Both the position numbers and the translations under genes were made by a program. The notes below the pieces were generated by a model. The model had not been told where the DNA came from, did no database searches, and was given only the letters and a program-made list of their open reading frames with translations. Shown piece after piece: positions 1 through 64,000 of a stretch of DNA of 64,000 bases. Position 1 is the first letter of the stretch. Every line of letters begins with the position of its first letter. Source of the stretch: Clostridiales bacterium (GTDB taxonomy: Bacteria; Bacillota; Clostridia; Oscillospirales; CAG-272); assembly GCA_012514145.1 (NCBI GenBank), contig JAAZAV010000033.1, positions 8,153 through 72,152 on the forward strand, in the 5' to 3' direction.

Positions 1-1637
1 CGATGCCGGTGTAATACATAACAGTGGAGGCGGTGCCGGGCGTGGGATAGAAATCCTGAACCTGCTGAGGGTCGAGACGCTGTGAGTTGAGATATTCGGC
101 CAGCGAAATCGCGTCGTTGAGCGTCGAGCCGGGATGCCCCGAGATGAGGTAGGGCACAAGATACTGCTCCAGTCCGCATTCGGCGCTGAGCTCGTAAAAG
201 CGGCGGCGGAAGCGGTCGTAGACCGAAATGTCGGGCTTGCCCATTATTTTCAGCACATCTGGGGAACAGTGCTCGGGCGCCACCTTAAGCTGCCCGCTGA
301 CATGATTGCCGACAAGCTGACGGAAAAGCGTCTCGCTCTTGTCGAGCAGCAGATAGTCGAACCGTATGCCCGAGCGCACGAACACCTTCTTCACCCCGTC
401 AATCTCGGCTATGCGGCTGAGAATGTCGGCGTATTCGCGCTGGGCTGCCCGGGCGTCCTCAAAACTGAGATTGGGGCAGGGCTTGGGCACAAGGCATTTT
501 CTGTCCGGGCAGACCCCGTGGGTCAGCTGGCGCTTGCAGGCGGGATAGCGGAAGTTGGCCCACATCGTGGATGTAACCCTTGAAATCGGGCAGGGCGGCG
601 ATCAGTTTCGCCTCGGCTATTACGCTTTCGGCACTGCGTGAGCGGACGGTGCGCCCCTGGTGAAAGGCGAGGGCGCAGAAATTGCAGCCGCCGAAGCAGC
701 CCCGCACATGGGCTATTGAGAAGCGCACCTCCTCGATAGCCGGCACGCCTCCCTCCGCCTCGTAAGAGGGATGATAGGTCCGCGTATAGGGCAGGGCATA
801 GACCCTGTCCAGCTCCTCCCGCTCAAGAGGCGGAGAGGGGGGATTCTGCAGCACCGCCCGGTCGCCGTAAAGCTCCGCTACGGGCTTGCCGCGGATATGG
901 TCGGTCTCCCGGTACTGAATTGCGAAGGCGTCGGCATAGGCTTTTCTGTCGGCGGCTATGGTGTCGAATTCGCCGCATATGACGCAGTTTTCGGGCAGTT
1001 CGTCGCGATGGCAGGCGCATACCGTGCCGTCAAGGTCGCGCAGTTTTTTTACGGGCACGCCGCGATCGAGCAGCCGGGCTATGCGGAGGTTTGAGGTCTC
1101 GCCCATGCCGTAGGATATCAGGTCGGCGCCCGAGTCCAGCAGTATACTGCGGCGCACCTTGTCCGACCAGTAGTCGTAGTGGGCGAAGCGCCGCAGAGAC
1201 GCCTCAAGTCCGCCGATGACAATCGGAATATCGCCGTAAGCCTCCCGCACCCGGTTGCAGTAGACGATGACCGCCCGGTCGGGGCGCAGTCCGGTTTTCC
1301 CGCCGGGTGAATAGTAGTCGTAGGAGCGTGGCTTCTTTGCGGCGGTGTAGTGAGCCACCATCGAGTCGATGTTGCCGGCGCTCACAAGAAACCCCAGCCG
1401 CGGCCGCCCGAAGCGCATAAAGTCTTCGACGGATGAGACATCGGGCTGCGCAAGCACCGCCACCCGCCAGCCGTCGGCTTCAAGCACCCGGGTGATAATA
1501 GCCGCGCCGAAGGAGGGGTGGTCAACATAGGCGTCGCCCGTGATATAGACAAAATCGGGTGCGCCCCGGCCCAACTCGACCAGTTCTTCGGCTGTGACCG
1601 GCAGGTGGCGCGTTCCGGGAACGCATGTGGTTATCAT
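1..1637 (-). pseudogene. ygiQ: YgiQ-family (UPF0313) radical SAM protein, reading frame broken near base 560; C-terminal end runs off the window
   Basis: ORF 459..1637 carries the YgiQ N-terminal domain and the radical-SAM cluster VRGCFGGCNFCAL. After IHDVG it turns to junk and stops at 459. The adjacent minus frame is stop-free from ~562 to base 1 and reads ANFRYPACKRQLTHGVCPDRKC...VAPEHCSPDVLKIMGKP...SGHPGSTLNDA...DFYPTPGT, which is the normal YgiQ C-terminal half. Confidence 0.6.
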
Positions 1638-2977
1638 ATTTCTCTGAATTCCCCGTCGGTGCCGATGCAGCCGTATACCATTTTGCGGGGCGATGGCTTT
1701 TCCTCAGCCACGGTATAGGCGGAAATCAATAGTTCTTCGGCATATGGCAGCCGCTCCCGGCCGTATTCCGAGCAGATGAGCCGCGCGATGACATCGCCGC
1801 GCTTCACATATTCGCCGGTCTTGCGGAGAAATTCGATGCCCGCCAGCGGGTCTATCGAATCGCCCTTGCGTCGGCGCCCGGCGCCGAGAGCCACGCAGGC
1901 GTTCCCCGCCGTCTCGGTATCCACCGAAACCACATAGCCCTCCGCGCCGTTCCATATGACCCGACGGGATATCCCGCCCGCAAGGGAGGCTTCGAATTCG
2001 TCAAGCCGCCCGCCCTGCAGGGTTATCATCTTTTCGAAAACTTCGTATGCCCTGCCGCTGTCAAGGGCTTCCCGCGCCATACGGGAAGCGGAATTGCCGT
2101 CGGCTATTCCAGACAGCTCCACCATTTTGGCGGCAAGCGCCAGCGAAACTTCGCGGAGGTCGGGGGCGGCTTCAAGAGCCCCCCTGTCGCCCCGCAGTAT
2201 ATCCAGCGCCTCGGACACCTCGGGGGCGTTGCCGGCAAATCTGCCGAGAGGGTCGTTCATGTCGGTGATAAGCGCCGCCGTGGGCTTGCCCGCCATGTTG
2301 CCGATGACCGTCATCGCCCGCGCCAGAGCCAGCGAATCGTCAAGAGTCTTCATCAGCGCGCCGCTGCCGGTCTTCACGTCAAGGACTATCGCGTCGGAGC
2401 CGCCCGCCAGCTTCTTTGACATGATGCTTGACGCGATGAGCGGCAGACTGCCAACGGTGGCGGTGACGTCGCGCAGCGCGTAGAGCAGCTTGTCCGCCGG
2501 CGCAAGTGAGGCGGTGGCGGATGCCACGCACATGCCGGCACGGCGGACGGTATCGGCGAAACGCTCAAAATCCGGCTCGGTGTTATAGCCGGGGATGGCT
2601 TCCAGTTTGTCTATCGTGCCGCCGGTGTGACCCAGCCCCCGCCCCGACAGCTTGGCGGAATAAACCCCGCAGGCAGCGGCGCAGGGCAGGGCTATGAAGG
2701 TGGTCTTGTCGCCCACGCCGCCGGTGGAATGCTTGTCGGCTTTCAGATGCTCGATGGCGGAAAGATCATAGCGCTCCCCCGAGTCTGCCATTATCAGGGT
2801 CAGATCGGTGGTCTCGCGGTCGGTCATGCCCCGAAGATAGACAGCCATCAGCCATGCCGACGCCTGATAATCGGGGATCTCGCCCCGCACGTAGCCGCCG
2901 ATAAATGCCGCCAGTTCCTCGCGGCTGTGCTCTCTGCCGTCACGCTTGGCAGCGATGAAATCGGTCATTCCAAACAT
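1634..2977 (-). CDS. pdp: pyrimidine-nucleoside (thymidine) phosphorylase
   Basis: 447 aa. Motifs DKHSTGGVGDKTT, SGRGLGHTGGTIDKLE and a C-terminal PYNP domain. ATGA overlap with ygiQ. Confidence 0.92.
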   Translation of the reverse strand: MFGMTDFIAAKRDGREHSREELAAFIGGYVRGEIPDYQASAWLMAVYLRGMTDRETTDLTLIMADSGERYDLSAIEHLKADKHSTGGVGDKTTFIALPCAAACGVYSAKLSGRGLGHTGGTIDKLEAIPGYNTEPDFERFADTVRRAGMCVASATASLAPADKLLYALRDVTATVGSLPLIASSIMSKKLAGGSDAIVLDVKTGSGALMKTLDDSLALARAMTVIGNMAGKPTAALITDMNDPLGRFAGNAPEVSEALDILRGDRGALEAAPDLREVSLALAAKMVELSGIADGNSASRMAREALDSGRAYEVFEKMITLQGGRLDEFEASLAGGISRRVIWNGAEGYVVSVDTETAGNACVALGAGRRRKGDSIDPLAGIEFLRKTGEYVKRGDVIARLICSEYGRERLPYAEELLISAYTVAEEKPSPRKMVYGCIGTDGEFREI

Positions 2978-3104
2978 TTTTATATCCCTGTCCCGTATGT
3001 TTCGGTATATCGTTTCCGAATACCTTTCCTTATGGTCGATGGTCGCGGGTGTTGTCTCTGAAAATATCTGCGGCGTTTTGTATTGAGCCGTCCGAAAAAC
3101 ACCG

Positions 3105-3554
3105 TCAAAAACTTCTGAAAGCCTCGGGCAGCAGACCGCCCAGGGTGTAGTGCCGCATCTCGCCGCCGGCTGAAGAAATCACGGGCAGCGAATCGGGGCA
3201 GAACTCGCAGAGCGCCTGGCGGCAGATGCCGCAGGGCAGGCAGAAGTCCGAAGGGTCTTCCCCCGCCTTCCCTCCGCAGAGGAGAAGCGCCGAGAATTCC
3301 CGAAAACCCTCCGTCACGGCGGCGAAGAGAGCCGTCCGCTCGGCGCAGATGCCCGCCGGAAAGGAGGCGTTCTCCACATTGCAGCCGGTGACGGCAAAAT
3401 AAGAGCCGTCCTCTCCCCTTTCGGAACAGAGCAGGACGGCTCCCACCGCATAACCCGAATAGGGGCAGTATGCCTTTTCGCGCGCGTCCCGGGCGAGTCC
3501 GGCGAGACGCGGATACAGTTCGCTTTCGGAACAGGCGAAACGAATTACGCTCAT
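3105..3554 (-). CDS. cdd: cytidine deaminase
   Basis: 149 aa. Zinc-site motifs CAERTA and CLPCGICRQ. Sits next to pdp. Confidence 0.9.
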   Translation of the reverse strand: MSVIRFACSESELYPRLAGLARDAREKAYCPYSGYAVGAVLLCSERGEDGSYFAVTGCNVENASFPAGICAERTALFAAVTEGFREFSALLLCGGKAGEDPSDFCLPCGICRQALCEFCPDSLPVISSAGGEMRHYTLGGLLPEAFRSF

Positions 3555-3609
3555 AATTATTAAACCTCAAACGCAGACATATACATATATTTACATACAA
3601 ACGTATATG

Positions 3610-4596
3610 CTACATATCGGTGAAATCTTCGTCTATGATGCCGTCGTCCGGCACTAAAATGACCTGATTGTGCAGCCGGTTATAGCGCAGGGCGTTAAGC
3701 AGGTCGGGCAGTATGCTCTCGAAATAGCGGATATTGTAGTCGGGATTGCCGCCGGTGAAGCGATTCACCACCGAGCGCAGCAGTCCCTCCCGCTCCTCGT
3801 CGTCAAAGGGCTCCAGCAGCCGGTAAGCCACGTCACAGTCGGCGCGCCGGAGCAGCAGACTGCCGTGATCGTGGCGAAGATAGTCACAAATCAGGGCGTT
3901 GACGAAAATTGCGGAGTAGATGTTCATGAAGGCGGTCTCCACCTTCACCCGCCGCGCCTCGCAGCGTATGCCGCAGACAATGGCTATCTGATTGCCGTCA
4001 TACTCGCGGCAGAAGAGATTCTCGTCATGTAACGAGGAGACATACGCCAGAATCTGATAAATTCCCCTCAGATTCTGCACCGGCAGAGCTAAGGGATATT
4101 CAAATTTCGCGCCGATCTGAGCCGAGAAGAGCATGTTGTAATTGTCAATGGCGGCGCTGAGATCTTTGTTCAGCGTCCGGCGGTAGGAGCGGTTGGGCAC
4201 GGGCGCCATAATGCGCCGCGCCTTTACAAGCAGCGACGCCGCGTCAAGCTGGTAGTTGCGCAGTCTGCGGCAGCCGTCCTCATATAGGCGGTTGAGCGGC
4301 TCCCCGCGCAGCGCCGCCACTGCCTCCTCGGGGGTCTCCAGGGAGAGCAGCTGCGTATCCAGCACGAAAAGCACCGAGGCGGCATATACCGCCGCCGTCT
4401 CGGTCATTACAGAGGTGCTCTCGCCCCCCGACGCCCGACCGATGAGGTCCTCGATCTGCTCTTCCATCCACACCGAAATGCGGTGTGCGTCGGAATCCTG
4501 AAGCATCCCGGTGCGAAGTCCTTCGTCAAGCAGGGTCTGTGTGTAGTTGTGCCGTTTGATCCTTGACAGGTCAAGTTGGGTAAGTTCATTAGACAT
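3610..4596 (-). CDS. hypothetical protein, no recognisable catalytic motif
   Basis: 328-aa ORF with good coding character. Co-directional with and upstream of cdd/pdp. No signal peptide or TM segment. Confidence 0.7.
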   Translation of the reverse strand: MSNELTQLDLSRIKRHNYTQTLLDEGLRTGMLQDSDAHRISVWMEEQIEDLIGRASGGESTSVMTETAAVYAASVLFVLDTQLLSLETPEEAVAALRGEPLNRLYEDGCRRLRNYQLDAASLLVKARRIMAPVPNRSYRRTLNKDLSAAIDNYNMLFSAQIGAKFEYPLALPVQNLRGIYQILAYVSSLHDENLFCREYDGNQIAIVCGIRCEARRVKVETAFMNIYSAIFVNALICDYLRHDHGSLLLRRADCDVAYRLLEPFDDEEREGLLRSVVNRFTGGNPDYNIRYFESILPDLLNALRYNRLHNQVILVPDDGIIDEDFTDM

Positions 4597-4662
4597 TTTT
4601 ATTATAGTTCGGACATGCCCTCATAATCAGGCTCAATGGGGCGCGCCCGCGGATCCGCCCGC

Positions 4663-5220
4663 TTACATAACGTCGTTGCTGCCGTCGTCACTGTCATCGC
4701 TTCCATCGCTTCCGTCGCTGCCGCTTCCGGCAAAGCCGGTGGAGTAATTGTCGCTGTCGTCGATACCCACGCCGTCGCCGCGATTGATGCGGCGTATCAT
4801 TGCCTCCAGCTCGCGTCCGCGAAGCAGCTCCAGGTCGCCGAAGCAGCGGTTTTCGAAGGCGTCAAGCATTGCCTCCAGCAGCCGGTCGTCGGTGGCGGCG
4901 TCCTTCGTCTCGCTCTTAGCGTAGTAGAACATCGAGAGCAGCTCGGAGAAGGTCTCCTCGGCGTCGCTCTGGGAGATATAGCCGGTGGGTGAAAAGAGAC
5001 GGATTATCTTTGTCAGCGCCCCCGCGCCCGCTTCAAAGCGCCCGGTGTCCTTCAGCGCCTGAGCGCGGACCTCGGCGAGAGCCTTCGCCATTGGCTCGGT
5101 TATGACGATGCCCGTCTCCTCTATTTCATCGTTTACCGCCGCCAGCTCGCGCTGTACCCGAACCTCGGTCAGAGCGCCGCCGCTGCCGGTAAGGTTAAAG
5201 TTTGTAAGTGAATTGTCCAT
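4663..5220 (-). CDS. hypothetical protein with acidic Ser/Asp/Gly C-terminal tail
   Basis: ORF 4663..5256 begins at TTG. The first ATG (MDNSLTNFNL) is at 5220. The tail reads GSGSDGSDGSDDSDDGSNDVM. It is paired with 3610..4596. Confidence 0.65.
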   Translation of the reverse strand: MDNSLTNFNLTGSGGALTEVRVQRELAAVNDEIEETGIVITEPMAKALAEVRAQALKDTGRFEAGAGALTKIIRLFSPTGYISQSDAEETFSELLSMFYYAKSETKDAATDDRLLEAMLDAFENRCFGDLELLRGRELEAMIRRINRGDGVGIDDSDNYSTGFAGSGSDGSDGSDDSDDGSNDVM

Positions 5221-5249
5221 AGCTTTTCCCGAAAATCCGAAATTTGATA

Positions 5250-5278
5250 TTGACAAAAACCGGCAGATATGATATTAT
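5250..5278 (+). promoter_or_regulatory. sigma-A-like promoter upstream of the thrS leader
   Basis: TTGACA (5250-5255), 17-nt spacer, TATTAT (5273-5278). Confidence 0.4.
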
Positions 5279-5439
5279 GCCCTTATGCTTTTCATAATGG
5301 GAGAATGTTTTCGCCGTCTTTTTGGCGGACAACCGCCGATTTGTGCCGTGCCGGTAAAGCCGTACCTGTAAATTGGTAGTGCATTATACCATAAATCCCG
5401 TGAAAAGTCAAGCAAAATTTGTTTCCGGCAAGGAATACG

Positions 5440-5700
5440 CCCTCCTGAGGGTTTCGTTACAGAGAGCGGTCCCCGCGTCAGAGCGGTGAGCTGAAAGACC
5501 GTACGACGCCCGGGAACCGGTACCGCCCTTCGCCCGCCCCCGTAAAACCGAATACCAATGAGTTAAACGCCCGGGTGGAACCGTGCAGACATGCATTTAT
5601 ATGTTATGCATATAAATCATATTTATATGTGTAACATATAAATATACGCCTGTACCCCAAGCAAAGCAGTAATGCTGTTGTTTGGGGCGTTTTTGTTTTA
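5440..5700 (+). promoter_or_regulatory. T-box-like leader (Thr, ACC specifier candidate) with terminator, upstream of thrS
   Basis: AGAGAG at 5461 and GGTGAG at 5485. GAAAG-ACC-G places an ACC codon at 5498-5500. The T-box-like motif GGGTGGAACCGTG lies at 5573-5585. Hairpin 5655-5686 is followed by a T-run at 5689-5699. It sits directly 5-prime of an aminoacyl-tRNA synthetase gene. Confidence 0.5.
5595..5645. repeat. AT-rich double palindrome inside the thrS leader
   Basis: ATTTATATG (5595-5603) pairs with CATATAAAT (5609-5617). ATATTTATATG (5619-5629) pairs with CATATAAATAT (5635-5645). Confidence 0.8.
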
Positions 5701-5806
5701 TCGGCAAATCCATTCCCCCGACGGGCAAAGCTCGGCTTCAAAGAAATAAGCGTACCGCATCAATAATGCTCACACATAAATGTTCACACATAGAAAGGAC
5801 ACAGCC

Positions 5807-7696
5807 ATGACAGCATATGATTTTCTGAAAGAAAAAGACCTTATAAACCGCGCGGTTATTGCCGCCGCAATCAACGGGGAGACCGCAGACCTGACAAGAG
5901 AGGTATCGGCATCCGACGACGTGAAGCCGCTGACATTTGACGACGCCGAGGGCAGACGGGTATTCCGTCACACCGCGAGCCACATACTTGCCGCCGCCGT
6001 CAAGCGCCTCTATCCCGAGGCGAAGCTTGCCATCGGCCCGGCAATCGAAAACGGCTTCTACTACGACATAGACTCGGAGGTTTCCTTCACTCCCGAGCAC
6101 CTTGAGGATATCGAGAAGGAAATGCAGAAGATAGTCAAGGAAAATCCCCTGCTTGAACGCTTCTCGCTCACCAGGGATGAGGCGATAAAGCTCATGGAGG
6201 AGGCGGGCGAGACCTATAAGGTACTGCTTATCGCCCGGGTTCCCGAGGGCGAGGATATCACCTTCTATAAAATGGGCGAGTTTATCGACCTCTGCGCAGG
6301 CCCTCACCTCTTCTCGGCGGGAGCAGTCAAGGCGTTCAAGCTCACCGCCTGCACCGGCGCCTACTGGGAGGGCGACTCGAAGAACAAGATGCTGCAGAGA
6401 ATCTACGGCACCGCTTTCCCCTCAAAGGACGCTCTCAAAGAGCATCTTGCCGCCCTTGAAGAAGCCGCAAAGCGCGACCACAACAAGATAGGCAGGGAGC
6501 TTGAATACTTCACCACCGTTGACTATATCGGTCAGGGTCTGCCGATAATCATGCCCAAGGGCGCCCGGGTCATCCAGCTGCTCCAGCGCTGGGTGGAGGA
6601 CGAGGAACAGAAACGGGGCTGCATGCTCACCAAGACCCCAATGTTCGCAAAGCGGGAGCTTTACAAGATTTCCGGTCACTGGGAGCACTATCTTGACGGT
6701 ATGTTCGTCATGGGCGACCCCAACGATGAGACAAAGGAATGTTTCGCCCTCCGTCCCATGACCTGCCCCTTCCAGTATCAGGTGTTCCTCAACAAAAAGC
6801 GCTCCTACCGCGACCTGCCCATGCGCCTGACCGAGACATCGACCCTCTTCCGCAATGAGGATTCGGGCGAGATGCACGGTCTTATCCGCGTCCGTCAGTT
6901 CACCATCTCAGAGGGACACTACATCATACGTCCCGAGCAGCTTGAGGAGGAGTTCAAGAACTGCCTGGAGCTGGCGGAGTACTGCCTTGAGACGGTGGGT
7001 TTGCTTGAGGACTGCACCTTCCGCTTCTCCCAGTGGGATCCCGCCAACCCGAAGAACAAATACGAGGGCACTGCCGAGCAGTGGGAAGTGGCTCAGGGGC
7101 TTATGGCAAAGATTCTCGACAATTTAGGCGTGAAGTACACAATAGGCTTCGACGAGGCCGCCTTCTACGGTCCCAAGCTCGATATACAGTATAAGAACGT
7201 CTTCGGCAAGGAGGATACCCTTGTCACCATACAGATAGACATGCTGCTCGCCAAGCGCTTCGGCATGGAGTATGTGGATTCGGACAACACACTGAAGAAC
7301 CCCTACATCATCCACCGCACATCCCTTGGCTGCTATGAGCGCACGCTCGCCTATATCCTCGAGAAGTACGCCGGCGCTCTGCCCCTCTGGCTGGCTCCCG
7401 CACAGATGCGCATACTCTGCATAAACGAGACCAACAAGGGCTACTGCGCCGACATCGCCGACCGTCTCACGGCAGCCGGCTTCCGCGTGGAGAACGATCT
7501 CCGCAACGAGAAGATAGGCTACAAGATCCGCGAGGCTCAGCTGCAGAAGATACCCTATATGCTGGTAATCGGCGACAAGGAGGAGGCGGACAGGGTTATC
7601 GCCGTCCGCGACCGCAAGACCGCAAACACCGAAACCATGTCTCTGGACGACTTCATCGCCAGGTGCAGAGAGGAAGTCGACACCAAGGCGAAATAA
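5807..7696 (+). CDS. thrS: threonine--tRNA ligase
   Basis: TGS, editing, class II core and anticodon-binding domains are recognisable (FRHTASHILA, CAGPHL, RVRQFTISEGH, YGPKLD). ATG at 5807 follows GAAAGGA. The track ORF starts at 5780. Confidence 0.95.
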   Translation: MTAYDFLKEKDLINRAVIAAAINGETADLTREVSASDDVKPLTFDDAEGRRVFRHTASHILAAAVKRLYPEAKLAIGPAIENGFYYDIDSEVSFTPEHLEDIEKEMQKIVKENPLLERFSLTRDEAIKLMEEAGETYKVLLIARVPEGEDITFYKMGEFIDLCAGPHLFSAGAVKAFKLTACTGAYWEGDSKNKMLQRIYGTAFPSKDALKEHLAALEEAAKRDHNKIGRELEYFTTVDYIGQGLPIIMPKGARVIQLLQRWVEDEEQKRGCMLTKTPMFAKRELYKISGHWEHYLDGMFVMGDPNDETKECFALRPMTCPFQYQVFLNKKRSYRDLPMRLTETSTLFRNEDSGEMHGLIRVRQFTISEGHYIIRPEQLEEEFKNCLELAEYCLETVGLLEDCTFRFSQWDPANPKNKYEGTAEQWEVAQGLMAKILDNLGVKYTIGFDEAAFYGPKLDIQYKNVFGKEDTLVTIQIDMLLAKRFGMEYVDSDNTLKNPYIIHRTSLGCYERTLAYILEKYAGALPLWLAPAQMRILCINETNKGYCADIADRLTAAGFRVENDLRNEKIGYKIREAQLQKIPYMLVIGDKEEADRVIAVRDRKTANTETMSLDDFIARCREEVDTKAK

Positions 7697-7725
7697 GAAC
7701 GGAACAATTCGGACATTAATATATT

Positions 7726-8502
7726 ATGAAATTTCACATATTCGGAACCTGCGCAGGCACCGAGCCCATTCCCGGCAGGAAACACGTATCCCTGGCACTG
7801 GAGCACGAAGGGCGGCTATACTGGTTTGACGCCGGAGAGGGCTGTTCCCGCTCGGCACACCTTATGGGGCTTGACCTGCTTGCCGTCCGCGCCATATTCA
7901 TCACCCATCCCCACATGGACCATGTGGGAGGGCTGGGCAACCTCCTCTGGAACATCCGCAAGATGGTCTGGGTGAAGAAAGCCGACCCCTACGACGGAGC
8001 GGTTGACCTCATTACGCCTTCTCTGCGCTCCTGGGAGGGACTGCGCATATTGCTGGGCGAGACCGAGGGCAATTTTCGCTGCAGTTTTCAGTTAAATGTC
8101 ACCCGCACCGAGACGGGCACGGTCTGGGATAAATACGGCGTGAAGGTGGAGGCGATACCGAACACCCATCTTCCCCCGGATGCCGACGGACACCCCGTAT
8201 CCTATTCCTACCGGGTGAAATGCGGGGGCAAGACCGCCGTTCTCTCGGGCGATGTGGGCAGCTACGACGACCTGGCGCCCTTCCTTGAGGAGGGCTGTGA
8301 CGCCCTCTTCGCCGAGACCGGGCACCACGATTCCTCGACCGTCGCCGAATTTCTGAAAGAGCGGGGCTGGAATATCGGCACCCTCTGCTATATACACAAC
8401 GGCCGCGACATCCTGCGTGGGCGGGACGCGGCTATGGAAAAGCTGCTCGCGATACGCGACCGGGTGATAATCTGCGAGGACGACACCACCATAGAGATTT
8501 AG
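7726..8502 (+). CDS. MBL-fold metallo-hydrolase
   Basis: 258 aa with the HPHMDHVGG metal-binding motif. Confidence 0.8.
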   Translation: MKFHIFGTCAGTEPIPGRKHVSLALEHEGRLYWFDAGEGCSRSAHLMGLDLLAVRAIFITHPHMDHVGGLGNLLWNIRKMVWVKKADPYDGAVDLITPSLRSWEGLRILLGETEGNFRCSFQLNVTRTETGTVWDKYGVKVEAIPNTHLPPDADGHPVSYSYRVKCGGKTAVLSGDVGSYDDLAPFLEEGCDALFAETGHHDSSTVAEFLKERGWNIGTLCYIHNGRDILRGRDAAMEKLLAIRDRVIICEDDTTIEI

Positions 8503-8589
8503 CCATAGTCGGCGGAGCCGACGATTATGCCGACTCGGAAACCGAACAACACCCTCATACATCGGACCAAATGTCCGCAAAACTATGTC

Positions 8590-9960
8590 ATGCAAAAGTT
8601 AATCAGACAAAACATACGAATCCGCGCGGCGGTGCGGCTGACGGCGCTGCTGACCTGTCTCGCGCTGATGTTCGCGCTGCCGCCTTTGCCGGTGGGCGCC
8701 TACAGCTACCGTGTGCTCTCCCTGGGCGACAGCATCGCCGGCGGCTACGGGCTGAGCTCGCCCGGCACCCAACGCTACAGCGCCCTTGTCGCCGAAGCCT
8801 GGAAAGCCGAACTCACATCAAAAACGGTGAACGGCATGACGGCGGGCGATCTTCTGCTTGCCATCCGCAGCGGCGCTTACAACAATCAGCTTCAGAATGC
8901 CGATTTCGTGCTTATTAACATAGGTCTGAACGAGATCTATCTGATACTGCGCGACCTGTTCGCTGCCCACGGCAGTGATGCCGCCGGCCTGGCGGCGGCG
9001 CTCGCCGATAACAGGGAAATGACCCGTGCCGCCGGGGAACTTGCCGGCAGAATGCGAACCCTATCCACACTGCTTTATATCAAGGCTCCGGGAGCGGTGA
9101 TATGCTTCAACAGCATATTCAATCCCTATAAAGGCGTAGTCGTCAAAGACGCGGACGGAAATATCCTGCTCGACCTGGGGGCGGCGGTACAGCCCTATAT
9201 TGACATGCTGAACGGGGCGTTTCTCAGCGATTCCAAATATATTACCGTGGATATGGCAGGAGTTTTCGCCCCGGACATGCTGCCCGCTGCCTACGATCCG
9301 GCGACCGGAAGGTTCAATACCGACGTTCACCCCACCGCCGCGGGACACCGCGCCATGGCGGACGCCATTGTAGCCGCCATAATGCTTGAAATGCCCTCCG
9401 ATATCGACGGACACTGGGGAGAGATGTATGTCAAGCGCCTGCTTAAATACGGGCTGTTTGAGAACATGCTCACCTACGGCTTCCGTCCCGACACCGCCAT
9501 GACTCGGGGGGAATTCGTCACCTGTCTCGGCCGTCTGGTGGGAATCACCACCGCGAAATACAGCCTCTATGAGGTCTTTCTTGACGTCAAAAAGTCGGAC
9601 TACTGCAACCCCTATGTGACCTGGGCTTTCTGGAACGAGATAGTCCTGGGAACCGGCGGCGGCCGCTTCTCGCCGAATGATCCCATAAACCGGGAGGAAA
9701 TGGCGGTGATTCTGGAACGGATAATCAAGCTGTTCGCCCTTGAAAACAACAAGCTCGAGACATACGGCGGCTCCTTCAAAGACGCCGCCGAAATCTCCGA
9801 CTGGGCGCAGTCGTCGGTAAAGCATATCTCGCGTCTGGGCATCATGGTGGGCGATGAGGGTTCCAACTTCAACCCACTGGCAGGCATCACCCGCGCCGAG
9901 GTCGCAACCATTCTGTACAGGATGAACCAGTTCTTCTCGCTTCACAATATTATCAGATAA
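8590..9960 (+). CDS. secreted SGNH/GDSL hydrolase with three C-terminal SLH domains
   Basis: Signal peptide begins MQKLIRQNIRIRAAV...PLPVGAYS. GDSIAGGYG forms block I and DVHPTAAGH block V. SLH repeats include FKDAAEISDWAQSSVKHISRLGIMVGDEGSNFNPLAGITRAEVATILYRM. Confidence 0.8.
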   Translation: MQKLIRQNIRIRAAVRLTALLTCLALMFALPPLPVGAYSYRVLSLGDSIAGGYGLSSPGTQRYSALVAEAWKAELTSKTVNGMTAGDLLLAIRSGAYNNQLQNADFVLINIGLNEIYLILRDLFAAHGSDAAGLAAALADNREMTRAAGELAGRMRTLSTLLYIKAPGAVICFNSIFNPYKGVVVKDADGNILLDLGAAVQPYIDMLNGAFLSDSKYITVDMAGVFAPDMLPAAYDPATGRFNTDVHPTAAGHRAMADAIVAAIMLEMPSDIDGHWGEMYVKRLLKYGLFENMLTYGFRPDTAMTRGEFVTCLGRLVGITTAKYSLYEVFLDVKKSDYCNPYVTWAFWNEIVLGTGGGRFSPNDPINREEMAVILERIIKLFALENNKLETYGGSFKDAAEISDWAQSSVKHISRLGIMVGDEGSNFNPLAGITRAEVATILYRMNQFFSLHNIIR

Positions 9961-10010
9961 AATCAGATAAATACAGATCGATTCAAACACCGCGCGGGAG
10001 GCGGATAATA

Positions 10011-10553
10011 ATGCGGGAACTGCACCATTATATCGAGCCATTTGAGCCTTCGGCCGAGGAGATACGCTTTTCCTGCTGCTTTACCGGTCACAGGGATTTC
10101 GAGCCTACCGCCGAAAATCTCATCGCCCTCCGCACCGCCGTAGAGGAGTTGGCTTCCCGGGGTGTCAGACTGTTCTATGAGGGGGGCGCCGAGGGCTTTG
10201 ACTACCATGCAGCCCGCACCGTGCAGCAGCTGAAAGCCGTCTGGCCTCATCTTCGGGTCATATGCGCCGAGCCCTTCGTACGCCCCTGCCGCCACCGGGA
10301 TGCGGCGGACGAAATAATATACGTCTCCCCCCGCTATACCGACAACTCGGTTTTCCATATCCGCAACCGCTTTATGGTCGACCGCGCCGCCTATGTCATC
10401 GCCTATGCCATACGGCACGGCGGCACTTTTGAGACACTCAAGTATGCCCATTCTCTCGGGCGCAATATACGAAACACCGCCTGCCACCGCCCCTTCAGCA
10501 CAGCCGTGGACGGCTTATACCTTGAGCCGTCGAAACGCGAGACCTCCTATTGA
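10011..10553 (+). CDS. DUF1273/SLOG-family protein (YpsA-like)
   Basis: 180 aa with CFTGHR and a GGAEGFD Rossmann-like signature. Confidence 0.65.
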   Translation: MRELHHYIEPFEPSAEEIRFSCCFTGHRDFEPTAENLIALRTAVEELASRGVRLFYEGGAEGFDYHAARTVQQLKAVWPHLRVICAEPFVRPCRHRDAADEIIYVSPRYTDNSVFHIRNRFMVDRAAYVIAYAIRHGGTFETLKYAHSLGRNIRNTACHRPFSTAVDGLYLEPSKRETSY

Positions 10554-10647
10554 CGGCGGGCTTGCCGTGCCGGAGAGATGTATGTAACCCTTGGATTTTC
10601 CGGCTTGGCGGCTTATTGCCTGCCGCTATGGCAACGAATAAACAATT

Positions 10648-11244
10648 ATGACAGATTTACTCGAACTTCACAAAACCTTTCTCTCCCGCCATCTGCGGGA
10701 GGGCGCCGTCGCCGCCGACTGCACCATGGGCAACGGTCACGACACCCTCTGGCTCAGCCGATCGGTGGGCGTAACCGGCAGGGTAATTGCCTTCGACATT
10801 CAGGAAAAGGCGGTTGAAAACACATCGGCTCTCCTCGCGTCGGAAAACGCCCCCCAAAACTACCGGCTGCTGCTCGACTCCCACGCCAACCTGCAACTCC
10901 GGCTTGCCGAATGGCTGGGAGAGGATGCCCGGCTTGACGCCTGCGTGTTCAATCTGGGCTGGCTGCCCGGCTCGGGTGACCGAAGCGTGACAACTCTCCG
11001 TGAATCCACCCTTGCCGCCGCGGAAGCCGCTCTCGAGCTGCTGGCTCCCGACGGCTGTCTGCTGGTGGCTGTCTATCCCGGCCATCCCGAGGGAGCCGCT
11101 GAGGGAGAAATGCTCACCGCCCGCTTTGCCGGACTTAACCGACGGGAATATTCGGCAATCTGCGTGCGGCTGGTGAATTCGCCCGCGTCACCGTTTTTCT
11201 TTGTGGTGGAGCGCAGCGACAGGGGAAGGGGAGCGGGGAAATAA
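10648..11244 (+). CDS. mnmM: SAM-dependent methyltransferase, YtqB/MnmM-like
   Basis: DCTMGNGHDTLWL, VIAFDIQEKAV, FNLGWLPGSGDRSVTT and VYPGHPEG match my recollection of B. subtilis YtqB. Confidence 0.75.
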   Translation: MTDLLELHKTFLSRHLREGAVAADCTMGNGHDTLWLSRSVGVTGRVIAFDIQEKAVENTSALLASENAPQNYRLLLDSHANLQLRLAEWLGEDARLDACVFNLGWLPGSGDRSVTTLRESTLAAAEAALELLAPDGCLLVAVYPGHPEGAAEGEMLTARFAGLNRREYSAICVRLVNSPASPFFFVVERSDRGRGAGK

Positions 11245-11277
11245 CGCCCCGGCGGGGCAGAAATAACTCATATAAAC

Positions 11278-11320
11278 AAAAACGGCAGTCCGTGAATCTC
11301 GGACTGCCGTTTGTCTTTGG
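11278..11320. terminator. bidirectional intrinsic terminator between mnmM and SBP-like paralogue 1
   Basis: ACGGCAGTCCG (11282-11292) pairs with CGGACTGCCGT (11300-11310). An A-tract lies 5-prime and a T-rich tract 3-prime. Confidence 0.75.
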
Positions 11321-11362
11321 TGTTTGTACAGGTTTATGATATCGCGAAGATAATCCCGATAT

Positions 11363-12856
11363 TTACGCCGCGGCTTCGTTGGCTGCGTATGCTTCTGCCA
11401 TCTTTTCTATCGCGGCTTTGTATTTCTCCTCATTGGCTGCGAAAGCCGACGCGATGTCGCGGGAGGGGTTGCCCTGGAAGCGGAAGTAGTTGGTGGGCGA
11501 GCCGGTGAGGGAGGTGCCGTAAACGAAGGTGAAGTTGAAGGTGGCGCCTTCACGTATGATGTCAAGCATCTCATGCATATCCCGGTCGCGGGCGTACTTC
11601 TCCTTCAGCGCTACCTCGTAGTAAACCGGGTTCACGTCGTAGTAGTTGTAGTAGCTGAGGCTCTCCATAACCTTGCCGGTGAGATCGAAGTCGGCGGCGG
11701 TCTTGGGGATGAAGATCATCTGGGTGGAGGTGCCCAGCTGAGCCAGATGCCTGTCCTGGTTCTCATCGTATTTGGGATAGGGGATAATGCCGTAGTCGTC
11801 TTCCATGTCGCGGAGATGCTCGGTAGAATAGATAAAGTTCGCCATGAGCAGAACCCGGCCTTCGTTGAAGTACTTCATGCTCTTGAAGGACTGGTCGTCG
11901 ATGGAGGAAACGCCGAAGGCGGTGCCCGAGCTCATGTTGAAATCGTAGAGCTTCTCATATGCGGCGACATAGCGCTCGCTGAGACCGAGATACTCGATCT
12001 TGCCGCCGGAGACGTTGACAACCGGCAGCTCAAGTGCGGTCTGGAAGGTGCCGTTGGGAACATACTCGGCGAGGAAACCGATCTCGTCGTCTTCAACCTT
12101 CATTACGCCGTCGCCGTTGAGGTCGGCTTTTACCGAGACGCCCATCTCGATGAATTTGTCAAGCACCCATTTGTTGCTGCGGACAAGCTCGTAGGGATTT
12201 TCAAGACCGTAGCTGTTGAGTTTGTTGACGTTGAAGAAGATAACGCTCAGGTCGGTGTAGAGCGACATGGAGATATCTCCGATTACGCCGTAGAGAATGC
12301 CGTTGACCGAGAAGCGGTCGAACATTTCGGCGATCCACCAGGGATTGTCGAAGTCGACGTACTTCATATTAGCCATGTTGTAAAAGTGACCGCCTGAGGA
12401 GGAGGGCATGACGCAGACGGTGGTGCCCGACACCATGTCGTAGGTGCTGTCGCCGGCAAGCACAGTGGAGGCTATGATGTCGTTGAAGGCGTTGCGGTCG
12501 TTCCAGTTGCCCGGCTTGTAGACGAACTCGAGTTCAATGCCCAAATGGTCCTCAACCTTCATGTTGGCGGCATAGACGGCATCGTCGACTATTTCGCCGG
12601 TCTGCTCACCGGTGCCGTGCTCATACTCGTAGTAGGAGTTGCAGAGAGTGACGAACTTGCGGCCTCCGTTGTCCTCTTTCTCGATGGAGAGAGGCAGGGT
12701 GGAGGGGGTTTCCTCTTCGGTCTCGGCGGTGTCGGCGGTCTCAGCGGTGGTTATATCGGGGGTGTCAGAGCCGGTATCGCCGCCGCATGCCGCCAAAGCA
12801 GCCGGCAGGGCGAGCATAGCCAGCAGGAGAAGCAGGGAAATGATTCTTTTTTCCAT
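11363..12856 (-). CDS. SBP-like lipoprotein, paralogue 1 of 10 (LplA/LipO-type solute-binding fold inferred)
   Basis: Start MEKRIISLLLLLAMLALPAALAAC|GG gives the lipobox, followed by a T/A/E linker. Family motifs are GEIVDDAVYAANMKVE, TVLAGDSTYDMV, FDNPWW, DLNGDGVM, DYGIIPYPKYDENQ and YYEVALKEKYARDRDMHEMLDII. Confidence 0.7.
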   Translation of the reverse strand: MEKRIISLLLLLAMLALPAALAACGGDTGSDTPDITTAETADTAETEEETPSTLPLSIEKEDNGGRKFVTLCNSYYEYEHGTGEQTGEIVDDAVYAANMKVEDHLGIELEFVYKPGNWNDRNAFNDIIASTVLAGDSTYDMVSGTTVCVMPSSSGGHFYNMANMKYVDFDNPWWIAEMFDRFSVNGILYGVIGDISMSLYTDLSVIFFNVNKLNSYGLENPYELVRSNKWVLDKFIEMGVSVKADLNGDGVMKVEDDEIGFLAEYVPNGTFQTALELPVVNVSGGKIEYLGLSERYVAAYEKLYDFNMSSGTAFGVSSIDDQSFKSMKYFNEGRVLLMANFIYSTEHLRDMEDDYGIIPYPKYDENQDRHLAQLGTSTQMIFIPKTAADFDLTGKVMESLSYYNYYDVNPVYYEVALKEKYARDRDMHEMLDIIREGATFNFTFVYGTSLTGSPTNYFRFQGNPSRDIASAFAANEEKYKAAIEKMAEAYAANEAAA

Positions 12857-12906
12857 AGAACAGGTATTTCCTTTCGATATTCGGTATTTTATTGTGCGGT
12901 ATCGAT

Positions 12907-12935
12907 ATTTTATCATTAACCGGACGTTTTGTCAA
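12907..12935 (-). promoter_or_regulatory. sigma-A-like promoter for paralogue 1
   Basis: On the minus strand: TTGACA (12930-12935), 17 nt, TAAAAT (12907-12912). Confidence 0.5.
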
Positions 12936-13139
12936 CAGCGAATCCTGCGTATTGAGACGCTCCGTCATGACTGTAAAGCCCCGGTTTGGCTGCTGTTCGT
13001 CTTTTGCCTCGTTCATACATCCCCGGCGAGTCAAAGTCCGCCGCATATAGAAGCTTTTTGCCGCGGCTCAGGCACCCGGCAAGCCGGATGCACGAAAAAG
13101 CCGCGCATCCCCCATCGGTGAAGTTTCCCGAAACAGTGC

Positions 13140-13169
13140 TTGACAGGCAGGCGGGGGCGGTGATATACT
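13140..13169 (+). promoter_or_regulatory. sigma-A-like promoter for the PIG-L gene
   Basis: TTGACA (13140-13145), 18 nt, TATACT (13164-13169). Confidence 0.5.
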
Positions 13170-13215
13170 AAATATAACACCGGGTCACCGGAATACACAA
13201 CAGGGGGAAGATAAG

Positions 13216-13917
13216 ATGAAAGTACTTGGAATCGGCTGCCATCCGGACGATATAGAGGTGGCATGCGCGGGCACACTGGCGAAATACAAGAAGCTGGGAC
13301 ATGAGGTCACCGTCTGCCATGTGACCAACGGCGACATGGGACACGTTGAGATCATGCCGCCGGAACTGCGGGAGATGCGCATAGCCGAGGCGAAGAAGGC
13401 GGGTGCGCTGGCGGGCATCAAGGTAGTGACGCTGGACATAGGCGATCTGGTGGTCTATTCATCCGACCGCAAGCAGCGTGACGCGGTGGTTGAGGTTCTG
13501 CGCCAGGAACAGCCCGACGTGATAATCACCCACAGCCCAAACGACTACATGCCCGACCATACGGCGGTAAGCAGACTGGTGTTCGACGCATCCTTCGCGG
13601 CGAGCTGCCTCCACTACAATCAGGGACTGCCGGCCGCCCCGATAACGCCCATATACTATATGGACACCCTGGCGGGAGTGGGCTTCATGCCCACCGAATA
13701 TGTGGACATATCCGACACAATAGAGTTAAAGATCGAGATGCTGGAGTGCCATGTGTCGCAGCTAAAATGGATGCGCGACCATGACAATATCGACTTCGCG
13801 GAGTTTGTGCGCACCTGCGCCCGCTTCCGCGGCCTGCAGTGCGGCGTGCAGTATGCCGAGGCGTTCACGGCATGCAACGTCTGGCCGAGAATGGTGCCGA
13901 AGCGCATGCTGCCCTAA
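13216..13917 (+). CDS. PIG-L/LmbE-family N-acetylglucosaminyl deacetylase
   Basis: N-terminal CHPDDIEVACAGT and HSPNDYMPDH motifs. No signal peptide. Confidence 0.85.
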   Translation: MKVLGIGCHPDDIEVACAGTLAKYKKLGHEVTVCHVTNGDMGHVEIMPPELREMRIAEAKKAGALAGIKVVTLDIGDLVVYSSDRKQRDAVVEVLRQEQPDVIITHSPNDYMPDHTAVSRLVFDASFAASCLHYNQGLPAAPITPIYYMDTLAGVGFMPTEYVDISDTIELKIEMLECHVSQLKWMRDHDNIDFAEFVRTCARFRGLQCGVQYAEAFTACNVWPRMVPKRMLP

Positions 13918-14044
13918 ACCGCTGCAAGCACGGTTGAATATAACACCGGTTGACGCTATTTTCCGCTAAAAAGGCCTGAACACGCGATTTTACCGCGAAA
14001 ATCCCGATTTACGGCAAGAAATCTGTCTGCAAAAGGAGGACAAT

Positions 14045-14995
14045 ATGAATTTCATAAGCACACTCAAGGGGTCGGCGCTGGAGAACTTCTATCCGGCGGG
14101 CTGGGACTTTCAGAAGATCGATAAATGCTGCTCCAACGATCCGGATTCCTGGGGCGAGCGCCAGGCGTGGTGGCATAAGGAGTTCACGCCGGTCATATGC
14201 GACAGCATATACAACTTCGACACCTACATGGGGCACGAGATAGCCCTGCAGATAAAGAACGCACGTGACAGGGGCGAGAAGCTCATCTTCATACTGCCGG
14301 TGGGTCCCATGGGCATGTATAAATGGGCGGTCTACTTCCTCAAGGCGTGGAATGTGAAGTGCGATCACCTCTGGTGCTTCAATATGGACGAGTGGTCGGA
14401 CGGCGACGGCAACACACTGCCGGCGGACAATCCGGGCGCCTTCCAGAACGCCATGGAGCAGGCGCTCTACAATCCACTGGGCGAGCTGACGGTGCCGGTG
14501 GGACAGCGCAATTTCGCCACTAAGGAGAACCTGCCCACCTACGCGGGTAAGATAGCCGCGCTGAAAGCGGAGGGCGCCAAGATGGTGCTGGTCTACGGCA
14601 TCGGCAGAATGTGCCACATAGCATTCTGGGAGCCGACCTTCGCTGCCGACTATAAAAATGTGGACGACTGGAAGGCACAGACCCACAGGATAGGCGCGAT
14701 GCTGCATCCGCTGACCATAGAGCAGAACGCCCTGACCAGCTTCAAGAGCCGCACCACGCTGGTGCCCTGCCGCGCCAACACAATAGGTCCGGGCATCTTC
14801 CTGCAGGCCGACTACGCCATAGGCGGAGCGGACGGCACTCTGGGCAGAGGCATGCAGTGGCAGGGTATGAGCTTCTGGATGACCCTGCGCTACGGTCCGT
14901 CGCCCTGGGTTACCTCCTCCTTCATCCCCACGCTTAAAGGCAAGCTCTTCTTCCTGTCAGAGCTGGCGGGACCGCTGACCGCCGAGTGCAACTGA
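14045..14995 (+). CDS. glucosamine-6-phosphate deaminase/isomerase-like (NagB superfamily) protein
   Basis: The pattern ILPVGP...FNMDEW...[15 protein letters not shown] parallels the NagB motifs. It has an atypical long N-terminus and no signal peptide. Confidence 0.6.
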
Positions 14996-15019
14996 TTAAC
15001 TGATTATCTGATATTTTTC

Positions 15020-15052
15020 GGAATTGCCGTACACATCGTGTACGGCAATTCC
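15020..15052. terminator. perfect 15-bp hairpin after the NagB-like gene (no clear U-tract)
   Basis: GGAATTGCCGTACAC (15020-15034) pairs with GTGTACGGCAATTCC (15038-15052) around a 3-nt loop. Confidence 0.35.
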
Positions 15053-15108
15053 ATGCCGTTGCATTAGGCAGTTCCTCCGTTTCGCGCTGAAATTTGCCGA
15101 AATCGTCC

Positions 15109-15138
15109 TTGACAGGTCTATGCGGTAAATGATATACT
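15109..15138 (+). promoter_or_regulatory. sigma-A-like promoter
   Basis: TTGACA (15109-15114), 18 nt, TATACT (15133-15138). Confidence 0.5.
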
Positions 15139-15284
15139 GAGCCCGAACAAGTGAAAAGGGCGCAAAACTCACATTTGCGCCGGACAAGGGGGCATAAGGT
15201 AAAGCGGGTTATAAGACAGAACCTGCCGCTCCCGAAATAATATAACAACTTTGACAACAACTTTGAAAGGTGGCTGTGGCTTCA

Positions 15285-15815
15285 ATGTTTCCCGAGACGG
15301 ATCTGTTCAGTAAGGTAGGTTTTTCCGGATGCGGCAGGATATCGCCCGCCGATATCAAGTTTTACGATGAGATAAGAAAAATCTGTGTTGATAACCGCTG
15401 CCGCAAATACGGAAGCAACTATGCATGTCCGCCGGCGGTGGGCAGTGTGGAGGAATGCCGTCAGCGCTGCAACTCCTACAAGTACGCGGTGGTGTTCAAT
15501 AAGATCTATCTGCTTGAGGACTCCTTCGACATAGAGGGCATGACCGCGGGTTCCGCCGATTTCAGGCGCCTCTGCTACGTTCTGCAGGACAGATTGAAGG
15601 AGCTGCCCCGTTATCGCATACTTGCAAACGGCGGCTGTACGCGCTGCGCGAAATGCGGCTATCCCGACGGCGCTCCCTGTGCCTTCCCGGACACCGCCTT
15701 CCACTCGGTCGAGGGGTACGGCATTGTTGTGTCCGAGCTGGCTGCCTTGGCGGGGCTGAAGTATATCAACGGCGAGAATACCATGACCTACTTCGGCATG
15801 CTGCTGCACGATTGA
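15285..15815 (+). CDS. DUF2284-like Cys-rich metal-binding protein
   Basis: CRKYGSNYACPP and CTRCAKCGYPDGAPC motifs. The first ATG is at 15285; the track start 15270 is GTG. Confidence 0.6.
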   Translation: MFPETDLFSKVGFSGCGRISPADIKFYDEIRKICVDNRCRKYGSNYACPPAVGSVEECRQRCNSYKYAVVFNKIYLLEDSFDIEGMTAGSADFRRLCYVLQDRLKELPRYRILANGGCTRCAKCGYPDGAPCAFPDTAFHSVEGYGIVVSELAALAGLKYINGENTMTYFGMLLHD

Positions 15816-15831
15816 CGGCGGATGTTATCAA

Positions 15832-16338
15832 ATGACTGTTCGCAGACTGATACTTTACATAATTATTTTCGTCGTGGGCATGTTTGTTTTCCTTTTTGTA
15901 ACCATGGGCATACCGGGCGAGAACGCCGATGCGGACGCCGAAGGAACCGTACTTGCCGAAGACGCCCTTATGCGGGTGGAATATCACAGTTCGGGCGGCC
16001 CGGCGGGCGGCTATACATCGCTGGTGCTTGAACGGGGCGAAACGAAATGTTCCCTAACCGTTGAAAGCCGGCAGACCGATTCCGCCAAGGTGAGGACAAA
16101 AAAGGTCAAGGGCGGCAGGAAAGAGCTTGAAATGATAAAAGCGCTTGCCGACGAGAACGGGGTCTGGGAGTGGGGCGAGCTGCCCCGGAGCGAACCGATA
16201 ATCGACGACATACCCGTCGAAACGCTGAAACTGTACGACAACTCGGGGCGAAGTCTGGAACTGTCCTCCGCAGACGAGTTGCCCAAGTCCGACTTTATAA
16301 AAAACGTATACACAATAATGATGAGCGCGGCGAAATAA
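15832..16338 (+). CDS. hypothetical N-terminally membrane-anchored protein
   Basis: 168 aa with a single N-terminal TM segment (LILYIIIFVVGMFVFLFVTMGI). Confidence 0.6.
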   Translation: MTVRRLILYIIIFVVGMFVFLFVTMGIPGENADADAEGTVLAEDALMRVEYHSSGGPAGGYTSLVLERGETKCSLTVESRQTDSAKVRTKKVKGGRKELEMIKALADENGVWEWGELPRSEPIIDDIPVETLKLYDNSGRSLELSSADELPKSDFIKNVYTIMMSAAK

Positions 16339-16373
16339 TCGGCGAATTAAATCATAATCAAGGACAGACGAAT

Positions 16374-17456
16374 ATGAAAAAGAATCTCGAGCGATACATA
16401 CGCCCCGGCAGACCGCTGCGCCACACTGTTGAGGCGATAAAGCGGGGCAAAATCACCATAGGCTTCGTGGGCGGTTCGATAACCGAGCCGGCAAACGGCA
16501 CGCGCTGGAGCGACAAGACAGCAGACTGGTTTGTGCTCAACTATCCCGAGGTTTCGGTCAATGTGGAGAACGCCGCCAAGGGCGCCACCGGTTCGCTGTC
16601 GGCGGTATTCCGCATCGAGGAGGACATAAACGCCTGCGGCTGCGACCTGGTGCTGGTGGAGACGGCGGTGAACGACGGCCCGGACGCCTGGGGCGCCTGC
16701 CGGGAGGGCATCCTGCGAAAACTGCTCAAAGACGACAGATGCGACGTCATAGTCACCTATACATACAGCTCGGGCTTCTATGAGGACATGCTTGCCGGCA
16801 GAATGCCACAGTCCATGACCGACTGGGAGGAGCTGGTCGAGCATTACGACCTGCCGCGGGTTTATATGTCGCGCTATGCGTTTGATCTGATGCTGGGCGG
16901 ATATGTGCGCTGGGAGGAATGGCTTCCCGACGGGCTGCATCCCGGTCACGCGGGGAGCCGGCTCTACGCCGAGCCGGTCACCGAGCTGATAGGCTGTGAG
17001 TTGGATTGCCCCCGCGCCGTCGAACCCTTCGCCCTGCCCGAGCCGCTCCACGCCGACTGCTGGGAGGATGCTCAGGCGCTGCCCTTTGACAGCTTCAAGC
17101 GGGTGGGCGCCTGGCGGATGGTGCGCGAGCGCCGGATCCCCTCGGTGCGGTATATTATGTTCACCACCTCGATGAGTTCATCGCTGGAATTCGAGTTCGA
17201 GGGCACGGGTCTTGTGGTGCATACCATGGTGAACAGCTGGCACGCCGGCTATACTCTGTCGGTCGACGGCGGCGAGTCGGTGAATATGGCAAAGCCGCTG
17301 CCCGAGTGGGGCGTGAATGCCACCGACTGGGTGCGCGAGGACGTGCCGGTGAAGGGACTGCCCTTCGGGAAACACAGGGCGGTGCTGAAACCCGTGTTCT
17401 GCCCGGGGGCGAAGGGCGCGAATTTCGAGCTCTGCGCCGTGGGCGTGATACGCTGA
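16374..17456 (+). CDS. leaderless SGNH/GDSL-type hydrolase with C-terminal beta-rich domain
   Basis: ATG at 16374 follows AAGGA. GFVGGSITE forms block I, VETAVNDG block III and DGLHPGHAG block V. No signal peptide. Confidence 0.65.
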   Translation: MKKNLERYIRPGRPLRHTVEAIKRGKITIGFVGGSITEPANGTRWSDKTADWFVLNYPEVSVNVENAAKGATGSLSAVFRIEEDINACGCDLVLVETAVNDGPDAWGACREGILRKLLKDDRCDVIVTYTYSSGFYEDMLAGRMPQSMTDWEELVEHYDLPRVYMSRYAFDLMLGGYVRWEEWLPDGLHPGHAGSRLYAEPVTELIGCELDCPRAVEPFALPEPLHADCWEDAQALPFDSFKRVGAWRMVRERRIPSVRYIMFTTSMSSSLEFEFEGTGLVVHTMVNSWHAGYTLSVDGGESVNMAKPLPEWGVNATDWVREDVPVKGLPFGKHRAVLKPVFCPGAKGANFELCAVGVIR

Positions 17457-17487
17457 TACGGGCGAGGGCGAGAAGTTATAGCTGAAT

Positions 17488-17530
17488 AAAAAACCGTGAG
17501 ACGGATTTGCGCTGTCTCACGGTTTTTGTT
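17488..17530 (+). terminator. intrinsic terminator
   Basis: AAACCGTGAGAC (17491-17502) pairs with GTCTCACGGTTT (17514-17525), followed by a T-run. Confidence 0.8.
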
Positions 17531-17592
17531 CCGATATTGAGAATTCCCCAGTCAGGAGATGCCGCCTGTGGAACGCGCCTCCCATCCCCAAG

Positions 17593-17639
17593 CCTCCCTC
17601 TCCGAGGGAGGTGGCACGGCGAAGCCGTGACGGAGGGAG
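17593..17639. repeat. GC-rich multi-hairpin intergenic element
   Basis: CCTCCCTC (17593-17600) pairs with GAGGGAGG (17605-17612). CACGGC (17615-17620) pairs with GCCGTG (17624-17629). A third arm GGAGGGAG lies at 17632-17639. Confidence 0.7.
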
Positions 17640-17959
17640 TGCCCCCCGAGTCAAAGGGAGCAGCCCCGCGCCGGAAAAACAAGGTCAGGGGCAGTCACCA
17701 AACGGAGCGTATCGGAATTGAGTTCGATACAGCTCATGTTTATTAACTGCGCCTGCACCCGACAACATCCGCCCCGCAAAAAGCAAACCGTCAGCCTGCC
17801 TGTAATACAGCCCCGCCGACGCTCATCTCCGCTGCAATGGCAATCGGCAAAATCAAAATAAAACAGAAGGTGCTGTATAAAAGCTAAAAGCCCGGCGCCC
17901 AATTGTCGGCGTTTGTCGGATTCAGGGATTTTCCGACTGCGCATTTATTGATAATTCAA

Positions 17960-17988
17960 TTGACATTACCTTACTCGAATGGTACAAT
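17960..17988 (+). promoter_or_regulatory. sigma-A-like promoter for paralogue 2
   Basis: TTGACA (17960-17965), 17 nt, TACAAT (17983-17988). Confidence 0.55.
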
Positions 17989-18035
17989 AAAACCATACAA
18001 CACGTTTCCATTATTATACATATGGGGGTGCGATT

Positions 18036-19526
18036 ATGAAGATGCGACATTATCCGATAAAATCCTGCGTTACGATCCTCGCACTTGTTTTATTATGCGT
18101 GTTCACTTTTTCATGCGGTGAGAACCTGTCTGAAGCGGGAAGCAATGCCGCGACGGAAAACAGCGATGAAGTGCCGATCGGCGGTACCGCGACGGAAGCG
18201 GCCGCGATTCCGAAACCTCCGAAAGGCGACTATAACGGTTATGTGTTCCGCGTCGGACAGGGCGACCCCAGCCACAGCATTCGCGAGAAGCTTGTTGTGG
18301 TTGAGGAGCTTGACGGAGATCTCGTCAACGACGCTATTTACAATCGCAACAACAACGCCGCCGAACGCACGAACACAATAATTAAATCGGTCGCCATGGA
18401 GTCATATTCGGCGCTGAAAAATTCTGTGCTCGCGGGGGATGATTTTTGCGACGTCGCACTCGCCGATCCGTATAACTTTTATTCAAGCATCGGAAGCGGA
18501 ATTTTGATTGATGTAAATACTATCGACACTCTTGACACCTCAAACCCGTGGTGGGATCAGAACCAGGTGAGCGAGCTTGATATATACGGCAAGCTTTTTT
18601 CACTTGTCGGGGACATAACAACCACCGATGAATTCCACACTGTCTGTTTGATTTACAGCTGTAACCTTTTCGAAGATTTCGGTTTTGATTCACCATATTC
18701 GATGGTTGAGGATGGGAGCTGGACGCTTGACCGCTTCTTGGATATGTGCCGTGATGTCGCGGCGGATATTGACGGCGACGGCGTGATGGGAGAGTTCGAC
18801 CGTTGGGGGTTCACCACCGAATCGGCGATGATGAGCTGGATGTGCGATTCATTCGGCGCGCGCTCGATTTTGAGAGACAGCGAAGGCGAATTCAGCCTGA
18901 ATGTCAACGACAGCCTCGTCCGTTCCATAATCGACAGCGTGATACGCCTTGCCACCGAAAAGAATATCGTAACGATGGCAGGTGACGGTATAATAACGGC
19001 TTCAACATACGGCGATGTGTATTATCACATGGAAGCGCTTTTCGCGCAGGATTTGGCGCTGTTCCACAGCGGCACATTCGACGATTTGACGCGTATGCGC
19101 TCTTATGACGCCGATTACGGAATCGTACCGCTCCCGAAGTTCAACGAGTCGCAGGAAAAATTTTACCACAGCGTGTCCTGGACAGGTGTACAGCTTGTAA
19201 TTCCGGCGACTGTCGAAAACACCGATTTGGTCGGCACCGTGCTTGAGAATATGGGCTGGGAGTCGCACTTCACATTGAATCCGGTGTTTTATGAATTGTT
19301 TATAAGTGAGAAGCTGGCAAGAGACGAGAAGTCAAAAGCAATGCTTGATATGATATTTTCGACAAAATATTACAGTTTGGACGATTACGCGAATATCAGC
19401 GGTCTTAACACAATAATAAATAAGATAGCTGCTTCAAAAGAAAACACTTTCGCATCCGATTGGGCGGCAAATGAAGCTAAAGCGGTTGCAAACCTTTCCA
19501 AATTTCTCGAACCTTTTCGAAAATAA
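18036..19526 (+). CDS. SBP-like lipoprotein, paralogue 2 of 10 (low-GC copy)
   Basis: Lipobox VFTFSC|GE. Motifs GDLVNDAIYNRNNNAAERTN, SVLAGDDFCDV, TSNPWW, DIDGDGVMGEFD, DYGIVPLPKFNESQ and FYELFISEKLARDEKSKAMLDMIF. Confidence 0.7.
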   Translation: MKMRHYPIKSCVTILALVLLCVFTFSCGENLSEAGSNAATENSDEVPIGGTATEAAAIPKPPKGDYNGYVFRVGQGDPSHSIREKLVVVEELDGDLVNDAIYNRNNNAAERTNTIIKSVAMESYSALKNSVLAGDDFCDVALADPYNFYSSIGSGILIDVNTIDTLDTSNPWWDQNQVSELDIYGKLFSLVGDITTTDEFHTVCLIYSCNLFEDFGFDSPYSMVEDGSWTLDRFLDMCRDVAADIDGDGVMGEFDRWGFTTESAMMSWMCDSFGARSILRDSEGEFSLNVNDSLVRSIIDSVIRLATEKNIVTMAGDGIITASTYGDVYYHMEALFAQDLALFHSGTFDDLTRMRSYDADYGIVPLPKFNESQEKFYHSVSWTGVQLVIPATVENTDLVGTVLENMGWESHFTLNPVFYELFISEKLARDEKSKAMLDMIFSTKYYSLDDYANISGLNTIINKIAASKENTFASDWAANEAKAVANLSKFLEPFRK

Positions 19527-19647
19527 CGGGTCTGCCGAAAAAGACGTGAAACCCCTTTTTAGGCACAATATGCTCATTTGTTAATATATTAAAAATCGTT
19601 AAATCGTTTATTGATTTCACGGTTTCTTAAATAGCGGAATTATTTAT

Positions 19648-19789
19648 GGGGGCGGTATCAAAACTCCCTGATAATACAATTGCACATAAAATATCGCTGT
19701 TAAAACACCCGAAACGGTGTTTTAACAGCGATATTTATTACTGTTTTTTGCGGTTTACCGGTTTGCGCGGAGTTTTGATACAGCCCTCC
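19648..19789. repeat. nested inverted repeat: outer ~20-bp arms around an inner perfect 21-bp hairpin
   Basis: Outer arms are GGGGGCGGTATCAAAACTCC (19648-19667) and GGAGTTTTGATACAGCCCTCC (19769-19789). Inner arms are 19689-19709 and 19716-19736. Confidence 0.75.
19689..19750. terminator. bidirectional terminator between paralogue 2 and hppA
   Basis: A 21-bp perfect stem (AAATATCGCTGTTAAAACACC / GGTGTTTTAACAGCGATATTT) with loop CGAAAC and T-rich flanks. Confidence 0.7.
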
Positions 19790-19811
19790 CGGTTAATCAG
19801 GCCATATTAAA

Positions 19812-21902
19812 TCAACCGAACAGCGAGAGGGTGAGGAACAGGGTTGACATAAGGGAGGCTACAAGAGATACGACGGTTATCTGGGTGTTGATGGACGGTC
19901 CCGCGGTGTCCTTGAAGGGGTCGCCCACCGTGTCGCCCACGACCGCCGCTTTGTGAGCCGGAGAGCCCTTGCCGCCCTCGTTGCCCGCCTCGACATATTT
20001 CTTTGAGTTGTCCCAGAGTCCGCCGGAGTTGCTCATGAACAGCGCCAGCAGCAGTCCGCTGATGATATTGCCGCAGAGGAAGCCGCCGATAGCCTGCACG
20101 CCGCCCACAAAGCCCACCACAAGGGTGGCGATAATGGCGGTGAGTCCGGCGGGGATAAGTTCCTTCATCGCGCCCGTGGTGGCAATGGTGATACACTTGT
20201 CATACTCGGGCTCTACGCCTTCTTTGCCCTCCTTAAGGCCGACGATCTCACGGAACTGGCGGTGTATCTCGGCGACAAGACGCTGCGCGTTGCGGTCGAC
20301 GCCGAGAATCAGCATTGCCGAGAAGACGGCGGGGATAGCCGCGCCGATGAGCAGCCCGAAGAACACCAGCGGGTTCATTATGTCGAAATTCTCGATGCCT
20401 TTGATTCCGAGTTCCGCGGCGGCGATGTTGACTTCGCTCATGAAGGCTCCCAGAAGGGAAATGACTGTCAGACCGGCTGCCGATATGGCGAAGCCCTTGG
20501 TAACCGCCTTGACCGTGTTGCCAGCGGAGTCCAGCTCGTCGGTTATTTCTATGACATCCTCGCCCAGGTTGCCCATCTCGGCAAGTCCGCGGGCGTTGTC
20601 TACTATTGGTCCGTAGGCGTCGTTGCTGACTATCATGCCGACTATCGAGAGCATGCCCACCGCCGCCATCGAGATGCCGAACATGGAGTATTCAAGGGCG
20701 AGAGCGGGATCGATAGATTCGCAGAGCTTATACGCGGCAAGGGCGGAGACGCCGATGCCTAACATAGCCGGGAGCACACTGAGCAGACCGTAGGAAATAC
20801 CCGACAGTATGGTGAACGCCGGACCGATACCGCTGGCTTTCGCGACCATTTTGACCGGCTTTTTCTTGTCGTCGGTGAAATAGTCGGTGGTTATGCCGAT
20901 GACGACTCCGACTAAAAGACCGACGATGCAGGCGAGCCAGATGCGCCAGTTAAATTTGAAAATTGCCGTCGCGGCGGCGGTGAGAACGATATAGACGCCG
21001 GTTGTCACATAAGTACTGGAGTTGAGCGCCCTGGTGGGGCTGCCCTTTTTGCCGATACGCGCGGTCATGACGCCGATCACCGAAGCCAGCAGACCGAGAG
21101 CCGCGAAGCAGAACACCATGGAAATATTCGTTCCGAACTTCTCCTTGTCAATCGAACCGGCGAGCACCAGCGCCGCCGCCATGGACGCCACGTTGGAGTC
21201 AAAGAGGTCGGCGCCCATTCCGGCGACGTCGCCCACGTTGTCGCCAACGTTATCGGCGATAACGGCGGGGTTGCGCGGGTCGTCCTCGGGTATGCCGAGT
21301 TCAACCTTGCCGACCAGGTCGGCGCTTATGTCGGCTGTCTTGGTGAAGATGCCGCCGCCCGCCTTGGCGAACATGGCGAGGGAGCTTGCGCCGAAGCTGA
21401 AACCGAGCACGGTGGTGGCGTCGCCCGTCAGAAGGTAGACGATGGTCACGCCGAGCAGGCTGGCTCCGACGACCGCCATTCCCATGACGGCGCCGCCGCG
21501 GAAGCCCGCCATGAACGACGGCTTGATGCCCGATTTAGCCGCTTCCGCCGCTTTTACATTGGCTATGGTGGCGACCTCGATACCTATCAAGCCGGCTATT
21601 GCCGAGAACGCGGTTCCCATAAGGTAAGATACCGCCATCAGCACGTTGTTAATAATATTCCCTTTCCATATCGGAGAAGGGAGCAGAATCAGGATCAGAA
21701 CTGCTGCGACAAGCGCGAAACGGGCGAGGACCGTGTATTCTTTCCGCAGGAAGGTTCTTGCGCCCTGACGGATAAGACCGCCGTTCTTTGCTATGATCGG
21801 ATTGTCGGACGGCTGCCGCTTTACCCATAAGAACAGCCATCCGGCGAAGGCAAACGCTACCAATGAAATCAGTATTGACAGGTACAACATGAGTTTTTCC
21901 AT
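19812..21902 (-). CDS. hppA: membrane-integral H+-translocating pyrophosphatase, K+-independent-type signature
   Basis: 696 aa and multi-TM. Motifs GDNVGDVAGMGADLF and DTVGDPFKDTAGPSIN. GNTVKAVTKGFAIS has Lys/Thr at the positions that distinguish K+-independent enzymes. Confidence 0.92.
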   Translation of the reverse strand: MEKLMLYLSILISLVAFAFAGWLFLWVKRQPSDNPIIAKNGGLIRQGARTFLRKEYTVLARFALVAAVLILILLPSPIWKGNIINNVLMAVSYLMGTAFSAIAGLIGIEVATIANVKAAEAAKSGIKPSFMAGFRGGAVMGMAVVGASLLGVTIVYLLTGDATTVLGFSFGASSLAMFAKAGGGIFTKTADISADLVGKVELGIPEDDPRNPAVIADNVGDNVGDVAGMGADLFDSNVASMAAALVLAGSIDKEKFGTNISMVFCFAALGLLASVIGVMTARIGKKGSPTRALNSSTYVTTGVYIVLTAAATAIFKFNWRIWLACIVGLLVGVVIGITTDYFTDDKKKPVKMVAKASGIGPAFTILSGISYGLLSVLPAMLGIGVSALAAYKLCESIDPALALEYSMFGISMAAVGMLSIVGMIVSNDAYGPIVDNARGLAEMGNLGEDVIEITDELDSAGNTVKAVTKGFAISAAGLTVISLLGAFMSEVNIAAAELGIKGIENFDIMNPLVFFGLLIGAAIPAVFSAMLILGVDRNAQRLVAEIHRQFREIVGLKEGKEGVEPEYDKCITIATTGAMKELIPAGLTAIIATLVVGFVGGVQAIGGFLCGNIISGLLLALFMSNSGGLWDNSKKYVEAGNEGGKGSPAHKAAVVGDTVGDPFKDTAGPSINTQITVVSLVASLMSTLFLTLSLFG

Positions 21903-21943
21903 AAAAGCATACCTCCGAAAAAAGATAATGGATCTTACTTCTC

Positions 21944-21972
21944 ATTATGCATAAATAAACGGTGATTGTCAA
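21944..21972 (-). promoter_or_regulatory. sigma-A-like promoter for hppA
   Basis: On the minus strand: TTGACA (21967-21972), 17 nt, CATAAT (21944-21949). Confidence 0.5.
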
Positions 21973-22071
21973 TACGCAAAAAAGAAAATTGCGCCGGGCA
22001 TACCACCGCGTATATGTTTGGGGTGAAACAGTCCGCCGCTGGATGCCGCATGCCCGTATTGCCCGCGGTTC

Positions 22072-22100
22072 TTGACAGCCTGTCCGCGTTGTGATATAAT
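22072..22100 (+). promoter_or_regulatory. sigma-A-like promoter for the DUF2156 gene
   Basis: TTGACA (22072-22077), 17 nt, TATAAT (22095-22100). Confidence 0.6.
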
Positions 22101-22168
22101 GCGCAAAGCCTGATAAAGGCACAGGCAATACAGGCAACAAAAGAAAAACATCCGTATTAAAACAAACT

Positions 22169-23089
22169 ATGGTGAAAATATTGACAGAATTCCATCCGAT
22201 ATCGATCTCCGACAAAGATATAATAATACCCCGCCTGCGCGCCGAGAACTCCCGAAGTTCAGACTACAATTTCGGGAATCTCATCATGTGGGATTCCCGG
22301 TTTCAGAAGCACATCGCCGTTTTTGAAGACAGGCTGATAATCGACATCAGAAAAGCAAGGTGTCCGAAACTTGAATGCCCGTATTTCGTTTTTCCGGTTG
22401 GTTCCGGCGCTCTGCGTCCGGCAATCGACTTCATGAAGGAATATTCGGTTCAAAAGGGCTGTAATTTCTCCATACGCGGGATCACCGACGAGCAGCGCGC
22501 GCTTCTTGAAAATGAATTTCCCGGGCGATTTGAATTCCATGAGAAAAGAAACTCATTCGACTACATTTATCTTGCGGAAAAACTCTCAACCTTCTCGGGG
22601 AAAAAGCTCCACTCCAAGCGGAATTTCTGCAACCGCTTCGAAAAGACCTACAGCTGGGATTTCGTCAGACTGACCCCCGAGCTGATACCCGGCTGTCTGG
22701 AACTGTATCACAAATGGCTCTCCGACATGGACATGTCAGCCGACGGAGTAAAAGACGAATTCAATGCAATCAACACCGGATTTGAAAACTGGGATGCTCT
22801 TGACCTTGAAGGCGGCGTGCTTCGCGTCGAGGGCGGGATAGTCGGGTTCACGGTGGGCGAGCGCGCCTCGGACGACACATATGACGTGCATTTCGAGAAA
22901 GCCTTAAACTCCTATCCCGGCGCCTATCCCATGGTCTGCCGCGAATTCGCAAGGCAGATAATGAGCGACCATCCCGATATTGTCTACCTCAACCGGGAGG
23001 ATGATATGGGTCATGAGAATCTTCGCAAGGCCAAAATGGATTACTACCCCGAATTTCTTCTGAAAAAATATCTGGCGAGGGAGAAATAG
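22169..23089 (+). CDS. DUF2156-domain protein (stand-alone MprF C-terminal-like acyl/aminoacyl transferase fold)
   Basis: 306 aa. SDYNFGNLIMW and GKKLHSKRNFCNRF are motifs I recall as typical of DUF2156. Confidence 0.6.
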   Translation: MVKILTEFHPISISDKDIIIPRLRAENSRSSDYNFGNLIMWDSRFQKHIAVFEDRLIIDIRKARCPKLECPYFVFPVGSGALRPAIDFMKEYSVQKGCNFSIRGITDEQRALLENEFPGRFEFHEKRNSFDYIYLAEKLSTFSGKKLHSKRNFCNRFEKTYSWDFVRLTPELIPGCLELYHKWLSDMDMSADGVKDEFNAINTGFENWDALDLEGGVLRVEGGIVGFTVGERASDDTYDVHFEKALNSYPGAYPMVCREFARQIMSDHPDIVYLNREDDMGHENLRKAKMDYYPEFLLKKYLAREK

Positions 23090-23091
23090 CC

Positions 23092-23661
23092 GTGAAAACC
23101 GTCAGTGACCGCATCACGCTGCGGCGCTCTTTGCCCGGAGACGAACCCGGGCTTAAAAAGCTGTGGAAGACCGTTTTCGGCGACACCGATGAGTTTATCG
23201 ACGCTTTCTTCGAAACCTTATACGAGCCGGGGGAAGCCTGCGTCGCCCTTGACGGCGGCGGAATCGTCTCGGCGGGATACTGCCTGCCCGGGGTTGTCGC
23301 CAAAGGCCGCAGATGTTCGTACATTTACGCGATGGCGACATATCCGGAATATCGGGGACAGGGGATCGCGGCGAAGATCGGACGCCGGCTAATCGACGAC
23401 GCCTTTGCCGGAGGGGCGGAGGTTGTCGCCACGCTGCCCGCGACCGAATCGCTGGTGGGCTGGTATGCTGACAAACTGGGAATGACGCCGACCTTTGTCA
23501 AGGGGATGCCCGGCGCGGAGTTCCCGGAGAAATGGCGCCGTTTTGCCGCAATGTTCAGCGGTCCCGACAGCGGCGCCCCGAGCCGTCTCTCCGCCGCCGC
23601 GGCGCCGGGCGCTGATCTTAATAACCTTATAGGTGTCGGCTGGGAATTTACTTTTGATTAG
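23092..23661 (+). CDS. GNAT-family N-acetyltransferase
   Basis: YRGQGIAAKIGRRLIDDA acetyl-CoA-binding motif. GTG start lies 2 nt after the previous stop. Confidence 0.75.
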   Translation: MKTVSDRITLRRSLPGDEPGLKKLWKTVFGDTDEFIDAFFETLYEPGEACVALDGGGIVSAGYCLPGVVAKGRRCSYIYAMATYPEYRGQGIAAKIGRRLIDDAFAGGAEVVATLPATESLVGWYADKLGMTPTFVKGMPGAEFPEKWRRFAAMFSGPDSGAPSRLSAAAAPGADLNNLIGVGWEFTFD

Positions 23662-23664
23662 AAT

Positions 23665-23705
23665 AAAACATCGGAACGGCAATCACGCCGTTCCGATGTT
23701 TTATA
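23665..23705. terminator. bidirectional intrinsic terminator
   Basis: AAAACATCGGAACGGC (23665-23680) pairs with GCCGTTCCGATGTTTT (23687-23702). Confidence 0.8.
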
Positions 23706-23778
23706 TAATATGTCGAGTTGCACAATGTGCGTCACAGTGGCTTTTCCGCCTCCGGGAAGCCGCTAAAAACGCCGGTTC

Positions 23779-25257
23779 TTACTTGAGAATCGAGATTAGT
23801 TCCTCCATTTTGCTCTGATACATTGTCTCGTTCTTTGCCCACATCGAGGTGATCTCCGCGTCTCTCCTGAGCGACATACGCATCAGCATCCAGGGTGAGC
23901 CCTGGTCCCCGAAACAGAAGGAATAGAAGTGTGAGAAGTCATCGGTCACGCTGCCGAAAATGATATCGAGCATCTCCGCCGAATCCTCGTCCCGGGCGAC
24001 CTTGGTCTTTAACACCCGTTCGTAGTATTCGGGACGCATTATTTCGTAGCCCAGCGCCGAGAGCGCGTTCAGTATACAGCCCGATTTATCGCCGTCCGCA
24101 GTGATGGGGATCGAGAATCCGGTGGTATTGTCTATGCAGAGGTAGGTTCCGTAGGAATCCTGCTGTTCGTTCCACTTCGGATAGGGAAGTATGCCGAAAT
24201 CGTCCTCCATCTCGCGCATGATATGGGATACCTGTATGCGTTCGGCAAGGAACAGCCCCTGTCCGTTCATGAAGGGGGTTATCAGCGACCAGCTGTCTTT
24301 ATACAGGACATTTCCCGACTGCTTTGTGAAATCAGAGAGCTTTTTCTGCGCATCCACGTATCGCTCCGAAAGCCCCAGCAGCTCCGGCATTCCGTCCTTG
24401 TCCTTGCCGGTTATTTTTATCTCGCAGGCAGGGATAAAAGCGTCTATCTCCATGTTCCAGCCGGTGAGATAGCCGTACCGGTCTGTGTCGTCCATCACAT
24501 TGTCGCCGTTGAGGTCGGCCGATGCCAGCGCCGAATATTCGATCAGTTTGTCAAGCGTCCACTTCCCGCCGCGCACAAGCCCGTACAGGTCGTCGATATT
24601 ATACATTTCGGCGAACCGCTTGTTGAAATACATGGCGTATACGCAGTCATAATACTGGGGATCGGCGCTTCCGACAGCCATGAATATCTGATTGCCGAAC
24701 ATCGAGGATTCCATGATTCTTTCGGACCACCAGGGTTCCGAGAAGTCAATGGCGGAAAGCTCGTTCAGATTGTGGAAGCCGCCGTAGAGCGAATGGCTTG
24801 CAAGCCGGTAGCCGTAGCCTCCGGCAAGGTGTATGCTGTCGTCTCCCGCGAGTATGGCGGAGGTGAGCGAGTTCAGCCATACGGCTGACTGTCCCGATTC
24901 GCTGGAGCCTTTTCTGACATCAAAAACCATGTTGACATTGTACAGCTCCTCAACTTCCAGGTTGCGTCTGTACACCGCATCGTTTATTACGTCTCCGGTC
25001 TCCTCTTCGGCGGCGATCTGCGAGTAATCCCACAGAAGTATGTTGAAATCCTCTCCGCCGAAATCCCCCTTCGGCAGCGTGTCTTTCAGCGCCGCGGTCG
25101 TCGTCTCGATGTCTTCCGTAACGGCGGTATCTGCCGAACCTGCCGTTTCCTCGTCGGCGGCACTGCCGCCGCTCCCGCATCCGCATACTATGATTGCGAC
25201 GGTGATTATAAGCGCAGTAAACGCCGGGAGAATATGAAGCTGATGCTTTTTGTTCAT
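23779..25257 (-). CDS. SBP-like lipoprotein, paralogue 3 of 10
   Basis: Lipobox IIVCGC|GS. Motifs GDVINDAVYRRNLEVEELYNV, SAILAGDDSIHL, FSEPWW, DLNGDNVMDDTD, DFGILPYPKWNEQQ and YYERVLKTKVARDEDSAEMLDIIF. Confidence 0.7.
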   Translation of the reverse strand: MNKKHQLHILPAFTALIITVAIIVCGCGSGGSAADEETAGSADTAVTEDIETTTAALKDTLPKGDFGGEDFNILLWDYSQIAAEEETGDVINDAVYRRNLEVEELYNVNMVFDVRKGSSESGQSAVWLNSLTSAILAGDDSIHLAGGYGYRLASHSLYGGFHNLNELSAIDFSEPWWSERIMESSMFGNQIFMAVGSADPQYYDCVYAMYFNKRFAEMYNIDDLYGLVRGGKWTLDKLIEYSALASADLNGDNVMDDTDRYGYLTGWNMEIDAFIPACEIKITGKDKDGMPELLGLSERYVDAQKKLSDFTKQSGNVLYKDSWSLITPFMNGQGLFLAERIQVSHIMREMEDDFGILPYPKWNEQQDSYGTYLCIDNTTGFSIPITADGDKSGCILNALSALGYEIMRPEYYERVLKTKVARDEDSAEMLDIIFGSVTDDFSHFYSFCFGDQGSPWMLMRMSLRRDAEITSMWAKNETMYQSKMEELISILK

Positions 25258-25345
25258 ACCGTTCTCCTGTTGCCGATGTTATTTATGTTTCCTGTTCCGG
25301 TTATCATTATACAACTTATATCTCATCGCCGAATTATAATGTTAT

Positions 25346-25882
25346 TCAGCCGAAGACTTTTTGAACCAGTTCCAGATACTCTTTATATTCCGGGTAGTCA
25401 TTTAATTCTGATAAAGAATCCGCTATCCCCTTGTAATACCATCCGTGTTTTTTGGGATCCTTTACATTAAATCTTTGCCAAAGTTCATCTCCGGCCGATT
25501 TATAGTCGCGATAAATGGCTCTCATATTGCTCAATTTATCACCCAATGTTACTATCTTCACTTCACGGGAAGCCTGATTCTTTAGATGGTCCAGAGTATG
25601 CTGTTTTCGCTCATCCCATGTTTTGGATTTGTCTTCCGTTTCGGCTCCTACCAAAGAAGCAACCCTTTCGCCGAATTCTCTTCTGATATCTTCAATTGTT
25701 ATGTTCTTCCCGTCTTCCACGGTATCGTGAAGAACGGCGGCAACAATCAAATCCGTGTCATGGGTCATCGCGCCGACGATAACCGCCGCTTCCAACGGGT
25801 GCAATATATACGGGATGTTCGTCCCCTTTCTATATCCGTCTTTGTGCGCTTTAACCGCAAATTCAATCGCTTTGTTTAACAT
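25346..25882 (-). CDS. HD-domain (p)ppGpp hydrolase-like protein (small alarmone hydrolase type)
   Basis: 178 aa. YILHPLEAA and AVLHDTVEDG form the RelA/SpoT-type HD motif. No synthetase domain. Confidence 0.75.
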   Translation of the reverse strand: MLNKAIEFAVKAHKDGYRKGTNIPYILHPLEAAVIVGAMTHDTDLIVAAVLHDTVEDGKNITIEDIRREFGERVASLVGAETEDKSKTWDERKQHTLDHLKNQASREVKIVTLGDKLSNMRAIYRDYKSAGDELWQRFNVKDPKKHGWYYKGIADSLSELNDYPEYKEYLELVQKVFG

Positions 25883-26017
25883 TATTACACCTTAATATAT
25901 AACTGTATTATAGTTTGTATGCGGGAACCGGGCATACTGTCTGAAGCGGCGGGCACTCCGCTCACCGTAATCTCTTACATTTCGAACACTTCACATATCT
26001 GACGAATAAGTTTTATA

Positions 26018-26221
26018 TCACATCCACACATATCGGATCAAATAGTATAAAACATATCCCCAACTGAAAATACCATGCAGAATTGCCCATCCCACAGATT
26101 TCCATGTTACAAAGGAAATAACCATGGCTAAGCATGTTCCAAAGGAAATGCCGCTCTTTACCGCGCTTCCCACATTGAAACCCTTGCTTTCAACAGTAAC
26201 CTTGTTTTCATTATTTATCAT
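26018..26221 (-). CDS. small two-TM membrane protein, unknown function
   Basis: 67 aa with two hydrophobic helices. Lies in the low-GC islet. Confidence 0.45.
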   Translation of the reverse strand: MINNENKVTVESKGFNVGSAVKSGISFGTCLAMVISFVTWKSVGWAILHGIFSWGYVLYYLIRYVWM

Positions 26222-26328
26222 AATAATTCCCCCTTTACATGCCGCGATATTAAGTGTAGAATATCATACAATTCATATGATGTCAACGGCGAAATCAGCG
26301 ATATTATGGCAATATCCGCAAACCGGAA

Positions 26329-26790
26329 TCACATGAGCTTCGCGTCCCTCAGGGTGCAGTAGGTATAATTACCCTCCTGATATGTGTCGAACACGCCTGT
26401 CACGCAGATTTTGCCTCCCTCCTCCGGATAATCCTCCGGGTAGGAATAATCTTCGGTCAGGATGAATTCGATTCCCTGTGAACAGCAGGCGGCGGCGTCC
26501 GTGACTATACAGGCAAAGTAGGTGTTTCCGGTGGACTCGTCGTGATATGAAGCGAACATCCCCTCCATTTTCACGGTTTTTCCGATGTAATCCCCGGGCG
26601 ATACTATCATGCTGTAGACCTGAGAGTAAACCATTGTGCTGGAAAGCACGGTCAGGTCCACATCAATTGTATCGGCGCCGCCGGCAGCGCCTGCGGGATC
26701 GTTTGCCGTTTTCGGTTCGGAATCGCCGCCGCATCCCGCTAACGCGAACAACAGCGCAAGGCAGAGGAGAAATAACATCGGTTTATTCAT
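26329..26790 (-). CDS. lipoprotein of unknown function at the distal end of the znu operon
   Basis: MNKPMLFLLCLALLFALAGC|GG gives the lipobox. A Cys pair occurs in AACCSQG. The start is ambiguous because of the 24-nt junction repeats; the track start is 26838. Confidence 0.65.
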   Translation of the reverse strand: MNKPMLFLLCLALLFALAGCGGDSEPKTANDPAGAAGGADTIDVDLTVLSSTMVYSQVYSMIVSPGDYIGKTVKMEGMFASYHDESTGNTYFACIVTDAAACCSQGIEFILTEDYSYPEDYPEEGGKICVTGVFDTYQEGNYTYCTLRDAKLM

Positions 26791-26857
26791 TTGCGCATAC
26801 CTTATGTTTTTCATTTGCGCATACCTACTGCTTTTCATTTACGCATGCCTCCCGTTA
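26786..26857. repeat. 3 x 24-nt tandem repeat spanning the znuB stop and lipoprotein start
   Basis: Minus-strand units are GGCATGCGTAAATGAAAAGCAGTA, GGTATGCGCAAATGAAAAACATAA and GGTATGCGCAAATGAATAAACCGA. TTCAT anchors at 26786, 26810 and 26834 give a period of 24. Confidence 0.85.
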
Positions 26858-27683
26858 TCATGCCCGCCGCATAGCAGACCGCATATGCGGCAACGTCAAC
26901 AGCGACAATTGTGGAACCAACCGGCGTCCCCGCCAGAATAGAGATTATTATCCCTGAAAAAGCACATACCACCGACAGCACCGCCGAGCATATAGTGACC
27001 GTCAAAAAACTGCGGAAGAGCCGCATAGCCGACAGCGCCGGAAATATCACCAGCGCCGATATGAGCAGCGACCCCACAAGGTTCATGGCGAGAACGATGA
27101 TGACCGCAATGACTATGGCTATAAGAAGATTGTAGCCGTCCGCGTTCGTCCCGACGGCCTTCGAGAAATCCTCGTCAAAAGTCACGGCGAATATCTTGTT
27201 GTAAAACATAACAAAAACGAAAACCACGGCGGCCGACAGAACTATGCAGAGCCACACCTCTTTCGGCGTCAGTGTCAGTATCGATGTGGAGCCGAACAGA
27301 GTGGTGCAAACATCGCCGGACAGGTTGGAGGATGCCGCGAAGATGTTCATTATCAGATATCCGAACGCCAATGCTCCCACCGATATCATGGCGATGGCGG
27401 CGTCTCCCTTGACCTTTGCGTTCTGGCCGGTTCTCAGCAGAAGGACCGCGCTGATTACCGTGACCGGCAGCACCAGCAGCATTTCATTTGTCAGATTCAG
27501 TACAGCCGCGACAGACATCGCGCCGAACGCCACATGAGACAGCCCGTCGCCTATGAAGGAAAAGCGCTTCAGCACAAGCGTTACGCCAAGCAGCGAGGAA
27601 CAGAGGGCTATAAGCACCCCCACAATCAGCGCATACCTTACGAACGGGTATTGGAAATACATCGCGAGTTTTTCAAACATCAT
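26835..27683 (-). CDS. znuB: metal (zinc/manganese-type) ABC transporter permease
   Basis: 282 aa and multi-TM, of the ZnuB/TroC-like pattern. ATGA overlap with the ATPase gene. Confidence 0.85.
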   Translation of the reverse strand: MMFEKLAMYFQYPFVRYALIVGVLIALCSSLLGVTLVLKRFSFIGDGLSHVAFGAMSVAAVLNLTNEMLLVLPVTVISAVLLLRTGQNAKVKGDAAIAMISVGALAFGYLIMNIFAASSNLSGDVCTTLFGSTSILTLTPKEVWLCIVLSAAVVFVFVMFYNKIFAVTFDEDFSKAVGTNADGYNLLIAIVIAVIIVLAMNLVGSLLISALVIFPALSAMRLFRSFLTVTICSAVLSVVCAFSGIIISILAGTPVGSTIVAVDVAAYAVCYAAGMITGGMRK

Positions 27684-28390
27684 TGCTCACCGCCCTTTTT
27701 CTGCATCATAAAGAGTTTTCCGATATCGCTCTCAAGATACTCGTCCCTTGTGCCGCAGAATACGGCGGCTCCTATATGCAGGATATGAGTAGTATAACGA
27801 ACGGCGGCGGCGATGTCATGTGTGATCATTATGATGGTGATGCCTTCCCGGTTCAGACCGGCAATCAAGCCGTACATTTCGGCGGTGACTTTCGGGTCAA
27901 GCCCCGACGCCGGTTCGTCAAGCAGCAGAGCTTTCCTTGTCGCGCACAGCGCCCTTGCGAGCAGAACTCTCTGCTGCTGACCGCCGGACAGCTCCCTGTA
28001 ACATCGATTCGCGAACTCCGATATTCCCATGCGCGCCATGTTTTCTTCGGAGAGCCGCTTTTCTTCCCTGTTATAAAACGGTCTCAGCCCGCAGCGTCCC
28101 TGGCATCCCGAGAGAACTATTTCTCGCACAGACGCGGGAAAGTCTTTCTGCACAGCCGTCTGCTGGGGCAGATAGCCGATTTCGTTTTTCTTCAGCCCGT
28201 CGCCAAACAGAATCTGACCTCTGACCGGCTCCCGAAGATTGAGCAGCGTTTTCATCAGTGTGGTTTTACCGGAACCGTTTTCTCCGACTATGCACAGATA
28301 ATCGCCCTTATTGACAGAGAAATTGAGGTTCTCCGCTATGATATGTGAATCATAACCGAGCGACAGATTCCGAACGGTGAGCAGCGCCAT
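27680..28390 (-). CDS. znuC: metal ABC transporter ATP-binding protein
   Basis: Walker A GENGSGKTT, signature LSGGQQQR and Walker B LLLDEP. Confidence 0.9.
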   Translation of the reverse strand: MALLTVRNLSLGYDSHIIAENLNFSVNKGDYLCIVGENGSGKTTLMKTLLNLREPVRGQILFGDGLKKNEIGYLPQQTAVQKDFPASVREIVLSGCQGRCGLRPFYNREEKRLSEENMARMGISEFANRCYRELSGGQQQRVLLARALCATRKALLLDEPASGLDPKVTAEMYGLIAGLNREGITIIMITHDIAAAVRYTTHILHIGAAVFCGTRDEYLESDIGKLFMMQKKGGEQ

Positions 28391-28401
28391 ATAACGGCCT
28401 C

Positions 28402-29472
28402 CTAATTCAATGCGTCTTTCAGAACGGACAGATTTTTCTCGGCGATTGAAAGATATGTGGCGCCGTTAGTTACGTCTTTGGCGGCTACCGACTGCATTGA
28501 GTCCAGAACAAGGATACGCTGATTCTTCGACTTTGTGTTCTGAACGATGGTCTCGGCGATACGATGATCGCTCCCTTCGAGGGCGATCACCGCCGGAAGT
28601 GAAAGCTCATCCAGCTTCTTTGAAAGGAAGGCTATTGTCTCAAAGTCAGCCTCCGTTTCGGCAGAGCAGCCTGCGAAAGCGGCGTAATAGTCCAGTCCGT
28701 AATCATCGGTCAGGTACCGGAAGGGGAAACGGTCTCCGAAGAGAAGCGTATTGAAGGCGGCGCCGTCGACCGCGGACCGATACATGGCGTCAAGGGCGTT
28801 CAGCTTTTCGATATAAGCCGAGGAGTTGGCTTTATAGATATCCCTGTTGTCGGGATCAATGGTCTGAATTGCTTCGGAGATTATCTCAACCGAAGCCGCC
28901 GCGTTGCGCAGAGAGAGCCAGACATGTTCGTCATATTCGGTTCCGCTCCCGCCGTGTTCGTCATCATCTTCATGTTCATGTTCGTGCTCATGTTCGCCGC
29001 CGCCGTGATCCTCGTCTTTTTCGTCGCCATGATCATGATCATGCCCCTGCATGCCCTCCGCCAGTTCTTCTTCCTTGACAGCATCGCCCAGGACATCCAG
29101 CAGGCTGATAACGACCATATCCTTATTAGCGGCTCCTTTAAGAGCGGCGTCCGCCCATTCGTCGGACTCCCCTCCCACATAGATAAACAGGTCGCAGGTC
29201 GATATCTTAAGAATATCATTTGCCGTAGGCTGATAGCTGTGGAGATCGACTCCGCTGTCAAGGAGCATGGTCACCCGGACATCCGCCGGATTCTCTCCGA
29301 TGATATTCATAACCCAGTCGTATTCGGGAAAGATTGTCGCAACAATTTCTATTTCGCCTTCGCCGCCGTCTGCCGACGATTTAGTGTTTCCGTGACCGCA
29401 GGCGGACAGGCAGCCGGCCGCTATAACGGCGGCAATTACAATTATAACGCAAAGATTTTTTCTCACAAACAT
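28402..29472 (-). CDS. znuA: metal ABC transporter substrate-binding lipoprotein with His/Asp/Glu-rich loop
   Basis: Lipobox LSAC|GH. ZnuA/TroA-type fold motifs. Loop HDHDHGDEKDEDHGGGEHEHEHEHEDDDEHGG. Confidence 0.85.
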   Translation of the reverse strand: MFVRKNLCVIIVIAAVIAAGCLSACGHGNTKSSADGGEGEIEIVATIFPEYDWVMNIIGENPADVRVTMLLDSGVDLHSYQPTANDILKISTCDLFIYVGGESDEWADAALKGAANKDMVVISLLDVLGDAVKEEELAEGMQGHDHDHGDEKDEDHGGGEHEHEHEHEDDDEHGGSGTEYDEHVWLSLRNAAASVEIISEAIQTIDPDNRDIYKANSSAYIEKLNALDAMYRSAVDGAAFNTLLFGDRFPFRYLTDDYGLDYYAAFAGCSAETEADFETIAFLSKKLDELSLPAVIALEGSDHRIAETIVQNTKSKNQRILVLDSMQSVAAKDVTNGATYLSIAEKNLSVLKDALN

Positions 29473-29655
29473 TACCTCTTTATATTGCTGATTACATTTT
29501 TATATTACCGATTACATTCATGATTTCAGGCGCAAAAGCACAAGGGTACGGCGACAGCCCTGAATCCCGCATGCGCCATAACCCGCATGTGCTTACGGGT
29601 ATGCCCATGCGTGCACACCCGTAAGCGGGCATATCTCACCCTTGTCGGAGGTCGG

Positions 29656-30030
29656 TTAATTGTTCAGACGGACTTTTTTTATGACAAGCGTATCTAGCGC
29701 AAAATCAGACGAGAAAAGACACGCGGAAACAAACAGGAATATTATCGGAACAACCGCCGAAACGAGGGCGGCTTTACCGTTGCCGATTTGATGCAGAGTA
29801 TTTTCACACTGCCGAATGCAGAGACAGACAGGGCAATCATCACCCGAACAATCATGGCACGCCTCGGCGGCGGAATAAAAAGGAGAAAACAGAATGACGG
29901 CAAGAACGGTCAGCACAATTATCCCTGCCGTAATTCTATTGAGTTTCAAAATATCCGGATTATACACTTGCCGTTTCCTCCTTCCCCGAATCATGAATCT
30001 TACGAATTTATGTAAACGCATTTTTCGCAC
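29656..30030 (-). CDS. small Cys-rich two-TM membrane protein between zur and znuA
   Basis: Cluster CHDCSGDDCPVCLCIRQC lies between two TM helices. It overlaps the zur stop by 31 nt. The start is uncertain; MRL and MIR alternatives exist. Confidence 0.5.
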   Translation of the reverse strand: MRKMRLHKFVRFMIRGRRKRQVYNPDILKLNRITAGIIVLTVLAVILFSPFYSAAEACHDCSGDDCPVCLCIRQCENTLHQIGNGKAALVSAVVPIIFLFVSACLFSSDFALDTLVIKKVRLNN

Positions 30031-30425
30031 AGTCCGTAGAAAACCGTGCGCTTGGGATTCAGCTTGAAGCGGTGCTCATCATACATATGAGTCTGCAGCT
30101 CCTCGATTTCATCGCAGCGCAGGTGGATCAGCTTCCCGCACTTTTCGCATTTGCAGTGAAAGCAGCTCTCGGCATCGGCATGGCTGTCAGCGCCGACATA
30201 TTCAAAACAGGCGGGGCCGTTTACATCTATGACGTATTTGTTTACGAGACCTTCGTCGACGAGACCTTCGAGCCGGCGGTAGACCGTGGATTGCCCGATC
30301 GTCGCTCCCTGCTCCCTGAAATATTCGCACACATCGCCGGCGGTAATGTGAACGCCCCGGACGGTCTCGAGATAACAAAGCAGCAATTCCCGCTGCTTTG
30401 TCTTGTACTTTGGCCATGAATTCAT
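30000..30425 (-). CDS. zur: Fur-family transcriptional repressor, probably Zur
   Basis: Winged-helix N-terminus (QRELLLCYL...STVYRRLEGL). CxxC pairs CFHCKCEKCG and CEKC. Operon context with znuACB. ATG at 30425 (MNSWPKY). Confidence 0.75.
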   Translation of the reverse strand: MNSWPKYKTKQRELLLCYLETVRGVHITAGDVCEYFREQGATIGQSTVYRRLEGLVDEGLVNKYVIDVNGPACFEYVGADSHADAESCFHCKCEKCGKLIHLRCDEIEELQTHMYDEHRFKLNPKRTVFYGLCEKCVYINS

Positions 30426-30453
30426 TAAACGGAAACACCTCCTCGCGCCGATA

Positions 30454-30468
30454 TGAGAACTGTTCCCA
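30454..30468. promoter_or_regulatory. candidate Fur-family 7-1-7 operator, box 2
   Basis: TGAGAAC-T-GTTCCCA is 6/7 palindromic and lies immediately downstream of the zur -10. Confidence 0.45.
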
Positions 30469-30497
30469 ATTATAACGCCGTTCCGGCGTTTTGTCAA
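30469..30497 (-). promoter_or_regulatory. consensus sigma-A promoter of the zur operon
   Basis: On the minus strand: TTGACA (30492-30497), 17 nt, TATAAT (30469-30474). Confidence 0.7.
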
Positions 30498-30503
30498 TAG
30501 ATT

Positions 30504-30518
30504 TGGGAATGATTCCCA
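30504..30518. promoter_or_regulatory. candidate Fur-family 7-1-7 operator, box 1
   Basis: Perfect palindrome TGGGAAT-G-ATTCCCA just upstream of the -35. Confidence 0.5.
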
Positions 30519-30580
30519 TTTTTGTTCTCGGCAAACCGAAATCAAAATACAAAAAATATTGTAATAATTGTAATAAACAT

Positions 30581-30608
30581 TGTAACGTTTTCCCGTTTTC
30601 CGCGTTAG
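30581..30608 (+). promoter_or_regulatory. ECF-type promoter (AAC-N16-CGT) upstream of the sigma gene
   Basis: TGTAAC (30581-30586), 16 nt, CGTTAG (30603-30608). Resembles autoregulated ECF promoters such as the SigW type. Confidence 0.45.
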
Positions 30609-30629
30609 TATGTCGAAAGGAGGGGAAGT

Positions 30630-31124
30630 ATGGAATTTGAACAGGTATATGAAAAGTACTTCAAAGACGTTTACCGACTGATACTCGGCATGATCCGCGA
30701 CCCGAACGAGGCGGAAGATATCGCTCAGGAGACTTTTCTGAAAGCCCTCGCTTCAATCGGTTCTTTCGACGGTTCAAAGGATATCCGCGCCTGGCTCTTT
30801 ACAATAGCGAAAAACATCCTGTTCTCCAGGCGCCGGAAAAACAGGCGTATTTCGGACGCGGATTTCGACTTTTCGACCGTCGAGGACACGGGAGTCAGTT
30901 TCGCTGAGGAGTTTGCGGATAAAGAATCGGCGTTCAGGCTGCATCGGTATCTGCATGAGATGGACGAGCCGTACAAAGAGGTCTTCACCCTGCGCGTGTT
31001 CGGGGAGCTGGACTTCAAAAGCATCGGAAGGCTTTTTCAGAAGACCGACAGCTGGGCGCGGGTTACCTTCTTTCGCGCCAAGAACATGATTTACAAATAC
31101 TGGAAGGAGACGGAAAATGAATAG
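30630..31124 (+). CDS. ECF-family RNA polymerase sigma factor
   Basis: Region 2 (DIAQETFLKAL) and region 4 (PYKEVFTLRVFGELDFKSIG) are present. Confidence 0.88.
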   Translation: MEFEQVYEKYFKDVYRLILGMIRDPNEAEDIAQETFLKALASIGSFDGSKDIRAWLFTIAKNILFSRRRKNRRISDADFDFSTVEDTGVSFAEEFADKESAFRLHRYLHEMDEPYKEVFTLRVFGELDFKSIGRLFQKTDSWARVTFFRAKNMIYKYWKETENE

Positions 31125-31716
31125 GACAAGAGAATGCGGTATCGTGCGGGATCTGATACCGCTTCATATCGACCGGGCTGCGAGCGAAAGCTCCGAAAGA
31201 TTTATTGCGGAACACCTGGAAAACTGCGCCGAATGCAGGAAATATCTCGAGGAAACCGCCGGCAGGCTTGTTATCCCCGCAGCTGCCGTGGATCAGGCGG
31301 AAGAACGGAAATCATTTAAGAAGTTCAGGAAACTCATAAATAAGAAGCTTATAATCGCAGTTGTGGTTACAGCCGCAATAACGCTGCTTTTAATCGGCTG
31401 CATTGTTATCCCTTCAAGGGTTGAAATCGGTGTTGATCCGTCGGAAGTAGACTTCCGAGAATCCGACGGGCGGATTGCCATGAGTTATTCGGGAGAGGGA
31501 GATCTGAGGTGGAGAGCGTGGAGCATTGAATCCGAATACGGCTCAAAGACATTGGTTGTCGAATTCTGGCAGACGCTCTGGGATCGCTATGTATCGCCGA
31601 TTTACGACCGTGAGGAACATATTTACTATCTCGGGGAAGCCGATAAGGTAAGCGTTATATTCGGCATCGACGGCGAAGTACTCTGGACAAACATTCCGGA
31701 CTCGGATGCCGGCTGA
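31117..31716 (+). CDS. anti-sigma factor (zf-HC2 type) with one TM segment
   Basis: HLENCAECRKYL zinc-finger motif, one TM (LIIAVVVTAAITLLLIGCIVI), and an 8-nt overlap with the sigma gene. Confidence 0.75.
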   Translation: MNRTRECGIVRDLIPLHIDRAASESSERFIAEHLENCAECRKYLEETAGRLVIPAAAVDQAEERKSFKKFRKLINKKLIIAVVVTAAITLLLIGCIVIPSRVEIGVDPSEVDFRESDGRIAMSYSGEGDLRWRAWSIESEYGSKTLVVEFWQTLWDRYVSPIYDREEHIYYLGEADKVSVIFGIDGEVLWTNIPDSDAG

Positions 31717-31746
31717 ATAAGTCTGCCGCAGTCTGAAAAGATAACT

Positions 31747-31784
31747 AACGCGGGAGTGTATCTTAAACCATACACTCCCGCGTT
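31747..31784. terminator. 15-bp hairpin between the convergent anti-sigma and MaoC genes
   Basis: AACGCGGGAGTGTAT (31747-31761) pairs with ATACACTCCCGCGTT (31770-31784). A T-rich tract follows on the minus strand. Confidence 0.6.
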
Positions 31785-31816
31785 AACATTCAGCGTTATA
31801 AAAACGACAAAAGCAC

Positions 31817-32266
31817 TCACTCTAATCCCGAGTCCCGCAGAGGTCTGCATTTTACGACCGCTTCGGTGATGTTTGTCAGAACCAATTCGCCGTTCTGGTT
31901 ATGCACCTCAATGGTCAGCTCAACAAGTCCGTTTTTGGCGCTGCGCTTCACGGCTTTCGTGACGGCTGCCTTTGCCGTGAGAACATCGCCTGCGAATACC
32001 GGTTTCAGCCATTCGATTTTGGTGGACTTGCCGGCGAGCAGTTCGTCGCCGAAAAGGTCGACCTCGAGATACTTCGCCCACACCGACATAAAGGACATCA
32101 CACCCGGCGCGATAAGCCTGCCGAAGGGCGTGTTTTTCGCGTATTCCTCATCGGTGTGGAGAGGGATATTGTCGTATTCGCGGGCAAAATCGATCATCTT
32201 TTCTTTTTCTATGACCGCGGGCGCGATATCGACGGTCATGCCGGGTTTTATATCGTCAAAATACAT
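31817..32266 (-). CDS. MaoC-like (R)-hydratase/dehydratase, hot-dog fold
   Basis: 149 aa. DFAREYDNIPLHTDEEYA...FGRLIAPG is typical of the MaoC dehydratase domain. Confidence 0.8.
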   Translation of the reverse strand: MYFDDIKPGMTVDIAPAVIEKEKMIDFAREYDNIPLHTDEEYAKNTPFGRLIAPGVMSFMSVWAKYLEVDLFGDELLAGKSTKIEWLKPVFAGDVLTAKAAVTKAVKRSAKNGLVELTIEVHNQNGELVLTNITEAVVKCRPLRDSGLE

Positions 32267-32573
32267 AATGTCACCTCAGGAATTTTACTCAATGGCTGCG
32301 CCGTGGAAAAAACAAGACCCGGCTCAAAGCCCGCGGACAGCTTCGAGACGGGTGTCAGTAATACAACACTCGCTGCATAATGGTTATTCGCCGTTAATAT
32401 GGTTAATATATTTATCATAAAAAGGAATGTTTGTCAATGACTTTACGGTTATATTAGCATATTGTTTACAATATCGGCGTGTGAATATTGTCTTTTCCGA
32501 TTTATATTCGGCCTGACGAACCGCGGCAATACGCAAAACAGCGTAATCTTTTGTGTTTTTTCGAAAAAAGCTA

Positions 32574-32602
32574 TTGACAACTCCGCCGTGATATGGTATA
32601 CT
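32574..32602 (+). promoter_or_regulatory. sigma-A-like promoter for tRNA-Ala
   Basis: TTGACA (32574-32579), 17 nt, TATACT (32597-32602). Confidence 0.6.
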
Positions 32603-32678
32603 GCCGTGGCATTGCGGAGAACGCACCCCCTGCCGACCCGCATATAGCGAAAGACAATATATGCTCTTTCCCGCATAC

Positions 32679-32754
32679 GGGGGTATAGCTCAGCTGGGAG
32701 AGCGCTTGAATGGCATTCAAGAGGCCAGCGGTTCGATCCCGCTTATCTCCACCA
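32679..32754 (+). tRNA. tRNA-Ala (anticodon GGC)
   Basis: 76-nt cloverleaf folded by hand. Acceptor GGGGGTA/TATCTCC carries the G3:U70 identity pair. Anticodon stem CTTGA/TCAAG with loop ATGGCAT, T-arm AGCGG-TTCGATC-CCGCT, and encoded CCA. Confidence 0.93.
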
Positions 32755-32775
32755 TATCAAGAGAAAGAGCATTGA

Positions 32776-32810
32776 CCTCGCTTCTGAAAAGAAGCGGGGT
32801 TTTTATTTTT
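32776..32810 (+). terminator. intrinsic terminator after tRNA-Ala
   Basis: CCTCGCTTC pairs with GAAGCGGGG, followed by TTTTTATTTTT. Confidence 0.8.
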
Positions 32811-33010
32811 ACACACATTTGACTTATATTTCAGCGTGTCCGCGCAATTAACGGCCGTTTTCTCTTGTGTTTTCGCGGATTGTGCGGTATAATATACTGA
32901 AACGCGCCGCGGGAAAACGCAATGGGGTTTCCGAAACTCACCACAATATTATACCCGCCTTCCCGCCGCGAACACAAACATAAACACAGAGATTGACACG
33001 ACACAAACAA

Positions 33011-34732
33011 ATGCGAAAAATCCGGACAGCCATACTTCTGATTTTGTTCCTTATTCTGACAATAACCCCACTCCCGCTCCCGCTCTTCGCCGTCAACTCC
33101 GGCGGTGACATCGTGATCATGCTTGACCCGGGTCACAGCGAGATGGACGGCGGCGGCACCTATGCCGGCGACCACCGGGAGTGCTGGTACAATATGAAGG
33201 TAGCCCTTGCCTGCAAAGCCGCCCTTGAAGCTCACGGCGGTTTTAAGGTATATCTGTCACACCCCGACAACAACACCGCGGCGTCGCTGCTTGAGCGCGC
33301 TATGGAAGCCGACAGGGTGAACGCCGATATGATACTCTCAATCCACTTCGACGGCTCCACAACCAAAAGTCTCAACGGCGCTTCGGCGATGATTTCCGTT
33401 CTGCCCGAGTTCAGTCTCGGCGACCTGGCATCGATGTTTCTTGAGAACCTTTCCGCGGATACGGGGATTGGCATACGCGGCGTTTACAGCCGTTCGGACA
33501 CCGGCGACGGCGAGCATCTTTATTACTGGAACCGCAAGTATCAGTGGGACATACCCGACGACAAGAAGGCGGGACCCCTTTCCGACTATTACGGCATAAT
33601 CAGCTGGGGCGCCAAATTCGGCATACCCGCCGTTATAGTCGAGCACGGATTTCTCACAAATCCCTCCGATCGCGCCCTTGCCGAGGACGAGAACAATCTG
33701 CGACTCATGGGCATCGCCGACGCCAACGCCATAATCGAGTACTACACCAACCACACCCACAAATGGGAGGCGAGCCGCACCGACTATCCCACCTCCTGCT
33801 GTTTCCGGGGCAAAGCGTCGCAGCACTGCTCGATCTGCAAGGCGCGGCGAAACACCGTCTATCTTGCCTCCGCGCCCAACGACAACCACTACTACTATAT
33901 TTCAAGCAGAACCTACCCCACCTGCACCCGCAACGGATATACTGTATACACCTGCCGCTACGCCGCCAATCTGACCGATAAAGGCTATGATGTGGGCTCC
34001 CATGAATACAAGGTGACCGCCTACCGTCTCGGTCATAAATATGAGGTGACCGAGTACCGGGAGGTCACTCACACCACAGACGGGATCCGCACTCAGGTAT
34101 GCACCCGCTGCGGCGATACAAAAACCGAGATAACTCCCGCCGAGGGACACAGTTTTGTCACCCTGGAGGATACACTCCCCACCTGCACCGCCGACGGCAG
34201 CTATTCGCGGCGCTGCACGGTGTGCGGCGAGACGGTTACGGTCAATCGTCCTTCCCCGGGTCACAGCTACACGGTTACCGCCGACCGGCCGGTCACCTGC
34301 ACCGCCGACGGCATACACACGGAGGTCTGTTCCGTCTGCGGCGACACGGTCACCGAACTCATTCCCGCCGCGGGCCACAGCATGAAGGTGACGGAACACA
34401 GCGAGCCGACCTGCACCACCGCCGGACTGCATGTCGAGCGCTGCTCCGAATGCGGCGAGGAGGTGAGGGAACTGACAGCTCCTCTCGGTCACAGCTGGGA
34501 CGAGGGCAGGTTTCTGCGGGAGCCCACCCCCTTCAGAGAGGCGCGGGTGCTCTATGTCTGCACGAGAGACCCGGCACATACCCGGGAGGTCACACTGCCC
34601 CGGACGATGGGCAAGGGAGCGGTGCTGGGCAGAATCACACTCTTCGGCTGTACGGTAATTGCACTGCCCGTCTGCGCATCCGCAATAATGCGTCTTGTGC
34701 GCCGCCGCAGGGATCGGAGGAGACTTGTTTAA
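33011..34732 (+). CDS. N-acetylmuramoyl-L-alanine amidase (Amidase_3) with Cys-rich tandem repeats and C-terminal TM anchor
   Basis: Signal peptide MRKIRTAILLILFLILTITPLPLPLFA. Amidase_3 motifs are MLDPGHS, SIHFD and VEHGF. At least 5 repeats of GHx...(P)TCTxxGxxxxxCxxCG. The C-terminus has a TM plus RRRRDRRR. The start is uncertain because no good SD is present. Confidence 0.8.
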   Translation: MRKIRTAILLILFLILTITPLPLPLFAVNSGGDIVIMLDPGHSEMDGGGTYAGDHRECWYNMKVALACKAALEAHGGFKVYLSHPDNNTAASLLERAMEADRVNADMILSIHFDGSTTKSLNGASAMISVLPEFSLGDLASMFLENLSADTGIGIRGVYSRSDTGDGEHLYYWNRKYQWDIPDDKKAGPLSDYYGIISWGAKFGIPAVIVEHGFLTNPSDRALAEDENNLRLMGIADANAIIEYYTNHTHKWEASRTDYPTSCCFRGKASQHCSICKARRNTVYLASAPNDNHYYYISSRTYPTCTRNGYTVYTCRYAANLTDKGYDVGSHEYKVTAYRLGHKYEVTEYREVTHTTDGIRTQVCTRCGDTKTEITPAEGHSFVTLEDTLPTCTADGSYSRRCTVCGETVTVNRPSPGHSYTVTADRPVTCTADGIHTEVCSVCGDTVTELIPAAGHSMKVTEHSEPTCTTAGLHVERCSECGEEVRELTAPLGHSWDEGRFLREPTPFREARVLYVCTRDPAHTREVTLPRTMGKGAVLGRITLFGCTVIALPVCASAIMRLVRRRRDRRRLV

Positions 34733-34847
34733 CGCGAAGATGCGCCGAAGGTTTTTGAGGTTCGGCTTGCCCGCCGCCGCCGGGAACAGTCGACAATATT
34801 ATAAATATTATATAATCGCAAATAATCACACAAGAAGGTAATATATC

Positions 34848-35624
34848 ATGCAATTCGTCTGCAATCTCCACACCCACACCTATCGCTGTTTCCACGCCGA
34901 ACCCGACGAGCGCGCCTATATCGAGAGCGCCATTGCCGGCGATATTGACACCCTCGGGTTTTCAGACCACTCGCCCTATATTTTCGATGACGGCTACTAC
35001 TCCGACTACCGCATGTTCCCGGAGGATCAGGAAGGCTATGTCCGCACTCTTGAGGCTCTCAGAGAGGAATACCGCGGCAAAATAGACATAAAAATCGGCT
35101 ACGAAGCCGAATACTACCCCAAATACTTTGACGCCTTTCTCAAAATGATACGCCGCTTCCCCTGCGACTATATGATACTCGGGCAGCACTTCCTGCAGAA
35201 TGAAGTCAACCCGCGAATCAACCCGAGCAAATTAACCGAGGATCCGAAGATGCTTGAAGGCTATGTCAATCAGGTCTGCGAGGCAATTGACACCGGGCTT
35301 TTTACATACATCGCCCACCCCGACTACTGCCGCTTCATCGGCGACAAGAAAATATACGACGAGATTTACTCAAAGATGATTGAAGCCGCCCGCGACGCCG
35401 GCGTACCGCTGGAGATAAATCTGACGGGTCTGCGCGAAAAACGCTTCTATCCCGACGAGAAGTTCTTTGAACTCTGCGGGAAGTTAGGCGCGCCGGTCTG
35501 CATAGGCTCGGACGCCCACTCAGCCGACACGGTAACCGACCCGGAGAGCTATGCGAAAGCGCTGGAGTGGTGCCGCAGATACAACCTGATTCTCATCGAC
35601 CGCCCGGTTCTGCGCCCCGTCTGA
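34848..35624 (+). CDS. PHP-domain histidinol-phosphatase-family protein (HisJ-like)
   Basis: NLHTHTYRCFHA, GFSDHSP and IAHPDY are PHP metal-ligand motifs. Confidence 0.7.
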   Translation: MQFVCNLHTHTYRCFHAEPDERAYIESAIAGDIDTLGFSDHSPYIFDDGYYSDYRMFPEDQEGYVRTLEALREEYRGKIDIKIGYEAEYYPKYFDAFLKMIRRFPCDYMILGQHFLQNEVNPRINPSKLTEDPKMLEGYVNQVCEAIDTGLFTYIAHPDYCRFIGDKKIYDEIYSKMIEAARDAGVPLEINLTGLREKRFYPDEKFFELCGKLGAPVCIGSDAHSADTVTDPESYAKALEWCRRYNLILIDRPVLRPV

Positions 35625-35676
35625 TGACAGTAAGAGGCGCGCCTCTCTCTCTGTCCGCAAAATTTACAATCTCCCC

Positions 35677-35705
35677 TTGAACTTCCCCCGACAGTCGCAT
35701 ATAAT
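35677..35705 (+). promoter_or_regulatory. sigma-A-like promoter for paralogue 4
   Basis: TTGAAC (35677-35682), 17 nt, TATAAT (35700-35705). Confidence 0.5.
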
Positions 35706-35755
35706 AATGCAGACTCCACCGTGAAACGGACGAAATATAACAAGGGAGAGAAAAT

Positions 35756-37246
35756 ATGAAATCTATACGAATAATCGCTGCGGCACTGACACTTATAATG
35801 CTGTTCACCGCCTTCATTTCCTGCGGCGGGGATGGCGGCACCGCGGCTGAAACAACAACCGCTGCGGCGCAGACGCAGACCGAGACAGCCGAAACCGAGC
35901 CGCTTGACGCACTGGAACAGCGCAAACTGGTGGAGGACGAACTGCCCGATAAAGACTTTAACGGCCGCAAGTACCGCGTGATACACAACAGCGGGAACCC
36001 CATACTCGACAGCTTCCTTGCCGAGGAGGAGGCAAGCGGTGATGTGGTGAAGGACGCGGTCTACGAACGCAACTCAAAGGTTAAGGAGCGTTTCAACGCC
36101 GATTTCACCTTTGACAACTCGAGGGTCTATCAGGATGCCGCCAGCTATGTGGCTACAAGCGTTCTGGCGGGGGACGATGCCTTTGACCTTGTGTCCTCGC
36201 ACATAGTGTCACTGTCGGCAAACGCGCTCAAGCATGTGCTGCTCAACTGGTACGACCTGAAATACGTCGATTTCGACAAGCCCTGGTGGTCCCGCTCCTG
36301 CAAAGAGGATCTGACCCTCTACAACACCGCCCTCATAGTGGTGGGAGATATGGCGATGTCGGCGCTGGGCTACACTTATTGCATGTACTTCGACAAGGGA
36401 TTTGCCGAGGACTATAAGATGGGCGACATCTACGAGACGGTGCTTGACGGAGAGTGGACGGTCGACCTGCTGAACGATCTTACAAAGGATATCTACAACG
36501 ATATAAACGGCAACTCGGTGAAGGATATGGAGGACTTCTGCGGTCTGGGCTTCAGAGTGGGCTCCCATACCAACACCTTCCTGTGGGCGTTCAACAACCC
36601 GGTGGTGAGTATCGGCAGCGACGGCGAGCCCAGCGTTTCGATCAGCGTGGAGCGTATAACCGCCCTGCTTGAGAAGATAAACACTCTCTGCAACGTCAAC
36701 CCCGGCGGAATACCCATAACCAAATACGATGATGCATACAACTACTTCAAGAACGGTCACTGCGTGTTCTCACTTGGCGAAATAGGCAACTCGGTCTCCT
36801 TCTTCCGCGACATGGAGAGGGATTACGGCATTATCCCTTATCCCAAGTGGGATGAGGCTCAGGAGCGCTACCGCACCTCGGTGAACGGCGCCCATGAGGG
36901 CATGGCGGTGCCGCTTACTATATCGGACGCCGATTTTGTGGGCATAATCACCGAAGTTCTATGCGCCGAGAGCTATAAGCTGGTGGTTCCCGCCTATTAT
37001 GACGTAGCTCTCAAATACAAGGGCGCCCGGGACGAGACCTCAATAGAACTGCTTGACATAATTGTTGACGGCCGTTTCTTCGACTTCGGCTTTATTTACG
37101 ACAACTGGAAGGGACCCTGCTTCATGCTGGAAGGGCTGGTAAAGAACAACTCCAGCGACTTCGCCTCGGCTTACGCGGCAAAGGAAGCCGCCATAACCGC
37201 ACACTATCAGAGCGTTTTCGACGCCATCGCCGAATACAGCGCGTAA
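35756..37246 (+). CDS. SBP-like lipoprotein, paralogue 4 of 10
   Basis: Lipobox AFISC|GG. Motifs GDVVKDAVYERNSKVKERFN, SVLAGDDAFDLV, FDKPWW, DINGNSVKDMED, DYGIIPYPKWDEAQ and YYDVALKYKGARDETSIELLDIIV. Confidence 0.7.
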   Translation: MKSIRIIAAALTLIMLFTAFISCGGDGGTAAETTTAAAQTQTETAETEPLDALEQRKLVEDELPDKDFNGRKYRVIHNSGNPILDSFLAEEEASGDVVKDAVYERNSKVKERFNADFTFDNSRVYQDAASYVATSVLAGDDAFDLVSSHIVSLSANALKHVLLNWYDLKYVDFDKPWWSRSCKEDLTLYNTALIVVGDMAMSALGYTYCMYFDKGFAEDYKMGDIYETVLDGEWTVDLLNDLTKDIYNDINGNSVKDMEDFCGLGFRVGSHTNTFLWAFNNPVVSIGSDGEPSVSISVERITALLEKINTLCNVNPGGIPITKYDDAYNYFKNGHCVFSLGEIGNSVSFFRDMERDYGIIPYPKWDEAQERYRTSVNGAHEGMAVPLTISDADFVGIITEVLCAESYKLVVPAYYDVALKYKGARDETSIELLDIIVDGRFFDFGFIYDNWKGPCFMLEGLVKNNSSDFASAYAAKEAAITAHYQSVFDAIAEYSA

Positions 37247-37264
37247 CGGCGAATAAATCACCCC

Positions 37265-37293
37265 GGAGACCCTGCTTGGGTCTCCCTTTTTTT
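37265..37293 (+). terminator. intrinsic terminator after paralogue 4
   Basis: GGAGACCC (37265-37272) pairs with GGGTCTCC (37278-37285), followed by T7. Confidence 0.8.
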
Positions 37294-37302
37294 ATTTGGC
37301 TG

Positions 37303-37331
37303 TTGACATAAAACGCCGTCTGTTGTACAAT
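37303..37331 (+). promoter_or_regulatory. sigma-A-like promoter for paralogue 5 and downstream genes
   Basis: TTGACA (37303-37308), 17 nt, TACAAT (37326-37331). Confidence 0.6.
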
Positions 37332-37368
37332 ATTATCACCAAAACACAGAGGAAAGAAGGGGGACAAT

Positions 37369-38922
37369 ATGTCAAACACCGCCAAAAGAATGACAGCGCT
37401 TGCCCTGGCAATCCTTACGCTCATTACGCTGCTTGCTTTAAGCGCGTGCGGCGGCGGCACCGGAGGGGAGAGCGATGCTCCGGCTCCCGGCGAAAACACG
37501 GTCGGCGAGGAAACAACCGCTCCCGCCGAGACGAAACCTCACTACCAGACGCTCAGCGGCGACTACAGCGGGCGCACCTTCCGGGTGCTTGGAATGTATA
37601 ACGATTCCTATCCCCAGTTCACCAACTTCGAGATTTGGTCGGAGGGCGAGACGGGCGATATCGTAAACGACGCGGTCTTCCGCCGCAATCTCGACATCGA
37701 GCAGCAGTACGGCGTAACCATCGAACAGAAGCTCGCCGAGGCGGATCAGGCACATAGTAACACCAAGCTGTACAAGCACATCGAATCGACGGTGCTGGCG
37801 GGTGAGGATTCCTTCGACATCTTCTTCATCATGCTGCGCGACGCCGACCAGATTATAGCCAACGCATATTCGCTGGATATGGCGGAATTCGAATACATCG
37901 ACTTCAGCCAGCCCTACTGGAATCAGAAGACCATCGAGGACATATCCATCGGCGGCAAGGTGTATCTCACCAACAGCGACTTCTCGCTTATCGACAAAAA
38001 GCGCACCTACACACTTATGTACAACCGGGAGCTGTGCTCCGAATATTCCGATTACAAGATAGAAGATATGATCTACGACGGCAACTGGACGCTTGACATA
38101 ATTGCGGAGCTGTGCGACGCGGTTTCCTTTGACATCAACGGCGACGGCGTTCCGGGCATTGAGGATCAATGGGGACTGGGATTCGACTCTGATAAAGGTC
38201 TCTGTTCGTTGCTCATCGGCATGGGCGGTTCGCTTGCGGCAAAGGACGAGACGGGAATGCCGGTGATAAATGTGGGCAGCGAGCGGATGATAAACATCGC
38301 CCAGAAGATTTACGACAGTTTCAACGGCAAGTATAATTACTTCTTCTGCGGTCAGTACCCCTGGAAAGTAACACATATGCGCTCCGCCGACGCGGGTGCC
38401 GTGTTCAAAGCCGGACGTCTGCTTTTCATCACCTCATTCCCCCAGTCGCTTGTCAGCTTTTCGGCGGAAAGCGATCTGGACTACGGCATCATAACCTACC
38501 CCAAGTATGACGAGAGCCAGGACGGCTACTATACATATGCCGACCTGTGGGGATGCGCCCTCTTCGGCGCGCCGGTCACCAATCCCGACACCTCCTTCAC
38601 CGGCTTTATGCTTGAAATCCTGTCCGGCATGTCCACCGATACCACCCTTAAGGCATATTACGAGACGTCCTGCAAGATAAAGCATGTCTACGACGAGACC
38701 AGCGCCGATATGCTTGACATCACCTTCAGCGGCATAGTTTTCGACCTTGGCACCATCTTCGACTGGGGCGGCATGTATTCGACGGTCATATCGCAGATCC
38801 TGTCGATGGGCGGCAGTCCCGCCAAGACCTTCGACTATGTCTCAAAATGGGAATCCATAAAAGAAAAAGCCGAGAGCGAGATGGATAAAACCATTGAAAT
38901 CATCCTCGCCAGAGAGTTTTAA
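37369..38922 (+). CDS. SBP-like lipoprotein, paralogue 5 of 10
   Basis: Lipobox LALSAC|GG. Motifs GDIVNDAVFRRNLDIEQQYGV, TVLAGEDSFDIF, FSQPYW, DINGDGVPGIED, DYGIITYPKYDESQ and YYETSCKIKHVYDETSADMLDITF. Confidence 0.7.
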   Translation: MSNTAKRMTALALAILTLITLLALSACGGGTGGESDAPAPGENTVGEETTAPAETKPHYQTLSGDYSGRTFRVLGMYNDSYPQFTNFEIWSEGETGDIVNDAVFRRNLDIEQQYGVTIEQKLAEADQAHSNTKLYKHIESTVLAGEDSFDIFFIMLRDADQIIANAYSLDMAEFEYIDFSQPYWNQKTIEDISIGGKVYLTNSDFSLIDKKRTYTLMYNRELCSEYSDYKIEDMIYDGNWTLDIIAELCDAVSFDINGDGVPGIEDQWGLGFDSDKGLCSLLIGMGGSLAAKDETGMPVINVGSERMINIAQKIYDSFNGKYNYFFCGQYPWKVTHMRSADAGAVFKAGRLLFITSFPQSLVSFSAESDLDYGIITYPKYDESQDGYYTYADLWGCALFGAPVTNPDTSFTGFMLEILSGMSTDTTLKAYYETSCKIKHVYDETSADMLDITFSGIVFDLGTIFDWGGMYSTVISQILSMGGSPAKTFDYVSKWESIKEKAESEMDKTIEIILAREF

Positions 38923-38937
38923 CGCGGAGAAAACACA

Positions 38938-40302
38938 ATGACCGAACATTATATCACCCCCAACCGCCCCGGGTGCGTAGGGCGGAGCGACAGCGAATCG
39001 ATACAAAACGCGATAGCCGCCGCGAAGTCAAACGGGCTTGACACGGTGGTGATCCCCCGGCGCAACGAGCGCACCGGAGAGATGCTCTGGAACATCTCCG
39101 AGACGATACTTCTGCCCTCGGGGATCACAATAATCATCGACAACGCCCATCTGCGTCTTGCCGACGGCGTTTTCTGCAACATGTTCCGAAACGAAAATAT
39201 GTATAATGAAGCGGGGCTCTCCGCGGAGGGCGAACAGCACGATATCCGCATCCTCGGCCGGGGGAACGCTCTGCTTGACGGCGGCAATCACAACGGCCTG
39301 ACCGAACGCACCTCAATGAAAGAGGGCTATCCCCACATCTACCACAACAGCTTCATTCTGCTGCACAATGTCCGCGACTTTGAGATTTCGGGCATGACAA
39401 TGACCGAACCGCGCTGGTGGTGCGTCAACCTGATATACTGCAGCTACGGCAGGGTGGGGGATATTAAGGTTTTCGCCCGTGACAACGTGCCGAACCAGGA
39501 CGGGATAGACCTGCGCTGCGGCTGTCACAATATCGTTGTCGAGGACATCACGGGACAGGGCGGAGATGACCTCATAGCGCTCACCGGCTTTCAGGGCACC
39601 GAGACAAAGCACGCGGTGGCGGGGCGCTGCATCGACATTCATTCGGTGGTCATCCGCTCGATACGCGGCACCTCGGTGACAAAGGCGATTGTGGCGCTGC
39701 GCAACCACGACGGCGTCCGCCTCCACGATATACTTATCGACGGCATAGTGGACAGCGCGGCGGGGGAGCCGGACAACCGCCCATACGCCGCCCTGCGCAT
39801 CGGTCAGAACCACTATGTGCATACCCGCCCTTCGGCTCTTGGGGAGACGTTCAATATCAACGCTCAGAATATCCACTCTTCGCGCAACACCGCGGTGCTG
39901 CTCTGTTCCACGCTGTTAAACAGCTCGCTGCGGAACATTTACTCTTCGGGGAGCGCCGTATGTGCCGTCTCCACCAACACCGGCGCGCAGATTAAAAACC
40001 TGCTTATCGACGGCGTATTCTATACAGCCGACAGGATGGAGAACACCGCCTGCGCAGCCGACCGCTGCGGCTCACACGAGGCGGTTTTCAACTTCGAGCA
40101 TCACGAGGACACCCCGGCGCTGTGCGGCAGCAACCGCTCGGAGAACGTTGTCATCTCAAACGTCTTCGCTTCGAATCTCGGCTCCCGTCCTCTGCTCTAT
40201 GCCTCGGGTAGAGCCGATGTGACTATAATCGACAACGCCGAATCGGCTCGTCTGCCGGTGCTCACCGACGGCGGGGAGGATGTGAGGGTAACACGGATAT
40301 AG
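38938..40302 (+). CDS. leaderless right-handed beta-helix protein, GH28-related glycosidase-like (copy A)
   Basis: N-terminal DSESIQNAIAAAKSNGLDTVVIPR resembles the pectate-lyase-3 type. NQDGIDLRCG and GQGGDDLIALTG resemble the GH28 NTDG / G-DD motifs. No signal peptide. Confidence 0.55.
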   Translation: MTEHYITPNRPGCVGRSDSESIQNAIAAAKSNGLDTVVIPRRNERTGEMLWNISETILLPSGITIIIDNAHLRLADGVFCNMFRNENMYNEAGLSAEGEQHDIRILGRGNALLDGGNHNGLTERTSMKEGYPHIYHNSFILLHNVRDFEISGMTMTEPRWWCVNLIYCSYGRVGDIKVFARDNVPNQDGIDLRCGCHNIVVEDITGQGGDDLIALTGFQGTETKHAVAGRCIDIHSVVIRSIRGTSVTKAIVALRNHDGVRLHDILIDGIVDSAAGEPDNRPYAALRIGQNHYVHTRPSALGETFNINAQNIHSSRNTAVLLCSTLLNSSLRNIYSSGSAVCAVSTNTGAQIKNLLIDGVFYTADRMENTACAADRCGSHEAVFNFEHHEDTPALCGSNRSENVVISNVFASNLGSRPLLYASGRADVTIIDNAESARLPVLTDGGEDVRVTRI

Positions 40303-40314
40303 GAGGATAAACCG

Positions 40315-41676
40315 ATGATAAAGCAATTCTACACCCCCAACAACACCGAGTGCATAGGCCGTACCGACAGCGTATCGATACAGAGAGCCGTGGACAAGGC
40401 GAGCGAGAGCGGACTTGACACGGTGGTGATTCCGCGTTACAATCTGCGCACCGGAAAAAACATCTGGATAATCGACGAGACCATACTTCTGCCCTCCTGC
40501 ATGACGATAATCCTTGAGGGATGCCATATGCGCATGGCGGACGGAGCGGTCTGCAATATGTTCGCCAACTCCAACGCCCGAACCGAGATCGGCAACACCC
40601 CAGGGGGCGAGCAGCACGACATAGCGATAATCGGGCGGGGGCAGGCTGTGCTTGACGGCGGTGAGCCGAACGGCCTGTCGGAATTCACCTCCATGAAGGA
40701 CGGGCGCCCCCACATCTCACAAAATCTCACCATATATCTGCACAACGTGACCCGCTTCATAATAGAAGGATTTACGGTTGTAGACCAGCGCTGGTGGGCG
40801 ATGGCATTCATGTACGCCCGTTCGGGCAGAGTGGGGAACCTCAATTTCCGGCTCACCCGGCATGCCATAGACTCGAAAACCCAGTGGCGAAACCAGGACG
40901 GCATAGACCTGCGGGTAGGCTGCTCGGATATCGAGATATACTCGATAAGCGGCGAGGTGGGGGACGACATGATAGCCCTTACCGCCCTGAACGGCATACA
41001 TTTTGAAGAAAAAGAGAGGGTGGAGGGAGCGGACACCGACATTCACGACGTTATTATCCGCGACGTCCGGGGCGTCACCAACATGTGCGCCATAATCCGC
41101 CTGCTGTGCCAGTACGGAAATAAGATTTACAATATCACCATGCGCGACATATACGATGTGGCGCGTCCGGGGAAGGAATCGCGGGCGCAGATGCTGCTGC
41201 GCATCGGCGACGAGGGTTACTACCGGGGCGACGAGAGCCTTCGCGCGAAGCCGGGCGATATATGCAACATTTCGGCGGAGAATCTCTATACAAGCGCCAT
41301 GGCGGCAATAGTGACGGCGGTGGGCGTGCGGAACTTCACGGCAAAGAACATTCACGTCAGGGGCGTCGGCGGCTATGTCTGGGCATGCGGCCACTATACG
41401 GTGAACAAGAGCCCGCGGATATTCCATCCCGACGACTATGAGCAGCATAAAACCGAACGCTGCATTGCATATAAGTCGCTCACCACCACCGCAGAGAACG
41501 TGGTTATCGAGGACGTATTCTACGAGGCGGGGGATTTCGGCGCCGAGGCGCTCTTCTCCTTCAGCCGCGCCGCATTGTCCGATGTAACCATAAGCCGCGT
41601 ACACAACGCCTCATCCCTGCCCCTTCTCTCCTTCGCCGATATGGAGGACGCCGCAGGGGATATAAAACTCCTGTGA
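40315..41676 (+). CDS. leaderless right-handed beta-helix protein, GH28-related glycosidase-like (copy B, paralogue of 38938..40302)
   Basis: Collinear with copy A (DSVSIQRAVDKASESGLDTVVIPR, NQDGIDLRVGC, GEVGDDMIALTA). No signal peptide. Confidence 0.55.
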   Translation: MIKQFYTPNNTECIGRTDSVSIQRAVDKASESGLDTVVIPRYNLRTGKNIWIIDETILLPSCMTIILEGCHMRMADGAVCNMFANSNARTEIGNTPGGEQHDIAIIGRGQAVLDGGEPNGLSEFTSMKDGRPHISQNLTIYLHNVTRFIIEGFTVVDQRWWAMAFMYARSGRVGNLNFRLTRHAIDSKTQWRNQDGIDLRVGCSDIEIYSISGEVGDDMIALTALNGIHFEEKERVEGADTDIHDVIIRDVRGVTNMCAIIRLLCQYGNKIYNITMRDIYDVARPGKESRAQMLLRIGDEGYYRGDESLRAKPGDICNISAENLYTSAMAAIVTAVGVRNFTAKNIHVRGVGGYVWACGHYTVNKSPRIFHPDDYEQHKTERCIAYKSLTTTAENVVIEDVFYEAGDFGAEALFSFSRAALSDVTISRVHNASSLPLLSFADMEDAAGDIKLL

Positions 41677-41739
41677 GAGGATAACAGACACTGCCGTTTA
41701 AGACACCAATAAAATTCATAATCTAGGAGGACTGACACC

Positions 41740-43245
41740 ATGAAGAAACTCACGGCGCTAACACTTGTCATCGCACTGCTTCTGGGCGTATTCGCTTCGC
41801 TCACCGCCTGCGGCGGAGGAGACGGGGGAGACACGGCCGTCACCACCACTGCGGCCGATGCGGGCGCGGTAACCGAGGAGACCGAACTGCTCCGCGAGAA
41901 CACTCCCGACACACTGCCGGCAGGGCTCAATTACAACGGCATGGACGTCCGGATACACGTTCGCGGCGACACCGGTTCCATTGAAGAATTCGAGATCGAG
42001 CAGACCGGCGACGTTATCGACGACGCCATATACCGCCGCAATTCGTCGGTTGAGGAACGGCTGAATGTCGAGCTTTCGGTGGTCATAGGCCATGGCTGGG
42101 AAAAGTACAACGATGAGATCAACAAGATACGCAACAGCATCCTGTCGGCCGACAACGCCTTCGACATAGTATCCGGATGGTCGGCGCGGATCCCCGTCCT
42201 TGCGGTGGAGGGCTGCTTCATGAATATGTATGACCTGCCCCACATCGATTTTGATCAGCCCTGGTGGGTGCAGTCGCTTATCGAGGAGCTGACCATCGCA
42301 GACAATCTCTACTTCCTAACCGGCGATATCACGCTTACAATACTCCGCGCCGCGTATGCAATTGTGTTCAACAAATCCATGGCGGAGAAGTATCAGGTGG
42401 GCGATCTTTATCAGACGGTGCTTGACGACAAGTGGACTATTGACGATATGTCCGAAGTTGTTAAAGGCATTTCAAGCGACCTGAACGGCGACGGCGTTAT
42501 GGACGAGAAAGATCAGTATGGTTCCGTTTGGACGGCAATGAATGACGTCGATTCCTTCCTGCAGAGCTCCGGCATCAAGATGATAACCAAGGACAGCGAC
42601 GGCTACCCGGTATGGGATTTCGAATATGATAAGATTGCCGTGCTTGTAGAGAAGGTATACGGGCTGATGTTTGAAAATGACGGTGTTCTCGGCTACAATA
42701 CCGCAGGCGGCACCGCAGGAGAAAATCAGTCCATCATGTTCATCGAAGACAGGGTACTCTTGCGTCCGGCGGTGCTGTCCTACTGCGAGGGCAGCCTCAA
42801 GGAAATGGAGAGCGACTACGGCATCATCCCCTACCCGAAGTATGACGAGAAGCAGGAGGAATACCTTACCCGAATCCAGGACGCCGCGGCGCTCATGTGC
42901 GTGCCGATTTCCCAGCCAACCGATAAGCTGGATGCGGTCGGCGCGGTGCTTGAGGCGATGGCAGCCGAGAGCTACCGGAACGTGACCGCCAGTTTCTTTG
43001 AAGTGGCTATGAAGGTCAAGTATTCGAGGGACGAGGTATCCTCACAGATGCTGGACATCATACGCGGCGGCGCATATCTCAACTTTGCCAGCATCTACAA
43101 CGAGAGCATAGGCTATCCCTGGTTTGTAATGCGCAATCTCATGTGCGCCAAGAGCAAGGATTTCGCCTCATGGTTCGCAAAGAATGAGCCCACGATAATT
43201 CAGAAGCTTGAAGTTGCCGTGAACAGCTTCAAATCCAACGAGTAA
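41740..43245 (+). CDS. SBP-like lipoprotein, paralogue 6 of 10
   Basis: Lipobox SLTAC|GG. Motifs GDVIDDAIYRRNSSVEERLNV, SILSADNAFDIV, FDQPWW, DLNGDGVMDEKD, DYGIIPYPKYDEKQ and FFEVAMKVKYSRDEVSSQMLDIIR. Confidence 0.7.
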   Translation: MKKLTALTLVIALLLGVFASLTACGGGDGGDTAVTTTAADAGAVTEETELLRENTPDTLPAGLNYNGMDVRIHVRGDTGSIEEFEIEQTGDVIDDAIYRRNSSVEERLNVELSVVIGHGWEKYNDEINKIRNSILSADNAFDIVSGWSARIPVLAVEGCFMNMYDLPHIDFDQPWWVQSLIEELTIADNLYFLTGDITLTILRAAYAIVFNKSMAEKYQVGDLYQTVLDDKWTIDDMSEVVKGISSDLNGDGVMDEKDQYGSVWTAMNDVDSFLQSSGIKMITKDSDGYPVWDFEYDKIAVLVEKVYGLMFENDGVLGYNTAGGTAGENQSIMFIEDRVLLRPAVLSYCEGSLKEMESDYGIIPYPKYDEKQEEYLTRIQDAAALMCVPISQPTDKLDAVGAVLEAMAAESYRNVTASFFEVAMKVKYSRDEVSSQMLDIIRGGAYLNFASIYNESIGYPWFVMRNLMCAKSKDFASWFAKNEPTIIQKLEVAVNSFKSNE

Positions 43246-43285
43246 AACGCGATAAATACAATACAGAAAGGCAAGAAAAGCAAGT

Positions 43286-44257
43286 ATGACCGAAAATACG
43301 GAAGTAAAAACCCCCGCGACAGAAGAAGTTTACGCCCTTTTCCGCGAGACGATGCCCTTTGCGGTGATAAGCGACGGAGCCGCCCGATATGTTATTGGAA
43401 AACCGGAGAACACGCTGCTCTTCCGCCGGAACGAGAAGGGCGAACTCATCGCCGCCCTGGTCCTCGAAACCGACACGGTGCTGTTTTTGGGAGTGCGCGA
43501 GAATTTCCGCCGCCGGGGCATCGCAGGCGAACTACTGTCGGAAGCCGAGGAACTGGTGAAGGCGGCGGGTCACAAATATATCAGAATCGGCGCGGGAAGG
43601 GATTACCTCACTCCCGGTGTGCCGATGGCCGAACCGGTAGGCGATGTAAAATTTTTCCTGCCGCCCGATATAGTGCCGGGCATAGACAGGAGTGCCGCCG
43701 GATTCTTCATCCGTCGGGGTTACCGCCACGGCTGGGGCGAGGACAACTGCTTCGACATGCAAATGTCGCTCACCGAACCGGGGCTGTCATTCCCCGCGGA
43801 GGGCGAGACAATAGACGGCATCACCTACCGTATCGCCGTAAAGGGCGACATCGAGGGCGCCTGCCGCTGCACCGACGACGCTCATCCCGATTTCACCAAA
43901 TACTACCGGAGCGAGTCGCTGTATGAATACAATCACCATCCCGGAAAGCACGTGAAGGGCGGCGAGGTCAGCTTTGCCCTTGTCGCCGAAGCCGACGGGG
44001 AGATCGCAGGCACGCTGATAATCAGCCTCAACGCGGGAGGCGAGGGCATCGGCAGCGTGGGCTGCACCGCGGTTGCCCGCAAATACAGAAAACGCCACAT
44101 AGGGGTCAACATGGTGCGGGTGGGCACCGGAATTCTTGCGGAGGCTGGGATGACTCTCGGGTTTCTCGGCTACACCTACACAGGGCTTGACCGCATGTAC
44201 GGCTATTCGGGCTACCGGGTGCGCAACTTCTGGCTCATGGCGCACAAGGATTTTTGA
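43286..44257 (+). CDS. tandem GNAT-fold acetyltransferase
   Basis: Two GNAT-like halves are present (FRRRGIAGELLSEAEELV and ARKYRKRHIGVNMVRVG). Confidence 0.65.
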   Translation: MTENTEVKTPATEEVYALFRETMPFAVISDGAARYVIGKPENTLLFRRNEKGELIAALVLETDTVLFLGVRENFRRRGIAGELLSEAEELVKAAGHKYIRIGAGRDYLTPGVPMAEPVGDVKFFLPPDIVPGIDRSAAGFFIRRGYRHGWGEDNCFDMQMSLTEPGLSFPAEGETIDGITYRIAVKGDIEGACRCTDDAHPDFTKYYRSESLYEYNHHPGKHVKGGEVSFALVAEADGEIAGTLIISLNAGGEGIGSVGCTAVARKYRKRHIGVNMVRVGTGILAEAGMTLGFLGYTYTGLDRMYGYSGYRVRNFWLMAHKDF

Positions 44258-44331
44258 CCCGAAAACACGTCTTGCGGCATCGCCTGATTTCGGCTTTTCC
44301 GCACGCCGCATATAACGAAAGGATAAAGGAT

Positions 44332-45750
44332 ATGCATGTACATCCCGCTAAGGCCGCCCCCTTTGAGGGCGCGCCGCGAATCACCGCTCCGTCGGTATTC
44401 GGAGCATCTCCGAACAAGCCCTTCCTCTGGCGCGTTCCGGTGCTGGGAGAGCGGCCGGTAAGCATTGAAGCCGAAGGTCTGCCCGAGGGGCTGCGCCTTG
44501 AGGGGAATGCGGTTCGGGGCTTCACCAGCCGCCGGGGCGAATTTCCCGTGACATTGCGCGCCGTCAACGCAAAGGGAAGCGGCGAAAAGACTGTCACCCT
44601 GCGGCTGGAGCCCGACGGAATGCTGCGGACTCCCCTGCTGGGATTTACCACCTGGAACGCCTTTCAGACCGGCGTGACCCAGGAGGATGTTATACGCACC
44701 GGCGAGCTTCTTGTTGAGAAGGGCATTGCCGAATACGGCTACAGCTATGTCAATCTCGACTCCTCCTGGCAGGGGGAGTACGGCGGGCGGTACAACGCCA
44801 TAATGCCCTGCGAGCGCTTCCCCGACATGGGAGCGATGTATGCCCGGCTGCACGAACTGGGGCTTAAGGGGGGCATATACTCCTCACCCTTTCTTGCGCC
44901 CTGGGGCTGTCCGCCCGACCGAGAGTCGCTGCCCGGCTGCACGGTGGGCGAGCCGGATATCCGCTTCCCCGACAGAAACACCGGCATCGGTGTCGACCGC
45001 CGTGAGGCAGAGAATGTGGCGCAGTGGACCGAATGGGGCGTTGACTATCTCAAATATGACTGGATGCCCACCGATGCGGTTAACGCCGACCTGATGAAGC
45101 GGGAGCTGTTGAAAGCCGGCCGGGAGATAGCCTTCTGCGTCACGGTGCACGCCGATCCCGCCTGCTGGCGGTACTGGGTGAAGAACTGCTGTTCCTGGCG
45201 CTCAAACGACGACACCTACGACACCTGGGATAACCTGTACAAGCGCTTCTCGTATCTGAACCGCTTCGAGGGACGCACCGCGCCGGGTCACTTCTATGAC
45301 CTGGACATGCTTGCCATCGGCGCCATGATAATGAACAATCTGAGCTGCCGCTACACCCCCGAGGAGGAGCTGACCGCCTATACCCTCCACGCCTTCTTCC
45401 CGTCGCCGGTACAGCTGAGCATGCAGCTCGACCGGCTCACCGATTACGAGTTCGACCTCATCTGCAATGAGGAGCTTATCGCCATAAATCAGGACGCTCT
45501 CGGCGACTACCCGAAGCTTGTGTTCGACGAAGGGGATGTGAAAATCTACTCCCGATCCCTCGAGGACGGCGGAAAAGCCTATGCCGTGTTCAACCTCTCG
45601 GAAAAGGAAGCCGAGGGCAGTCTTGAACTCGGCGGCGAATATGCCCTTCGCCGGGTCTGGGAGAAAGAGGATATCGGAGTTTCCGACAGGCTGAGCTATA
45701 TCCTCTCACCACATGAGTCGGCGGTGTTCAGGCTAAGTCCGGTAAAATAA
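44332..45750 (+). CDS. leaderless GH27-like alpha-galactosidase-family enzyme with N-terminal Ig-like domain
   Basis: TPLLGFTTWNAF, YSYVNLDSSWQ and VDYLKYDWM are melibiase-fold motifs. ATG at 44332 follows AAAGGA. The TTG start at 44254 was rejected. Confidence 0.7.
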   Translation: MHVHPAKAAPFEGAPRITAPSVFGASPNKPFLWRVPVLGERPVSIEAEGLPEGLRLEGNAVRGFTSRRGEFPVTLRAVNAKGSGEKTVTLRLEPDGMLRTPLLGFTTWNAFQTGVTQEDVIRTGELLVEKGIAEYGYSYVNLDSSWQGEYGGRYNAIMPCERFPDMGAMYARLHELGLKGGIYSSPFLAPWGCPPDRESLPGCTVGEPDIRFPDRNTGIGVDRREAENVAQWTEWGVDYLKYDWMPTDAVNADLMKRELLKAGREIAFCVTVHADPACWRYWVKNCCSWRSNDDTYDTWDNLYKRFSYLNRFEGRTAPGHFYDLDMLAIGAMIMNNLSCRYTPEEELTAYTLHAFFPSPVQLSMQLDRLTDYEFDLICNEELIAINQDALGDYPKLVFDEGDVKIYSRSLEDGGKAYAVFNLSEKEAEGSLELGGEYALRRVWEKEDIGVSDRLSYILSPHESAVFRLSPVK

Positions 45751-45780
45751 GCGAAAAACACATATACACATAACAAAACA

Positions 45781-45836
45781 CCCCGCGGGCGAACAAGCCG
45801 GTTTTTGACTTGTAAGCCCGCGGGGCGCGTTTTTGT
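45781..45836. terminator. bidirectional terminator between the GH27-like gene and paralogue 7
   Basis: CCCCGCGGGC (45781-45790) pairs with GCCCGCGGGG (45816-45825), followed by CGCGTTTTTG. Confidence 0.6.
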
Positions 45837-45850
45837 CAGAAGGTCTGAGA

Positions 45851-47359
45851 TTATCCCACATTCTCGGCGAAGGTGGTGTTTATGCGCTTCACATCCTCAA
45901 GAGCCTTGGTCTCATGCTTGGCGTAGCGGGAGGCGAAGTCGGTGTCGAATTCGTAGACAAGATAGAGTATCTCGTCGTTATACAGACCTAACTGATAGTA
46001 CCAGCCCAGGTCGTAGACACGGGTGGAGAGGATGATGTCAAGCATGGCGACGCTCTCCTCGTCCCGGAAGTACTTGCCGATGAGGGTCTTGTCGTAGTAT
46101 GCGGGGGTGACCTTGTCAAGCGACTCGGCGGCGAGGGCTTCCAGCACTATCCCCGTCATGTCGGCAGATTCTATCACTGCCGGCACGCAGAGGAAGGTGG
46201 AGTGCCAGGAGCCAATGGTGTGGCCGTAGGAAGTCTGCTTCTCGTCGTACTTCGGGTAGGGCAGGATGCCGAAGTCGGTCTGCATGTCGCGGAAGTAGGA
46301 GGTCAGGTCGAGCATCTGCATGAAGAAGAGCGCCTGATCGTTCGAGAACATGTTCACCGGGTCGGTGATATCGTAGCTGACCCGCTGATAGGTGTAGGAG
46401 AGCGATTTGTCATAAACATAGGCGGTGTATTTGTCGATGATGTTTATCAGCCGCTCGCTGTAAAGGGTCAGCTCTATCTCGCCGTCGGCATTGACGGTGC
46501 CGCACTTGATGAGCGAGCCGTTCACCGCCGCCATGATGCTGTCATCCCAGACGATGGAGCCGAAGCGGTCGTTTTTGTCAAATGTGCCGTTGCCGTCAAG
46601 GTCGGCGGAAACCGGCTTGCCCATGGCGGTCATGGCGTCGAAAGTCCAGGCTCCCGAGTCAACCAGCTCATAGGGATTGTCAAGTTTGAAATCGCCCACC
46701 AGCTTTTTGTTGAATATTATGCAGCAGGTGGCGTCGTTGTCGGCGGTGGATATGTCGCCGGTGGTGAAGAACATCCTGCCCTTAATGGTCATGTCGGCGT
46801 TCGCCTTCTGATCCCACCATTCGTTCTCAAGATCTAGATAGGGCAGCGAGTTGAAGTCGTAGAGATAACCGGCGCATGCCAGGTTGCAGACGTCGTAGCC
46901 CGCCACCATGCCGGCATCGTATGCCGAATCGGCGGCAAGCACCGATTTCGTGATAAGCTGAAAGCCCGAGCCGGCGCCCTTCGCCGAGCCGTATTGCTCG
47001 ATGGTTTTGATATTCACGCCGAAGCGCTCCTCAACCGCCTGATTGCGCAGAAAACGGGCGTCGTTGAGAATTTCGCCGTTCTGCTCCTCGGCGAGAAAGT
47101 CGTTCTTGCGCCAGTTGTTCTCGGTGTTGCCGGTTATTAGAAAGGTGAAGTCGGAGCCGTCGAACTTTACGTCGGTCGGCAGATGGGAAGCGGGCAGGGT
47201 GATGCCGGTCTCGGCAGTCTCTGCCGTGCCGCCGGAGGGTGAAGCGGTCGTATCGGCCGAGTTTCCGCCGCCCGAGCAGGCGGTGAGCAGCACCGAACCG
47301 GCTGTAAGAACGGCAAGGATCGCCGCGGCAATGTGTGATTGAAATAAAGGTCTTTTCAT
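45851..47359 (-). CDS. SBP-like lipoprotein, paralogue 7 of 10
   Basis: MKRPLFQSHIAAAILAVLTAGSVLLTAC|SG gives the lipobox. Motifs GEILNDARFLRNQAVEERFGV, SVLAADSAYDA, LENEWW, DLDGNGTFDKND, DFGILPYPKYDEKQ and YYDKTLIGKYFRDEESVAMLDIIL. Confidence 0.7.
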   Translation of the reverse strand: MKRPLFQSHIAAAILAVLTAGSVLLTACSGGGNSADTTASPSGGTAETAETGITLPASHLPTDVKFDGSDFTFLITGNTENNWRKNDFLAEEQNGEILNDARFLRNQAVEERFGVNIKTIEQYGSAKGAGSGFQLITKSVLAADSAYDAGMVAGYDVCNLACAGYLYDFNSLPYLDLENEWWDQKANADMTIKGRMFFTTGDISTADNDATCCIIFNKKLVGDFKLDNPYELVDSGAWTFDAMTAMGKPVSADLDGNGTFDKNDRFGSIVWDDSIMAAVNGSLIKCGTVNADGEIELTLYSERLINIIDKYTAYVYDKSLSYTYQRVSYDITDPVNMFSNDQALFFMQMLDLTSYFRDMQTDFGILPYPKYDEKQTSYGHTIGSWHSTFLCVPAVIESADMTGIVLEALAAESLDKVTPAYYDKTLIGKYFRDEESVAMLDIILSTRVYDLGWYYQLGLYNDEILYLVYEFDTDFASRYAKHETKALEDVKRINTTFAENVG

Positions 47360-47389
47360 ATTATCTTCAATAATTATGCGCAAAAGCCG

Positions 47390-48469
47390 TCAGCTGCCGA
47401 ATACGCCTGCCATTTCGATGGTGGCGAAGTCGTCCATGGGCAGCTTTACCGGCATGCCGGTTTTCTGACTGCGGTAGATGGCGAGCACCAGTTCAAGGGC
47501 GCGGCGGCCGTCGTATGCCGAAACATAGGGCTGGCGGTCGTTCTTTATGGCGTCGATGGTGTCGGCGTATATGGCGTGATGGCCGTTGCCGTAGACATTG
47601 GCTGAAGCCTCGTGCAGTTCCCGGGCGGCTTCGTCGCCGGAATGTTCGTCGGCGAAATCCCAGTTTTCAACCTTGTTGACGTTGGTGCCGCCTATCTTGA
47701 CCGTTCCGGTTTCGCCGAATACACAGAGTGTCTCCTCCATGTCCTTCGGATAGACATTTACCGTTCCCTCGATTGTCGCAACGGCGCCGTTTTTGAAGCG
47801 CACCACCGCAACGCCGATATCCTCACCCTCGATATAGTCGTGGTGGCGGTTGGCGGTGAAGCCGTATACGGTGTCAATATCATTGCCCATGACCCAGCGC
47901 AGCAGGTCGATGCCGTGTATGCACTGGTTCATAAGGGTGCCGCCGTCCAGCGCCCAGGTTCCCCGCCAGGTAGCCTGATCGTAATAGGCGCGGTCGCGCA
48001 TCCAGCGGATGTTCACCGAGCCGTGGGAGAGTTTCCCGAAGCGCCCGGCGTCGAGCGCAGCCTGCAGCTCCTGTATGGCGTCGTTGAAGCGGTTCTGATG
48101 GCAGGCGCTGACCTTCACGCCCTTAGCCTCCATGGCGGCGATAATCCGATCGGCGTCGCCCAGCGACATGGCTATGGGCTTCTCGATTATCACATTGCAG
48201 CCGGCGTTGATGCAGTCTACGGCAATCTCGGCGTGGCAGCCGCTCTCGGTTGCTATGCCCACAAGTTCCGGCGACTCGTTTGCCAGCAGGTCGCGGTGGC
48301 TTGTGTAGCGGCGGATTTTATCTGCGCCGGGCAGATTGTGGCGGGCGGCAATAGCCTCCATGTGCTCGGGGATAACGTCGCAGAGGGCTATGATATCAAG
48401 CCCGTTTTCAAGCGCCGAGCGGACGTGGTTCGTCGACACGCGCCCGCAGCCGATAAGTGCGTACTTCAT
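47390..48469 (-). CDS. Gfo/Idh/MocA-family NAD(P)-dependent oxidoreductase
   Basis: MKYALIGCGRVSTNH Rossmann N-terminus with a typical C-terminal alpha/beta domain. ATG at 48469. Confidence 0.8.
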   Translation of the reverse strand: MKYALIGCGRVSTNHVRSALENGLDIIALCDVIPEHMEAIAARHNLPGADKIRRYTSHRDLLANESPELVGIATESGCHAEIAVDCINAGCNVIIEKPIAMSLGDADRIIAAMEAKGVKVSACHQNRFNDAIQELQAALDAGRFGKLSHGSVNIRWMRDRAYYDQATWRGTWALDGGTLMNQCIHGIDLLRWVMGNDIDTVYGFTANRHHDYIEGEDIGVAVVRFKNGAVATIEGTVNVYPKDMEETLCVFGETGTVKIGGTNVNKVENWDFADEHSGDEAARELHEASANVYGNGHHAIYADTIDAIKNDRQPYVSAYDGRRALELVLAIYRSQKTGMPVKLPMDDFATIEMAGVFGS

Positions 48470-48613
48470 ATCGCAGTGTCCTTCCTGATTTGAGTTCTGC
48501 TCCGCCGTGCGGGGCGGGGATGGTGTGGGTTGGGTATCTTGAATTTGTTGTATTTTACTATAACACCATGCATTTGTTAATACAATATCCACAAAAACAG
48601 GCAGGCATGACCT

Positions 48614-49348
48614 TCAGAATATCCGCCGGTGAGGAGCGCGCCATAACCTGTTTTTCAGTCGTCTTAGTATGGAGCTAACCGACATGAGCCGCGGCGGGCG
48701 TGCACTTGCGCCAACTCCATTGTCGCAAGTGCCGATAAATTTCATAATGCCGTCGGCGGCACCCTCGACGATTTTGCGGCGGTAGGAGCCGCGCGACAGC
48801 TTCACATCCTCACCGGGACAGGTTATGAAGCCCGCCTCAAGTATGGCCATGGGGACGCGGCAGTGATTCTGGACGGTCAAGCCGTCGTTTTCGTGCACGC
48901 CGGCGTCGCGGCAGCCGGTTCTTTTGACAACCCCCCAATGCACCCATTCGGCGAGGCGCCGGCATTCCGGGTATAGCTCCGGATTATAGGGATTTGCCGG
49001 ACTGCGGCAGAGCGTCTGGGCGCCCTTTATCTTAGGGTTTTTGTGGGCGTTGGCGTGCAGGGAGATCATCGCGTCGGCGCCGGCGGCATTGGCGATTTCG
49101 GCGCGCTCCGAATTGCTTGGACACTCATCCGCGCTTTCGCGGGTGAGAATGACATTGCAGCCCCTCTCCGTGAGAATATCGCGCAGCATAAAGGCAAGAG
49201 CGAGATTGAATTCATGCTCGTGTATGCCGGTTTTCACCCCCATCGTTCCGGGGGCGCTGCGGGCTTTGGTCTCGGACGCCCCGGGACCGATTGGCTCCTG
49301 CTGCGGGTCGGGGCAGGCACTGTGGCCGGGGTCGATTACTATGGTCAT
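48614..49348 (-). CDS. leaderless N-acetylmuramoyl-L-alanine amidase (Amidase_3)
   Basis: MTIVIDPGHS, SLHANA and ILEAGF motifs. No signal peptide. Confidence 0.75.
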   Translation of the reverse strand: MTIVIDPGHSACPDPQQEPIGPGASETKARSAPGTMGVKTGIHEHEFNLALAFMLRDILTERGCNVILTRESADECPSNSERAEIANAAGADAMISLHANAHKNPKIKGAQTLCRSPANPYNPELYPECRRLAEWVHWGVVKRTGCRDAGVHENDGLTVQNHCRVPMAILEAGFITCPGEDVKLSRGSYRRKIVEGAADGIMKFIGTCDNGVGASARPPRLMSVSSILRRLKNRLWRAPHRRIF

Positions 49349-49391
49349 GGCGTTATCCTCATGCCGCATATTGCAATATGCGGTGCCGGGA

Positions 49392-50867
49392 TCAGTTCAG
49401 TTCGGCAAAGATCTCCATTGTGTCGGCTATCTTCTGCTCTACGGCGCTGCGCGCCGATTCGACGGTGGACGCCACAGAGCTGTTGCCGGCGAGCAGCAGG
49501 TTCTGAATGCCAGTGTTGAGCGAGGCGCACCAGTTGTAGGGCACGCTCATGTCCACGTCACGGGTGGCGCGGATGATGGCAAGCATGTCGATCGAACGCT
49601 CGTCGCGCAGACCCTTTGTGGAGACGTGGGTGTCGAAGTAGACGGGCAGGGTGGTGTAGACGCTCTCGCCCGACAGGGCGTCGGTGATGACGCCTATCTT
49701 TGAGGGGTCGGGATTTGTGGTGGGTATGCAGAACACCAGCACCCGGTCGACCATGTTGCTGTGGTGCCCCTCCTGCTGCTCGTCGAATTTGGGGTAGGGA
49801 ACCAGACCGAAGTCCACCTCGTTGGCGCGCATCTGAAGCCCCGCCTTGATCTCGCCGGCGAGGAAAAGGGCGCGTTCGTTCATAAAGAGGTAGAGATAGC
49901 TGTTTTTCTCCACGGCGCCGGTTGTGGCGTTGGCATAGGCTCCGTCATTTCCGCCCAGCATGGGGGCTATCTTGTCGCAGACCTTGAAGAAACGCTCCAT
50001 TTCGGGCATGAAGGTCAACTCGCCCTTGTCGTTTTTGTCAACATACTTGATTCCGCAGCCGAAGAGCATCTTGGTCACCGAGTTGTAGAAGGCGGACAGA
50101 CCGTATATCTGATTGCTGTTCACCGTAAGGGTGAAGTCGTCGTCGCCGTTCAGGTTGGCTGCCGGTTTCATATAGGAGTAAAGGGCGTCAAGCGTCCACC
50201 TGCCCTTCTCCACCAGATCGTAAGGCTCGTCCAACCCAAGGTCAGCCATCATCGCCTTGTTGAAGAAAAGGCACCAGGTGCCGTCGAACGCCATGAGATT
50301 CAGATCTCCCGTGGCGTAGAACAGCTTGTCATAAACGGTCATGCCGTCGATAACCGGCTGATCCCACCATTCCTCGTCAAGCCGCAGCTCGGGAATGCCG
50401 TGCAGATTGTAGAACAGACCGCCGGTCACCAGCGGCGCGGAGTCCCGGTCGGGCACGTAGCAGGCGTCGAAGTCGTCAGAGCCGGCAAGCACCGAGGTCT
50501 GAATCCGGGTGTCAAGGTCGTCGAATTTTTCCTCGGTCACCTTTATGTTGAAGTTCAGCTTCTGCTCGACGGCGCGGTTGCGGGTATACACCGTGTCGTC
50601 CAGCGCGTCGCCGGTCATCTCCTCAAAGTCGAGGTATATATACATCTCCCATACCGCCGCCGAGTTGAGGTATCGGGCGGTATAGCCGTTAAGGTCGACA
50701 TCGGGATAATCATATGAGGGGAGAGTTGTCTCATCCGCCGCGGTTTCGGTGACGGCCGGATCCGCCGCGGCAGTCGTATCGGCAGAGCCGCCCCCGTTGC
50801 CGCCGCAGGAAAGAATCGTTGAGCCGAGCACGCAGGCGAGGAGGAACATATAAATCAGTTTTTTCAA
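49392..50867 (-). CDS. SBP-like lipoprotein, paralogue 8 of 10 (degenerate Ca-loop)
   Basis: Lipobox TILSC|GG. Motifs GDALDDTVYTRNRAVEQKLNF, SVLAGSDDFDA, LDEEWW, NLNGDDDFT, DFGLVPYPKFDEQQ and YFDTHVSTKGLRDERSIDMLAIIR. Confidence 0.7.
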   Translation of the reverse strand: MKKLIYMFLLACVLGSTILSCGGNGGGSADTTAAADPAVTETAADETTLPSYDYPDVDLNGYTARYLNSAAVWEMYIYLDFEEMTGDALDDTVYTRNRAVEQKLNFNIKVTEEKFDDLDTRIQTSVLAGSDDFDACYVPDRDSAPLVTGGLFYNLHGIPELRLDEEWWDQPVIDGMTVYDKLFYATGDLNLMAFDGTWCLFFNKAMMADLGLDEPYDLVEKGRWTLDALYSYMKPAANLNGDDDFTLTVNSNQIYGLSAFYNSVTKMLFGCGIKYVDKNDKGELTFMPEMERFFKVCDKIAPMLGGNDGAYANATTGAVEKNSYLYLFMNERALFLAGEIKAGLQMRANEVDFGLVPYPKFDEQQEGHHSNMVDRVLVFCIPTTNPDPSKIGVITDALSGESVYTTLPVYFDTHVSTKGLRDERSIDMLAIIRATRDVDMSVPYNWCASLNTGIQNLLLAGNSSVASTVESARSAVEQKIADTMEIFAELN

Positions 50868-50869
50868 GG

Positions 50870-51187
50870 CTACTCCGCCCCCGTTTCGTTTTGGGCGGCC
50901 TCGCGGTCGAGGGCGCGGTTGCGGAAATAAAGTATTATGTCGGTGCCTACCATGATGAAGTTGAGTATGTAGAATACAACCACATAGGTCAGGGGCTTGA
51001 CATCGGTGAAATGCCCTATCAGCTTGGCGGCGATACCGAAGAGGTAGCCTGTCTCGATGAAGCAGAGAAAGAGCAGTGATTTGCCCTTCGCGGTGCGGGC
51101 TTTCCAGGATTTCATAATAGACAGAGGCCAGGATATGCCGAAGCAGATAACCATTACCGATTCAAAAATATCAATAATCGCTTCCAT
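50870..51187 (-). CDS. 3-TM PQ-loop/SemiSWEET-like small membrane protein
   Basis: 105 aa with three predicted helices. ISWPLSIMKSWKARTAKGKSL resembles the PQ-loop motif (P-Q/L-x2-K-x2-K-x-[ST]-x2-G-x-S). Its stop lies 2 nt before the paralogue 8 start. Confidence 0.45.
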   Translation of the reverse strand: MEAIIDIFESVMVICFGISWPLSIMKSWKARTAKGKSLLFLCFIETGYLFGIAAKLIGHFTDVKPLTYVVVFYILNFIMVGTDIILYFRNRALDREAAQNETGAE

Positions 51188-51224
51188 TATCTCACTTCCT
51201 TATATTTTATTATTTATATGATTG

Positions 51225-52637
51225 TCAGAACAGCTTTTTCAGCACCGACAAAATTACCAGCGCGCCGGCTGAACAGAGTATGGCGCACATGACAAAGTAT
51301 ACCACGCTTCCTGCGGGTTTGCCAAAAATCATGTCGCCTTTTTCGGCGTCGGAGGGGGTTGAAATTTCATTCTCCGTAATGTCCGCGCCGGGAGTCTCCG
51401 ACGGTTCTGCCGCCGCGGCGTCAGTCGGCTCGGCGGGTTCAGTGGGTCCGGGCGTGGTTTTGAGAGTCGGTTCGCCGGGCCTGGTTGTCACCCCGGCGGG
51501 CGGTTTGGCGGTGGTTTCGGGCACGGGCTTTGTTGTAGTGCCGGGAGTTTCGGGAGCCGCGGTGGTTTTAGCCGTTGTCGCGGGCGGCTCGGTTCGCGCG
51601 GTAGTGGCGGCGGGAGGAGTAGTGCGCGCCGTTGTGGTTGCCTTGGGAGTGGTAACGGCTGTCGTGGTTACCGGCGCGGTCACCGGCGGCTCAGCCTGCT
51701 GTCCGGTGGTGACCGGTGTTTCGGGTGCCGCCGTGGTGTCGGGAGTATCGCCGCCTTCGCCCGGCGTATCGGGCGCAGGCGATACAAGCGCCAGAGTTCC
51801 GTCCTCGGCGTACCGGTAGACAGCCCCGTCAGACATGTGAATGCTCACCGGCTGACCCGACTTGTTGACACCTGCCAGCGCCGCTGTAAGCATGTTTGCC
51901 TTGCCCGTATCGGCGTAGGTGAAGCCCACAATAAGCTCGCTCAGCGATTCGCAGCCGTAGAAGGCTTCGGCGCCCACATAGCAGGAGGCGGGTATGGTGA
52001 CGGTGGTCAGCGACGAGCAGCCTGAGAAGGCGCGGCTGTGGATCTCAGTCAGGCTGCTTGGCAGGCCGATGCGCTTCAGCGACGAGCAGCCCTCAAAGGC
52101 GGAGCCGCGTATGGAGGTGGTGCCGATAAGGGTCAGCGCCGTGATCTTTTTATTGTTGTAGAATGTCCAGGAGGGAATCTCGGCGGCGTTCAGCGCCAGA
52201 CCGCCGCTCAGCCCCTCGGGGATGTAGAGCAGCTGCCCGGAGGAAGTGAACACGATGCCGTCCATGCTGTAGAAGTGGCTGCCGGCCTCAAAGAGCACCG
52301 CTTCAGCGGTGGGACACCAGCTCACAGGCGGCACGCTGCCGTCAAAGGTGATGCCGATGTCGGTCACCGACGCCGGTATGAGTATTGACTTCACCGTGTC
52401 GGCGTAGAGGAAGGCGTTTGGCGCTATCTTCGTCACCTGTATACCGTTGATCTCGCCCGGCACTTCGATGCTTATGTCGCTGCCGTTGTATTTTGTGATG
52501 GTTATCTCGTTGTTTATGCTGTTGTATGAGAAGTTGTTGTATACCGCCGCCGACAGTCCCATACCCGGCGCGCGGGGCATCAAAGTCAAAATTATCATCA
52601 GCAGCAGAAGATATGCCGCAATGTGCTTTATTCTCAT
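51225..52637 (-). CDS. BspA-type leucine-rich-repeat surface protein with Thr/Pro-rich stalk and C-terminal TM anchor
   Basis: Signal peptide MRIKHIAAYLLLLMIILTLMP. LRR_5-like repeats include SAFEGCSSLKRIGLPSSLTEIHSRAFSGCSSLTTVTIP. The stalk is about 150 aa of T/P/A. C-terminal TM VVYFVMCAILCSAGALVILSVL. Confidence 0.75.
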   Translation of the reverse strand: MRIKHIAAYLLLLMIILTLMPRAPGMGLSAAVYNNFSYNSINNEITITKYNGSDISIEVPGEINGIQVTKIAPNAFLYADTVKSILIPASVTDIGITFDGSVPPVSWCPTAEAVLFEAGSHFYSMDGIVFTSSGQLLYIPEGLSGGLALNAAEIPSWTFYNNKKITALTLIGTTSIRGSAFEGCSSLKRIGLPSSLTEIHSRAFSGCSSLTTVTIPASCYVGAEAFYGCESLSELIVGFTYADTGKANMLTAALAGVNKSGQPVSIHMSDGAVYRYAEDGTLALVSPAPDTPGEGGDTPDTTAAPETPVTTGQQAEPPVTAPVTTTAVTTPKATTTARTTPPAATTARTEPPATTAKTTAAPETPGTTTKPVPETTAKPPAGVTTRPGEPTLKTTPGPTEPAEPTDAAAAEPSETPGADITENEISTPSDAEKGDMIFGKPAGSVVYFVMCAILCSAGALVILSVLKKLF

Positions 52638-52714
52638 CGAAAAAGTTACCTCCGGAGGCGCATTTCCGTCCGCCCGGCGCATCACATCCGCCGCCGGCTC
52701 GGGCAATTACCGCC

Positions 52715-52743
52715 ATTGTAGCACGAAATTGTAACAAATTCAA
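52715..52743 (-). promoter_or_regulatory. sigma-A-like promoter for the LRR / PQ-loop / paralogue 8 unit
   Basis: On the minus strand: TTGAAT (52738-52743), 17 nt, TACAAT (52715-52720). Confidence 0.5.
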
Positions 52744-52957
52744 CATAATACTTTCAATAAGTTTTGATTTTCGGGAAAAAGAGCCCGATTATATATAATA
52801 TTATCGAAAGATAAGGACAGGCTGCATATTTAGCCGTAACCGAGGTTTATTTCTCCCGCCTGCGCTTCCGGTTTCGGTATCCATATCATGTGTCATATGT
52901 CATACGTCATACATACGCCCCCTGTTTACCCGGTGCGTAAAATCGGCGTTTTCACCA

Positions 52958-52986
52958 TTGAATACATTCTCGTCATGGTGTATACT
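52958..52986 (+). promoter_or_regulatory. sigma-A-like promoter for paralogues 9 and 10 and the GH genes
   Basis: TTGAAT (52958-52963), 17 nt, TATACT (52981-52986), preceded by TG. Confidence 0.5.
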
Positions 52987-53040
52987 GTGTATAGGTTTTA
53001 TCGGCGATTCAAAACCATACGGATATATATGAGGTATAGT

Positions 53041-54543
53041 ATGAAACGTTCAATATCACTGATTTTAACCCTTGCCATGCTCGTTCTGCCGGTCCTTGCC
53101 GCCTGTTCCGGGGAGGGCGGAACTTCCTCCGCTGATACCGCCGCCGCGGACGCCTCACACGATACGGTTGAGACTGCCGGATCAATAGCCCTTGCCGACA
53201 TGACCGACGGACTTGAGGACAGGGACATGAACGGCTGGGAGCTGTCAATTCTCAACTGGGACGGCGGAACGCTCACCTGGGCAAACGTGGTTATCACCCC
53301 CGAAGCTCTTGACGGCGACACCCTGAACGACGCCATCTATCAGCGCAACGCCGACCTCTGCGAGCGCTTCAACATCACAATCCGCGCCGACGACTCAAAG
53401 AGTGTTCAGTCGGAGATGGCACGAAACGTGACCGCCGGCGACGATGTTTACACAATATACCTCTCAAACGAGGCATACGGCGGCAATCAAGGCATCGCAG
53501 GTCATATCCCTTATGCTCTGGACTGGCAGGAGATTCCCTGTCTGTCGCTTGATTCGCCCTGGTGGAATCCCGATGCCACCTCGGTCTACAAGCTCTCGGG
53601 GCATCAGGTTGCCCTCGCCGGAAACTGTTCGCTTACGGTGGTCTCCCGCGCCGTATGCATGGTGTTCAACAAGGTAATCTGGGAGGACGCCGGTACCGGC
53701 GAGAACCTCTATTCGCTTGTCGACTCCAACAAATGGACGGTTGACAAGTATCTGGAGGTCACAAAAGAGATCGGCCGCGACCTCAACGGCGACGGCGTCA
53801 TGGACAAGAACGACCTCTGGGCGCTTAATATGGGACGCGGTTTCAAGGGCTACACCGCCTCCTTCCTTGCCGGTTCGGGCATGAACTATACCGAGCCCGC
53901 CGGTGACGGCTCCTATGTCTTTGCCCTCGATTCAAATGAGAAGGCTCTGACCCTCCTTGCCAAGCTGGTGGACGCCCTTGCCGTTGAGGGTTACTGCTAC
54001 AACGAGGACGCGTCTGTTCACTCCTTCGCCCCCTCCGACCACTTCAAGAACAGCCACGCCCTCTTTACCCAGGGCGTGCCGAACGATATCTACAAGCTCC
54101 GGGATATGGAGGACGATATCGGCCTGCTTCCCATGCCCAAGCACGACGAGTCTCAGGAAAACTTCTACTCGGCAGCCTGGGGCGGCGCCGTCTGGACGCT
54201 GGCGCGCACATTCGACATGGACTTCGCCGAAAACCTGGGCATGACCCTGGAGGCGATGTCCTTCGCCGGCTGGCGGGATGTGATACCCGTCTACAAGGAG
54301 ATAGCCCTCAAGACCAAGACCGCCCGCGACAACGAGTCCGAGGCTATGCTCGACATCATCTTCGGCTCCATATACTTCGACTTCGGTACGAACATCTGTT
54401 ACGACGCGGTGCTTGCGCCTACCTTCCTCACCGATATCTGGCACAGCAGGGACTCGGGCGCCATTGTATCGACTATCGAAAAGTATAAACCGAAAATCAA
54501 CCAGTATATCACCGACCTGGTTATTGTCGCTTCCGAGATGTGA
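53041..54543 (+). CDS. SBP-like lipoprotein, paralogue 9 of 10
   Basis: MKRSISLILTLAMLVLPVLAAC|SG gives the lipobox. Motifs GDTLNDAIYQRNADLCERFNI, NVTAGDDVYTIY, LDSPWW, DLNGDGVMDKND, DIGLLPMPKHDESQ and VYKEIALKTKTARDNESEAMLDIIF. Confidence 0.7.
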   Translation: MKRSISLILTLAMLVLPVLAACSGEGGTSSADTAAADASHDTVETAGSIALADMTDGLEDRDMNGWELSILNWDGGTLTWANVVITPEALDGDTLNDAIYQRNADLCERFNITIRADDSKSVQSEMARNVTAGDDVYTIYLSNEAYGGNQGIAGHIPYALDWQEIPCLSLDSPWWNPDATSVYKLSGHQVALAGNCSLTVVSRAVCMVFNKVIWEDAGTGENLYSLVDSNKWTVDKYLEVTKEIGRDLNGDGVMDKNDLWALNMGRGFKGYTASFLAGSGMNYTEPAGDGSYVFALDSNEKALTLLAKLVDALAVEGYCYNEDASVHSFAPSDHFKNSHALFTQGVPNDIYKLRDMEDDIGLLPMPKHDESQENFYSAAWGGAVWTLARTFDMDFAENLGMTLEAMSFAGWRDVIPVYKEIALKTKTARDNESEAMLDIIFGSIYFDFGTNICYDAVLAPTFLTDIWHSRDSGAIVSTIEKYKPKINQYITDLVIVASEM

Positions 54544-54576
54544 GGTTTTATGTATTGTAATAAATGAAGGGTATTA

Positions 54577-56028
54577 ATGAATATGAAGATGTATGTTCGT
54601 CTGATTTCACTGATCCTTGCCGCCGCATCTGCAGCGCTGTTAGTATCCTGCGGCGGAACGCCGCCCACCGGTTCAGACGAGGCGACCGCCTCCGGTACCG
54701 ATACCGCCATAACCGAAGCCGATGTCACAACCGAGCTGACCGACGATCTCCCGCCCCTTGATTTCGAGGGTCATGAGTTTCTGGTCTACAGCCGCTACGC
54801 TCCCCTGTACTTCCTGGGACCGCTGGATGTGGAGGCTGAGAACGGCGAGGTGGTTAACGATGCCATCTTCCGCCGCAACCGCACCGTTGAGGAACGGCTG
54901 AATATTGTCTTTACCGAGCTCACCTACACCAACAACGACCAGCCCCGCACTCTGCTGCTTGCCGCCGACGACACCTATGACATGATGCAGGCCAAGGGTC
55001 TGAACGCCTTCAACTATGCCGCCGAGGGTCTGCTCCGCGAATGGAAGGAGCTTGACTACATCGACCTTGACAAGCCCTGGTGGGATATGTCAATCACCGA
55101 TGCGCTTTACATCAAGAACAAGCTCTACTTCGCCGTGGGCGCTTACAATCTGTCATCCTATGAGTTCACCCACATGCTGCTCTTCAACAAGAACCTTGCG
55201 GAAAACCTGAATCTCGGCGACCTCTATGCCATTGTCAATGACGGCAGCTGGACCTTCGACAAATTCCACTCTCTGGCTTTGCAGGCGGTGACAGACCTTG
55301 ACGGCGACGGCAGGTTCACCGATGCCGATCAATATGGTCTTGTCTCCCAGCCCAAGCAGGTGCTGCCCTGCTTCTGGATCGCCGCAAACGTGCTCTCAAT
55401 CGACCGCGATGCCGACGGCACACTTACCTTCGCGGCCAAGGAAAACCCAAAGTTCGCCGAGGTCTATCAGCGGATATTTGAAGTCACCCGGGGCGACAAT
55501 ATCTTCTACGAGATGAGCATCTCCCTCGACGACGTAAACGAGATTTCGAAACTGTTTGTCGCCGGTCAGTCGCTCTTCCACGATGTGGACTGCAACCGGG
55601 TTCCCTCCCTCCGCTCAATGGACACCGACTTCGGTATACTGCCTTTCCCCAAATATACCGAGGCTCAGGACAGATACTATACCCGCATAGAGGGCTGTGA
55701 GATGCCCATTATCCCCCTTGCCGTTGGAAATCTCGACCGCACGGGTGCCATTCTCGAGGCTATGTCATCTACTTCCTACACTACGGTTGTTCCCGCCTAT
55801 TATGAGGTCGCCCTGAAGGGCAAATATACCCGGGACGAAACGTCGGTGGAGATGCTGAATATCATATTCGGCAACCGGGTCTATGACCTGGGCGACACAA
55901 TTCTCACTTCCGAAATGCGCGACGGACCCTTCCGTGAGAAGTATGCCGCCGATGACCGGGATCTCGCCTCCACCCTCGCTACCATGGAATCGGCAGTCCT
56001 CGCAAAGTTAAAGAAATTCAGCGAATGA
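54577..56028 (+). CDS. SBP-like lipoprotein, paralogue 10 of 10
   Basis: Lipobox LLVSC|GG. Motifs GEVVNDAIFRRNRTVEERLNI, LLLAADDTYDMM, LDKPWW, DLDGDGRFTDAD, DFGILPFPKYTEAQ and YYEVALKGKYTRDETSVEMLNIIF. Confidence 0.7.
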   Translation: MNMKMYVRLISLILAAASAALLVSCGGTPPTGSDEATASGTDTAITEADVTTELTDDLPPLDFEGHEFLVYSRYAPLYFLGPLDVEAENGEVVNDAIFRRNRTVEERLNIVFTELTYTNNDQPRTLLLAADDTYDMMQAKGLNAFNYAAEGLLREWKELDYIDLDKPWWDMSITDALYIKNKLYFAVGAYNLSSYEFTHMLLFNKNLAENLNLGDLYAIVNDGSWTFDKFHSLALQAVTDLDGDGRFTDADQYGLVSQPKQVLPCFWIAANVLSIDRDADGTLTFAAKENPKFAEVYQRIFEVTRGDNIFYEMSISLDDVNEISKLFVAGQSLFHDVDCNRVPSLRSMDTDFGILPFPKYTEAQDRYYTRIEGCEMPIIPLAVGNLDRTGAILEAMSSTSYTTVVPAYYEVALKGKYTRDETSVEMLNIIFGNRVYDLGDTILTSEMRDGPFREKYAADDRDLASTLATMESAVLAKLKKFSE

Positions 56029-56068
56029 TCCATTCGCCATAACCGACAAAACATCGAAGGCAACAGCC

Positions 56069-57049
56069 ATGTCCGAAAACTTTCTCCGCTCACGATGGGG
56101 CGCGTTTATACATTTCCTCGGGAAGCGCGATATGACCGCCGCCGAGTGGAACGCACGAACCGCCGCTTTTGACGCCGAAGGACTTGCCGCTCAGCTTGCC
56201 GACGCGGGAGCTCGCTGGCTGTTCTTCACCATGGGGCAGGCATCGGGGCATTACGCCGCGCCGAACGCTTACTTCGATTCGGTGGCGGGCGGGGCTGACC
56301 CCGATTATGTCTCGAAGTGCTCAACCCGGGACCTGCCGTCGGAGCTGGGAAAAGCGCTTCTGAAGCGGGGCATAAGATTATGTCTCTACATGCCGAGTGA
56401 AGCGCCCAACTGTCCGAACTTCGGCTGGCGCTTCAACCGCCGCCCCGACGGCAGCATAATCGGCGACCGGCTGGCGGAATTTCAGCAGAAATGGGAAGCT
56501 GTAATCCGCGAATGGTCGCTGCGCTACGGGAAAACGGTTTCGGCGTGGTGGGTTGACTCCTGCTACTTTGCCGACGCCATGTACCGTTTTCCCGACCCGC
56601 CAAATTTCGCATCATTCGCGGCGGCGCTGAGAGCCGGCAATCCCGATGCGCTGCTTGCCTTCAATCCCGGCATCCGCATACCGGCGGAGAGCCTTACAGA
56701 TGAAGACGACTACACCGCCGGGGAGCTGGCAACCTCCCTTCCCACCGCCTTCGACCGTTTTCCCATAGGGGTGAAATCACCTGCAGGATTTGTGCCACTT
56801 GCCGAACTTGGGGACAGACCGCAGTATCATCTCCTCTGCTCCCTTGGGCGCGACTGGGGACATCTGGTGAAAACCGACGCCGGCATCGATATATGCCGAT
56901 TCCCTGCCGAGCTGGTGTACGGCTACACAGCCTATATACTCAATATGGGCGGCGCCATGACCTGGGAACTGCCCGTCGGCTATGACGGCAGGATGTTTGA
57001 GCCGGTTTTAGAGCAGCTCAGGCGGCTCAGGCACCTGAATCAGGATTAA
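56069..57049 (+). CDS. leaderless TIM-barrel glycosidase-like protein (alpha-L-fucosidase/GH29-like pattern)
   Basis: RWGAFIHF...AEWNARTAAFDAEGLAAQLADAGARWLFFTMGQASGH...STRDLPSELGKALLKRGIRLCLY parallels the GH29 N-terminal layout. The call is weak. Confidence 0.4.
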   Translation: MSENFLRSRWGAFIHFLGKRDMTAAEWNARTAAFDAEGLAAQLADAGARWLFFTMGQASGHYAAPNAYFDSVAGGADPDYVSKCSTRDLPSELGKALLKRGIRLCLYMPSEAPNCPNFGWRFNRRPDGSIIGDRLAEFQQKWEAVIREWSLRYGKTVSAWWVDSCYFADAMYRFPDPPNFASFAAALRAGNPDALLAFNPGIRIPAESLTDEDDYTAGELATSLPTAFDRFPIGVKSPAGFVPLAELGDRPQYHLLCSLGRDWGHLVKTDAGIDICRFPAELVYGYTAYILNMGGAMTWELPVGYDGRMFEPVLEQLRRLRHLNQD

Positions 57050-57084
57050 GAATAAAAAGAATAATACAAAAGAGGTACACGCAA

Positions 57085-58179
57085 ATGAAAGAATTTACCG
57101 GTTACATGCACGGCATGGGCATCGGCGGCTGGCTCACCAACTTCAAGCGTCTGCCCGTTCTCCCGGAGGGCTACAAGATGAAGCTGTCCACCGGCGACTT
57201 CGAGCATTTTGAAAAGTACATCACCCATGAGGACGTAAAGTACATCGCCTCCCTGGGCATGGATCACATCCGCCTCGCCTTCGACCAGTATGTGCTTGAA
57301 GAGTATGACAATCCCTGCGCCTACCGGGACGAGTGCTTCGGCCACATCGAGCGTTTCCTGAAATGGTGCGACGCCGAGGGGGTAAACGTCATATTGAATC
57401 TCCACAAAGCCATCGGCTGTATCTGCGACTTCAACGACTCCCGCTCACTCATGACCGAGCCGGAACTGCGGGAGCGTTTCGTCTGCCTCTGGTGCGAGAT
57501 AGAGAACCGCTTCCATGAGCATCCCGCCGTATTCGAGCTGATGAACGAGGTCACCGGCAGCGACAACGAAAACTGGAACACACTTGCCGCCGAGACCATC
57601 TCGGCTCTCCGCAAGCTCAACCCCACACGAATCATAATGGTGGGCAGCTCACAGTGGAATTCCTGCTCCCAGCTGAAGAATCTGCGCCTGTATGACGATG
57701 AGAATGTGGTCTACACCTTCCACAACTACGCCCCCCATCAGTTCACCCATCAGCGCGGCCTGCTCCAGGGCATGCAGCACTACTATAACCGCGACATGCC
57801 CTATCCCGGCGACATCGGACACTATATCGACTACTGCCATTCCTGCGGAGGAGACCCGAATCACTTCGCCCGCTACCCCGAGATGGGAAGACAGTACCTT
57901 TGGGACGTGCTGAAGCCCGCCGCCGATTTCATCGCCGCCAATCCCGACAAGATAGTCACCTGCGGCGAATTCGGCACCATCCGCCATTGCCCGATAGAGT
58001 GGCGCGAGAACTGGATGCGCGATATGATAACCTTCTGTCTCGACCATCAGATTCCCTACACCTGCTGGAACTATCTCTCCACACCCTATGACGGCAACCG
58101 CTTCTCGCTTGTGGACGATGACCGCCGCATAATCGTCTCCCGGGAAATGGCAAGGATAATCCGCGGGGAAGTGAGATAA
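57085..58179 (+). CDS. leaderless glycoside hydrolase family 5 enzyme
   Basis: MDHIRLAFD, VILNLHK, FELMNEV (acid/base Glu), HNYAPHQF and TCGEFG (nucleophile Glu). Confidence 0.8.
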   Translation: MKEFTGYMHGMGIGGWLTNFKRLPVLPEGYKMKLSTGDFEHFEKYITHEDVKYIASLGMDHIRLAFDQYVLEEYDNPCAYRDECFGHIERFLKWCDAEGVNVILNLHKAIGCICDFNDSRSLMTEPELRERFVCLWCEIENRFHEHPAVFELMNEVTGSDNENWNTLAAETISALRKLNPTRIIMVGSSQWNSCSQLKNLRLYDDENVVYTFHNYAPHQFTHQRGLLQGMQHYYNRDMPYPGDIGHYIDYCHSCGGDPNHFARYPEMGRQYLWDVLKPAADFIAANPDKIVTCGEFGTIRHCPIEWRENWMRDMITFCLDHQIPYTCWNYLSTPYDGNRFSLVDDDRRIIVSREMARIIRGEVR

Positions 58180-58268
58180 TAAGATAATAAATAAGATACA
58201 AAAGTTCTCGGAACGCTAAATCAAAGAGTTAAAGTTATTTCACATTCTTGACGAATATAATAATAAAA

Positions 58269-58312
58269 GCAGCAGGCAGCATCACACAAGGATGCTGCCT
58301 GCTATCTCTTTT
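58269..58312 (+). terminator. intrinsic terminator after the GH5 gene
   Basis: AGCAGGCAGCATC (58269-58281) pairs with GATGCTGCCTGCT (58289-58301), followed by a T-rich tract. Confidence 0.7.
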
Positions 58313-58393
58313 GTGTTATATAATATGACATGAATATGGCTAAAAATAGCATATTGTTATTATATTCAGCTATGTTTTTTCAAAATCATATTA

Positions 58394-58422
58394 TTGAAGT
58401 TTATAAAAATATGTGTTAAAAT
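58394..58422 (+). promoter_or_regulatory. sigma-A-like promoter for ftsH
   Basis: TTGAAG (58394-58399), 17 nt, TAAAAT (58417-58422), preceded by TGT. Confidence 0.45.
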
Positions 58423-58467
58423 CGCAGACAGTAATTACGGTCAAAGCTGATTCAGCAGGAGGTTACT

Positions 58468-60315
58468 ATGAACGGCACCGACAATCAGAACAACTCAGAC
58501 AACAGAAGAAAGATACCGCGCCCGATGCTCTATTACTACGGCATTGCGATTTTGATCATTATTCTTTTCAACTGGCTTATCGTACCCTGGTTTTTTTCAA
58601 TGCAGGTACAAACGACCACATATTTTGAGTTTATCAATTCCATAGAAGCGGGCGAAGTGACGAAGGTACATATTACCGACACCGAAATCAATTATGTCAG
58701 GAAAGAAAACGGAAAGACCTGTGTTTGTAAAACAGGCATAGTGGACAATCCGTCGCTTCCTCAGATGCTGCAGGAAAAGGGGATAGACTACGGAGCGGAG
58801 ATCCCCGAAAAGCCGAACATGCTGCTGTCAATTCTTCTGACATACGGCGTACCCGTTCTTATTTTCTTCCTGATAGGAAGAAAAATAAATAAAACGATGG
58901 CAAACAGGATGGGTGCCGCCGGACTTAATATCTACGGAGGGGGATCGGCAAAGGTATATACCCCCGACAGCGATAAAAAGAGCTTTGAAGATGTGGCTGG
59001 TCAGGATGAAGCGAAGGAATCGCTTGTAGAGATTATCGACTATCTCAACAATCCGAAAAAATACGAAGAGATAGGTGCAAAATGTCCGAAGGGCGTGCTT
59101 TTGGTGGGTCCTCCCGGCACGGGTAAAACTCTTATGGCAAAAGCCGTGGCAGGTGAGGCTAATGTGCCCTTTTTCTCGATTTCCGGTTCCGAATTTGTAG
59201 AGATGTTTGTAGGCAGAGGAGCGGCAAGAGTCAGAGAGCTCTTCGAACAGGCAAACAAGAAAGCTCCCTGTATTGTCTTTATAGATGAGATAGACACCAT
59301 AGGTAAGAAGAGAGATTCCGGATTCGGCAGCCATGACGAAAGAGAACAGACCCTCAATCAGCTTCTGACCGAGATGGACGGCTTTGAGGGCAACAAGGGT
59401 GTTGTTATTCTGGCAGCCACCAACAGACCCAATGTCCTTGACCCCGCTCTGCTTCGCCCGGGCCGTTTTGACAGGCAGGTAAGGCTTGAACTGCCCGACC
59501 TTATGGGCAGAGAGGCAATCCTCGAAGTGCATCTGAAAAAGATAAAGAGAAAGGCGGACATAGACGTCAATCTCATTGCCCGAATGACCGCCGGAGCTTC
59601 GGGAGCGCAGCTGGCAAATATAGTCAACGAAGCCGCGCTGAGAGCCGTCCGCAGCGGAAAAGACCGGGTAACCACGTCGGACCTTGCCGAATCGGTCGAA
59701 GTGATCATCGCCGGAGCGGAGAAGAAAAACGCGATCCTTTCAAAGGAAGAAAAGCGCATAGTAGCCTATCACGAGATCGGACACGCCCTCGTCGCGGCAA
59801 AGCAGACCGGAGCCGCGCCGGTGCAGAAGATAACTATCGTACCGAGAACATCGGGGGCATTGGGCTATACCATGCAGGTTGACGAGAGTGAAAAGGTGCT
59901 GTACAGCAAAAAGGACGCTTACCAAAGGCTGGAAGTACTCTGCGGAGGACGGGCGGCTGAAGAGATTGTATTTGACATGATTACCACGGGCGCTTCAAAC
60001 GATATAGAGAAAGCCACCGAACTCGCGAAAAACATGGTGACCCGCTACGGCATGTCCGAAACGTTCGGAATGATGGCTCTCGAAACCGGGGGGAACGCCT
60101 ATCTGGGCGAAGCGGGTCATTATAACTGCTCGCCCGAGACAGCCCGGCTGGTAGACGAGGAGGTTCGCGATATCATCGCAAAAGCATATGAGGGAGCGAA
60201 AGGAATCCTGTCGGAAAACAGAAGCAAGATGGACGAGCTTGCCGAATATCTTATCGATAAGGAAACCATAAGCGGTCAGGAGTTTATGGATATACTTGAG
60301 GGCAGGAAAAACTGA
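58468..60315 (+). CDS. ftsH: ATP-dependent zinc metalloprotease FtsH
   Basis: Two N-terminal TMs. AAA+ module with GPPGTGKT and DEID. SRH region and zinc motif HEIGHAL. Confidence 0.93.
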
Positions 60316-60366
60316 AACCCGCATTTCAGCCTGTATGTGAATAATTGCGGCATCTCATGAAATTGC

Positions 60367-60395
60367 TTGACTTTTAGCCGAAAGCACTGTACAAT
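60367..60395 (+). promoter_or_regulatory. sigma-A-like promoter for the CotH-family gene
   Basis: TTGACT (60367-60372), 17 nt, TACAAT (60390-60395). Confidence 0.5.
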
Positions 60396-60464
60396 ATTCA
60401 TCAAGTTAAACGCCGCACCTTACCTGAAAGCAATTACATGAGGAACTATACTGAACGATATACA

Positions 60465-61985
60465 ATGACGCTCCGTGCGCTGCTCATATGTCTCGCTCTC
60501 TGCATGCTGCTGCCTTTCACAGGCTGTGGCGGAGGGAGTGTTGAAGTCGGCGCGGACATTTGCGCGGATGAAGCCTCCGAAATCACTGTATCATACCCTC
60601 CCGCAACACTTCCCGCAAGCGCGTCACAAATCGGCGACATCAACGCGATAAACACCCCCGAAGGCTTCAGCCTTGCCAAATATCCCGCGGGCGACATCCC
60701 CAGAATCTATATTGAGACGGTATCGGAGACGGGTGAAAACGCCTCTCCTTCACACTCACACGCCGCCGGCATCACCGCGGAATACTCGCAGTGTCTGCTG
60801 GTGGTGGTGGATAAAAAGGGGGGCGGACATACCGCCGTGGCAGACGGCACCGGCATGGTCAGAGTGCGGGGCAACTCCACCGCAGGCGCGCCGAAAAAGC
60901 CCTACAACATCAAGTTTACCGACAAGGTTCCGCTGCTGGGCATGACCAGGGGGCGCAAATGGTGTCTGCTCGCCAACATGTATGACAAGTCGCTGATGCG
61001 CAACAAGATTTCCTACGATTTCACCGCCACTGCCGGCTGTTCCTGTCCCATGCAGACCCGCTTCGTCGACGTCTATGTTGACGGGAGGTTGCAGGGCAAC
61101 TACACGCTAACCACGCCCGCATCCGACGGCTACATCGGGCTTGACATCGGGAACGGTGACTATATCATTGAACGCGGCGGTGACCGTTGGGACTACGGCT
61201 CAACCTCCCGCCGGGTCTCGCCCGTATACGGAATCCCCTTCTCATACGACAACCCCGACGAATCGCTGCTCACCGACGAGCAGCGGATGGAGATAAAGTC
61301 CCTGCTCACCGCCGTCGATGAGGCGCTTGAAGCGCAGGACGAGGCGGCTATACGGAAAGTAATGGACATAAATTCCTTCGTCGCCATGTATGTGACGGAG
61401 GAACTGTTCAAGGACTGCGATATCTGCCACGGCTCCACCTACCACTATATCAAAGACGGGAAGATTTATGCCGGACCCATATGGGACATGGATCTTTCGA
61501 TGGGCAACGTTTCCCATTGGTACGACCAGGAGAAATATCGTATATACAACAATATGTCGGACTACCGGGGGCGTTCTCTCGGTCTCGGCAATGACGACAG
61601 CGCCGCCGGGCTTTGGGCACAGCTTGACTGGTACAGACCGCTGATGCAGTGCTCCTTCTTCCGGGTGCTGGTGCACGAGAAGTATGTCTCGCTTTTGGAC
61701 GATATCGAGAACATCTACCGGGAGGGCGGGCTTATCGATCAATATCTGCAGGAGTTCGGCGCCTCCTTTAAGCGCAACTATGCCGAATGCGGATGGTCGC
61801 TCACAACGACCTACTGCCCCTACGAGCTGGAGCGCCCTTTCCCCACCTTCGGGGAGAATGTGGAGTATCTGCGTGACTGGCTGAGACGGCGCGACGCCTG
61901 GCTGCGGGGCTACTTCGGCATAAGCGGCTCGCTCCCCGAGGACTCTCCCGAGTATGCAGTGCCCGAGACGCGGGCGTCGTGGTGA
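60465..61985 (+). CDS. CotH-family protein (atypical kinase fold), lipoprotein signal
   Basis: MTLRALLICLALCMLLPFTGC|GG gives the lipobox. RGNSTAGAPKKPYNIKF and KWCLLANMYDKSLMRNKISYDF are typical CotH motifs. Confidence 0.7.
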   Translation: MTLRALLICLALCMLLPFTGCGGGSVEVGADICADEASEITVSYPPATLPASASQIGDINAINTPEGFSLAKYPAGDIPRIYIETVSETGENASPSHSHAAGITAEYSQCLLVVVDKKGGGHTAVADGTGMVRVRGNSTAGAPKKPYNIKFTDKVPLLGMTRGRKWCLLANMYDKSLMRNKISYDFTATAGCSCPMQTRFVDVYVDGRLQGNYTLTTPASDGYIGLDIGNGDYIIERGGDRWDYGSTSRRVSPVYGIPFSYDNPDESLLTDEQRMEIKSLLTAVDEALEAQDEAAIRKVMDINSFVAMYVTEELFKDCDICHGSTYHYIKDGKIYAGPIWDMDLSMGNVSHWYDQEKYRIYNNMSDYRGRSLGLGNDDSAAGLWAQLDWYRPLMQCSFFRVLVHEKYVSLLDDIENIYREGGLIDQYLQEFGASFKRNYAECGWSLTTTYCPYELERPFPTFGENVEYLRDWLRRRDAWLRGYFGISGSLPEDSPEYAVPETRASW

Positions 61986-62015
61986 TATGGTGATATCGTG
62001 GTGATATGGTGATAT
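61978..62015 (+). repeat. perfect 2 x 19-nt tandem duplication (four GGTGATAT units) spanning the CotH stop
   Basis: CGTGGTGATATGGTGATAT occurs at 61978-61996 and again at 61997-62015. Confidence 0.9.
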
Positions 62016-62016
62016 T

Positions 62017-62157
62017 ATGAAAAAGCGCGGATTGTCTGCGAAGCTGATGCTTGCGGTGAATATCATAAGCTGGGCGGCTGCGTTGTTGCTCTATATTATT
62101 TACGGCAGGGATTATTACAAGAGGAAATATGCAGAAAAACTGAAACAGAAAAAATAA
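62017..62157 (+). CDS. possible 46-aa single-TM small protein (below the ORF-track cutoff)
   Basis: The product is MKKRGLSAKLMLAVNIISWAAALLLYIIYGRDYYKRKYAEKLKQKK. It is preceded by GGTGAT SD-like repeats and followed by a terminator. Confidence 0.4.
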   Translation: MKKRGLSAKLMLAVNIISWAAALLLYIIYGRDYYKRKYAEKLKQKK

Positions 62158-62162
62158 AAAAG

Positions 62163-62200
62163 GGGTACGGTATCATTTGTTTTGATGCCGTACCCGTTTT
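62163..62200. terminator. bidirectional intrinsic terminator
   Basis: GGGTACGGTATCA (62163-62175) pairs with TGATGCCGTACCC (62183-62195). An A-run lies 5-prime and a T-run 3-prime. Confidence 0.75.
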
Positions 62201-62213
62201 CTATATAATATAG

Positions 62214-63710
62214 TTATCGCGCTTTCTCAAGCAGGCAGCGCAGTACCTCATAAATCCGGACGGCAGATGCCACCGATAGCCGTTCGTCGGGTGAATGTAT
62301 GTCATACATGTCGGGACCTATCGAAACGGCGTCAAGGTCGGGGATGCGCGCCGATATAAGCCCGCATTCGAGTCCGGCGTGAACCACGCGGACAGCCGGC
62401 TCTTCTCCGGTTACGGTTCGGAAGGCAGCCAGTATCCCGCGCTGCAGGGGGGTATCCTGCTTCGGCGTCCAGCCGGGGTAGCCATCCTCGCGCAGAGCCT
62501 TACCGCCGCAGAGCAGAGCGATGCGCTGGACGTTGAGCCACAGCTCACGCATACGGGAATCGAATGCCGAGCGGGCGAGAGATTTCAGCACAAACTCCTC
62601 TCCGCCGGCGCCGGCGCCGGCATCGAGGGAAGCGAAACCGATATTGCATGAGGTATCGACTTCGCCGTTCCGCATGGAGGTCACGCCGTCGGGCAGCAGG
62701 GAAAGCAGGGTAACCGCGTTCGAGGTGCAGCGGGGGGTGAGCATTGTTTCCGGTCGGGCGCATTTGTGTACGGCAAGCCGGACATTCGAGTCATCGGACA
62801 CAAACTCATGCCGCAGGGAGCGCATGAACGAATAGGCTGTGCCCGTGACGGCGTCGGGATCGTCCACCCCTATGACCGCCTCGCAGCTGCGGGGTATGAC
62901 ATTTGTGCGTCCGCCGCCCAAAAACGACACAAGACACATGGGGGCGGTTTTCTGCGCATGAAGGATGCGGGCGAGAATCCTCGCCATGACACGCACGGCA
63001 TTGGCGCGGCCGAGATGGATATCGGCGCCCGAATGCCCTCCCGTCAGCCCGGTGATTGTGAGTTTCAGCGGCTTATATGCACTGCCGAAGGGCTGGCGGT
63101 GAGTCGGAGCGGTCACGGTAAAATGCTGTCCGCCGACACAGCCTATGATAAGCGAGTTTTCCTTCCCGCTGTCGAGATTTATCAGCCGGCGGGCGGTTAC
63201 CCGGCTCCAGTCAAAGCCCTCTGCGCCCGACATTCCGGTCTCCTCGTCCACCGTAAAGACAGCCTCCAGACCGGCGGTTATTGCTTCATCCGTGAGCAGC
63301 GTTAGGGCGGCAGCCACACCGATACCGTTGTCGGCGCCGAGAGTGGTGCCGTCGGCGTACAGCATGCCGTCGGCGTACACCACCGATATGGGGTCGGCGG
63401 TGAAGTCGTGGTTCGAGTCGGGGCGCTTCTCACAGACCATGTCAAGGTGCGCCTGAAGCAGGTATGTTATGCTTCCGTCGTCAGCGGGGCGGCGAATATG
63501 GACGTTGTTCAGTTTGTCCCGTGTATATTCAAGCCCGCGGGCGGCGGCAAAGGCGCAGACATAATCGGCAGCGCCCGCCTCATTGCCCGAGCATCGGGGT
63601 ATCTCCGACAGTTCGCCGAAGATTTCGAACATTCGCAGGGCGGAATCGGGGGGATATACACGGGACGCCCCGCGGGCAGCTTCCCGCAGGGCGTTCACGT
63701 TTTTTATCAT
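62214..63710 (-). CDS. pepD: aminoacyl-histidine dipeptidase (M20 family, PepD-type)
   Basis: 498 aa. EIPRCSGNE, HLDMVCEK, GADNGIGVAAAL and VDEETGMSGA are metal-ligand motifs. Confidence 0.85.
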   Translation of the reverse strand: MIKNVNALREAARGASRVYPPDSALRMFEIFGELSEIPRCSGNEAGAADYVCAFAAARGLEYTRDKLNNVHIRRPADDGSITYLLQAHLDMVCEKRPDSNHDFTADPISVVYADGMLYADGTTLGADNGIGVAAALTLLTDEAITAGLEAVFTVDEETGMSGAEGFDWSRVTARRLINLDSGKENSLIIGCVGGQHFTVTAPTHRQPFGSAYKPLKLTITGLTGGHSGADIHLGRANAVRVMARILARILHAQKTAPMCLVSFLGGGRTNVIPRSCEAVIGVDDPDAVTGTAYSFMRSLRHEFVSDDSNVRLAVHKCARPETMLTPRCTSNAVTLLSLLPDGVTSMRNGEVDTSCNIGFASLDAGAGAGGEEFVLKSLARSAFDSRMRELWLNVQRIALLCGGKALREDGYPGWTPKQDTPLQRGILAAFRTVTGEEPAVRVVHAGLECGLISARIPDLDAVSIGPDMYDIHSPDERLSVASAVRIYEVLRCLLEKAR

Positions 63711-64000
63711 CAGACGTCGGTGAGCTTGCCGCGATTGTCGGCGGACTTTGTCTCGGCCGCAACAATGCGGATGGTGTCGCGGGATGCCTCGGGCGGATTG
63801 ATTGTGTTCTTGGTGCCCTTGAGTATGCAGTCGGCGAAGTACTTCATCTCGGTGACATATGCCGATTCGGTGTTGAACTCGGGAGTTATGTCCTTCTGGT
63901 TCTCGTCATAGACGTTGAACTTGCCGTTTGCCATCACCGCGCAGCCCTTCTCGAAGCCCACGCGGAACTCCATGGCAAAGCCTGTGCCGTTGAGGGTCCA
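63710..64000 (-). CDS. C-terminal part of a Gfo/Idh/MocA-like oxidoreductase (5-prime end outside the window)
   Basis: The frame stays open to base 64000. The C-terminal sequence YVTEMKYFADCILKGTKNTINPPEASRDTIRIVAAETKSA is typical of the family. ATGA overlap with pepD. Confidence 0.55.
   Translation of the reverse strand, partial: WTLNGTGFAMEFRVGFEKGCAVMANGKFNVYDENQKDITPEFNTESAYVTEMKYFADCILKGTKNTINPPEASRDTIRIVAAETKSADNRGKLTDV

Follow-up and report, generated by a model that had tools for sequence, protein, structure and literature searches.

Ten lipoprotein genes in one window

The window (the whole 64,000-nucleotide stretch of DNA analyzed here, from an uncultured Clostridia bacterium of gut or digester origin) had been predicted to encode ten paralogous lipoproteins of about 500 residues. 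All ten open reading frames (ORFs) are present at the predicted coordinates and encode lipoproteins of 483 to 517 amino acids, which we refer to as S1 through S10 in order of position. A family HMM searched against the window retrieved exactly ten members, with E values between 1e-137 and 1e-186. The common architecture claimed for them in the original prediction was recovered motif by motif in a MAFFT alignment of the ten sequences, in which 22 columns are invariant and another 22 nearly so; these columns cover G..F, GD..NDA.Y.RN, SVLAGDD, PWW, D.NGDG, DYGI.PYPK.DE.Q, and K..RDE.S..MLDII. Every protein carries a lipobox (L/I-x-A/S/V-C-G/S), followed by a disordered linker of ~25 to 45 residues. 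The lipobox cysteine, preceded by L/I-x-A/S/V, never varies (10 of 10 and 63 of 63 aligned sequences), as read from the alignments rather than from a dedicated signal-peptide predictor. Judged by these sequences, the ten proteins are membrane-anchored lipoproteins. The description "wall-tethered" is incorrect, since the anchor is a lipid in the membrane. In three cases, the mechanically called ORF extends further 5' (11363-12916, 45851-47383, and 52888-54543), and proper signal peptides were obtained with the shorter starts used originally. For S1, the shorter start (11363-12856) also agrees with an 11/12 promoter (12935-12907), which lies downstream of the longer one.

Four of the genes lie in the first part of the window. 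S1 (11363-12856, minus strand; 497 aa; E = 6e-169; lipobox LAAC) forms its own transcription unit, bounded by the promoter just mentioned and a bidirectional hairpin (11280-11312). It is divergent from a deacetylase operon containing a PIG-L family de-N-acetylase gene (13216-13917, plus strand; Pfam PIG-L, 97.6 bits) with an 11/12 promoter of its own (13140-13169). S2 (18036-19526, plus strand; 496 aa; E = 1e-137) is monocistronic, with an 11/12 promoter (17960-17988) and a 20-bp-stem terminator (19690-19735), and sits within a lower-GC patch (gene GC, 0.49). S3 (23779-25257, minus strand; 492 aa; E = 1e-154) is followed along the window by S4 (35756-37246, plus strand; 496 aa; E = 9e-167), which is again monocistronic, between a promoter-like site (35677-35705) and a terminator (37265-37285).

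The remaining six genes are grouped with enzyme genes. S5 (37369-38922, plus strand; 517 aa; E = 5e-141) opens a plus-strand operon behind an 11/12 promoter (37303-37331) and ends 15 nt before the next gene. The operon continues with two paralogous GH28-like beta-helix proteins of 454 and 453 aa (38938-41676, plus strand; Glyco_hydro_28, 34 and 30 bits) and S6 (41740-43245, plus strand; 501 aa; E = 8e-186), and it closes with a GNAT acetyltransferase (323 aa; Acetyltransf_1) and a GH27-like alpha-galactosidase (498 aa; Melibiase_2 and Melibiase_C; 43286-45750, plus strand). A minus-strand operon is opened, after a promoter-like site (52757-52728), by genes for a 105-aa three-helix membrane protein and a BspA-type leucine-rich-repeat surface protein (Pfam LRR_5; 50870-52706, minus strand). 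SemiSWEET was considered as an identity for the 105-aa protein, which had no Pfam or PDB sequence match and gave an AF2 model of pLDDT 64 without a Foldseek match. This operon proceeds through S8 (49392-50867, minus strand; 491 aa; E = 2e-145), a Gfo/Idh/MocA oxidoreductase and a cytoplasmic Amidase_3 protein of the MurNAc-L-Ala amidase type (47390-49369, minus strand; both assigned by Pfam), and finally S7 (45851-47359, minus strand; 502 aa; E = 5e-166), with a terminator-like hairpin at 45791-45779. S9 (53041-54543, plus strand; 500 aa; E = 1e-137; promoter-like site, 52958-52986) and S10 (54577-56028, plus strand; 483 aa; E = 1e-161) have genes for a GH29-like protein (326 aa; Alpha_L_fucos, 27.7 bits) and a GH5 protein (364 aa; Cellulase, 110.8 bits) on their 3' side (56069-58179, plus strand), an order that is repeated in two related loci, L167 and L168. 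These operons agree with the promoter and terminator scans, and the linked enzyme genes lie 2 to 63 nt from the binding-protein genes on the same strand. The GH28-like pair, the GH27-like, GH29-like, GH5, GNAT, and Gfo/Idh/MocA products, and the PIG-L protein all lack a signal peptide, and the GNAT, GH27-like, GH29-like, and GH5 products are assigned to the cytoplasm.

It had also been proposed that no member is accompanied by a permease, ATPase, or regulator and that a zinc system is the only ABC transporter. The transporter part was borne out across the window and its flanks: the sole ABC system in the window is znuA/znuC/ABC-3 permease (26835-29472), and no other permease and no sugar-type ATPase was found in the window or in the 10 kb past either end. 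The absence of an ATPase is unremarkable, since Firmicute sugar ABC systems commonly use a borrowed, shared one (PMC13068155). Among the ORFs assigned (all but 31117-31716 and a few small ORFs that lack a Pfam match or lay outside the searches), the only regulators in the window were a protein of the Fur/Zur type and an ECF sigma factor. ORF 31117-31716, downstream of the ECF sigma factor gene, is presumably the partner in the ECF pair described earlier. Matches to cre (CcpA) sites numbered 5 against 2.9 expected, and none fell at a promoter of the ten genes.

Fold, family, and age of the ten proteins

A two-lobe solute-binding protein (SBP) fold had been named as a check on the original prediction. 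The AF2 model of S6 (pLDDT, 90.8; pTM, 0.86) and a Foldseek search of the PDB with it agree on such a fold: the top matches listed were all sugar SBPs or MBP (fusions), with E values of ~1e-12 and TM scores of ≤0.64, and the structural neighbors include UspC, AbnE, UgpB, and MBP. In a profile search of PDB sequences, AbnE (6rjy) was the best match, with an alignment spanning the D.NGDG loop. An hhalign comparison with an approximate E. coli MalE sequence yielded a 56-column, low-probability match that is topologically sensible but too weak for placing docking residues; in this same weak alignment, the AGDD..D strand motif is paired with ATGDGPD of MalE. Pfam recognition was poor. Only S8 passed the SBP_bac_1 threshold (27.7 bits against a cutoff of 26), one of the other nine gave a subthreshold match to an SBP model (14.7 bits), and eight gave none, while some homologs elsewhere have precomputed matches to PF01547 or PF13416. 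None of the ten matched DUF3502 in Pfam at an E value of ≤1, and none had a Pfam match to TctC. Poor SBP_bac_1 coverage and the lack of DUF3502 indicate a divergent sugar SBP clade, and the LplA/LipO-type assignment made earlier does not strictly apply. Going by the modeled fold, the family appears to form a divergent branch of the CUT1-type ABC solute-binding proteins.

The family has the two-lobe type-II fold in common with CUT1 SBPs such as AraN of B. subtilis, Geobacillus AbnE, M. tuberculosis UspC, E. coli UgpB, and MalE. It is anchored as a lipoprotein as in Gram-positive bacteria, and its D.NGDG loop also occurs in AbnE. It differs from them in being only ~12 to 16% identical in structural alignments, in being ~60 to 100 residues longer with extra C-terminal helices, and in systematically not being encoded beside permeases. 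The LplA/LipO proteins, which combine an SBP with DUF3502 and work with LplB/LplC permeases, resemble the family in their ~500-aa size, lipoprotein nature, and association with glycoside hydrolases. However, the family lacks DUF3502, nearby LplB/LplC-type permeases, and a YesM/YesN-type sensor pair, which was not found near members.

The SBP fold might instead have been put to a nonbinding use, for example as an enzyme or chaperone. Most members go unrecognized by the Pfam SBP models, and conserved polar residues are unusually numerous (D95, R100, N101, D359, K367, Q372, K427, R430, and D431), as such a role would allow. The nearest structures, however, are all ligand-binding SBPs, the D.NGDG loop is aligned with its AbnE counterpart, and enzymology is already supplied by the neighbors, so we regard this role as very improbable.

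Pairwise protein identity among the ten is 25 to 33% (mean, 29%), and blastn among the genes produced only matches of 22 to 85 nt over conserved motifs, so that the reported lack of DNA-level cross-matches is essentially right. Neighboring pairs (S4/S5 and S9/S10) are no closer than other pairs. Counterparts of four members (S1, S3, S6, and S10) occur in other species at 46 to 63% identity, including those of S1 in three other MAGs (52 to 54%), of S3 (47 to 49%), and of S10 (46 to 47%), which makes the paralogy older than speciation. Together with the low protein identity, this upholds the view of old paralogs rather than a recent repeat. At an E value of ≤1e-30, the family as a whole numbers 7,343 clusters or more (50% identity), seen nearly exclusively in uncultured Oscillospiraceae/Clostridia.

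The orphan arrangement across relatives

To compare gene neighborhoods, we used the ten-sequence alignment to collect 83 related loci, totaling 1.1 Mb and containing 154 members. Permeases were sought in three ways, by Pfam on all 55 multi-TM ORFs, by tblastn, and by jackhmmer. BPD_transp_1 permeases (two genes) occurred at a single locus of the 83 (L009), and 163 of 164 members examined have no adjoining permease. No MsmX-type Walker A motif was found in any of the related loci. Orphan status is a trait of the family. The conservation in relatives fits the earlier description of an apparently uncharacterized organization, as our literature searches found no description of either the SBP family or its orphan arrangement.

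Because the source is metagenomic and several assemblies break within the GH28 paralog pair, an assembly or binning artifact could in principle have removed or misplaced permease genes. Identical proteins in the same gene order are nevertheless present in at least five independent assemblies (ERZ27268617, JGI 3300026311, ERZ773285, ERZ747220, and SRR5007708), which argues against an artifact, and the permease-less pattern recurs on annotated contigs as long as 1.28 Mb. We consider this explanation practically dismissed.

The claim that regulators are absent holds for the window but not for relatives, in which an AraC-family gene adjoins 25 of 163 members and is usually divergently transcribed. 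Among 140 immediate neighbors, 15 are AraC regulators and the rest are diverse sugar enzymes. The neighboring AraC proteins have AraC_binding/cupin sensor domains, not receiver domains. Neither these 140 neighbors nor a clustering of neighbors revealed a recurrent histidine kinase, chemoreceptor, or other membrane partner.

These neighborhoods bear on the two readings offered originally, in which the proteins either feed shared translocators or capture glycans independently of import. Under the second, the receptors would concentrate substrate at the surface or signal to a membrane sensor and would never dock on an ABC translocator. The near-universal absence of adjoining permeases is compatible with such a role, and SBP-fold proteins can serve sensors, as ChvE does with VirA (summarized in PMC13068155). 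Against it stand the lack of a sensor or membrane partner among the neighbors, linked regulators of cytoplasmic AraC types that require an imported inducer, and linked glycosidases that are cytoplasmic. Since the cotranscribed glycosidases lack signal peptides, they are expected to act on imported sugar, and for this reason shared import fits better; we judge import-independent capture unlikely.

A third arrangement would pair each receptor with a dedicated permease pair encoded elsewhere in the genome. MAG contigs sample gene order only in part, which leaves room for unlinked pairs. Yet neither the ~1.1 Mb around members in the sampled MAGs nor 84 kb from the window organism includes a stand-alone permease pair, where scattered dedicated pairs would be expected many times, and one-to-one systems accordingly seem quite improbable.

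Proposed shared translocation and a candidate hub

The family-wide permease-less arrangement suggests that many receptors probably share few channels encoded elsewhere, and our favored explanation, which we hold to be reasonably probable, is that the ten proteins are substrate-specific receptors docking on shared CUT1 permeases. Each gene would yield a two-lobe receptor for a sugar or oligosaccharide, anchored by lipid to the outward-facing side of the membrane, the old copies having presumably diverged in ligand. Each receptor would belong to a small substrate-specific cassette devoid of membrane components. Some cassettes would consist of the receptor gene only, others would add genes for cytoplasmic glycosidases and enzymes that modify sugars, and those of relatives frequently include an AraC regulator. 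A loaded receptor would diffuse in the membrane and dock on a CUT1 permease pair, of which there would be one or a few, encoded at other sites, with energy from a shared MsmX/MsmK-type ATPase. The oligosaccharide would be imported and then cut by the cassette's cytoplasmic enzymes.

Sharing of a translocator has precedents. HisJ and ArgT both serve HisQMP. Borrelia uses five OppA proteins (OppA1-5) on one Opp translocator (PMC5736914), and P. aeruginosa has DppA1-A5 with DppBCDF (PMC4206461). The logic proposed here is the same as in these multibinder ABC systems, in that the binder confers specificity, the membrane part is shared, and the genes of some binders lie apart from the permease operon. 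Those systems have two to five peptide or amino acid binders, whereas here ten binders with predicted sugar ligands lie within 45 kb, many more per genome are likely, and sharing is a proposal. In the Bug (TctC-like) family, binders far outnumber their membrane components. Bug proteins of Bordetella are periplasmic binders, mostly orphans, that have undergone a large expansion (PMC11452294), and they resemble our family as a massive, lineage-specific expansion with largely unknown ligands. They differ in belonging to another superfamily, in serving tripartite tricarboxylate transporters rather than ABC systems, and in being Gram-negative periplasmic proteins of ~300 aa.

Automated prediction of sugar use depends on SBP-permease-hydrolase operons. 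Since the family is largely missed by Pfam and permeases do not adjoin it, the carbohydrate niches that many uncultured Clostridia of guts and digesters occupy cannot at present be read. Should many receptors indeed use a single translocator, they would offer a natural case of one permease surface fitting dozens of partners that are 25 to 30% identical and of receptor competition setting substrate priority, and the cassettes would be compact, portable specificity modules.

The exceptional locus, L009, provides a candidate for the shared component. Its permease pair lies directly upstream of a family member and is part of a module that is conserved at another 83 loci, in the order giant SBP, two permeases, Yip1-NHL protein, DUF5696, and two permeases. 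The second permease pair lacks a dedicated binder, and the literature searched contained no mention of DUF5696. The giant SBP was considered as a relative of the family and rejected, having no similarity to it outside the signal peptide. The module permease is 76 to 93% identical across more than 100 clusters, and no other BPD_transp_1 proteins were found in ~2 Mb sampled from these lineages. This highly conserved double-permease module is a candidate hub for the family. We saw no preferential linkage of the module to the family: a member is present at only two module loci, L009 and L084, and most module-bearing lineages seem to have none nearby. Neither samples nor sequences linked module copies to the window organism. 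The best tetranucleotide correlation between a module copy and that organism was 0.85, versus 0.96 to 0.98 for same-genome contigs, megablast of module loci against family loci detected no overlap, and the near-identical permease P0388 is present in samples that yielded no trace of the window organism.

It is conceivable, though doubtful, that some uncultured Oscillospiraceae/Clostridia practice hub-and-spoke sugar uptake, with dozens of independently regulated, horizontally shuffled cassettes feeding this one ultraconserved module. If true, this would be a sugar-ABC counterpart of the group II ECF transporters, in which scattered S-components share one energizing module (PMC7755397). The hub-and-spoke genome layout would be alike, as would the dispersed, separately regulated specificity subunits competing for one module. 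The proteins themselves are unrelated, and S-components are integral membrane proteins that operate with no soluble binder.

Sequence, age and fold of the lipoprotein family

All ten ORFs of the original prediction were present in the window: S1 (11363-12856, -), S2 (18036-19526, +), S3 (23779-25257, -), S4 (35756-37246, +), S5 (37369-38922, +), S6 (41740-43245, +), S7 (45851-47359, -), S8 (49392-50867, -), S9 (53041-54543, +) and S10 (54577-56028, +). A family profile HMM recovered exactly these ten members there (E, 1e-137 to 1e-186). In a MAFFT alignment of the ten sequences, 22 columns are invariant and a further 22 nearly so; together they cover every shared motif that had been described. 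Each protein has an N-terminal signal peptide with a lipobox Cys at its end, followed by a T/A/E/D-rich stretch. The anchor is a membrane lipid, and the earlier suggestion of wall-tethered proteins needs correcting.

Pairwise protein identity is 25-33% (mean, 29%), and neighboring paralogues are no closer in sequence than distant ones. DNA-level matches among the ten genes span just 22-85 nt, located over conserved motifs, and counterparts of S1, S3, S6 and S10 with 47-63% identity occur in other MAGs. Taken together, the low identity, short DNA matches and cross-MAG counterparts show that these are old paralogues and not a recent repeat, as had been proposed, and that they duplicated before speciation. 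GC content, 0.55-0.60 in the background, dips to 0.47-0.51 at 18000-20000, 24000-32000 and 58000-60000; S2 (gene GC, 0.49) lies inside one of these dips, between a strong promoter and a terminator with a 20-bp stem, and may be a separate acquisition.

Using Pfam, only S8 passed the SBP_bac_1 cut-off of 26 bits (27.7 bits); S7 fell below it (14.7 bits), the other eight paralogues matched nothing relevant, and NCBIfam returned signal-peptide noise alone for the ten. The LplA/LipO-type label could not be kept, because the DUF3502 domain that belongs to those proteins was matched in none of the ten. In a profile search, the sole PDB-sequence match at E≤0.001 was the arabino-oligosaccharide binder AbnE (6rjy; E=1e-3), in an alignment spanning the D.NGDG loop. 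An AlphaFold2 model of S6 built from a 63-sequence alignment (pLDDT, 90.8; pTM, 0.86) was disordered in the T/A/E/D-rich stretch (pLDDT <50 at residues 20-43). The top Foldseek matches listed for this model in the PDB were all CUT1-type sugar SBPs or MBP fusions (E, ~1e-12), among them UspC, a fucosyllactose binder, a beta-L-arabinobiose binder, AbnE, UgpB, CbpB and MalE. The model thus bears out the expected two-lobe SBP fold, and the family appears to be a divergent clade of sugar SBPs rather than LplA/LipO proper. With such structural neighbors, we regard an SBP fold in a nonbinding role as very improbable.

The family is large. Among 1.84 billion cluster representatives, a profile search found 7,343 proteins at E≤1e-30 (468-510 aa in the 150 best listed) and 12,380 at E≤1e-10. 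Source-named matches all came from uncultured Oscillospiraceae, Ruminococcaceae, Clostridia, Clostridiales or Eubacteriales MAGs; their labels were "hypothetical" or ABC substrate-binding names such as "extracellular solute-binding protein." A motif-based scan of GTDB species genomes found at least 587 stretches, the best 80 of which included as many as seven loci from one MAG.

Gene neighborhoods in the window and in relatives

As predicted, the zinc transporter is the sole ABC system in the window, and a Fur/Zur-type protein and an ECF sigma factor are the only regulators found. In independent assemblies of the region, the gene order is unchanged and the proteins are identical, which leaves an assembly artefact a negligible probability; these assemblies also contain no sugar permease within 10 kb beyond either window end. 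The stretch 26329-30545 (-) contains the zinc uptake operon, which encodes ZnuA, an ATPase and an ABC-3 permease; the gene after it overlaps it by 4 nt and encodes a small, 169-aa Cys-rich lipoprotein with no Pfam match. A 124-aa membrane protein with CHDCSGDDCPVCLC flanks the operon and adjoins the Fur/Zur-type regulator; both small proteins may be accessory metal-handling proteins.

S1 and S2 each form a single-gene unit with an 11/12 promoter and a hairpin terminator, as does S4 with a promoter-like site and a hairpin terminator. The plus-strand S5 operon (promoter, 37303-37331) comprises S5, two GH28-like genes, S6, a GNAT gene and a GH27-like gene, and the plus-strand S9 operon (promoter-like site, 52958-52986) comprises S9, S10, a GH29-like gene and a GH5 gene. 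A minus-strand operon, between a promoter-like site at 52757-52728 and a terminator-like hairpin at 45791-45779, encodes a BspA-LRR protein, a 105-aa membrane protein, S8, an Amidase_3 protein, a Gfo/Idh/MocA protein and S7. None of the cassette enzymes in these operons has a signal peptide, so they act on imported substrate; that the family serves capture or sensing independently of transport is, in our judgment, doubtful.

The region downstream of S6 varies as a cassette between strains. In one independent assembly (L179, ERZ747220), a 95-aa ORF and an AP_endonuc_2 (xylose-isomerase-like) gene replace the GNAT and GH27-like genes (43286-45750) downstream of an identical S6, and several assemblies share a break point within the second GH28-like paralogue.

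We examined 83 related loci (1.1 Mb, 154 family members). A Pfam scan of all 55 multi-TM ORFs identified four BPD_transp_1 proteins, all within a single locus, L009, and neither tblastn with these four proteins nor jackhmmer seeded with them revealed further permeases. The MsmX-type Walker A motif was absent from every locus. Lack of adjacent permeases is therefore a trait of the family, and the orphan arrangement is conserved in relatives. Both permease and ATPase are missing, as originally claimed, but the missing ATPase carries no significance: Firmicute sugar ABC systems often lack their own ATPase (PMC13068155), so its absence is ordinary, whereas that of permeases is not. A curated Firmicute lipoproteome contains 2 orphans among 45 SBPs (PMC13068155).

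Clustering identified one recurrent neighbor, an AraC-family regulator with a cupin/AraC_binding sensor domain (37 copies in 27 loci, most of them divergent), 19 copies of which directly adjoin a family member and are divergent from it. The window has no such regulator. Such regulators lie next to 25 of 163 members, so the claimed lack of a regulator holds for the window but not for relatives. A Pfam scan of 140 immediate neighbors assigned 15 to AraC regulators and the remainder to varied cytoplasmic sugar enzymes, including GH2, GH20, PfkB, Gfo/Idh/MocA, FAD oxidoreductases, xylose-isomerase-like proteins and deacetylases.

A candidate translocator and the proposed mode of import

In L009, a permease pair lies directly upstream of a family member, which is followed by a GH20 gene. 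The pair belongs to a module (L009:1-9801, L084-L166 and L173-L175, all outside the window) encoding, in order, a giant SBP_bac_1 protein (~1,000 aa), a first permease pair, a Yip1/NHL membrane protein (~710 aa), a DUF5696 protein (~1,010 aa, and more in some loci) and a second permease pair, with no ATPase gene within it. This order is kept in all 83 further loci with enough flank. The second permease pair has no binder gene alongside except the giant SBP heading the module, and the last permease is 76-93% identical over >100 clusters, a level that we would judge high for a sugar permease. DUF5696 found no mention in the literature searched. Module and family member occur together in L009 and L084 only, and a search linked no module copy to the window organism; both results weaken the connection, and we treat the module as a lead to a shared translocator of the family, not a finding. 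Outside the module, no BPD_transp_1 protein was found in ~2 Mb sampled from these lineages, and we consider it unlikely that each binder has its own, unlinked permeases.

We think it reasonably probable that family members are CUT1-type receptors, each specific for its substrate, carried in portable cassettes without membrane components. They would hand ligand to one or a few permease pairs encoded far away, with a shared ATPase powering import. Several binders per translocator are known for peptides, as in Borrelia OppA1-5 (PMC5736914) and Pseudomonas DppA1-5 (PMC4206461), and the genome architecture resembles that of group II ECF transporters (PMC7755397) and of the Bug expansion in Bordetella (PMC11452294). 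The family represents a very large, previously unrecognized sugar-SBP clade that is systematically uncoupled from its permeases.

Other proteins of the window

The 105-aa protein (50870-51187, -), encoded 2 nt upstream of S8, has three hydrophobic helices, the first of which may resemble the PQ-loop/SemiSWEET signature. It matched nothing in Pfam or the PDB, and its single-sequence AlphaFold2 model was poor (pLDDT, 64) and gave no Foldseek match. Two well-formed ORFs also lack a Pfam family: one of 206 aa (2980-3600, -) and one of 316 aa (14045-14995, +), the latter between PIG-L and DUF2284 in the PIG-L de-N-acetylase operon divergent from S1.

A 579-aa protein (32993-34732, +) begins with a signal or TM segment and ends in a C-terminal TM segment whose tail is Arg-rich; between them lie an Amidase_3 domain and approximately six Cys-rich repeats (C..C ... 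C..CG), which are spaced by T/V-rich strands and match no Pfam family. In the BspA-type LRR surface protein (51225-52706, -), a C-terminal anchor is combined with a long stalk rich in P and T; a CotH-family lipoprotein (60438-61985, +) is also assigned to the cell surface. A third surface protein, an SGNH esterase (8527-9960, +), has three SLH domains and so implies a wall of the S-layer type.

Follow-up and report, generated by a model that had tools for sequence, protein, structure and literature searches.

Predicted sugar-binding lipoproteins encoded with leaderless enzymes and without permeases in uncultured Clostridia

The lack of a sugar permease beside two lipoprotein binders and four enzymes in a six-gene unit is a property of the whole family to which those binders belong, and not of the unit alone. 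The unit (Table 1) lies in a 64-kb window, by which we mean the whole stretch of DNA that was analysed. We favor, with a probability of roughly 0.55, a reading in which modular cassettes of binders and enzymes supply a common ABC translocator whose genes lie elsewhere, for the purpose of oligosaccharide scavenging.

Table 1 Features of the six-gene unit and its boundaries.
Feature	Coordinates	Strand	Remarks
Intrinsic terminator of the SBP-like gene upstream (35756-37246)	37265..37295	+	5' limit of the six-gene unit
Sigma-70/SigA-type promoter, TTGACA-17-TACAAT	37303..37331	+	11/12 matches
SBP5, lipoprotein solute-binding protein	37369..38922	+	517 aa
Beta-helix A, putative divergent GH28-type	38938..40302	+	454 aa
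Beta-helix B, putative GH28-type	40315..41676	+	453 aa
SBP6, second lipoprotein solute-binding protein	41740..43245	+	501 aa
Tandem-GNAT acetyltransferase, predicted cytoplasmic	43286..44257	+	323 aa
Predicted GH27-family glycosidase, N-terminal Ig-like domain	44332..45750	+	maximal ORF 44254-45750, 498 aa
Strong hairpin terminator	45781..45836	.	common to the convergent minus-strand unit

The six genes form one transcription unit

The initial annotation had drawn a single unit of closely packed, co-directional genes, running from a promoter at 37303 to a hairpin at 45781, and this outline holds in each of its parts. Six same-strand, closely spaced genes lie between the promoter at 37303 and the hairpin that ends at 45826, the promoter sitting directly 3' of the upstream gene's terminator. 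The gene coordinates reproduce the proposed 15-nt and 12-nt gaps on either side of beta-helix A, and a GGAGG-like ribosome-binding site (RBS) lies upstream of every gene. The upstream terminator combines an 8-bp GC-rich stem (GGAGACCC/GGGTCTCC; stem 37265-37285) with a T-run, at -20.5 kcal/mol, and the downstream hairpin (CCCCGCGGGC...GCCCGCGGGG, 45781-45826) has a 10-bp GC stem flanked at either end by T-runs and folds at -36.3 kcal/mol. The open reading frame of the last gene opens at TTG 44254; ATG 44332, which carries an RBS, is the likely true start. The call for this gene is 472 aa in one independent assembly (L060), which fits the 44332 start, and 498 aa in two others.

Contigs from four bioreactor metatranscriptomes span 37354-45784 at a word depth of ~3-7, compared with 0-2.5 on both flanks; they are unstranded assembled contigs, which may contain DNA. 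The earliest contig start (37354) is ~20 nt 3' of the promoter -10 element, and depth is low upstream of the terminator at 37265..37295. At the other end depth falls past ~45925, with one contig ending at 45784. RNA contigs bridge all gene junctions of the unit and thus support the proposal that the block is co-transcribed from promoter to terminator, with an internal start inside the beta-helix B gene being possible. The higher depth in the unit than over the flanking binder genes fits a picture of independently regulated cassettes. No regulator gene was found in or beside the unit; in relatives, LacI or AraC genes sometimes adjoin members of the binder family.

The content of the operon appears to be mosaic. 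SBP5 orthologues elsewhere adjoin GH28-like genes, and the nearest homologues of beta-helix A and the GNAT family occur in other contexts. Such mosaicism would be expected if two juxtaposed modules, SBP5 with the two beta-helices and SBP6 with the GNAT and GH27 genes, had internal promoter(s) and were joined only by read-through. This arrangement would also accommodate a second 11/12 promoter-like site inside the beta-helix B gene (40415-40443), a further 10/12 site at 42671, and a low-coverage contig (L063) in which an alternative continuation diverges at 43564/43565. We nevertheless consider it unlikely. The 63-nt gap between beta-helix B and SBP6 (41676/41740) is bridged by RNA contigs in three runs, and RNA depth is even across the unit. 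Internal terminators, which the initial annotation had allowed might split the block, were not seen, as no hairpin or terminator was found in any intergenic gap. The internal promoter-like sites, moreover, lie within coding sequence and are prone to arise by chance (14 such matches found compared with 6.8 expected).

The binders resemble those of CUT1 sugar importers

Both binders carry the lipoprotein signals first ascribed to them, in the form of a hydrophobic signal peptide followed by a lipobox (LSAC with Cys27 in SBP5, LTAC with Cys23 in SBP6); SBP5 also has a low-complexity linker. Their designation as genuine lipoprotein solute-binding proteins is likewise upheld by structural and profile matches. 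The AF2 model of SBP5 (pLDDT 90.9) has as its top Foldseek matches the sugar ABC solute-binding proteins 2zyo, 6jal, 6rjy and 4mfi (E ~1e-12), with TM-scores of 0.59-0.71 when normalised to the target, and so resembles the maltodextrin, alpha-glycoside, arabino-oligosaccharide and UgpB binding proteins of ABC importers. When a profile of the binder family was compared with the PDB, the best sequence match was AbnE (6rjy, 1e-10), and homologues give weak matches to PF13416/PF01547. On this model SBP5 would be a CUT1-type sugar-binding protein with the class-II periplasmic-binding fold.

SBP6 is 27% identical to SBP5 and belongs to the same family, within another subfamily where its nearest relative is the upstream gene at 35756-37246. 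By inspection, essentially every one of the 65 full-length family members has the signal-peptide cysteine, and 55 of them match a strict lipobox pattern. Conservation of Trp184 and Trp240 across the family is typical of sugar stacking. The motifs ENGDxVNDAxYRRN, PKYDExQExY and YDExSAEMLD are also conserved, even among paralogues that are only ~25% identical, which is consistent with contact with a common partner rather than with a ligand.

Each of the three adjacent units similarly encodes two binders together with leaderless enzymes, and the pairing of subfamilies is not fixed. Two different ligands are therefore a more plausible explanation for the paired binders of the unit, judged from these sequences, than an obligate pair performing capture and hand-off.

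Absence of permeases extends to the whole binder family

The initial annotation's claim that the unit encodes no membrane protein proved correct. The sole open reading frame (of at least 50 aa) with at least two predicted transmembrane (TM) segments lies antisense within SBP5 and was taken as spurious. No sugar permease was found in the unit, in the window or in ~10 kb past either window end, amounting to ~84 kb of contiguous context without permeases, and the window itself holds 10 paralogous binders. Across the window and 35 sampled loci (L001-L035; 550 kb), an HMM search returned 75 family matches, 72 of them distinct once a duplicate locus had been removed, and in these 550 kb neither an EAA-loop permease nor a 6-TM PF00528-like protein lay beside any of the 72. 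The 72 genes come from many uncultured Clostridia metagenome-assembled genomes (MAGs). No permease was encountered across the full 832 kb of sampled loci, and PF00528 is absent from the precomputed Pfam lists of ~20 loci. The family is large, comprising ~7,300 clusters at 50% identity, and has no dedicated Pfam or NCBIfam model. Thus the missing translocator stands as an observation, whereas its presentation as a peculiarity of this operon does not. The question of whether permeases were lost or never present, to be settled by synteny, can be answered locally: across the 10 paralogues and the wider family they look never to have been there.

That permease genes simply vanished through fragmented metagenome assembly or a binning artefact is barely credible. 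The source is indeed metagenome-assembled and the low-coverage contig mentioned above continues differently, but several independent assemblies and the RNA contigs carry the region unbroken and without differences, and the genes keep their order in no fewer than five separate assemblies. An artefact would also have to account for the length of the permease-free context and for a pattern repeated in many unrelated MAGs.

Small membrane proteins of non-ABC type directly adjoin three of the 75 family genes, hinting at other partners. In a neighboring unit the gene for a 105-aa protein with three TM segments stops 2 nt short of the SBP gene at 49392-50867, a YgjV-family gene (PF10688, 4.7e-31) starts 4 nt past a family gene in L032, and an EamA gene lies beside a family gene in L019; EamA is also found beside a cluster of beta-helix A homologues in L039. 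These neighbors, and the lack of an ABC permease near any of the 72 distinct family genes, invite a reading in which the lipoproteins do not feed an ABC system. They would instead capture or sense glycans at the surface, or act with a non-ABC membrane partner (for instance a small SWEET-superfamily-like or DMT carrier), and uptake would follow an unrelated or undescribed route. There is precedent for SBP-fold lipoproteins with non-transport roles (bioRxiv 10.1101/2025.06.19.660376). We regard both this reading and its uptake route as possible though doubtful. Such neighbors accompany only three of the 75 genes and are not homologous to one another, and the 105-aa protein has no match in Pfam, NCBIfam or the PDB. 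The unit itself has no membrane gene and neither a histidine kinase nor a chemoreceptor beside it, and the fold and nearest relatives of the binders are those of bona fide ABC binders. The more specific proposal that the family delivers sugars via a non-classical membrane partner, such as a small 3-TM (SemiSWEET-like) or YgjV-type protein, is quite improbable, even though genes for such proteins are now and then translationally coupled to those of the family.

The enzymes are predicted to act in the cytoplasm

As had been claimed, none of the four enzymes has a signal peptide. Their N-termini are polar, and each reading frame is maximal, reaching back to the earliest start codon that follows a stop, which leaves no room for a signal. 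The alignment of the GH27 protein with 4nzj and 4ogz, PDB constructs that have no signal, opens at its residue 33-36 and at residue 5-8 of the constructs. Alternative upstream starts that might restore signal peptides, a possibility raised in the initial annotation, were not found. Clear Sec or lipoprotein signals do occur on other products of the window, which makes this absence meaningful, and the sequences support a cytoplasmic location for all four enzymes.

The want of a local importer is the sole point in favor of the opposite location, in which the enzymes would act extracellularly after non-classical export, the lipoproteins would serve as surface scaffolds and no polymer importer would be needed. 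This is highly unlikely given that no enzyme carries a signal and that the GH27 start coincides with those of signal-less homologues, while secreted proteins of the same genome bear normal ones; furthermore, a CoA-dependent GNAT cannot function outside the cell. An apparent SBP-GH39 fusion (P0014) was rejected as an artefact of read-through, its lipobox being internal.

Beta-helices A and B score 33.9 and 30.0 bits, respectively, against PF00295 (gathering cutoff 22.9), in a match limited to profile positions 85-179 of 324. The AF2 model of beta-helix A (pLDDT 94.8) is a right-handed beta-helix whose top Foldseek matches are the GH28 exo-polygalacturonases 2uve and 3jur, and its family profile matches 5olp, 3jur and 7b8b in the PDB. 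Across 61 homologues, residues N186, D188, G209, D210 and D211 do not vary; we take the aspartates of the NxD and (G/Q)DD motifs to be the GH28 catalytic residues. Beta-helix B is a paralogue (39% identity) with NQDGID and GDD motifs. Past the GDD motif, the substrate-binding GHG and RIK motifs are unrecognisable in the sequence, and R255, D258 and G259 are conserved in beta-helix A homologues instead. Hence, beta-helix A shares with the GH28 exo-polygalacturonases/galacturonidases of Yersinia (YeGH28, 2uve) and Thermotoga (3jur) its fold, the NxD/GDD aspartates and a PF00295 score above the gathering threshold, but differs from them in having an identity of only ~12-14%, no recognisable GHG/RIK and a match to only part of the profile. 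Phage tailspikes match its structure about as well as GH28 enzymes do. Both proteins may best be described as divergent GH28-type hydrolases, on a partial match.

The GNAT protein contains two Acetyltransf_1 stretches. Its family profile best matches 4ZM6 in the PDB (1e-10), followed by the 5KF1 group (6e-10), in short aligned segments; a search with the single sequence gave E = 0.003. The 5KF1 group is presumably linked to GlmA. In common with the 5KF1-group Clostridium enzyme and with 4ZM6, the tandem-GNAT glucosamine N-acetyltransferase region at the C-terminus of RmNag (PMC4680927), the protein appears to have two fused GNAT domains over ~300 aa, and the aligned segment includes G-x-DYL-x-PGVP, although much of the protein's length falls outside the matches. 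There is thus moderate support for a distant likeness to glucosamine/glucosaminide N-acetyltransferases, and to the same extent for the earlier hint of an amino-sugar substrate. Homologues elsewhere occupy housekeeping or cell-wall contexts (beside SLT, or as a NUDIX fusion) and not glycan loci.

The product of the last gene can be placed in family GH27 by Pfam matches above the cutoffs for the catalytic barrel (Melibiase_2 PF16499, 66.5 bits) and the C-terminal beta-sandwich (Melibiase_C PF17801, 29.5 bits) and by PDB matches to 4nzj (1.5e-46) and 4ogz (2.1e-45). Further matches include alpha-galactosidase 1uas, beta-L-arabinopyranosidase 4nx0 and alpha-GalNAc-ase 1ktb, making alpha-Gal, alpha-GalNAc and beta-L-Arap candidate activities. 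Its YLKYDW (D259) and SNDDTYDTW (D319/D320) motifs align with 4nzj; presumably the (Y)LKYD aspartate is the nucleophile and the second aspartate the acid/base.

A proposed shared translocator for many cassettes

In the shared-translocator model, the host, an uncultured monoderm Clostridia bacterium of anaerobic digesters, would express the cassette in a substrate-inducible manner. SBP5 and SBP6, as lipid-anchored CUT1-type binders, would capture oligosaccharides at the cell surface, probably as two ligands, possibly of pectic or amino-sugar/uronic-acid type. These would be handed to an ABC translocator encoded elsewhere, comprising two permease subunits and an MsmX/MsiK-like ATPase and common to dozens of paralogous binders. 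In the cytoplasm the two GH28-type hydrolases and the GH27 glycosidase would trim the imported glycan, and the GlmA-like tandem GNAT might re-acetylate free amino groups on amino-sugar residues, a direction of action that we infer. Specificity and regulation would thereby reside in many small cassettes of binder and enzymes with a common engine.

Sharing of MsmX/MsiK ATPases among CUT1 systems is established. The translocator as a whole was not found in the loci searched, and so the key component of the model is hypothetical. CUT1 permeases contribute to substrate selectivity. It counts against the model that a single permease pair would have to work with many binders of only 25-33% identity and differing ligands, an unusual arrangement among CUT1 systems.

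The closest comparison is with CUT1 importers (TC 3.A.1.1) such as AbnEFJ of Geobacillus stearothermophilus, which likewise have a lipoprotein binder of the class-II periplasmic-binding fold, its gene clustered with those of intracellular glycosidases; AbnE is at once the best profile match and a top structural match. Unlike AbnEFJ, the binders of this family lack adjacent permease genes, in the unit and in every sampled member, and the unit has two binders per operon. The family binders are also ~100 residues longer than AbnE, with family-specific motifs and no family model in the public collections.

The Bug (TctC-like) family has very many paralogues and very few translocators. Binder genes without adjacent membrane components are known both from E. 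coli, where the orphan binder MppA uses OppBCDF (PMC3173086), and from Bordetella, whose large family of Bug binders is mostly without assigned function (PMC11452294). MppA, however, adds just one binder to a peptide system, whereas the binders of the unit are sugar-type lipoproteins packaged with cytoplasmic catabolic enzymes. Bug proteins serve TTT and not ABC systems, are not found in enzyme operons and differ in fold family, making the parallel one of analogy only. The Gram-positive polysaccharide utilisation loci (gpPULs) of gut Firmicutes by definition combine a regulator with a complete transporter. As in gpPULs, binder genes lie together with those of glycoside hydrolases in the unit, an arrangement suited to importing oligosaccharides and degrading them inside the cell, but the unit lacks permeases, ATPase, regulator and extracellular depolymerase.

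Gram-positive loci usually dedicate one binder and a pair of permeases to each substrate. If the shared-translocator model is true, abundant uncultured Clostridia of digesters and the gut depart from this textbook route of glycan uptake, running many cheap, separately regulated cassettes of binders and cytoplasmic enzymes on one common engine. Permease counts in MAGs would then grossly underestimate substrate range, and PUL-finding pipelines that require a transporter would be affected in calling such loci. Conversely, should the genomes prove to be without the ABC translocator, the binder family would suggest that uptake follows a route not yet described, and a non-classical partner would amount to a new type of sugar uptake that depends on binders. 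Under the shared-translocator model, this large, unannotated family of binders would become a target for ligand discovery.

Organization and transcription of the unit

The unit comprises six co-directional genes encoding the solute-binding protein SBP5, the GH28-type beta-helix proteins betaA and betaB, a second binder (SBP6), a tandem GNAT protein and a GH27 enzyme. Its description in the initial annotation as a tightly packed block running from promoter to terminator was borne out: a promoter with 11/12 matches lies directly 3' of the preceding gene's clean intrinsic terminator, six ORFs follow, and a hairpin common to this unit and its convergent neighbor closes the block. The ORFs are separated, in order, by 15, 12, 63 and 40 nt, the first two gaps being exactly those previously reported, and the GNAT and GH27 ORFs share 4 nt where the first stops and the second begins. 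The true GH27 start is more likely ATG 44332 than 44254; the former is preceded by an AAAGGA ribosome-binding site, and independent assemblies carry gene calls of 472 aa (L060, which fits 44332) and 498 aa (two others). Folding revealed no terminator-like hairpin in any intergenic gap of the unit, and Rfam no riboswitch or leader within it; the window's only Rfam match is a tRNA gene.

Metagenomes from bioreactors, digesters, sludge and landfill contain the unit sequence, as do several metatranscriptomes, and an assembly artefact is unlikely. In assembled RNA contigs from four runs, which carry no strand information, 37354-45784 is covered at a word depth of ~3-7 and either flank at 0-2.5. Contigs bridge the SBP5/betaA, betaA/betaB, SBP6/GNAT and GNAT/GH27 junctions and, in three runs, the 63-nt betaB/SBP6 gap. 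With every junction bridged and no internal terminator hairpin, the expected co-transcription holds: the unit is transcribed as one block. A division into two modules with internal promoters is possible but disfavored by this continuity of RNA.

Three irregularities were recorded. A promoter-like site inside betaB, ~100 nt from its start, has the same hexamers as the operon promoter and could be an internal promoter or a chance match. One RNA contig (bioreactor run X6) links 36291 to 42476, leaving out 6184 nt; because its two ends fall in binder genes that are paralogues (35756-37246 and SBP6), with just 20 nt on one side, the join is probably chimeric. Finally, the low-coverage assembly L063 is the same as the window to 43564 (L063 3293/3294) and continues into unrelated sequence carrying an AP_endonuc_2 gene, which leaves a truncated GNAT of 95 aa; a contig from RNA run X3 is loose-ended at 43565 with a continuation unlike that of L063. 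This divergence may reflect strain variation or a branch in the assembly graph.

Coordinates of features in the window and in homologous loci (L numbers)
Feature	Positions	Strand	Remarks
Terminator of preceding gene	stem 37265-37285 plus T-run	+	intrinsic; -20.5 kcal/mol
Promoter	37303-37331	+	TTGACA-17-TACAAT; 11/12 matches
SBP5 ORF (binder 5)	37369-38922	+	
betaA ORF	38938-40302	+	
betaB ORF	40315-41676	+	
Promoter-like site	40415-40443	+	TTGACA-17-TACAAT; 11/12 matches
SBP6 ORF (binder 6)	41740-43245	+	
Tandem GNAT ORF	43286-44257	+	
GH27 ORF	44254-45750	+	as listed; ATG 44332 more likely start
3' terminator	45781-45826		10-bp GC stem, T-runs either side; -36.3 kcal/mol
Convergent unit	51187-45851		105-aa 3-TM protein, SBP, Amidase_3, GFO/IDH/MocA, SBP
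Third unit	~53040 to 58179		SBP, SBP, GH29-like, GH5; terminator 58271
Binder 1	11363-12916	-	
Binder 2	18036-19526		
Binder 3	23779-25257	-	
Binder 4	35756-37246		
Binder 7	45851-47383	-	
Binder 8	49392-50867	-	
Binder 9	52888-54543		
Binder 10	54577-56028		
105-aa 3-TM protein	50870-51187	-	first gene of convergent unit
H+-pyrophosphatase	19812-21902	-	
Putative Zn/Mn-type ABC system	26835-29472	-	sole ABC importer in window
tRNA gene	32679-32751	+	
YgjV-family protein	L032 11411-11944		PF10688, 4.7e-31
EamA/DMT-type protein	L019 9020-9910		upstream of family binder
EamA/DMT-type protein	L039 1837-2739		upstream of betaA-homologue cluster
571-573-aa and zinc-ribbon-like proteins	L038 8076-9982; L039 2744-4629; L040 8101-9986		upstream of betaA homologues

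Identity and location of the enzymes

The two beta-helix proteins are 39% identical, and both score above the GH28 threshold of Pfam, although just part of the model is matched. The betaA model is a right-handed beta-helix (pLDDT 94.8), whose nearest structures are GH28 exo-polygalacturonases, with phage tailspikes about equally close. The NQD and GDD aspartates show no variation in 61 homologues; the GHG and RIK motifs were not recognized. Both are divergent GH28 members. The GH27 protein matches PDB entries 4nzj and 4ogz at ~1e-46, together with characterized alpha-galactosidases, a beta-L-arabinopyranosidase and alpha-GalNAc-ases, and carries YLKYD (D259) and DD acid/base candidates. As a single sequence, GNAT gives a weak PDB match, whereas the two best matches of its family profile (42 sequences) are the RmNag region 4ZM6 (1e-10), a glucosamine N-acetyltransferase (PMC4680927), and the 5KF1 group (6e-10). 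The suggestion of an amino-sugar substrate thereby gains moderate support.

That the enzymes lack leaders was likewise upheld. Their ORFs are maximal and their N-termini polar, and GH27 residue 33-36 aligns to residue 5-8 of signal-less crystallized constructs; other proteins of the window bear obvious Sec or lipoprotein signals. All four enzymes are accordingly predicted to be cytoplasmic. An extracellular location would have been argued for by P0014 (892 aa) had it been a true SBP-GH39 fusion; its lipoprotein signal and lipobox lie mid-protein, and we reject it as a two-gene read-through or gene-call artefact. Together with the GH27 alignment, this makes extracellular enzymes unlikely.

The binders and their family

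Both binders carry the lipoprotein signals attributed to them, a hydrophobic segment with lipobox LSAC (Cys27) in SBP5 and LTAC (Cys23) in SBP6, each followed by a T/A/E/G-rich linker. Neither has a direct Pfam or NCBIfam match; homologues match PF13416/PF01547 weakly. The confident AlphaFold2 model of SBP5 (pLDDT 90.9, pTM 0.86) has its best PDB matches (E ~1e-12) among sugar binders of ABC importers, namely cyclo/maltodextrin, alpha-glycoside, AbnE, UgpB and MalE binders, and the family profile matches AbnE by sequence (1e-10). SBP5 residues 255-266 (window ~38131-38166) form a loop, D-(L/I)-N-G-D-G-x-x-D-x-x-D, that is near-invariant family-wide and resembles a calcium-binding loop. Three further motifs, ENGDxVNDAxYRRN, PKYDExQExY and YDExSAEMLD, are kept in paralogues that are otherwise ~25% identical and have different enzyme neighbors, a pattern compatible with a common docking partner or with a purely structural role.

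Within its 64 kb the window holds ten such paralogues of ~500 aa (25-33% identity), most adjoining leaderless enzymes (PIG-L, GDSL, PHP, Amidase_3, GFO/IDH/MocA, GH29-like, GH5). Each of three neighboring units, including that studied here, has two binders together with leaderless enzymes. Subfamily clustering shows no consistent within-unit pairing, and the neighboring binders of clusters 8 and 13 in L009 and L011 have unrelated genes between them. A fixed A/B pairing, which would have pointed to a heterodimer or hand-off, was therefore rejected, and there is no evidence for an obligate two-step pair; two ligands per unit is the simpler reading.

Scanned with an alignment of SBP5 orthologues, a collection with a single genome for each species gave 32 loci, all in MAGs of uncultured Clostridia from digesters and from termite, horse, chicken and human guts. 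A family HMM finds 75 members (72 non-redundant) in the window and L001-L035, and an exhaustive profile search at E <= 1e-30 returns 7,314 clusters (50% identity), nearly all 480-515 aa. The family is big and has no Pfam or NCBIfam model of its own; literature searches yielded orphan-binder precedents and nothing on this family.

Synteny in other genomes

Other MAGs carry orthologues of SBP5, at 44-45% identity, that adjoin GH28-like genes, immediately upstream in L001/L002 and L004 and with one gene between in L003. Orthologous operons could not be traced through betaA, whose nearest homologues (52-57%) occupy another conserved context: they are preceded by a 571-573-aa cytoplasmic protein with no Pfam match, and this in turn overlaps a zinc-ribbon-like protein of 64-69 aa (CPEC...CVKCC), the whole being an uncharacterized conserved three-gene cluster. 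Nor did GH27 serve: apart from a single fragment at 53% on a contig of 1.3 kb, the metagenome scan gave only relatives that are 30-35% identical and have no binder-family neighbors. The GNAT family occurs mostly in housekeeping or cell-wall contexts. By synteny the unit is a mosaic.

The missing translocator

A scan for transmembrane segments in all ORFs of 50 aa or longer agrees that the unit encodes no membrane protein, one spurious antisense ORF excepted. The missing permease is real; it is not peculiar to this operon. None adjoins any of the window's ten binders, no sugar permease lies within ~10 kb past either window end, and neither an EAA-loop permease nor a PF00528-like protein turned up in the window plus L001-L035 (550 kb) or in all loci sampled (832 kb). 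PF00528 is also absent from precomputed Pfam lists of ~20 loci. In these loci 72 distinct binder genes are accompanied by 0 permeases, and the translocator for SBP5 and SBP6 was not located in the sequences sampled. Apart from a 105-aa 3-TM protein, the window encodes just two polytopic proteins, an H+-pyrophosphatase and the permease of what, by gene sizes and a lipoprotein N-terminus, looks like a Zn/Mn-type ABC importer.

A non-ABC or non-transport role of the binders stays in play because small membrane proteins lie next to three family genes: the 105-aa protein, which stops 2 nt before a binder start; a YgjV-family protein in L032, beginning 4 nt after a binder gene; and an EamA protein in L019, 90 nt upstream of one. 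Such neighbors occur rarely and are not related to one another, and database support for the 105-aa protein is lacking. In size, topology and a P-x6-K-x-R-T-x-K-G-x-S stretch the latter resembles a SemiSWEET/PQ-loop protein; the assignment was rejected on finding no Pfam, NCBIfam or PDB match and no homologue in other loci. Several ~240-aa multi-TM ORFs, considered as a recurrent unknown membrane protein near binders, proved mutually unrelated and without Pfam matches.

Discussion

The data show how the operon is built and that it is transcribed, the folds and families of its products, the location of the enzymes in the cytoplasm, and the lack of linked permeases throughout the family; the shared translocator and the ligands we infer. 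The best-supported model is that orphan CUT1-type lipoprotein binders would capture substrate at the cell surface and hand it to an ABC translocator that is shared and has its genes elsewhere, after which the GH28-like and GH27 enzymes would trim it in the cytoplasm and GNAT would N-acetylate amino sugars.

Borrowing a translocator has a precedent in MppA/Opp (PMC3173086), and the Bug proteins are a large binder family of mostly unassigned function (PMC11452294). The unit resembles orphan binders whose translocator is encoded elsewhere; what is unusual is the scale, and how systematically binders are packaged with cytoplasmic enzymes. An extracellular depolymerase is missing from the cassette, which suggests an organism living on oligosaccharides freed by others; this fits the model, as do the motifs kept in divergent paralogues. 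The initial interpretation is partly right, but the channel-less operon is to be recast as a family-wide architecture, not as the oddity of one operon.
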